Positions 1 through 24,000 of a DNA stretch of 24,000 nucleotides are shown one piece after another (positions within the stretch are counted from its first letter, which is position 1; every line of letters starts with the position of its first letter). The notes under the pieces were generated by a model. It saw nothing but the letters and a program-made list of their open reading frames with translations, did not search any database and was not told the origin of the DNA. Source of the stretch: Methanorbis furvi (GTDB lineage: Archaea; Halobacteriota; Methanomicrobia; Methanomicrobiales; Methanocorpusculaceae). Where the stretch lies: NCBI RefSeq assembly GCF_032714615.1, contig NZ_JAWDKA010000008.1:30505-54504 (forward strand), written 5' to 3'. The position numbers and the translations under genes were made by a program.

Positions 1-1
1 A

Positions 2-1294
2 GTCCTATCAAATCTCACCGGTTACGTCAGACCGGAGGATGACCCGTTCGTCGAGCATTACCAGACGCCGGTTATTCTCGAAATCCTTTGCGACCAGGAC
101 AAACAGTTCGCAAAGAGCATGGAAACCTTTGCAGACTGTATCAAGAAAAATGAAAGCATCGTCGGACGCGAGGCAGCACGTTGTTACGCAGGATTCTATG
201 GACCCAGCTGTGTCGTTGACTTTGCCCTGATGCCGGGATCCACCAGTAATGTGGTCAACCAGATTCTGCAAAAGACCGACATCCCAACGGATCACAAACA
301 GGCAATTCTCGCCGCAAAATCATGGGGTATGAACACCTCGTACGGTATCGGCGACCTGTTCGCAAAGCGCATTGAAGCAGGCGACACCCTTGCCGAGGCC
401 TCGGACAAAGAGGTAAAACAGCTGCAGGCACTCTACCAACATCCGGTCGCAGCACAGGTTGAGCTGATGAACAGCTCAGGAATGTCCTCCTTTGATCCAA
501 AGAAATATATGGACAACTACCGCAAAGGAATAGAGACCTGTGTCAAGGCTGCAATTGATGACGGCGTCCATTATGGAAACATTGCCACAATTCCTGCATA
601 CTGTGTCGGCGACATATCCCACCACATCTCCCAGTCCACCTACAACATGTGTAAAGATGATGTGGTGATGGCTACGATTGAAGCGGTTACCGGTGTAATC
701 GACAAGACCCTGCATGCAGCACTGCCTGACATTAAGAGCGGCTATCAGCTGCTTGATGTTGCGACCGGTGCGTCTGCAGTGGCAGCAGAGTATCTGCTGG
801 AGATGGACGGATTCAACGCTCCCATGATCGTAGACCTGCTGACCAAACGTTATCACAATCTGGTAATGATTCGTCCGACCAGAGGCGCAGCAGCAGAACT
901 GCACAACTGCGATTTCATGGACATGATCTATCGCGGATGGAAAATCCTCGACAAGGCGCAGCGTGTAAAGAACGGTTCAGGAAAACCGCTCGCCGCACGT
1001 TCGGGTGGAATGCTTATCGATCTGTCACCGATCCACGAGAATGAGGTTCTCATGAATCCGCAGCGCTATGCATACCCCGCATGCGCTATCACGGTGCGTG
1101 CGTCTGCACTGATGCGTATTGCAGACTATCCATGTCTGCTGACAAGCGAGCCGATTACGGCAACCATGATGACCAACATCATCGCACTTGACAAAGGAAC
1201 CCCCGCAGCTCCGGCACGTGCCTGTAAGAGCTGCGCAACGGCGTGTCTGGTAGGCTCCCGCCACCAGTACTGCCAGTATCGTGAGGCTGTATAA
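2..1294 (+). CDS. Conserved archaeal Cys-rich protein of unknown function (DUF2193-like); 5' end cut by the window edge
   Basis: The frame of the listed ORF (119..1294) stays open back to nt 2 with no stop, so the gene probably starts left of the window. It encodes 391+ aa with no obvious TM segments. The C-terminus has a Cys cluster CKSCATAC (C-x2-C-x3-C) plus further Cys, suggesting a metal or Fe-S site. The family assignment (DUF2193) is from memory only. The stop TAA (1292-1294) lies 2 nt before the next ATG, indicating an operon. Confidence 0.6.
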   Translation, partial: VLSNLTGYVRPEDDPFVEHYQTPVILEILCDQDKQFAKSMETFADCIKKNESIVGREAARCYAGFYGPSCVVDFALMPGSTSNVVNQILQKTDIPTDHKQAILAAKSWGMNTSYGIGDLFAKRIEAGDTLAEASDKEVKQLQALYQHPVAAQVELMNSSGMSSFDPKKYMDNYRKGIETCVKAAIDDGVHYGNIATIPAYCVGDISHHISQSTYNMCKDDVVMATIEAVTGVIDKTLHAALPDIKSGYQLLDVATGASAVAAEYLLEMDGFNAPMIVDLLTKRYHNLVMIRPTRGAAAELHNCDFMDMIYRGWKILDKAQRVKNGSGKPLAARSGGMLIDLSPIHENEVLMNPQRYAYPACAITVRASALMRIADYPCLLTSEPITATMMTNIIALDKGTPAAPARACKSCATACLVGSRHQYCQYREAV

Positions 1295-1296
1295 AA

Positions 1297-1503
1297 ATGA
1301 AATGCTATGTGTGTGAACAGCTGGGTGTCGATCGCGAAGCGACCGGTATCTGTATTGTTTGTGGAATGGGGCTATGCACTGAGCACATGATTCGTGCTGA
1401 TGTGTCTGTATGGGAAGGGGGATACCCCTTCCCGGCGAAGAAGCTGAAGAAGCCTATTCCGCGGATTCTTTGTCCTGAATGCCACAATGCACTGAACGGG
1501 TGA
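1297..1503 (+). CDS. Small Cys/His zinc-ribbon protein (DUF2180-like)
   Basis: 68 aa with ligand pattern C3-x2-C6-x12-C19-x2-C22-x4-C27-x2-H30 ... C59-x2-C62-H63. That gives eight or more ligands, enough for two Zn sites. The gene is packed tightly between the upstream gene (2-nt gap) and aqpM (7-nt gap). The DUF2180 name is from memory. Confidence 0.6.
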   Translation: MKCYVCEQLGVDREATGICIVCGMGLCTEHMIRADVSVWEGGYPFPAKKLKKPIPRILCPECHNALNG

Positions 1504-1510
1504 TGATGGT

Positions 1511-2260
1511 ATGGAACTTGTGAAAAGAAGTATTGCCGAACTGGTGGGGACGATGCTCCTTGTCTTTATCGGCTGCGGTACGGTCTCTGTCCTGCTGATG
1601 CTTGCAGCAGGAACGCCGACAGCTACACCGTTTGACATCGGTATCGGTGCGCTCGGCGGTATGGGAGACTGGCTTGCGGTCGGTGTGGCATTTGGTATTG
1701 CTGTAGCGGTTGTTATCTACACGCTCGGCAGAGTATCTGGTGCCCACATCAATCCGGCAGTCAGTATTGCTCTTTGGTCGATCAAAAAGTTCCCGACCAA
1801 GGACACAGTTGCCTACATCATTGCCCAGTGTATTGGTGCAGCGATCGGTTCAGCCCTGTTCCTGTTTATCGCAGGTCCTGACGCTCTTGCTATCGGCGGG
1901 CTTGGTGCAACTGCACCATTCCCGGGAATCAGCATCTGGCAGGTACTGGTTGCAGAGATTATCGGAACATTTGTTCTGATGCTGGCAATCATGGGCGTTG
2001 CTGTTGACCAGCGTGCGACTCCTGGGTTTGCAGGACTCGTGATCGGTATGGCGGTTGCCGGTGTTATCATCGCAATCGGAAATATTTCCGGCGGTTCGCT
2101 TAACCCGGCCCGTACGTTTGGTCCAGATCTTATCGCTACGATTATGGGTGGATCAACTGCACTGGTCACGACGTTCCCGGTCTATGTTGTTGGCCCTATT
2201 GTCGGTGCAGTCCTTGCAGCATTCTTCTACAAGTATGTCGCAGGACTTGACGACAACTAA
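1511..2260 (+). CDS. aqpM: MIP-family channel, archaeal aquaporin AqpM-like
   Basis: 249 aa, very hydrophobic with about 6 TM segments. It has two canonical NPA boxes, SGAHINPAVS and SGGSLNPARTFGP, which is the typical MIP half-repeat architecture. Confidence 0.9.
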   Translation: MELVKRSIAELVGTMLLVFIGCGTVSVLLMLAAGTPTATPFDIGIGALGGMGDWLAVGVAFGIAVAVVIYTLGRVSGAHINPAVSIALWSIKKFPTKDTVAYIIAQCIGAAIGSALFLFIAGPDALAIGGLGATAPFPGISIWQVLVAEIIGTFVLMLAIMGVAVDQRATPGFAGLVIGMAVAGVIIAIGNISGGSLNPARTFGPDLIATIMGGSTALVTTFPVYVVGPIVGAVLAAFFYKYVAGLDDN

Positions 2261-2262
2261 AT

Positions 2263-2273
2263 TTCTTTTTTTT
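2263..2273 (+). terminator. Oligo-T tract after aqpM (archaeal-type terminator)
   Basis: ttcttttttttg with a run of 8 T (2266-2273), starting 3 nt after the aqpM stop codon. Archaeal RNAP terminates at oligo-T. Confidence 0.35.
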
Positions 2274-2346
2274 GTCATTCCCGCAGTATTGATAACCGGT
2301 CAGGTTTCATACTACTACCAGAAAACCGGGTGGTGATAGACAATCC

Positions 2347-3108
2347 ATGAAATGGTACTTTAAGCTGATACTCCCTGCATTATTTGTTCTTGGCTGGGAG
2401 ATCGCGGCAATTCTGATAAATAATGCCTATATTTTGCCGCGGGTGGAAAACGTTCTGGCAGTTTTTGCTACACCTTTTGCTGATCTTTTCGGCTCCGGCA
2501 GTCTGGTAGATAATTCGCTGATTAGTATTTACCGGGTATCGTTAGGATTCATTATCGCGTGTATCATTGCTGTTCCGTTGGGAATTCTTCTCGGGCGCTA
2601 CAAACTGCTGGAAGAGTTTTCAGATGGAATGATTCAGATCCTCCGGCCAATCCCTCCGATGGCGTGGGTACCACTGTCCCTTGCATGGTTTGGCATTGGT
2701 CTTGGATCTATTGAGTTTATTATCGTTATCGGATGTATTTTCCCGATTCTGGTCAATACCATCGAAGGTGTTAAGCGTGTCAGAAAGAGTTGGGTCGAGA
2801 CCGCCCGCATTTATCAGGCAAGTGAAGTCCAGGTCCTGACCAAAGTTATCGTGCCTGCGGCAGGCCCTGCCATCTGGAGCGGTCTTCGGGTTGGCTTTGG
2901 CATCGCCTGGATGAGCGTAGTTGCAGCTGAGATGCTGCCCGGAACGGTATCCGGTCTTGGTTATATGATCATGTACACCTACAACTGGGGTCAGGTTCAG
3001 ATCGTGATTGCCGGTATGATCGCAATTGGTATCATCGGTATTGTGATGGATCAGTTTTTCCAGTATGTGCAGAGGAAAAAGTTCGGCTGGGAGGCGCTTG
3101 ACAAATGA
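2347..3108 (+). CDS. ABC transporter permease, NitT/TauT family (SsuC/TauC-like)
   Basis: 253 aa with about 6 TM segments. It has a BPD-type EAA-like loop (ETARIYQASEVQVLTKVIVPAAGPAIWSGLRVG). Its stop overlaps the ATG of the ATPase gene (ATGA at 3105-3108). Confidence 0.85.
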   Translation: MKWYFKLILPALFVLGWEIAAILINNAYILPRVENVLAVFATPFADLFGSGSLVDNSLISIYRVSLGFIIACIIAVPLGILLGRYKLLEEFSDGMIQILRPIPPMAWVPLSLAWFGIGLGSIEFIIVIGCIFPILVNTIEGVKRVRKSWVETARIYQASEVQVLTKVIVPAAGPAIWSGLRVGFGIAWMSVVAAEMLPGTVSGLGYMIMYTYNWGQVQIVIAGMIAIGIIGIVMDQFFQYVQRKKFGWEALDK

Positions 3109-3887
3109 GCGACTATGACAAAGTCTGGGTGCGGGTCAATCACGCAACAAAGAAGTTCGAGACGCGGAAAGGAACGGTTACTGCTCTTGAGGATGTGAAT
3201 CTTGAGATTCATGACGGAGAGTTTGTCTGCCTTTTGGGTCCGTCCGGCTGCGGCAAGACGACACTGCTTCGGATGATCAGCGGTCTTGACATCCCAACAT
3301 CCGGCGAGATCACAATCGATGGAAAAGTCGTGAACGGTCCTTCACCGAAGATGACAATGGTGTTTCAGGAGTACTCACTCTATCCCTGGCGTACGGTTGC
3401 CGAAAATGTGGGCTTCGGTCTTGAGATGACCGGAGTTCCTGCCGAGCAGCGGAAACTTGAGGTGGAGAAGCAGCTGAAGCTGGTGGGGCTTGAGGCATTT
3501 GCCGACAGTTATCCATATGAGCTTTCGGGAGGAATGCGTCAGCGTGCGGCTGTTGCGCGCGCTCTTGCAACTGATCCCGCGGTTATGCTGATGGACGAGC
3601 CGTTTGGCGCTCTTGATGCCCAGACCAGAAACAAGATGCAGCGTGAGCTTCTGAACATCTGGCAGGCGACAAAAAAGACGATTCTCTTTGTGACGCACAG
3701 CGTCGATGAGGCAGTTTATCTCGCCGACAGGATTGTAATTCTCACGCCGCGACCGGGCCGCGTGCATGAAATCGATACGATTTCCCTTTCGCGACCAAGA
3801 GATAGAACGAGTGTTGAGTTTGCCCAGTACCGTAAAAAAGTTCTGCATATGATTGAGGAACTGGAAACCGGCAATCAGAACATTTAA
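3105..3887 (+). CDS. ABC transporter ATP-binding protein, NitT/TauT family (SsuB/TauB-like)
   Basis: Walker A GPSGCGKTT, signature LSGGMRQR, Walker B VMLMDEPF and H-loop VTHS are all present. Confidence 0.9.
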   Translation: MSDYDKVWVRVNHATKKFETRKGTVTALEDVNLEIHDGEFVCLLGPSGCGKTTLLRMISGLDIPTSGEITIDGKVVNGPSPKMTMVFQEYSLYPWRTVAENVGFGLEMTGVPAEQRKLEVEKQLKLVGLEAFADSYPYELSGGMRQRAAVARALATDPAVMLMDEPFGALDAQTRNKMQRELLNIWQATKKTILFVTHSVDEAVYLADRIVILTPRPGRVHEIDTISLSRPRDRTSVEFAQYRKKVLHMIEELETGNQNI

Positions 3888-3941
3888 TAGGATTTCGACC
3901 AAACATGATTAGCACATTTAGAGAGCGAGGAGTTATTTGAC

Positions 3942-4442
3942 ATGGTAAGAAAACCAGCAAGAATGTACCGCAACCTTGCCAAGAAGGCATACTGCCGCCG
4001 TGAATACATGGGTGGTGTGCCGGGCGTAAAGGTTGTACAGTTTGATATGGGTAACCTTTCAGCCGAATTCCCGGTTGCAATTCACCTTGAAGCACTTGAG
4101 GCATGCCAGATCCGCCACACAGCAATGGAAGCGGCACGTATCAACATGAACAGACGCCTGATGAAGGATGTCGGAAGAAGCAACTTCCACCTGAAAATCC
4201 GCCCCTACCCGCACCACGTTCTCCGTGAACACAAGCAGGCAACCGGCGCAGGTGCAGACCGTGTGTCTGAGGGTATGCGTCTTGCATTCGGTAAGGCTGT
4301 TGGAACTGCAGCACGTGTTTCACCAAGACAGCGCATCTTTACTGTCTGGACCAGCGAGCAGTACATTGATCAGGCAAAGGACGCACTTCTGCACAGCGGA
4401 TACAAGCTGCCCACGCCAACCCGCATTATTGTTGAGAACTAA
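3942..4442 (+). CDS. rpl10e: 50S ribosomal protein uL16 (archaeal L10e)
   Basis: 166 aa. The N-terminus [12 protein letters not shown]...[12 protein letters not shown] and the overall length are typical of archaeal/eukaryotic L10e. Confidence 0.9.
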
Positions 4443-4511
4443 GCCAATCCCGGCTCTCAATCAATACCATATTTTCAATTTTCTCTGATTCTTTTGTTGT
4501 TTTTGATTTTT

Positions 4512-4952
4512 GATATCGTTGTAGCTCCGCCGCTTCGTCGATCCGCCCACGGAAAAACGGAAAACACAGAAATTTTACGGAAATAAAAACATCACGGAGC
4601 AGACGTGAACAACACGGAATTTTAAATTATTTAGAATAGGACTTACGCGGTGTGGTTCTCCGTGCATTTTTGCGAAGCAATGAGCAGGCCGAAGGCATGC
4701 GATTTCATTTTTTTCCGTGAAGCTCTGTGTGCTCAGTGCATTCAGTGGTTACTCTAAGTGAGGACAAGGACAGAAAAATCTCAAACGATGAAACTCATCA
4801 CCGCGTAACTCCTATTAGAAATTACAAAATACGAGAGCCTTGTACACGATTTATCCTGAGTATATTTCCGTGCTGTTCACGTCTGCTCCGTGATGTTTTT
4901 CCGTGAAACTCCGTGTTTTCCGATATTCTGTGGGCGGAGCTACAACGATATC
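4512..4952. repeat. Long-arm palindromic MITE-like element, copy 1 (A-type centre, with a nested fragment)
   Basis: The termini GATATCGTTGTAGCTCCGCC (4512-4531) and GGCGGAGCTACAACGATATC (4933-4952) are perfect inverted repeats. The arms run inward to the core ATCACGGAGCAGACGTGAACA(A/G)CACGGAA (4591-4619; reverse complement at about 4866-4894). An inner inverted repeat is TTAGAATAGGACTTACGCGGTG (4631-4652) paired with CACCGCGTAACTCCTATTAGAA (4799-4820). The centre carries an extra arm-like fragment (4705-4738) and a GAAGGCATGCG module. Confidence 0.9.
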
Positions 4953-4996
4953 TCAAGCGACAGTCTTAACCTGTTTCTTCTGCAATATACTTTTAC

Positions 4997-5821
4997 ATGA
5001 ATTCTCTGTTGTTTGAACGCCTTGCCTCAGCGGTTGCGGAGGCTACACGCGATGCGGAGATTTTTCTTCCCTCAGACGTTGAGGCTGCACTGAAAAATGC
5101 AGCTGAGGCGGAGACGAGTCCGGTTGCCCGCGGCGAGCTTGCGAATATTCTGGAGAATCTCAATAAAGCAAAAAGCCTCTCGGTCCCCATCTGCCAGGAC
5201 ACAGGAATTCCGGTGGTGTACCTGACCGTGCCGCCAACAGTTCCGGTAACAAAGGAGCTCTATGACGCAGTTGCCGAAGGAATTCGGAGAGCAACAGTAT
5301 CGGTGCCGCTCCGGCCAAATGCGGTGGACCCGATTTCTCGGCACAACAGCGGGGACAATACGGGCGCAGGACTGCCGCCGATACACATCCTGCCAGGGGA
5401 CACACTGCGGGTGACGGTGCTGCCGAAGGGAGCTGGCTCAGAGAATATGTCGCAGATCAAAATGATGCTGCCCTCGCAGACCGCGGAGATTCCGAAGTTC
5501 GTGGTGGATGTGGTCATGGCGGCAGGTGCAAGACCCTGTCCGCCGATTGTGGTCGGGGTTGGTATTGGCGGAACATTCGACGGAGCGGCAGCGCTTGCCA
5601 AAGAGGCACTGCTTGAACGAATTGATGTGATGGATGCATATGAACAGGAGCTCTGCGATGCGATCAATACGCTCGGCATCGGCCCGATGGGACTTGGCGG
5701 CGACACGACGGCACTCGCGGTGAAGGTGAAGCGCGGATTCTGCCACACGGCATCACTGCCGGTCGCGGTAAACATTCAGTGCTGGTGCTGCCGGCGCGGC
5801 ATTCGGGAGGTGGAGTTGTGA
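4997..5821 (+). CDS. fumA: Class I (Fe-S) fumarate hydratase / tartrate dehydratase family, alpha subunit
   Basis: 274 aa. The motif ICQDTGIPVVY (Cys ligand region of Fe-S hydro-lyases) and the GVGIGG motif are present. It is followed by an overlapping beta-subunit gene. Confidence 0.85.
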   Translation: MNSLLFERLASAVAEATRDAEIFLPSDVEAALKNAAEAETSPVARGELANILENLNKAKSLSVPICQDTGIPVVYLTVPPTVPVTKELYDAVAEGIRRATVSVPLRPNAVDPISRHNSGDNTGAGLPPIHILPGDTLRVTVLPKGAGSENMSQIKMMLPSQTAEIPKFVVDVVMAAGARPCPPIVVGVGIGGTFDGAAALAKEALLERIDVMDAYEQELCDAINTLGIGPMGLGGDTTALAVKVKRGFCHTASLPVAVNIQCWCCRRGIREVEL

Positions 5822-6369
5822 TTCACCTGACGACTCCGCTGGGTGCGGAGGTCCTGGACTTGAAGGCAGGAGACCGCGTACTGCTATCCGGCACCATCTA
5901 CACGGCACGTGACGAGGCGCATCTGAAGATCCGTGAAGATGGTTTTCCGTTCGATCCGAACGGGGCGGTCATCTACCACTGCGGTCCGGTCGTGGACACG
6001 GAAAAGAACGTGATTGTTGCAGCAGGCCCGACAACATCCGCACGAATGAACTCGCTGACCAGACCAATGATTGATGCAGGAGTGCGGGCGCTGATCGGAA
6101 AAGGCGGGATGTCTGCTGAGGCACGCGAGGCGCTCTCAGGCAGAGCTGTCTACTTTGCATTCACGGGAGGCTGTGCCGCACTCGCGGCGTCTTGTATGGA
6201 GCTTGCTGCCTGCCATTATCCTGAGCTCGGCATGGCAGAGGCGGTCTGGGAGATTCGCATAAAGGACATGCCGCTTGTGGTGGGCATCGATGCGCACGGC
6301 GGCGATCTGTTCGATGATGTTGCGAAGTCTGCGGCTGAACGATACCGACAGCTGCACTGGGAAAAATAA
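5818..6369 (+). CDS. fumB: Class I (Fe-S) fumarate hydratase family, beta subunit
   Basis: The motif LSGTIYTARDEAH is typical of the beta subunit or C-terminal domain. I prefer the GTG at 5818, which overlaps the fumA stop (GTGA) and lies 7 nt after GGAGG (5806-5810). The ORF-track start at 5779 is also a GTG and would overlap fumA by 43 nt. The stop is unambiguous. Confidence 0.8.
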   Translation: MIHLTTPLGAEVLDLKAGDRVLLSGTIYTARDEAHLKIREDGFPFDPNGAVIYHCGPVVDTEKNVIVAAGPTTSARMNSLTRPMIDAGVRALIGKGGMSAEAREALSGRAVYFAFTGGCAALAASCMELAACHYPELGMAEAVWEIRIKDMPLVVGIDAHGGDLFDDVAKSAAERYRQLHWEK

Positions 6370-6443
6370 AGTTGGTTATCTGAATTTTTTTTACTCGGCA
6401 GGTGTAGTATGCATTACCTGTCGTGTTTGTTTTTGTCTGGTTC

Positions 6444-6497
6444 AATTTTTTTCGTGTGAAAATTGTACCGCGAAATTTCACGAAAAAAAACATGACA
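6444..6497. repeat. Collapsed mini-derivative of the palindromic element (mid-arm segments only)
   Basis: GTACCGCGAAATTTCACGAAAAAAAACATGAC (6465-6496) matches the arm segment GTACACGGAAATTTCACGGAAAAAAAACATCAC of copy 4. TTTTTTTCGTG (6446-6456) and CACGAAAAAAA (6479-6489) form a small hairpin. Confidence 0.45.
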
Positions 6498-6519
6498 AAA
6501 AAGTAATGAGCTGAAAAAA

Positions 6520-7191
6520 TTATTTTCTGCCGCCCACAATCACAACCGTCTTCTCCGTCATTCTGGCAAAAATACCATTGCCCAAAACGCCGGGAATAGC
6601 ATTGATCGCAGTCTCCAGTCCTGCCGGATCGGCAACCGCGCCGAACGCACAATCAATCACATAGTTTCCATTGTCAGAGATAACCGGCCCGTCCTTTTTC
6701 ACTCCGTTTCGCATAACCGGTTCGCCGCCCAGTTCACGAAGTCTGCGAACAACACTGCCGTACGCAAACGGCAGAACCTCGATCGGCACTGCCGCATCAA
6801 GACCCGCCACCTCTTTTCCTGCATCAATCACCACAACAAACTGGTTCGCCGCATCTGCCACAACCTTCTCCCGCAGATGTGCAGCTCCGCGCCCCTTAAT
6901 CATCCGCTTCTTTGGATCAACCTGATCCGCGCCATCAATCGCCAGATCAAGCTGTGGATGCTGCGTCAGCGTCGTCAACGGAATACCATACTCCTCAGCA
7001 CGCATCGCGGTCTGGTTTGACGTCGGCACACCAAGAACATGCAGCCCCTCGGATTTAATTCGTTCGCCAAGCCGCTCCATCGCAAAAAATACCGTTGAAC
7101 CGGTACCAAGGCCGACAACCATACCATCTTTCACCATATCTGCCGCGCGAATGCCGGCATCCCTCTTTGCCTCAACTACAGGATCACTCAT
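6520..7191 (-). CDS. rpiA: Ribose-5-phosphate isomerase A
   Basis: 223 aa with RpiA motifs GLGTGSTV, DGADQVD and KGRGAA. Confidence 0.9.
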   Translation of the reverse strand: MSDPVVEAKRDAGIRAADMVKDGMVVGLGTGSTVFFAMERLGERIKSEGLHVLGVPTSNQTAMRAEEYGIPLTTLTQHPQLDLAIDGADQVDPKKRMIKGRGAAHLREKVVADAANQFVVVIDAGKEVAGLDAAVPIEVLPFAYGSVVRRLRELGGEPVMRNGVKKDGPVISDNGNYVIDCAFGAVADPAGLETAINAIPGVLGNGIFARMTEKTVVIVGGRK

Positions 7192-7281
7192 ACCAATCTC
7201 GTATGTCAGTCGTGCATATTAAGCACTTGGTAACCCTGAAGAGGTTTTTTCACCGAAATTCGTTTATTGGCAACTAATGTT

Positions 7282-7600
7282 CGTTGTAGCTCCGCCCACG
7301 GAAAATCAGAACGCATGCCTTCGGCCTGCTTACTGCTTCGCAGGAACACGCGGAAATTTTACGGAAAAAAAGATCACGGAGCAGACGTGAACAGCACGGA
7401 AGAAAAAATTATTTTGAATAGGAATTACGCGGTTCGTGTTTAAAAAATCATTCTTGGCTGTCTCACTACTTCGCAGAATTACATCGCGTAACTCCTATTC
7501 AAAATAATTTTTTCTTCAGTGATGTTCACGTCTGCTCCGTGATCTTTTTCTGTGATATTTTCCGTGTACTCCGTTTTTCCGTGGGCGGAGCTACGAAACG
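7282..7600. repeat. Long-arm palindromic MITE-like element, copy 2 (A-type centre)
   Basis: The outer ends are CGTTGTAGCTCCGCCCACGG (7282-) and CCGTGGGCGGAGCTACGAAACG (-7600). The core lies at 7373-7401 and, as reverse complement, at about 7517-7543. Pairing continues through GAAGAAAAAATTATTTTGAATAGGA(A/G)TTACGCG (7399-7431 versus 7485-7518). The left arm carries a ~48-nt replacement module containing CGCATGCCTTCGGCCTG (7306-7352). Confidence 0.9.
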
Positions 7601-7653
7601 GTAACCAAAACGTGCGGTAACACCTCCCGAAGAAAAATGGCTAAGTCCAACAG

Positions 7654-7660
7654 TATTTAT
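7654..7660 (+). promoter_or_regulatory. TATA-like box upstream of MFS gene 1 (spacing implies a leaderless mRNA)
   Basis: TATTTAT is centred about 30 nt upstream of the ATG at 7687. No Shine-Dalgarno-like sequence lies between them. Confidence 0.3.
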
Positions 7661-7686
7661 CTGAACCCCTCGTAACACTCTACATA

Positions 7687-9141
7687 ATGCAGAATGAACA
7701 TCCAACCGGTTTCGCTTTAACACTCCTCCTCATATCAGCATCGCTCGCAACCTTCATGTCCGCACTTGACGGTACCATCGTCAATATTGCCCTCCCGACC
7801 ATCGCCGAATCATTCGACCTCAGCTCCTCCTCGGTCGCCTGGGTCTCCACTATCTATCTGCTGGTCATGGCAGGATTCCTTCTCATCATAGGAAAAATAT
7901 CCGATGTCATAGGATTCAAAAAAATATTTCTCGCAGGATTCATCCTCTTCACCATAGGATCATTCACTTGCGGATTTTTACCGGATTTCACCGGACAGTT
8001 CTCCACTCTTCTCGGTTCTCGTGCCCTTCAGGCAGTTGGCGGCGCAATGATGACCGTCATTGCCCCTGCTATGCTCTCCTACTATATGCCGGGCGACAGA
8101 AAAGCAAAAGGCATGTCCCTTGTCATCCTGTTCGCCTCTGTCGGTATGGCTCTCGGCCCGACGCTCGGCGGATACCTCACCGAATACCTCTCCTGGCACT
8201 GGATCTTTTTCATCAACGTACCGATTGGAATTTTTGCCGTGATTCTTGGCTACTTCGCAATCCCAGGCTCTGCTGGCAACAAATCATCGCTGAAAGGCTT
8301 TGACACTCTCGGTGCAGTCCTCGTTTTCGTCGGACTTGCCTCACTGCTCTTTGCCTTCTCCGAAGGTTTCAGCCTTGGCTGGACCTCTGCCACGATCCTG
8401 GTATCCTTAGCCCTTGCCGTTATCGGAATTGGCGGATTCCTCTGGCGCGAGCTGCACTACAAGAATCCCCTTCTTGACCTCAGCCTGTTCAGGAGCAGAT
8501 CCTTTATCATACTCAACCTGCTCGTCGTTCTGTTGTTCTTCACATTTGCAGGAGTAAACTATCTCCTCCCCTTCTATCTCCAGCATGTTCACAACTACAG
8601 CACTTCGTTCTCCGGTCTCATCATTACTGCAATGTCGGTGGGCATGATGGTCAGCGGAGTTCTCGCAGGTCTCATCTATGCAAAGCTTGTCGGTAAAATC
8701 CGTTATCTTGTCATGGCAGGTGTTGCACTGCTGGTGATCGGTTTCCTCCTTCTCACGGATCTGAATGCGACAACCGATCTCGGCCAGATTGTTCTGTCCC
8801 TTGCCCTGATTGGTTTTGGCCTTGGTCTTACCACAACGTCCCTTACCACGCTCATCATGAACGCAGCCCCCCAGTCAAAGCAGGGCATGGTCTCCAGCAT
8901 CACGGGTCTTGAACGGTTTGCTCCAATGACGATCGGTGTTGCGGTCTATAACATCATCTTCGTCTACGGCATTATCTCTGCAGTCCAGAACTCAGGCATC
9001 ACCGAAATGCCGCCGGCATCAATCGCTGCTGATATTCTCAGCTATGGATTTGATCTGGCGTTCATTGTATCGGTAGGACTTTCCATTCTTCTCTTCATTC
9101 TCTGCATCTTCATCCGTGAAGAGCGGGCAGTGGAAGAATAA
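7687..9141 (+). CDS. MFS transporter, 14-TMS DHA2 (EmrB/QacA-like) family
   Basis: 484 aa with about 14 hydrophobic segments. It has an MFS motif-A-like loop GKISDVIGFKKIF and the N-terminal LDGTIVNIALPTI signature typical of DHA2. Confidence 0.85.
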   Translation: MQNEHPTGFALTLLLISASLATFMSALDGTIVNIALPTIAESFDLSSSSVAWVSTIYLLVMAGFLLIIGKISDVIGFKKIFLAGFILFTIGSFTCGFLPDFTGQFSTLLGSRALQAVGGAMMTVIAPAMLSYYMPGDRKAKGMSLVILFASVGMALGPTLGGYLTEYLSWHWIFFINVPIGIFAVILGYFAIPGSAGNKSSLKGFDTLGAVLVFVGLASLLFAFSEGFSLGWTSATILVSLALAVIGIGGFLWRELHYKNPLLDLSLFRSRSFIILNLLVVLLFFTFAGVNYLLPFYLQHVHNYSTSFSGLIITAMSVGMMVSGVLAGLIYAKLVGKIRYLVMAGVALLVIGFLLLTDLNATTDLGQIVLSLALIGFGLGLTTTSLTTLIMNAAPQSKQGMVSSITGLERFAPMTIGVAVYNIIFVYGIISAVQNSGITEMPPASIAADILSYGFDLAFIVSVGLSILLFILCIFIREERAVEE

Positions 9142-9168
9142 TTTTTTTTCAAAAATAATTTTTTTTTT
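9142..9168 (+). terminator. Double oligo-T tract after MFS gene 1
   Basis: T8 (9142-9149) and T10 (9159-9168) lie directly after the stop codon at 9139-9141. Confidence 0.35.
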
Positions 9169-9220
9169 CGGAAAGTACGTCCCCTATACTGTTATATTCA
9201 GCTACCGCGTATATTGTGCA

Positions 9221-10717
9221 ATGTCAAAATCCACGGCTAATACCGCGGCAACATGTGGCGTAGGGCTTTTGATCTTCGTGGTCGCCCTTGCAGCATTCAT
9301 GTCCGCCCTTGACGGAACCATCGTCAACATCGCAATTCCCACCATTTCAGAGATCTTCAATCTCTCCGCATCCTCGGTCAGCTGGGTTGCAACCATCTAT
9401 CTGCTGGTGATGGCAGGCTGTATTCTCATCTGCGGAAAAGTTGCGGATGTAGTTGGGTTCAAGAAGATTTTTCTTGCAGGTTTTGCAATATTCACCATAG
9501 GCTCCTTTGCCTGCGGATTTTTCCCCGGACTTCTGGACTCCTACCCTTCGCTTCTGATAGGCCGTGTCTTACAGGCAATTGGCGGTGCAATGCTGATGGC
9601 GATTGCTCCGGCAATGATAACCACGTTTGTTCCTCTGAACCAGAAAGGAAAAGCGATGGGAATTCTGATGACCATTGCTGCTCTCGGCACTGCTCTTGGT
9701 CCGGTTCTCGGAGGATTTTTGACCCAGTACCTCTCCTGGGAATGGATCTTTTACATCAACGTGCCTGTGGGCATCATTGCTATTGCTCTTGGATTCAAAG
9801 CGATTCCTGTGCAGGATAAGAGCACGGCAACGCTCAAGACGTTTGATAAATACGGCGCTGTACTCATCTTCCTTGGCCTTGCAACGCTGCTCTACGCTTT
9901 CTCTGAAGGTCTGTCCCTTGGCTGGACCAGTCCGGTGATTCTCGGTTGCTTTGCAGTTGCCGCAGTTACGCTTGTCGGGTTTGTTATCCGCCAGCTCAGG
10001 TATGCTGAGCCGCTGCTTGATCTGAGGCTGTTCAAAAACCCGAACTTTTTCTTAACCAATCTGGCATTTGTCCTTGTGATTGCAAGCTTTGCCGGAATTA
10101 ACTATCTGATGCCGTTTTTTCTGCAGTATGTCCGCGACTTCAGCGTCTCTGATGCAGGACTTGTGCTGACTTCGCTTTCGATTGGTATGATGGTCACCGG
10201 CATTCTTTCAGGGATACTTTTCAACAAATTCGGCGGAAAAATCCTCTGTATTGTTGGTGCCCTGCTGCTGCTTACCGGCTACTTCCAGCTCTGGCACATG
10301 GACTCGCTGACCAGCACCGGCTATATTATCGGCGCACTCTTTGTTGTGGGTCTTGGTCTCGGCATGATGATGTCGCCGTTGACCAATATGATTCTCTCTT
10401 CTGTTGCTAAAGGCAAACAGGGTATGGTCTCGAGCCTCACGGGTCTTGAGCAGTTTGCTCCGATGACGATCGGTATTGCTGTCTACAACCTTATTCTGGT
10501 CTGGGGCATCACGACGATTGCGGCCGCGGAAAATATTACGGAGACAACGCCGATCAATATCCAGATGGATCTGCTTGCCCATGGGTTTGATGTGGCGTTC
10601 CTTGCATCCTTTATCCTCGCGGTCTTTGTGCTAATACTTTCTCTTGTTATCCGTCAGAAGACGCACCCTGATCATCAGGGCAGCACAGAACTTGAGCATG
10701 CGGGCGGGATTATCTAA
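9221..10717 (+). CDS. MFS transporter, 14-TMS DHA2 family (tandem paralog)
   Basis: It is collinear with the upstream paralog (LDGTIVNIAIPTI, GKVADVVGFKKIF, LTGLEQFAPMTIG). I chose the ATG at 9221 (MSKSTANT...) because the ORF-track start at 9116 lies inside the previous gene and its T-rich terminator. A TATA-like GTTATATTC at 9191-9199 is centred about 26 nt upstream. Confidence 0.85.
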   Translation: MSKSTANTAATCGVGLLIFVVALAAFMSALDGTIVNIAIPTISEIFNLSASSVSWVATIYLLVMAGCILICGKVADVVGFKKIFLAGFAIFTIGSFACGFFPGLLDSYPSLLIGRVLQAIGGAMLMAIAPAMITTFVPLNQKGKAMGILMTIAALGTALGPVLGGFLTQYLSWEWIFYINVPVGIIAIALGFKAIPVQDKSTATLKTFDKYGAVLIFLGLATLLYAFSEGLSLGWTSPVILGCFAVAAVTLVGFVIRQLRYAEPLLDLRLFKNPNFFLTNLAFVLVIASFAGINYLMPFFLQYVRDFSVSDAGLVLTSLSIGMMVTGILSGILFNKFGGKILCIVGALLLLTGYFQLWHMDSLTSTGYIIGALFVVGLGLGMMMSPLTNMILSSVAKGKQGMVSSLTGLEQFAPMTIGIAVYNLILVWGITTIAAAENITETTPINIQMDLLAHGFDVAFLASFILAVFVLILSLVIRQKTHPDHQGSTELEHAGGII

Positions 10718-10744
10718 TCTTTTTTTGAAATAAATTTCTTTATT

Positions 10745-10819
10745 GAGAATTTTACAAATAATTTTTTGGGATACTCTATGAACCAAAAAAATCGACTAAA
10801 TTTTTTTGTGGTATCACAG
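10745..10819 (+). repeat. Solo B-type centre module of the palindromic element, without arms
   Basis: GAGAATTTTACAAATAATTTT...CCAAAAAAATCGACTAAATTTTTTTGTGGTATCACAG aligns by eye with the copy 3 centre AATAATTTTGCAAAAATATTT...CAAAAAAAGATCATTAATTTTTTTATGGTATCACACAG (15659-15731). No CACGG arms flank it. Confidence 0.55.
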
Positions 10820-10872
10820 CCCCCTCATTCATTTACGTTTATCACTCTCCGCGTCCAAAAGATACATACTCT

Positions 10873-12306
10873 ATGGACTGGGCAGAACGATACCGGCCCG
10901 AGCATCTCGCAGACATTCTCGGAAACAACGCCGCAGTCAAACAGATATCAGACTGGGCGCGAAACTGGACGCCAAGCTCCCGCCCTCTTCTGATCACCGG
11001 AAAACCCGGCATCGGAAAAACCTCCGCAGCCTTAGCCCTCGCCCGCGACATGGACTGGGAGGTTCTGGAGCTGAACGCAAGTGATGCCAGAACCAAATCA
11101 GTGATCGAGCGGGTTGCCGGAAACTCTGCTGCGACCACCAGCCTCTTTGGCGCGAGCCGAAAACTGATCATCATCGACGAAGCTGACAACCTCGAAGGAA
11201 ATGCTGACCGTGGGGGTGCACGCGCGATCGCTGATATTTTGAAAGAAGCCCGCCAGCCGATCATATTGATCGCAAACGATGCATATGGAGTTTCGGATTC
11301 GATTCGCAAGCTCTGTGATGCTGTGCCTTTCCGTTCCATCACTTCGTCCACGATGGAGAAGCGGATGCGTGAGATCTGCACAATGGAAAAGATCTCCTGC
11401 GGTACAGACGCACTTTCCGCGATCGCGGAGAGTGCATCAGGCGACATGCGGTCTGCGGTCAATATGCTGTTCGGCGCATCAACCGGCAAAACCGCCATCA
11501 CTGCTGAGGATGTAAACACCTCGCAGAAGGATGAACGCGCAAGCATTTTTGATCTGGTCGCAGGAGTCTATTCTGGTGCTCCTGATGCAAAACTTCAGAA
11601 GCTCTCGCGCGAGTGTGAGGAGAAACCCGACACCGTTATGCAGTGGGTTGAGGAGTCTGCGTCCGCGGTCGCTGATGCCGGCAGGCGAGCAAGAGCGTAT
11701 GCCGCACTCTCCCGTGCAGACATCTATCTTGGGCGGACGATGATCCGCCAGTACTACACGCTCTGGCGGTACGCAACTGCGATGACAACCTCAGGGGTTG
11801 CCAAAGAGTTTGACGGCGCAGGGTTCCGGCCCAGAATTATGCCGCCGTCACGCTGGCGGAGAATGGGCACGGCAAAAAAGCAGAAGACGGTTCGACGAAC
11901 CCTTGCCGCAAAACTCGGCGAAGGCTACAGTATTCCTGATGCACAGATTCAGCGCGTTTACTTGGACCTTCTCTCGCGGTTTGCCGCAGCATCCCCGCTG
12001 GAGTTCTGCGAACGCCATGATCTTGATGATGACCAGCTGACGATTCTGCTCCATGACAAAACTGAAGCCACAGCCGTGTTTAAGGAAGCGCAGAAACTTG
12101 CAAAGGAGCGGGAGATGAAGATGAAAAAGATCTCTGCGGCAAAACGTGCGGCTGCGCGAAAAGAGGAGGAGGAGCGCGAAGCAGAACTGGAAAAGTTCAG
12201 AGCGGAAAATCCTCCGGTGCAGCAGGTTGTTCCAGAAGTTGTACCTGAGCCGGTAGTTGAAGAAAAAAAGAAGGCTCCGTCTCAGGCAACGCTGGACTTC
12301 TTCTGA
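10873..12306 (+). CDS. rfcL: Replication factor C large subunit
   Basis: 477 aa. The N-terminus has WAERYRP (RFC box II), Walker A GKPGIGKTS and Walker B IIIDEADN. It ends in a charged Lys/Glu-rich tail and a PIP box. Confidence 0.9.
   Translation: MDWAERYRPEHLADILGNNAAVKQISDWARNWTPSSRPLLITGKPGIGKTSAALALARDMDWEVLELNASDARTKSVIERVAGNSAATTSLFGASRKLIIIDEADNLEGNADRGGARAIADILKEARQPIILIANDAYGVSDSIRKLCDAVPFRSITSSTMEKRMREICTMEKISCGTDALSAIAESASGDMRSAVNMLFGASTGKTAITAEDVNTSQKDERASIFDLVAGVYSGAPDAKLQKLSRECEEKPDTVMQWVEESASAVADAGRRARAYAALSRADIYLGRTMIRQYYTLWRYATAMTTSGVAKEFDGAGFRPRIMPPSRWRRMGTAKKQKTVRRTLAAKLGEGYSIPDAQIQRVYLDLLSRFAAASPLEFCERHDLDDDQLTILLHDKTEATAVFKEAQKLAKEREMKMKKISAAKRAAARKEEEEREAELEKFRAENPPVQQVVPEVVPEPVVEEKKKAPSQATLDFF
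12283..12303 (+). other. C-terminal PCNA-interacting peptide (PIP box) of RfcL
   Basis: The last seven codons encode QATLDFF, which fits Q-x-x-[LIM]-x-x-[FY]-[FY]. A C-terminal PIP box is established for archaeal RFC large subunits. Confidence 0.6.
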
Positions 12307-12319
12307 TTATTTTTTTTCT

Positions 12320-12472
12320 GAAACGCGAATAGCGCGAATAAAAAATCGCCAATGGCGATTTTTCAAAAGAAATTATTTATATTTCTTTGAGGGATTCTAT
12401 CGAAAAAATAAGTAATTTAGTATTTTCTTAAAAATCGCCATTGGCGATTTTTTATTCGCGTTATTCGCGTTT
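12320..12472. repeat. Second, unrelated palindromic element (43-nt inverted arms, each with its own hairpin plus T-run)
   Basis: The left arm is GAAACGCGAATAGCGCGAATAAAAAATCGCCAATGGCGATTTTT (12320-12363). The right arm is AAAAATCGCCATTGGCGATTTTTTATTCGCGTTATTCGCGTTT (12430-12472). I count 1 mismatch in 43 nt, with a ~65-nt AT-rich spacer. Each arm contains the sub-hairpin ATCGCC-AAT-GGCGAT flanked by A5/T5-6. A further ATTCGCG copy lies at 12481-12487. Confidence 0.85.
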
Positions 12473-13108
12473 TTCACATGATTCGCGTTCCGGATGCTTC
12501 TCCTCGTACGCAGCATCAGGACCGAGTGCATGCAGCTCATCAAGTGTATTGATATTTTGGAACGTCTCCAGATTTGGATCAAACCTGCGCAGCTCTTCTG
12601 AACTCACCCGCAGCGTATGCAGCGAATTCACCATATCGCGAAGCGACAGCGACTCATGATGTGCCAGATACTGCCGCAGTGCAGAAACGCGGTAGACTGC
12701 ATGCAGAGGTTCGATATCCGTGTTCTCCCACTCAGGAATGATCGCATCGTACTCGCCGATATGATCAAACAGATACGTCACAATCGAGCGGTGAATCGTT
12801 GGCATATCGCATGCCGCAATAAACACAAACTCTCCTTTGACCTCTTCAATTCCTGACGAAATTCCCCCGATCGGTCCAAGACCCCGCAGCTTATCCCAAG
12901 TGCATCGAACCGGCAGCCCGTCGAACTGCTTTGCCTGCTCCTCACTCTTGGCAACAATCAAAATCTCATCCGCAATTCCCGTAAACGTCATCACCAGCCG
13001 CGAAATAAACGAACATCCCTTGTAAAAGAAAAAATACTTCTCGCGTCCGTTCACCCTTTTTGCCTCGCCGCCGGCAAGAATCATCGCCGAGCGCCGCACC
13101 TCAGTCAT
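12461..13108 (-). CDS. mobA: Molybdenum cofactor guanylyltransferase (MobA-like)
   Basis: MobA motifs are present: ILAGGEAKR, GPIGG, ACDMP and EPLHAVY. The ATG overlaps the panE stop (ATGA). The last ~10 codons (PERESCEKRE) and the stop codon lie inside the CGCGAAT repeat element. Confidence 0.8.
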   Translation of the reverse strand: MTEVRRSAMILAGGEAKRVNGREKYFFFYKGCSFISRLVMTFTGIADEILIVAKSEEQAKQFDGLPVRCTWDKLRGLGPIGGISSGIEEVKGEFVFIAACDMPTIHRSIVTYLFDHIGEYDAIIPEWENTDIEPLHAVYRVSALRQYLAHHESLSLRDMVNSLHTLRVSSEELRRFDPNLETFQNINTLDELHALGPDAAYEEKHPERESCEKRE

Positions 13109-14013
13109 CTAAGCTCCTCCTTAAAATGCGTGAGATTTACGATCATCCGATTTACCGGAGTTGCAATTCCATGTTTCTCCCCAAGCTTCACAATCGCCCC
13201 GTTCATGTAATCAATCTCTGTCAGCCTTCCCCCAACAATATCCTGATACATCGAACTGTAATGCTTCGCGGTCGGCGGAATCTTCTCCTGCAACAGAAAA
13301 TCCAGGTAAGCAGAAGCACTCTTCTGCGGCAGCTCAACGCCTTCGGCCTTCGAGACCGCAAACGCCTCGGTCACAATATCGGTAATAATATTCCATGCAG
13401 GTGTTTTGCGGAGGTCTCCGTACGGACACTCCATCACCGCGCCGAGCGGATTGAGTGAACAGCTGTAGAACGCCTTCGACCAGACAACACTCTTGATGTC
13501 AGCGCTCACGCCGGACCGGATGCCTGACGCATTGAACTGATCGGAAAGTTTCTGCGCTGCATCACTCACTCCTTTTGGGAATCTGCCGAACATCGTTTTG
13601 CCGCCATCAACCGATACAAACACTGCGTTGTCTCCCCGCCACTCAAAGCCGGTAATGATCATAGCACCAATTACGTGGATGGTGTACTCGCTGATGATCT
13701 CCTCGTTACCGATACCATTTTGCAGACTCACAACCTCAGCGTCTCCAAACAGATGATGATATTTTTCGCAGATCTCTCTGGTCGCAGCAGACTTGGTGGA
13801 GATGATGATATAATCCCAGGAACCTGCTGGAACCGACTCGCCGCAGGGGAAACGGCAGGTCTTCTCTCCCCAGATGCCGGTCATCACAAACCCGTCAACA
13901 GAAATTGCGTCAGCATATCTTTTCCGGCAGACAGCGTAGACCTCCGCATGCTCTGATAACATAGCAGCAACGGTCAGACCAACAGCTCCGGCTCCGAGTA
14001 TGAGTATCCGCAT
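13105..14013 (-). CDS. panE: 2-dehydropantoate 2-reductase (ketopantoate reductase, PanE/ApbA family)
   Basis: It has an N-terminal Rossmann motif MRILILGAGAVG and the family C-terminal signature SSMYQDIVGGRLTEIDYMNGAIV...GIATPVN. Confidence 0.8.
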   Translation of the reverse strand: MRILILGAGAVGLTVAAMLSEHAEVYAVCRKRYADAISVDGFVMTGIWGEKTCRFPCGESVPAGSWDYIIISTKSAATREICEKYHHLFGDAEVVSLQNGIGNEEIISEYTIHVIGAMIITGFEWRGDNAVFVSVDGGKTMFGRFPKGVSDAAQKLSDQFNASGIRSGVSADIKSVVWSKAFYSCSLNPLGAVMECPYGDLRKTPAWNIITDIVTEAFAVSKAEGVELPQKSASAYLDFLLQEKIPPTAKHYSSMYQDIVGGRLTEIDYMNGAIVKLGEKHGIATPVNRMIVNLTHFKEELR

Positions 14014-14272
14014 AGTAATTTCGGAATTATATTCGTTTTAACAATACATGAAGTCAACAGATTGAACATTACAGTAGTATTTTGAGCCGCCCGCGAAATG
14101 CAGGCCTTCACCGCAGCTTGGAAATCTCCTGCAAACCCAACAGACCGGCATCCTGACTGGGAAAAAACTCATCTCTTTCGCCCCCTCCTTCCCAAGAAAA
14201 TTATACACAAATACTCATCCTGATATGTATTGTAACAATATCGGCCTACAAATCATCACAATACGTTACAAT

Positions 14273-14282
14273 AAATTAAATA
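14273..14282 (+). promoter_or_regulatory. TATA-like box upstream of the binding-protein gene
   Basis: AAATTAAATA is centred about 28 nt upstream of the ATG at 14306, which supports that ATG as a leaderless start. Confidence 0.3.
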
Positions 14283-14305
14283 CACCTGTCGAACAATATG
14301 AATGT

Positions 14306-15532
14306 ATGAATACAAAGCATCTGCTTGCAGCTGCAGGTCTTCTTGTTGTGTGTGCGGCAATGGTTTTTGCCGCCGGTTGTGTAACAACACCGAACGACTC
14401 CGACAAAACTCCGACAGTGGAAATTCTCTACACCGGAGCTGGTACTATGCCCGCACTTCTTGCAACCGGAAAAATTGACGGATACATCATCTGGCAGCCG
14501 TTTGTGGCGGTCGGTGTCGAAGGCGATGTAGGAAAAATCGTTTCATACAGCCAGAACCTGCCGCCGGAAGGCATGTGGGTGGAGCACACCTGCTGTGCTT
14601 TTGGTGCAAACTCCGAAGCGCTGAAAAATCCTGACATTGCCACGAGCCTTGTTGCGCTCACCATTCTTGGCAACAAGTACATCAACGATTATCCTGACAA
14701 ATCCGCAGAGCTTACCGCAGACTGGCTGTTCTCCAAACAGGACATGACGTATGGTGAGATCACCGTGAACTCGGTTGACGTGCTGGAGGCTTCAATTCCG
14801 ACAATTATGTTCTCAAGCAAGGTGACAAACACCTGGCTTGACAGCAATGAGGAGTTCATCAACGCCCAGCGTGAGCTTGGTCTGATCTCAGGAAAACTCC
14901 TGTCCACTACCCCGGCACAGTCCAAGGATCTGCTCTATGATTTCGGCCCGTACGAGTCAGCGACCCAGCAGATTGCCAGCGGCAAACTTACGACGCCCGC
15001 GGCCGTGAAGACGCCGATTTCGATTGGATACCTGCCAAGCGATCATGATGCTCCGCTGTTTGTCCTTCTGAAGGACTGGCAGTACTTCAAGGACACCTAC
15101 AACTCCTATCTGAAACCGACCACCGATAAGGCAGGAAAGGTTTCTGAGGCAGAGCTTTTCATCAATGGCGAGAAGATTGCTGATGTGAAGTTCGTCGAAG
15201 GAACTGGCGGCCCGCAGCTGATGACCCTGCTTGCGCAGAACACGATTCAGTATGCGGTTGCCGGAACCCCGCCTTATATCAGCGCAATTGATATGAGTAC
15301 CGGCAATGTCGGCTTAAAGATTCTTGCTCCGATTATGCAGGAAGGCTCAGGTCTTGTTGCGTCCATCAACTCTCCGGCAGATGACTGGCAGTTGTTTGTC
15401 AAATGGGTCAAGGACCGCAGTGCTGAAGGAAACAATGTGGTGATCGCTGATCCACAGCTTGGTTCTATTCAGGATGTGCAGCTCAAAGCAGCACTCAAAG
15501 ACGCAGGTATTACTGTAGTCACTAAAAAGTAA
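14306..15532 (+). CDS. ABC-transporter substrate-binding lipoprotein, SsuA/NMT1 family, apparently circularly permuted
   Basis: The start is set at the ATG at 14306 (MNTKHLLAAAGLLVVCAAMVFAAGC), giving a signal peptide plus lipobox-like AAGC. The ORF-track start at 14225 adds an unlikely leader. The C-terminal half has ISIGYLPSDHDAPLF...GGPQLMTLL...GSIQDVQLKAALKDAGI, which resembles a canonical N-lobe. The N-terminal half has GAGTMPALLATGKIDGYIIWQPF, the canonical late W-E/D-P motif. Confidence 0.8.
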   Translation: MNTKHLLAAAGLLVVCAAMVFAAGCVTTPNDSDKTPTVEILYTGAGTMPALLATGKIDGYIIWQPFVAVGVEGDVGKIVSYSQNLPPEGMWVEHTCCAFGANSEALKNPDIATSLVALTILGNKYINDYPDKSAELTADWLFSKQDMTYGEITVNSVDVLEASIPTIMFSSKVTNTWLDSNEEFINAQRELGLISGKLLSTTPAQSKDLLYDFGPYESATQQIASGKLTTPAAVKTPISIGYLPSDHDAPLFVLLKDWQYFKDTYNSYLKPTTDKAGKVSEAELFINGEKIADVKFVEGTGGPQLMTLLAQNTIQYAVAGTPPYISAIDMSTGNVGLKILAPIMQEGSGLVASINSPADDWQLFVKWVKDRSAEGNNVVIADPQLGSIQDVQLKAALKDAGITVVTKK

Positions 15533-15535
15533 GAG

Positions 15536-15565
15536 ACGGTTTTCTGAACCGTTTTTCTTTTTTTT
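15536..15565 (+). terminator. Hairpin plus oligo-T after the binding-protein gene
   Basis: ACGGTT-ttctg-AACCGT (15536-15552) is followed by TTTTCTTTTTTTT (T8 at 15558-15565). Confidence 0.4.
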
Positions 15566-15579
15566 AATCTGTGATCAAT

Positions 15580-15862
15580 CGCCCACGGAAAAACGGAAAG
15601 TGCGGAGTTTCACGGAAAAACATCACTGAGAGGCGTGAACAACACGGAATTTAAAAATAATAATTTTGCAAAAATATTTCTTCACAATTTTTTCAAAAAA
15701 AGATCATTAATTTTTTTATGGTATCACACAGACTCCTAAATAATTATTTCCGTGCTGTTCACGTCTGCTCCGTGATTTTTTTCCGTAAAATTTCTGTGTG
15801 CTCCGATTTTCCGTGGGCGGAGCTGTGACGAAGGCATGCGAATCGTGGGCGGAGCAGAACGT
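15580..15862. repeat. Long-arm palindromic MITE-like element, copy 3 (B-type centre, + orientation)
   Basis: The left arm CGCCCACGGAAAAACGGAAAG...AACACGGAA spans 15580-15649 and is the most diverged arm. The right arm TTCCGTGCTGTTCACGTCTGCTCCGTGAT...CCGTGGGCGGAGCTG spans about 15748-15825. Flank modules GAAGGCATGCG and GGGCGGAGCAGAACG extend to 15862. The AT-rich centre spans 15650-15747. Confidence 0.9.
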
Positions 15863-15889
15863 ACCACAACACCAAAAATAGAAAAAAAA

Positions 15890-16456
15890 TTACAGCCCGC
15901 AGATCTCTTTCAACAGAGCCCCAGCCTCGCGTTCGCGGGGGCCGCCACACTTCGCAATAATTCCCAAATGATACTCGATCAGCATCTTCAGCGAATCATC
16001 TCTGCTGTGGACATACCGCGTTGCATGAACAGTCGCATCAATAACACTGTTGAAACCACGGTTAATCGGACGAGGATCCTCGCGGATGTACTCGGATGCA
16101 ACCGGCATCAGCTCAATGTAATACGTCTCCTCAGTCTCATGAAGAACCTGCGTCAGAAATCCCATCCACGCATCAGCGCCAGACAGCCTCTGCATCATAA
16201 CTCCGCCCACAAACACCTTGGAAAGATCTGACGGAGCCGCATCAGAAAACGCATACTGCGGATACAGATAACAGTCAGAGACAAAGTTCGCCGTAACCCA
16301 TCCGTGTTTGAGAATATTTTCAACGGTCGCCGACCCCTTAAAAAGAATCATTCGCGGAGACATCCCGGGCTTCACAATAATTCCCATCGGAGCTGCGTTG
16401 TCCTTTGTCACCGCAATAACTTCGGTAATACCTTCGCCTAACAGTCCCATTTCCAT
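15890..16456 (-). CDS. DUF447-family protein (H4MPT-linked conserved protein)
   Basis: 188 aa. I recognise the family from memory (a split-barrel-like protein found in methanogens and in methylotroph H4MPT gene clusters). Its start overlaps the stop of the upstream CitG-like gene, and it is the last gene of a three-gene minus-strand operon. Confidence 0.65.
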   Translation of the reverse strand: MEMGLLGEGITEVIAVTKDNAAPMGIIVKPGMSPRMILFKGSATVENILKHGWVTANFVSDCYLYPQYAFSDAAPSDLSKVFVGGVMMQRLSGADAWMGFLTQVLHETEETYYIELMPVASEYIREDPRPINRGFNSVIDATVHATRYVHSRDDSLKMLIEYHLGIIAKCGGPREREAGALLKEICGL

Positions 16457-17268
16457 CCCTCTAAAAGTGCGGTAAAAATTCCCGCAATACAGATATCAGC
16501 AAGAGAACCAGGGTTGATACCATCTCTGATGCACTCCTCATCAAACTCTGCAAGCGTTTCATTCCCTGCAAGAACCGCGGCCGCTTTTTGCATAACCGCT
16601 TCAGCAGTTGCCTGATCAAACTTTTTCGCAATAAACGTGTCAGGACACTCGGCCATCAGCGACAGAAACATTTTCGTAATGTTTTTTTCCCCATCACCAA
16701 GTTCAAACAGCAGATTGGCAGCTCTCCGGGTCAGCAGAAATCCGTTCGTCCACTCGCGGGCAACCATGTCATGCAGGGCTGAATACTCCATCACCTGATA
16801 CATCGTGATCTTCTCATCGATCAGCCGCTGAATCGATGAAGGATCATTTACATCCATAGGATCTTCGGATCTGACCCGCACCTGCGTAAGGCCGAATGCT
16901 TTGTAAAAGAGAACCGCATCCTCGATCGTGGTCTTTTTCACCACCTCTGCCGCGCCGGCAGTTCCTCTGCCTGCGATCAGCGGAAGAAGAAGAATGAATG
17001 CGCCAAAATGTGTGTTGCCGCCGTTATGGATATTGGTTCTGGCAACCGCATCGTACATCGCTTCTCCAAGCGAGATACTGCCTTCCGCAACGCGGGAGAA
17101 CACCGGTCCTGCCAGAACTGCGGATGCCAGAAAATGTGCAAGATGCGTGTCATCATAATCATGACATCGGTCGATATTGCCGGGCTTCTGCTTTGCGGTG
17201 ACCTCAAGCAGCATGGCAAACTGTGCAAGTTCGGCGAGATTAACAGGTTCAACAGTCTGTTGGGACAT
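16438..17268 (-). CDS. Triphosphoribosyl-dephospho-CoA synthase (CitG)-like protein
   Basis: It aligns by eye with E. coli CitG: LLEVTAKQKPGNIDRCHDYDDTHLAHFLASA versus MLTEVNLSPKPGLVDR...HKDMALEDFHRSA, and the C-terminal INPGSLADI versus LSPGGSADL. The start is set at MSQQTVEP (17268). The ORF-track start at 17301 overlaps the upstream gene by 53 nt. Confidence 0.75.
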   Translation of the reverse strand: MSQQTVEPVNLAELAQFAMLLEVTAKQKPGNIDRCHDYDDTHLAHFLASAVLAGPVFSRVAEGSISLGEAMYDAVARTNIHNGGNTHFGAFILLLPLIAGRGTAGAAEVVKKTTIEDAVLFYKAFGLTQVRVRSEDPMDVNDPSSIQRLIDEKITMYQVMEYSALHDMVAREWTNGFLLTRRAANLLFELGDGEKNITKMFLSLMAECPDTFIAKKFDQATAEAVMQKAAAVLAGNETLAEFDEECIRDGINPGSLADICIAGIFTALLEGWKWDC

Positions 17269-18364
17269 CGGCGAAGATCTTCTCCATGATACCATCCGCA
17301 AGATCCCGTTTCAGCGCCATATACTCATTCTTTGGAAGAGGAACAGCCTTCAGTGTCATATCGCGGAACATGCAGGGTGTGGAAGATTTGCAGCACCAGG
17401 CAAGACTGCCGAAGCAGGTGTGGCTTCCCTGAGAGATTGGCGAACCCTGCACAAGTCCTTCTTTGAGTGCGAGGTAATCCTGGCGGCTCATGTCGATAGA
17501 GTCGAGGGTTGACAGCAGCGGACACTGTTTTACCGGCATGCAGCAGAACGTCAGGGACCTGAGGTCGCCGCCGCGGCAGAGCTGTTTGGGAGAGTTATAC
17601 CAGCCGCTTTCTTCGGCGGTCGCACGAATGTAGCGGTCAAGAAGCTGGAGTGTTGGCACGCTTGCACCTCTTGCAAGGGAGACGAGGTCAGCACCGTGCG
17701 AGAACATGTCCATCATTTTGTCAGGGGAGTCGATGCTGTTGTTGGCGATGAGAATGAGAGGGCAGCTGTTTCTGATCTGGCGGATGCGGGTGTATCCGGT
17801 ATCCATCAGGTCGATATGCAGAATGTCTGCGCCGGCAGCCCAGAGTTTTCTGGCAAGCAGCCGGTCGTCAGTGACGCCTGCCCGGGTTTTTACCGAGATG
17901 GTGACGCCTTCTGCATGAAGGGCGCGAACGATGTCACAGAGGGCGTCGGTATTGTGAAGGAGATATTCGCCGCAGTGGGCTTCGATCATGGGCTGCTGGC
18001 GGCAGTGGGCATCGATCTCATAGATTACATTTTTTCCGAATTTGCGGGCGGCGGCAACGAAGGCTTCGGGTGTTGAGCCGCGAAGGTTGAGACCGATCAC
18101 CAGATTGGATCCTTCCAGCATGGCAAGTTCGGTTGCGATGTCGTCCAGACTGTCGGAAAACTCGGTGCGGCCTGCTGCAACCATCTGTTTTGCCGCGTTT
18201 TGCGTGGCCGCGTCCAGGGAAAATCCGCCGATAAATGCAGCTCCGACATGGGCGGCACGTTCGAGAACGTACGCGGCGTCGGTAATTCCCGCCATGGATG
18301 CGAGTACAACCGGTGTTTTGACCGGTTTTCCATTCAGTGATAAAAATCTGTTCGACCCTCGCAT
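17249..18364 (-). CDS. NifR3/Dus-like TIM-barrel protein fused to a methanogenesis marker domain 9 (Cys-rich)
   Basis: The N-terminal ~250 aa resemble the Dus/NifR3 FMN TIM barrel (PVVLASMAGITD...). The C-terminal ~110 aa carry two copies of an aromatic-CC-x5-C motif (FCCMPVKQCP and WCCKSSTPCMF) plus extra Cys. This matches my recollection of the TIGRFAMs marker-9 domain description, which notes such NifR3 fusions. Confidence 0.7.
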   Translation of the reverse strand: MRGSNRFLSLNGKPVKTPVVLASMAGITDAAYVLERAAHVGAAFIGGFSLDAATQNAAKQMVAAGRTEFSDSLDDIATELAMLEGSNLVIGLNLRGSTPEAFVAAARKFGKNVIYEIDAHCRQQPMIEAHCGEYLLHNTDALCDIVRALHAEGVTISVKTRAGVTDDRLLARKLWAAGADILHIDLMDTGYTRIRQIRNSCPLILIANNSIDSPDKMMDMFSHGADLVSLARGASVPTLQLLDRYIRATAEESGWYNSPKQLCRGGDLRSLTFCCMPVKQCPLLSTLDSIDMSRQDYLALKEGLVQGSPISQGSHTCFGSLAWCCKSSTPCMFRDMTLKAVPLPKNEYMALKRDLADGIMEKIFADVPTDC

Positions 18365-18442
18365 AGATTCTATACGTATTGGTGCTCAGGGATATTTAGT
18401 CTGACGGAGGCGGCGGTGTAGTTTTATGGGTGAACAGTTTAC

Positions 18443-18770
18443 CATCCGCATGCCTTTGTCGCAGCTCCGCCCACGGAAAAACGGAGTACACGGAAATTTC
18501 ACGGAAAAAAAACATCACGGAGCAGACGTGAACAGCACGGAATTTGAAAATAATAATTTTGCAAAAATATTTCTTCAGGATTTTTTTCAAAAAAAGATCA
18601 TTATATTTTTTTATGGTATCGCACAAAACTCTAAAAAATTATTTCCGTGCTGTTCACGTCTGCTCCGTGATGTTTTTTTTTCCGTGAAATTTCCGTGTGT
18701 TCTGATTTTCCGTGGGCGGAGCAGAACCCGCAACCGGAGCAGAACGTGTGAACGAAGCAGAATTCAGAAC
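18443..18770. repeat. Long-arm palindromic MITE-like element, copy 4 (B-type centre, + orientation)
   Basis: The left arm GCAGCTCCGCCCACGGAAAAACGGAGTACACGGAAATTTCACGGAAAAAAAACATCACGGAGCAGACGTGAACAGCACGGAA spans 18461-18542. Its reverse complement spans about 18644-18724. The AT-rich centre spans 18543-18643. The flank modules are CGCATGCCTTTG on the left (18448-18459) and GGAGCAGAAC repeats on the right (to about 18770), ending 7 nt before the stop codon of the nuclease gene. Confidence 0.9.
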
Positions 18771-18776
18771 GCAGCG

Positions 18777-19238
18777 TTACGGTACAGAAAAGCATTCCAG
18801 ATGATATCCATAGGAGGTGCGTTCCAAGGGAATGCATTTGCGGAACTCCTCGATTGGGATACTTGCCTGCATATCATAAAATGCGCAGACCGTTTCCCAG
18901 GGCATCAGGTATGCCTCGTTTTTTTGCCCGACGCCGCGAAACTCGACCGCAAGAAATCCTTTGCGACCGGTATATTTGAGAAAACCTGAGATGTTGTCGA
19001 TCTGATGTACGCCGTCTTTGTCTTTGTGGAAGTTGCTGGAAAACGACAGCCGTTTTCCTTTCAGCGACTTGCACTCGATCGCAAGATAATGCGCAGGGTC
19101 CAGAGAGTCAACGATGATGTCAACGTACTGGGCATTGAAGCGTGCCTGTTTGAGGCGGTAGGCAAATCCCTTCATCCGGTGTTCGGTAAAATACCGGTTC
19201 ACGCAGTTGACCACAGTACGCTCGAAATCATTTGCCAT
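18777..19238 (-). CDS. Hjc-family (archaeal Holliday-junction resolvase-like) PD-(D/E)xK nuclease
   Basis: 153 aa. E6 ... D40 ... E55-C-K57 (YVDIIVD...YLAIECKS) reproduces the Hjc catalytic E/D/E-x-K arrangement. The downstream GFLAVEFR parallels Hjc's PVLAVKF strand. The protein is about 20-30 aa longer than the canonical Hjc I remember. Confidence 0.55.
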   Translation of the reverse strand: MANDFERTVVNCVNRYFTEHRMKGFAYRLKQARFNAQYVDIIVDSLDPAHYLAIECKSLKGKRLSFSSNFHKDKDGVHQIDNISGFLKYTGRKGFLAVEFRGVGQKNEAYLMPWETVCAFYDMQASIPIEEFRKCIPLERTSYGYHLECFSVP

Positions 19239-19273
19239 TTCTTTTCTTCATGTTTCGTCTGAGAGATGATGAA

Positions 19274-19282
19274 CTTTTATAG
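19274..19282. promoter_or_regulatory. Shared quasi-palindromic TATA box for the divergent nuclease and ywbE genes
   Basis: CTTTTATAG (reverse complement CTATAAAAG) lies in the 59-nt divergent spacer. It is about 40 nt from the nuclease ATG (19238) and about 20-29 nt from the ywbE ATGs (19298 and 19307). Confidence 0.3.
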
Positions 19283-19297
19283 CGGTACAGGCTCTAC

Positions 19298-19510
19298 ATG
19301 AACGGTATGCTTGACGGACGTGTACGAAAAAATATCAGACCGGGAACTGCGGTGGCAGTGGTGTTAAAGGCTGATCAGCCGACCGGTGCTTTAACATGGG
19401 GGAGGGTTGCAGAAATTCTCACGAACTCGTCCACGCATCCGCATGGAATCAAAGTGCGGCTCACGAACGGACAGGTCGGCAGAGTCCAGCAGATTTACGA
19501 TGATGAATAA
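19298..19510 (+). CDS. ywbE: YwbE-family small protein (DUF2196)
   Basis: 70 aa. The signature ILTNSSTHPHGIKVRLTNGQVGRVQQI matches the YwbE/DUF2196 conserved core as I remember it. Confidence 0.75.
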   Translation: MNGMLDGRVRKNIRPGTAVAVVLKADQPTGALTWGRVAEILTNSSTHPHGIKVRLTNGQVGRVQQIYDDE

Positions 19511-19528
19511 CGACAGGCTTCACTCGTC

Positions 19529-19849
19529 GCTGCTCCGCCCAGGACTCGCATGATTTCGTAACAGCTCCGCCCACGGAAAAACGGATCACACGGAAAAACG
19601 CACGGAAAAAAACATCACGGAGTAGACGTGAACAGCACGGAAATAAATTTTTTAAAATTGCGGTGTGATACCATAAAAAATCACATGATCTTTTTTTGAA
19701 AAAATCTTGAAGAAATATTTTTGCAACATTTTTATTTTCAAATTCCGTGCTGTTCACGTCTGCTCCGTGATGCTTTTCTGTGAAACTCCGTGTGTTCCGT
19801 TTTTCCGTGGGCGGAGCAAAACGTGCGTGTGAAGCAGAACATGCGTCAC
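19529..19849. repeat. Long-arm palindromic MITE-like element, copy 5 (B-type centre, inverted relative to copies 3 and 4)
   Basis: The left arm AGCTCCGCCCACGGAAAAACGGATCACACGG...ATCACGGAGTAGACGTGAACAGCACGGAA spans 19563-19641. The right arm spans about 19743-19815. The centre (19642-19742) is the reverse complement of the copy 3/4 centre. There is an extra partial end GCTGCTCCGCCCAGG at 19529-19543, and a right flank module GGAGCAAAACGTGCGTGTGAAGCAGAAC reaching about 19849. Confidence 0.9.
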
Positions 19850-19876
19850 AAAATAAAAAAAAGAATTTTTTTTCAA

Positions 19877-20644
19877 TCACACAAACGTGATGTCAAAGAA
19901 GAACTTGCCTATCGGCTCATCCTCCCACGACCGCTTGTACTCGGCAGCGAACTCATACGTTCCTGCTTTCTCTGCAGTGACATACCACTCATAGAAACCG
20001 CCAACACCGACCATAGTCGAGCCCGGTATTGCAGAAGACACAAAGGTCGAGTTCAGCACTTTCAGCTGCGTGTCATTGGTGATCGTCCACTCATAGCCGG
20101 TAGTCGGATTGCCTTCGGTCACAACCTTCACTACTTCGCTGGCAGCCGGATTAACTTTCCCGGTGAATGCAACGGAAAGCAGAGGAACATCTGACGGAGT
20201 GGTGGTTGGATCAACAAAGATCAGATCCTGGGTAAAGGTCTCAAGAGGAGTCTCATTCTCCCACGACCGCTTGTACTCAGCAACGAACTGATAGGTTCCT
20301 GCTTTATCCGCAGTGATCGTGAAGATATCATTTCCTCCGGAGCCTGCAATACCCTCCTCGACCGGCGTTGCTTCATAAGTCTGGTTAATCACAAGACCAG
20401 AAACATCAGCTGCAATCCATCCATAACCGGTAGTCGGATTCGATGGCAGAATGAACTGAATCTTATCATTTGCCGGAATAACAGTGCCGAACTTATCAAC
20501 CATTACTGTTGTTACCTGCTCAGACGACGGCGTCGGAGTAGGAGTTGGAGTTGCCGAACCGCTGTCAGTACCGATGCATCCTGCCGCGAGGACGCAAGCG
20601 GCAACGACAACCAGCATAACAAATAAAATGCCGAATTTTCTCAT
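19877..20644 (-). CDS. Lipoprotein with two tandem chagasin-family (MEROPS I42) cysteine-peptidase inhibitor domains
   Basis: The start is set at MRKFGILFVMLVVVAACVLAAGC (signal peptide plus lipobox-like motif), followed by a TPTPTPTP linker. All three chagasin motifs appear twice: NPTTGYGW/NPTTGYEW, GSGG/GVGG and KRSWE/KRSWE (the RPW-type motif). A TATA-like TGATATATGA (reverse complement of 20664-20673) is centred about 25 nt upstream. Confidence 0.8.
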   Translation of the reverse strand: MRKFGILFVMLVVVAACVLAAGCIGTDSGSATPTPTPTPSSEQVTTVMVDKFGTVIPANDKIQFILPSNPTTGYGWIAADVSGLVINQTYEATPVEEGIAGSGGNDIFTITADKAGTYQFVAEYKRSWENETPLETFTQDLIFVDPTTTPSDVPLLSVAFTGKVNPAASEVVKVVTEGNPTTGYEWTITNDTQLKVLNSTFVSSAIPGSTMVGVGGFYEWYVTAEKAGTYEFAAEYKRSWEDEPIGKFFFDITFV

Positions 20645-20794
20645 AAGTAGGAATATGACCCTATCATATATCAAGATTAGGAGGAATTGATTAACCAGCA
20701 GCTGCCCCAACTCCATACAACTATATCACCTCCCTGCAAACACTATTCAGCAATATTTCGCTAAGGTAATTTTACCTGACAACGGAGATCAGAA

Positions 20795-21328
20795 ATGGAA
20801 CTACCCGGAGGACCAACACAACCGGAAGTGATGGCCGTATCACTTGCAAAACTCGGCGTGCGGCCTGGCGACACAGTCGCTGACATCGGCTGCGGAACGG
20901 GAACGGTAACCAAAGAACTTGCAAACCTTGCCGGTCCCTCCGGCCACGTGTATGCGGTCGACCGCAGAGCTCTCGCAATCGCCTGCACCAAAGAGACCTG
21001 CGAGGGAATGGCGACAGTTGAAACGGTCGAAGGAGAAGCAATGGAGTTTCTCTCCTCTTCCCGCAAAAAAATCGACTGTGCCTTCTGCGGAGGAAGCCGC
21101 GACATTGCCGAGATCATCACCAGACTTGATGCTGACGGATGCAGAAGCATTGTCGTGAACGCGGTTTTGATCGAAACCGCAGTTGAGGCGATGCATACTA
21201 TGCAGAGTCTTGGAATATTTCAGGAAGCCGTTCACTTACAGATCTCCAGATCCTACGAACTTGTGGAGCGCATTATGTTCAAACCAATAAACCCCATCTA
21301 TATCATCCACGGAGGCCGCGAATGCTGA
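20795..21328 (+). CDS. cbiT: Cobalt-precorrin-6B/7 C15-methyltransferase (decarboxylating), CbiT
   Basis: 177 aa. It has the SAM-binding motif DIGCGTGTVT, the N-terminus GGPTQPEV typical of CbiT, and sits in the cbi cluster. Confidence 0.85.
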   Translation: MELPGGPTQPEVMAVSLAKLGVRPGDTVADIGCGTGTVTKELANLAGPSGHVYAVDRRALAIACTKETCEGMATVETVEGEAMEFLSSSRKKIDCAFCGGSRDIAEIITRLDADGCRSIVVNAVLIETAVEAMHTMQSLGIFQEAVHLQISRSYELVERIMFKPINPIYIIHGGREC

Positions 21329-21933
21329 CCGCAGTCGGCCTTGGCCCCGGAGACGCAGATCTCCTGACACTCAAAGCCGTCAAAATTCTTCAGGAAGCTG
21401 ACACCGTATTTGTTCCGGGCGGTATCGCCTGCGAGCTGGTCAGACCCTACGCGAAAAATATCGTGACCCTTGAGTTTCCCATGACCCGTGATGAATCGGT
21501 CATCACCGAGTGCATGTGCCGTAACGCAGAAAAGATCGCGTCCACAGCAAAAACCGGCAAAGCGGTCTTCGGTCTGATCGGTGACCCAAACTACTACTCA
21601 ACATTCTCCCGTCTTGCCGAGATGGTGAAAGAGTCCTACCCGGGTCTTGAAGTGGAAACAGTTCCCGGCATCAGCTCCATCACCGCAGTCGCGTCCCATG
21701 CAAAAATTCCCGTGAACGGCGCGTTCCTGGTAACTGACGGCCCGACCGCACCTGCCACAAAAATTCTGATGAAGGTAACAAAACCCAAAGAGGTTGCAGG
21801 CCTGCTGGAGGCTGAAGGCTACAATGACTTCATCGTGGTTGAGCGGATGTATATGGAAGGCGAACGCGTTCATCGCGGAACTCTGCCGGAAAAGACCAAC
21901 TACTTCTCGATCATGATTGCGAGGAAGGTATGA
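21322..21933 (+). CDS. cbiL: Cobalt-factor II (precorrin-2) C20-methyltransferase, CbiL
   Basis: 203 aa tetrapyrrole methylase fold (GLGPGDADLLTLKA...FGLIGDPNYYST). Size and position are typical of CbiL. It overlaps cbiT by 7 nt. Confidence 0.8.
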   Translation: MLTAVGLGPGDADLLTLKAVKILQEADTVFVPGGIACELVRPYAKNIVTLEFPMTRDESVITECMCRNAEKIASTAKTGKAVFGLIGDPNYYSTFSRLAEMVKESYPGLEVETVPGISSITAVASHAKIPVNGAFLVTDGPTAPATKILMKVTKPKEVAGLLEAEGYNDFIVVERMYMEGERVHRGTLPEKTNYFSIMIARKV

Positions 21934-22643
21934 AGTACTACATTGTCGGCGCAGGATGTGGCGATCCGGGTCTTATCACCGTCAAAGGAATGGAGCTGCT
22001 CAAACAGGCCGACGTTCTCATCTATGCAGGCTCTCTCGTAAATCCTGAACTGGTAGCACAGTCGCCTGCCTCCCTCAAACTCGACTCATGGGGCATGAAG
22101 CTTGAAGAGATAACATCCGTTATCGCAGAAAATGTTCGCGCCGGAAAATTTGTCGTGCGGCTGCATTCTGGAGATCCGGCAATTTACGGTTCGATCGTGG
22201 AACAGATCGCACCTCTTGAAGAGGAGGGCATTCACGCAGAAATTATTCCCGGCGTCTCTTCCATGTTTGGCGCGGCAGCCGCGTTGCAAACTGAGTACAC
22301 CCTTCGCGGCGTCTCAGAGTCGGTGATCGTCACGCGTTCTGCCGGCCAGACACTGGACGCAGACCAGCTTGCCGAACTTTCCGCCCACGGAACAACGATG
22401 GTGATCTTCTTGTCCACCGGCCACATCGACTCGGTGATGCAGAAGCTCAAACGTCCGGCAGACACACCGGTTGCCGTCGTCTATCATGCCTCCTGGCCTG
22501 ACCAGAAGATTGTCCGCGGAACGATTGCAACGATCGCAGAAAAAGTTCACGAGGAAGGCATCGAACGCTCCGCTCTCATCATCGTGGGAGACGTTGTAAA
22601 AGGAATCAAAGCTGCCTACACCAACTCACACCTCTACGGATGA
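21930..22643 (+). CDS. cbiF: Cobalt-precorrin-4 C11-methyltransferase, CbiF
   Basis: It contains VGAGCGDPGLITVKG, LHSGDPAIYGS and IPGVSS. It has ATGA overlaps with both neighbouring genes. Confidence 0.85.
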   Translation: MKYYIVGAGCGDPGLITVKGMELLKQADVLIYAGSLVNPELVAQSPASLKLDSWGMKLEEITSVIAENVRAGKFVVRLHSGDPAIYGSIVEQIAPLEEEGIHAEIIPGVSSMFGAAAALQTEYTLRGVSESVIVTRSAGQTLDADQLAELSAHGTTMVIFLSTGHIDSVMQKLKRPADTPVAVVYHASWPDQKIVRGTIATIAEKVHEEGIERSALIIVGDVVKGIKAAYTNSHLYG

Positions 22644-23509
22644 CTACTGCTGTTGTTGTTCTGGACCGGTTTTTTTCTTCAGGAGAAAAAATCGCGAAAC
22701 ATCTTGAAGCAGAGCTGGTGCCGTACAGGGAAAACGTGTTCGCCGAACTCTATACCAGTGTGGACGTAATCGTTGCCGTGATGTCAGCAGGCATTGCGGT
22801 TAGAGGATGCGCATCCCTCTTGACCGACAAATGGCATGACCCGGCAGTTGTCGTGGTGACGCCTGACCTCAAGTACGCGATACCGGTTCTCGGCGGTCAT
22901 CACGGCGGCAATCTCTGCGCAAAACGTCTTGCAGAGATCGGAATTGAACCAGTCATCTCAACCGCGACCGAGACGCTTGGCAGGCCGTCGGTTGAAGAGA
23001 CCGCACGGCTCGAAGGCCTTGCAGTCGTCAACCGCTCCTCAACCCGCGAGGTGAACGGCGCGATCCTTGACGGTGAAGTTCCGATCGTGCGGGTGAATCC
23101 TCCGCACATCGTCATCGCAAATCCGGGAGTATCGGTCCTCGTCAACAACTCACCCTACGTGATCGGTATCGGCTGCCGGCTTGGCACAACCGCTGAAGAA
23201 ATCCTCGCAGCAATCGATTCCGCATGCAAAACCGCGGGGATTCCGCTTGCGGACGTGAAAATTTTTGCAACAACCGTAAAAAAATTTCATGAGGCAGGAC
23301 TTCATGAGGCTGTCAGGTCCTTATCCGGCAATCTCATCTTTTTAGATGACGAAACAGTTAACGCACAAGTACCGCAAACTCCGTCTCGCGCGGAGATGCT
23401 CGGACTTGCGGGCGTTGCAGAACCTTGCGCTCTGGCGCTCGCAAAGTCAGGAACTCTGATACTGAACAAGACCGTCTATGGCCGCGTCACCATTGCCATA
23501 GGACAATAA
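22640..23509 (+). CDS. cbiG: Cobalt-precorrin-5A hydrolase, CbiG
   Basis: 289 aa. The central GIGCRLGTTAEEI motif and the position between cbiF and cbiH are typical of CbiG. Confidence 0.75.
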   Translation: MTTAVVVLDRFFSSGEKIAKHLEAELVPYRENVFAELYTSVDVIVAVMSAGIAVRGCASLLTDKWHDPAVVVVTPDLKYAIPVLGGHHGGNLCAKRLAEIGIEPVISTATETLGRPSVEETARLEGLAVVNRSSTREVNGAILDGEVPIVRVNPPHIVIANPGVSVLVNNSPYVIGIGCRLGTTAEEILAAIDSACKTAGIPLADVKIFATTVKKFHEAGLHEAVRSLSGNLIFLDDETVNAQVPQTPSRAEMLGLAGVAEPCALALAKSGTLILNKTVYGRVTIAIGQ

Positions 23510-23514
23510 TAATC

Positions 23515-24000
23515 ATGGGAACTCTCTGGATCGTAAGCTCAGGACCCGGAAGTCTGCAACAACTGACTCCGGCCGCAATCAAGGCAATCGCCACAGCCGA
23601 TGTGATCATCGGCAACGCGTTTTACCTCGAGATGCTTGAACCGCTCATAAGGAATAAACAGGTCATCAGAAGCTCGATGGGAAAAGAGGTTGACCGCGCA
23701 AAAGAAGCCGCACGCCTTGCAGCAGACCATAATGTGGCAATGATTACCGGCGGAGATGCCGGCGTCTACGGTATGGCAAGCATCGTGCTCGAAGTTGTTG
23801 AGCATGAGTTCCCGAACACCGATGTTGAGGTGATTCCGGGAGTAACCGCGGCTACTGCGGCTGCTTCACGTCTCGGCTCACCGCTTTCCGGAGATTATGT
23901 AACCCTCAGCCTGTCGGATCTGTTAACACCCTGGGAGATGATTGAAAAGCGGCTGAACCTCGCGTTCCAGATGGGCGTGCCGGTCGCACTTTACAATCCA
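23515..24000 (+). CDS. cbiH: Cobalt-factor III / precorrin-3B C17-methyltransferase, CbiH (3' end cut by the window edge)
   Basis: This gene is absent from the ORF track because no stop is reached. My hand translation from the ATG at 23515 gives MGTLWIVSSGPGSLQQLTPAAIKAI...ITGGDAGVYGMASI...VIPGVTAA...LSLSDLLTPWEMIEKRL...ALYNP. That is 162 codons, open to nt 24000, with CbiH/CobJ hallmark motifs. Confidence 0.85.
   Translation, partial: MGTLWIVSSGPGSLQQLTPAAIKAIATADVIIGNAFYLEMLEPLIRNKQVIRSSMGKEVDRAKEAARLAADHNVAMITGGDAGVYGMASIVLEVVEHEFPNTDVEVIPGVTAATAAASRLGSPLSGDYVTLSLSDLLTPWEMIEKRLNLAFQMGVPVALYNP

Follow-up and report, generated by a model that had tools for sequence, protein, structure and literature searches.

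Five intergenic palindromes of Methanorbis furvi as a probable, undescribed family of small MITE/foldback-like mobile elements

What is the long palindromic repeat that recurs between the genes of Methanorbis furvi, a member of a genus of arthropod-gut methanogens, and how did it come to be there? The window analysed here, a stretch of 24,000 nucleotides of contig NZ_JAWDKA010000008.1 (positions 30,505 to 54,504, forward strand), holds five copies of it, which a sequence-only reading had taken for a non-autonomous MITE-like or a REP/BIME-like mobile repeat. The window genome is 97-98% identical to Methanorbis strain Sp1, and comparison with this strain, with M. rubei and with the CAZABQ01 Methanorbis MAG leads us to consider, with a probability of about 0.72, that the five copies belong to a family of small, non-coding, MITE/foldback-like mobile elements in Methanorbis that had not been described. 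Little has been mapped of the mobile DNA in this methanogen family; for M. labreanum, an early comparison gave a count of zero transposable elements (PMC2686161).

Inverted arms of ~79 nt, 79-93% alike, were found at all five loci at which the repeat had been placed, and the arm consensus of the sequence-only reading proved correct. Each arm is built of six or seven CACGG(A) boxes, on average ~10.8 bp apart (roughly one helical turn), and closes towards the centre with a 29-nt core that hardly varies, ATCACGGAGCAGACGTGAACAnCACGGAA. When 20 arms drawn from three genomes were compared, neither the box cores nor this inner core varied, whereas the inter-box spacers did; the outermost arm tips (GTnnnAGCTCCGCCC) are the least conserved part of the arms. 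The five-copy repeat is beyond chance: CACGGAA occurs 30 times in the window compared to 3.8 times expected, with 28 of the 30 occurrences inside the five copies, an arm HMM matches only these five loci in the window (E-values of 1e-12 to 1e-22), and the fold of copy 4 reaches a z of -20. The copies are 280-440 bp in size, within the limit of ~600 bp that applies to MITEs, and non-coding, the Sp1 annotation likewise having no gene calls in the corresponding spacers. Every window spacer of more than 350 bp, five in all, is filled by such elements, and together they take ~60% of the window's intergenic DNA.

The five copies, none of which is assigned a strand, lie in tandem, divergent and convergent spacers, in agreement with the earlier view that insertion is independent of any single transcriptional context. 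Copy 1 (4509-4952), in the rpl10e > fumA spacer, has its left arm at 4541-4619 and its right arm at 4866-4940, and encloses a nested second small MITE, beta (4632-4819, 188 bp), which carries a GCGAAGC/module-A hairpin block at 4670-4702. Copy 2 (7241-7601), in the divergent rpiA/MFS spacer, consists of a degenerate T1 end (7250-7278), a left arm (7282-7401) into which, and only there, a module-A block is inserted (7312-7343), a nested short beta-MITE (7414-7503) and a right arm (7515-7591). Copy 3 (15576-15856), between the convergent SBP and DUF447 genes, has arms at 15580-15649 and 15748-15823 around a centre, alpha, that recurs in other copies (15650-15747), and reaches 15856 with a second GTGGGCGGAGC terminus on the outside. 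The same centre lies at 18543-18642 in copy 4 (18408-18783; marker-9 < 153-aa gene; arms 18464-18542 and 18643-18722), which has outer modules on both sides, and, in the opposite orientation, at 19643-19742 in copy 5 (19511-19848; DUF2196 >< chagasin spacer; arms 19564-19642 and 19743-19817). The centre of 50-150 bp reported before needs correction for copy 1, where the arms are 246 bp apart and only 58 bp once the nested 188-bp element is subtracted; overall, the centre ranges from 16 to ~250 bp.

The comparison with empty sites that had been suggested for these spacers was carried out, and showed that the copies arrived by insertion at different times. Four of the five (copies 1, 2, 4 and 5) have an empty orthologous site in at least one related genome, at two phylogenetic depths, which bears out the mobility proposed from the sequence. 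At the site of copy 1, 434 bp in the window stand against 7 nt (GCGAAGC) in M. rubei, and the site is also empty in the CAZABQ01 MAG; at that of copy 4, 376 bp stand against 7 nt in M. rubei, the CAZABQ01 MAG and two Logan contigs being empty as well. The MFS/rpiA spacer of the CAZABQ01 MAG measures 102 bp and lacks copy 2, and copy 5, absent from that MAG, has an orthologue in M. rubei with a left arm identical at 79 of 79 positions. At the site of copy 3, three genomes each have a palindrome of their own: the Sp1 version is 165 bp longer with blocks in both arms, and that of M. rubei has CACGAAA arms instead. By this comparison the inserted DNA exceeds the palindrome (4515-4948, ~7236-7645, 18408-18783 and ~19511-19848), and copy 4 is not wholly intergenic: placed in the final codons of the neighbouring 156-aa gene, its insertion cost that gene the last three, encoding a C-terminal PSD, contrary to the earlier statement that no copy overlaps a credible CDS. 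Further CACGG-type copies are present in Sp1 (eight in 54 kb) and M. rubei (three or more in 21 kb). Segmental duplication, named beforehand as an alternative source of the copies, was rejected because the flanks are unrelated and these further copies exist elsewhere.

Once resident, the copies exchange sequence and serve as crossover points for genome rearrangement. Sp1 carries a 28.4-kb inversion with both breakpoints in elements: copy 1 is split there into two halves, separated by 28.4 kb and in inverted arrangement, and collinearity with the window breaks between 4619 and 4655. Outgroups keep rpl10e and fumA together, and likewise HD-tRNA-Arg-TRM. Moreover, copy 5 of Sp1 shows clustered swaps to variants found in other copies (conversion tracts), and copy 3 was rebuilt between the two strains.

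Resident copies also appear to be kept by selection. Between the window and Sp1 the elements differ by 1.4% compared to 5.8% at third codon positions (P = 2.5e-15), and copy 5 differs from its M. rubei orthologue by 8.7% compared to 21.6% (P = 9e-9), so that retained copies change 2.5-4x more slowly than third codon positions. The sequence-only reading had pointed to the very long hairpin which each copy would form if transcribed. Arm likeness, however, is hardly higher within one element (0.827) than between elements (0.807, P = 0.14), and this absence of co-variation argues against a selected hairpin; homogenisation within elements was rejected on the same ground.

Three related pieces in the window had been overlooked. 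A sister palindrome (type 2, without strand) at 12321-12476, between RFC-large and MobA, has arms of CGCGAAT boxes together with AAAAATCGCCAATGGCGATTTTT and an AT-rich centre, its right arm overlapping the MobA stop codon; it is identical between the window and Sp1 over 183 nt while its flanks differ by ~5%, and a second type-2 copy in Sp1 (locus L001, 1582-1868) contains the same module-A block as the CACGG-type elements. A single-arm relic (GTACCGCGAAATTTCACGAAAAAAAACAT; 6463-6497, + strand) lies in the fumB/rpiA spacer, and an armless copy of centre alpha (containing AAAAAAATCGACTAAATTTTTTTGTGGTATCACA; 10720-10818, + strand) just upstream of the RFC-large gene. A 16-nt motif of centre alpha is confined to this centre, to the 10720-10818 site and to one Methanocorpusculum element (L050).

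The modular look of the elements results from nesting, since beta-MITEs and GCGAAGC-type hairpin blocks lie inside them. The beta-MITE has its own filled site in M. rubei (194 bp, nested in copy 5) that is empty in the window, with terminal repeats ATrGGAGTTACGCGGT and a flanking duplication TTTGA. Module-A blocks are small hairpins closed by C-GAA-G, with compensatory stem variants (GAGCC..GGCTC compared to GAGAC..GTCTC), and are absent from copies 3-5. In one Sp1 locus NNGCGAAGCNN occurs 10 times compared to 0.7 expected; this motif forms an unusually stable DNA mini-hairpin (PMC13037366).

As the sequence-only reading had noted, the flanks of the five copies show no convincing target-site duplication, the candidates being short: ACGG on both sides of copy 4, GAT/GATATC at copy 1 and GGTAACC at copy 2 (uncorrected P = 0.015). 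Clear terminal repeats are found in related elements of other Methanocorpusculaceae genomes (the Methanocorpusculum MAGs HAC020.1 and M. petauri, and the CAZABQ01 MAG), whose ends are formed by GTTGCACCT inverted repeats and whose flanks carry direct repeats of 7-9 bp (P = 0.005, 0.001 and 0.0005). These elements are, as far as could be found, also undescribed, and differ from the window copies in being asymmetric, 150-420 bp long and equipped with T1 and T2 ends. Both groups have in common the module-A block (Sp1 and CAZABQ01 agree at 64 of 67 nt), CACGGAA-like boxes, the centre-alpha motif (L050) and the T1 end, of which remnants persist in Sp1 and at 7250-7278 in the window; the GTTGCACCT-ended elements are out of reach of the arm HMM, and their homology to the arms rests on short similarities.

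Neither a transposase or recombinase nor a full-length partner element was found in the window, as noted before, or in the ~120 kb of Methanorbis loci read. The family is, as had been supposed, absent from Rfam at gathering thresholds, from plasmid and phage collections and from the literature searched. The best sub-threshold Rfam hit, MIR8562 (RF04128; 73 bits compared to a threshold of 211), shares only a long near-perfect hairpin shape, and the resemblance to Wolbachia sRNA 46 (RF02625; 38 compared to 65) is likewise one of shape. Exact scans with 20-25 nt of the core returned zero matches in species-representative genomes, JGI metagenomes and viral contigs; M. rubei holds an exact core match and yet was not retrieved, so the genome collection misses the closest relatives (Sp1 and M. 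rubei are not in it) and the lack of matches cannot be taken as absence of the core. With the T1 end, two matches came from a metagenome scan, both bacterial and due to chance; module A gave three chance matches in high-GC phage genes in the viral scan, and ~36 of 60 matches in the genome scan were chance hits in GC-rich bacteria. A CRISPR array was rejected for want of a tandem repeat-spacer array, and a tRNA or other RNA gene because none was found. Archaeal replication origins consist of ORB repeats around an unwinding element, occur once or a few times per genome adjoining orc1/cdc6, and are conserved in position; this identity was rejected for five repeats in 24 kb, with no orc1/cdc6 in the window and the same sites empty in relatives.

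How should these elements then be classified? The extragenic, mosaic and palindromic layout in inverted pairs, module-A blocks that resemble REP units and the absence of a clear target-site duplication at the five copies would all suit a REP/BIME/REPIN type, in which single-stranded hairpins are moved by a Y1 (RAYT or IS200/IS605-like) transposase and the palindromes are pairs of units. We nevertheless hold this to be improbable. REP-type units are imperfect palindromes of 20-40 nt, and each arm here is instead a 79-nt array of boxes that lacks internal dyad symmetry; module-A blocks are missing from three of the five copies, the two arms within an element show no co-variation, and neither a RAYT nor any other Y1 transposase gene occurs in the loci read; the 7-9 bp direct repeats flanking the related elements are, moreover, of a kind that Y1 transposases do not make. 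An origin-like architecture, inverted iterons around an AT-rich centre, could also point to remnants or mimics of plasmid or virus replication origins, and an integrated island in Sp1 is built similarly (five 79-bp iterons, a palindrome with 155-nt arms, CGCAGAT-box inverted repeats). The elements have no sequence similarity to this island, however, occur once per 5-7 kb with no initiator gene nearby, and have no match in plasmid or phage collections or viral contigs, which makes such an ancestry highly improbable.

The slow change of resident copies, the type-2 element preserved between diverging flanks, and the phasing and conservation of the boxes are what would be expected if these were primarily host elements, spread by recombination instead of transposition and acting either as binding arrays for a protein of chromatin or regulation or as transcription stops in both directions. 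Runs of T (T5-T9) stop archaeal RNA polymerase; such runs occur in the centres and in the T-rich arm strands, and most copies lie at gene 3' ends. Relatives without an element at the same spacer, however, keep A/T-run terminators of their own (e.g. AAAAAAAAGAATTTTTTT beside copy 5), structure and centre length are highly variable, one copy cut the 3' end of a gene, another lies in a divergent promoter region, and recombination by itself leaves the appearance of copies at unrelated sites unexplained; we therefore regard a primary host function as unlikely. The MITE/foldback reading, which we prefer, has evidence against it as well: the inner core and not the tips is best conserved, the opposite of ordinary terminal-inverted-repeat transposons, and constraint on resident copies is unexpected for inert transposon remnants.

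Under the MITE/foldback reading, a protein encoded elsewhere in the genome would bind the phased CACGG boxes on double-stranded DNA, much as transposases bind subterminal repeats, and move the element; the capacity to form a hairpin would in that case simply follow from two inverted box arrays, and the slow change of resident copies may mean that they are still bound and used by the mobilising protein or that the host has put them to its own use. More speculatively, and with little weight attached, the elements could be one 'dialect' of a Methanocorpusculaceae-wide system, in which an archaeal protein family recognises phased heptamer boxes (CACGGAA, CGCGAAT, CACGAAA or ATCTGCG, as inverted phased arrays) and GCGAAGC mini-hairpins, moves the elements and uses resident copies. 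Such a system would explain why the inner core is more conserved than the tips and resident copies are constrained, as well as the 95% identity of a 67-nt block between species that share 75-85% identity in their genes.

Prokaryotic MITEs include SM1-SM4 of Sulfolobus, the Correia elements of Neisseria and the enterobacterial ERIC sequences. The Methanorbis elements resemble these in being small, non-coding, multi-copy and mostly intergenic, in their inverted ends, nesting and presence or absence at orthologous sites, and in having no transposase of their own; they differ in arms of ~80-150 nt made of repeated boxes, in the conserved inner core, in the constraint on resident copies, and in that no clear target-site duplication or partner insertion sequence was found. 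With the foldback (FB) transposons of Drosophila and other eukaryotes they have in common long inverted arms of short reiterated motifs, a variable centre that can shrink to almost nothing (16 nt in one Sp1 copy) and the promotion of inversions and rearrangements. This likeness is architectural only, the Methanorbis elements being archaeal, far smaller, with spaced instead of tandem boxes, no sequence relation and no associated transposase.

The elements mark gene-order differences between two strains that are 97-98% identical. Through this family, the genome plasticity of archaea that live as gut symbionts becomes approachable. The family also explains breaks of Methanocorpusculaceae MAGs at these repeats, and is a manageable system in which to look for a new archaeal protein of DNA binding or transposition.

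The palindromic repeat of the window is real. All five copies, which lie in gene spacers and carry two inverted arms of about 79 nt with CACGG boxes, came out of a repeat finder in its direct-repeat families as well as in its inverted pairs, and were also seen on reading the sequence. The arm consensus given in the sequence-only reading (GCTCCGCCCACGGAAAAACGGAnnACACGGAAATTTCACGGAAAAAAACATCACGGAGCAGACGTGAACAGCACGGAA) was reproduced by aligning the ten window arms with two arms of the close strain Sp1. CACGGAA occurs 30 times in the window compared to 3.8 times expected, with 28 of the 30 inside the five copies, and the matches of an HMM built from eight arms are restricted in the window to these five loci. 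Folded as single-stranded DNA, copy 4 reaches -101.6 kcal/mol (z = -20). The gene context is as stated earlier and the absence of a transposase from the window was confirmed; the gene then named "ywbE" encodes a DUF2196 protein, and no Pfam match was obtained for the supposed nuclease. Among the neighbouring genes, the two MFS transporter genes are tandem paralogues (7687-9141 and 9230-10717), up to 74-82% identical over stretches, and the chagasin-family inhibitor gene holds an internal 65-nt repeat (19916-19980 and 20252-20316, 89% identical), which fits its two I42 domains.

The marker-9 protein matches that of Methanocorpusculaceae archaeon Sp1 at 100%. The window DNA is only 97-98% identical to the Sp1 assembly, however, which makes its source a closely related sister strain. 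Loci were compared from Sp1 (L001, L067, L073), Methanorbis rubei Cs1 (L068, L074; about 90-92% nucleotide identity), the more distant Methanorbis MAG CAZABQ01 (L002, L069) and Logan contigs (L003, L004). Methanorbis inhabits the guts of millipedes, cockroaches and termites (PMC10684969).

Twenty arms, taken from three genomes, were aligned. Little or no variation is seen in the box cores and in the 29-nt inner core; the inter-box spacers vary (AAATTTC, AGTTTC, AAATTTT, AAAACGC), and conservation is lowest at the outer tips (TTCGTnnnAGCTCCGCCC), which are often shortened. The CGG/CGT starts of copy 4 fall at arm positions 11, 19, 28, 39, 56, 65 and 76, on average 10.8 bp apart. The shortest centre has 16 nt (Sp1, L073 about 6156-6172) and the longest 246 bp. 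Modules, as described before, are indeed present, but they are explained as nested insertions of two kinds. One is a second small element, the beta-MITE, with ends like TAGAATAGGACTTACGCGGTG, found in copy 1 (4632-4819) and copy 2 (7414-7503); M. rubei copy 5 also holds one, flanked by TTTGA, where the window has the empty site TTTTTTT^GAAAAAA. The other is module A, a block of 31-75 nt of the form C[CT]GCGAAGC[GA]G...AGCAGGCCGAAGGCATGCG, which copy 2 has in a single arm, Sp1 copy 3 in each of its arms and Sp1 element Ex in triplicate (L073 9400-9660). Its hairpins show the C-GAA-G closure of the d(GCGAAGC) mini-hairpin, which is very stable (PMC13037366), and NNGCGAAGCNN occurs 10 times in L073 compared to 0.7 expected. 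In an Sp1 element of type 2, the sister palindrome with CGCGAAT boxes, the module-A stems (L001 1600-1631 and 1830-1855) are reverse-complemented between the arms, yet both arms have their GAA loop on one and the same strand, a hint that loop polarity matters. Centre alpha, a sequence that several elements share between their arms, also stands without arms at window 10720-10818, directly upstream of RFC-large. Besides this site, TTTTTrTGGTATCrCA occurs only in centre alpha and a single Methanocorpusculum element; this armless centre may be a promoter that the elements carry, or what is left of one.

The copies were inserted at different times, and the comparison of orthologous spacers proposed in the sequence-only reading revealed empty sites for copies 1, 2, 4 and 5. 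At the site of copy 1, rpl10e adjoins fumA in M. rubei, with 7 nt (GCGAAGC) at the position of window 4515-4948, and CAZABQ01 is empty too; the M. rubei heptamer (L068 9944-9952) lies within GGATGCGAAGCTATCC and may have been left behind by an excision or inserted there as a solo mini-hairpin. The MFS-rpiA spacer with copy 2 measures 495 bp in the window compared to 102 bp in CAZABQ01. For copy 4, the spacer is 31 bp in M. rubei, CAZABQ01 and Logan contigs, and the window has 376 bp more than M. rubei (18408-18783), with ACGG on both flanks. The 156-aa gene took the insertion in its last codons, and its protein now ends in ...SVP and not ...SPSD. The 3' end of this gene is split (18777-18783 and 18396-18410) with loss of the terminal residues PSD, and its orphaned codons and old stop codon are still present beyond the element. 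CAZABQ01 lacks copy 5, and M. rubei has its orthologue, identical at 79/79 positions of the left arm, at 86% of the centre and at 87% of the right arm. The copy 3 site is filled in all three close genomes, each time by a different thing: a short version in the window, in Sp1 one 165 bp longer with the module block in both arms and T1, an end of related elements in other Methanocorpusculaceae genomes, and in M. rubei a palindrome with CACGAAA/CGCGAAA arms. Confinement to the five loci, which would have spoken against mobility, was not seen: 54 kb of Sp1 hold eight CACGG-type copies, as well as two type-2 elements, and 21 kb of M. rubei hold at least three CACGG-type copies. Extrapolated from these loci rather than counted, the whole-genome copy number would be in the hundreds.

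The elements also mark a rearrangement between strains. Collinearity of the window with Sp1 ends on the rpl10e side at 4619, the inner end of the copy 1 left arm, and starts on the fumA side at 4655; on the Sp1 contig the first point lies at 97,198 on the minus strand and the second at 125,593 on the plus strand, a distance of 28.4 kb with the orientation reversed. Sp1 has the orders rpl10e, element, tRNA-Arg(CCT), TRM and HD, 706-bp element, fumA. Because rpl10e-fumA is kept in M. rubei and CAZABQ01, and HD-tRNA-Arg-TRM in CAZABQ01, the 28.4-kb inversion is derived in Sp1 and the window order is ancestral. Both breakpoints, rpl10e|fumA and HD|tRNA-Arg-TRM, are inside elements (window 4619-4655; L067 10671; L073 9659). 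The crossover took place between two copies of opposite orientation, at or beside their conserved core. Elsewhere, an arm relic in the fumB-rpiA spacer (6463-6497) and the armless centre at 10720-10818 bracket the rpiA-MFS-MFS segment, which is inverted compared to CAZABQ01 (L069); this suggests an older element-mediated inversion. Beyond tRNA-Arg and TRM, Sp1 carries an island missing from the window (L067 12600-19000, especially 15185-16116), with small ORFs, an HNH gene, a PDDEXK_3 gene and an origin-like region. This region has five 79-bp iterons, a palindrome whose 155-nt arms are 96% complementary, and CGCAGAT boxes within inverted repeats. The island is probably an integrated virus or plasmid.

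Resident copies diverge little. Between window and Sp1, third codon positions differ by 5.77%, elements by 1.37% (21/1529; Fisher P = 2.5e-15 against third positions) and other spacers by 2.43%; compared to M. rubei, the figures are 21.6% for third positions and 8.7% for the orthologous copy 5 (P = 9e-9). The type-2 element lies within a 183-nt stretch free of window/Sp1 differences, between flanking genes that are ~5% different. We read this low divergence as likely constraint, with a locally low mutation rate as the alternative. Frequent conversion from other copies would add differences and not remove them, since paralogous arms are 7-20% different. In Sp1 copy 5, clustered swaps (AAACGGATC to AATCAGAAC and AAACGCACGG to AATTTCACGG) both match variants in other copies and so look like short conversion tracts. 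As to what might be constrained, a role for the long hairpin envisaged earlier is not borne out: arms are no more alike within an element (0.827) than between elements (0.807; permutation P = 0.14) and unlike arm subtypes are paired in several elements, so complementarity as such is not maintained. The result speaks more for boxes that are recognised on duplex DNA than for selection of a hairpin in RNA or in a single DNA strand.

The copies would belong to a wider superfamily, with related elements in other Methanocorpusculaceae genomes. In Methanocorpusculum and Methanorbis genomes, 24 contigs carry the 19-mer AGCAGGCCGAAGGCATGCG, in many cases at their ends. It lies in mosaics of similar small hairpins, and a 67-nt block is 64/67 identical in Sp1 and CAZABQ01, a pair whose coding DNA is 75-85% identical. 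In several of those genomes, the block belongs to elements 150-420 bp long whose two ends, T1 and T2, are inverted repeats of GTTGCACCT. Direct repeats of 7, 8 and 9 bp stand at their flanks (P = 0.005, 0.001 and 0.0005), and CACGGAA-like boxes occur inside them, in one case (L050) together with the centre-alpha motif; T1 remnants occur in the window (7250-7278) and in Sp1. The same architecture recurs with other box dialects, namely CGCGAAT (window 12321-12476, L001 1582-1868 and a 55-bp form in M. rubei), CACGAAA (M. rubei) and ATCTGCG (Methanocorpusculum). The window member of the first is a sixth palindrome, of type 2, between RFC-large and MobA. These two genes (10873-13108) differ by ~5% from Sp1, compared to 1-2.5% for adjoining genes, and may represent an imported recombination tract.

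The Rfam search proposed earlier gave nothing at threshold, sub-threshold matches being generic long hairpins, plasmid and phage collections gave no match, and the repeats are not mentioned in papers on Methanocorpusculum or Methanorbis genomes or in archaeal IS and MITE censuses. Prokaryotic MITEs are the closest kind and eukaryotic foldback elements are close in shape; likeness to REP/BIME is limited to the accessory hairpin blocks. Set against Rfam, these collections and the literature, the elements form a new family whose general kind is already known, unusual for their box-array arms, best-conserved inner core, dense nesting, apparent constraint on resident copies and documented strain-level inversion.
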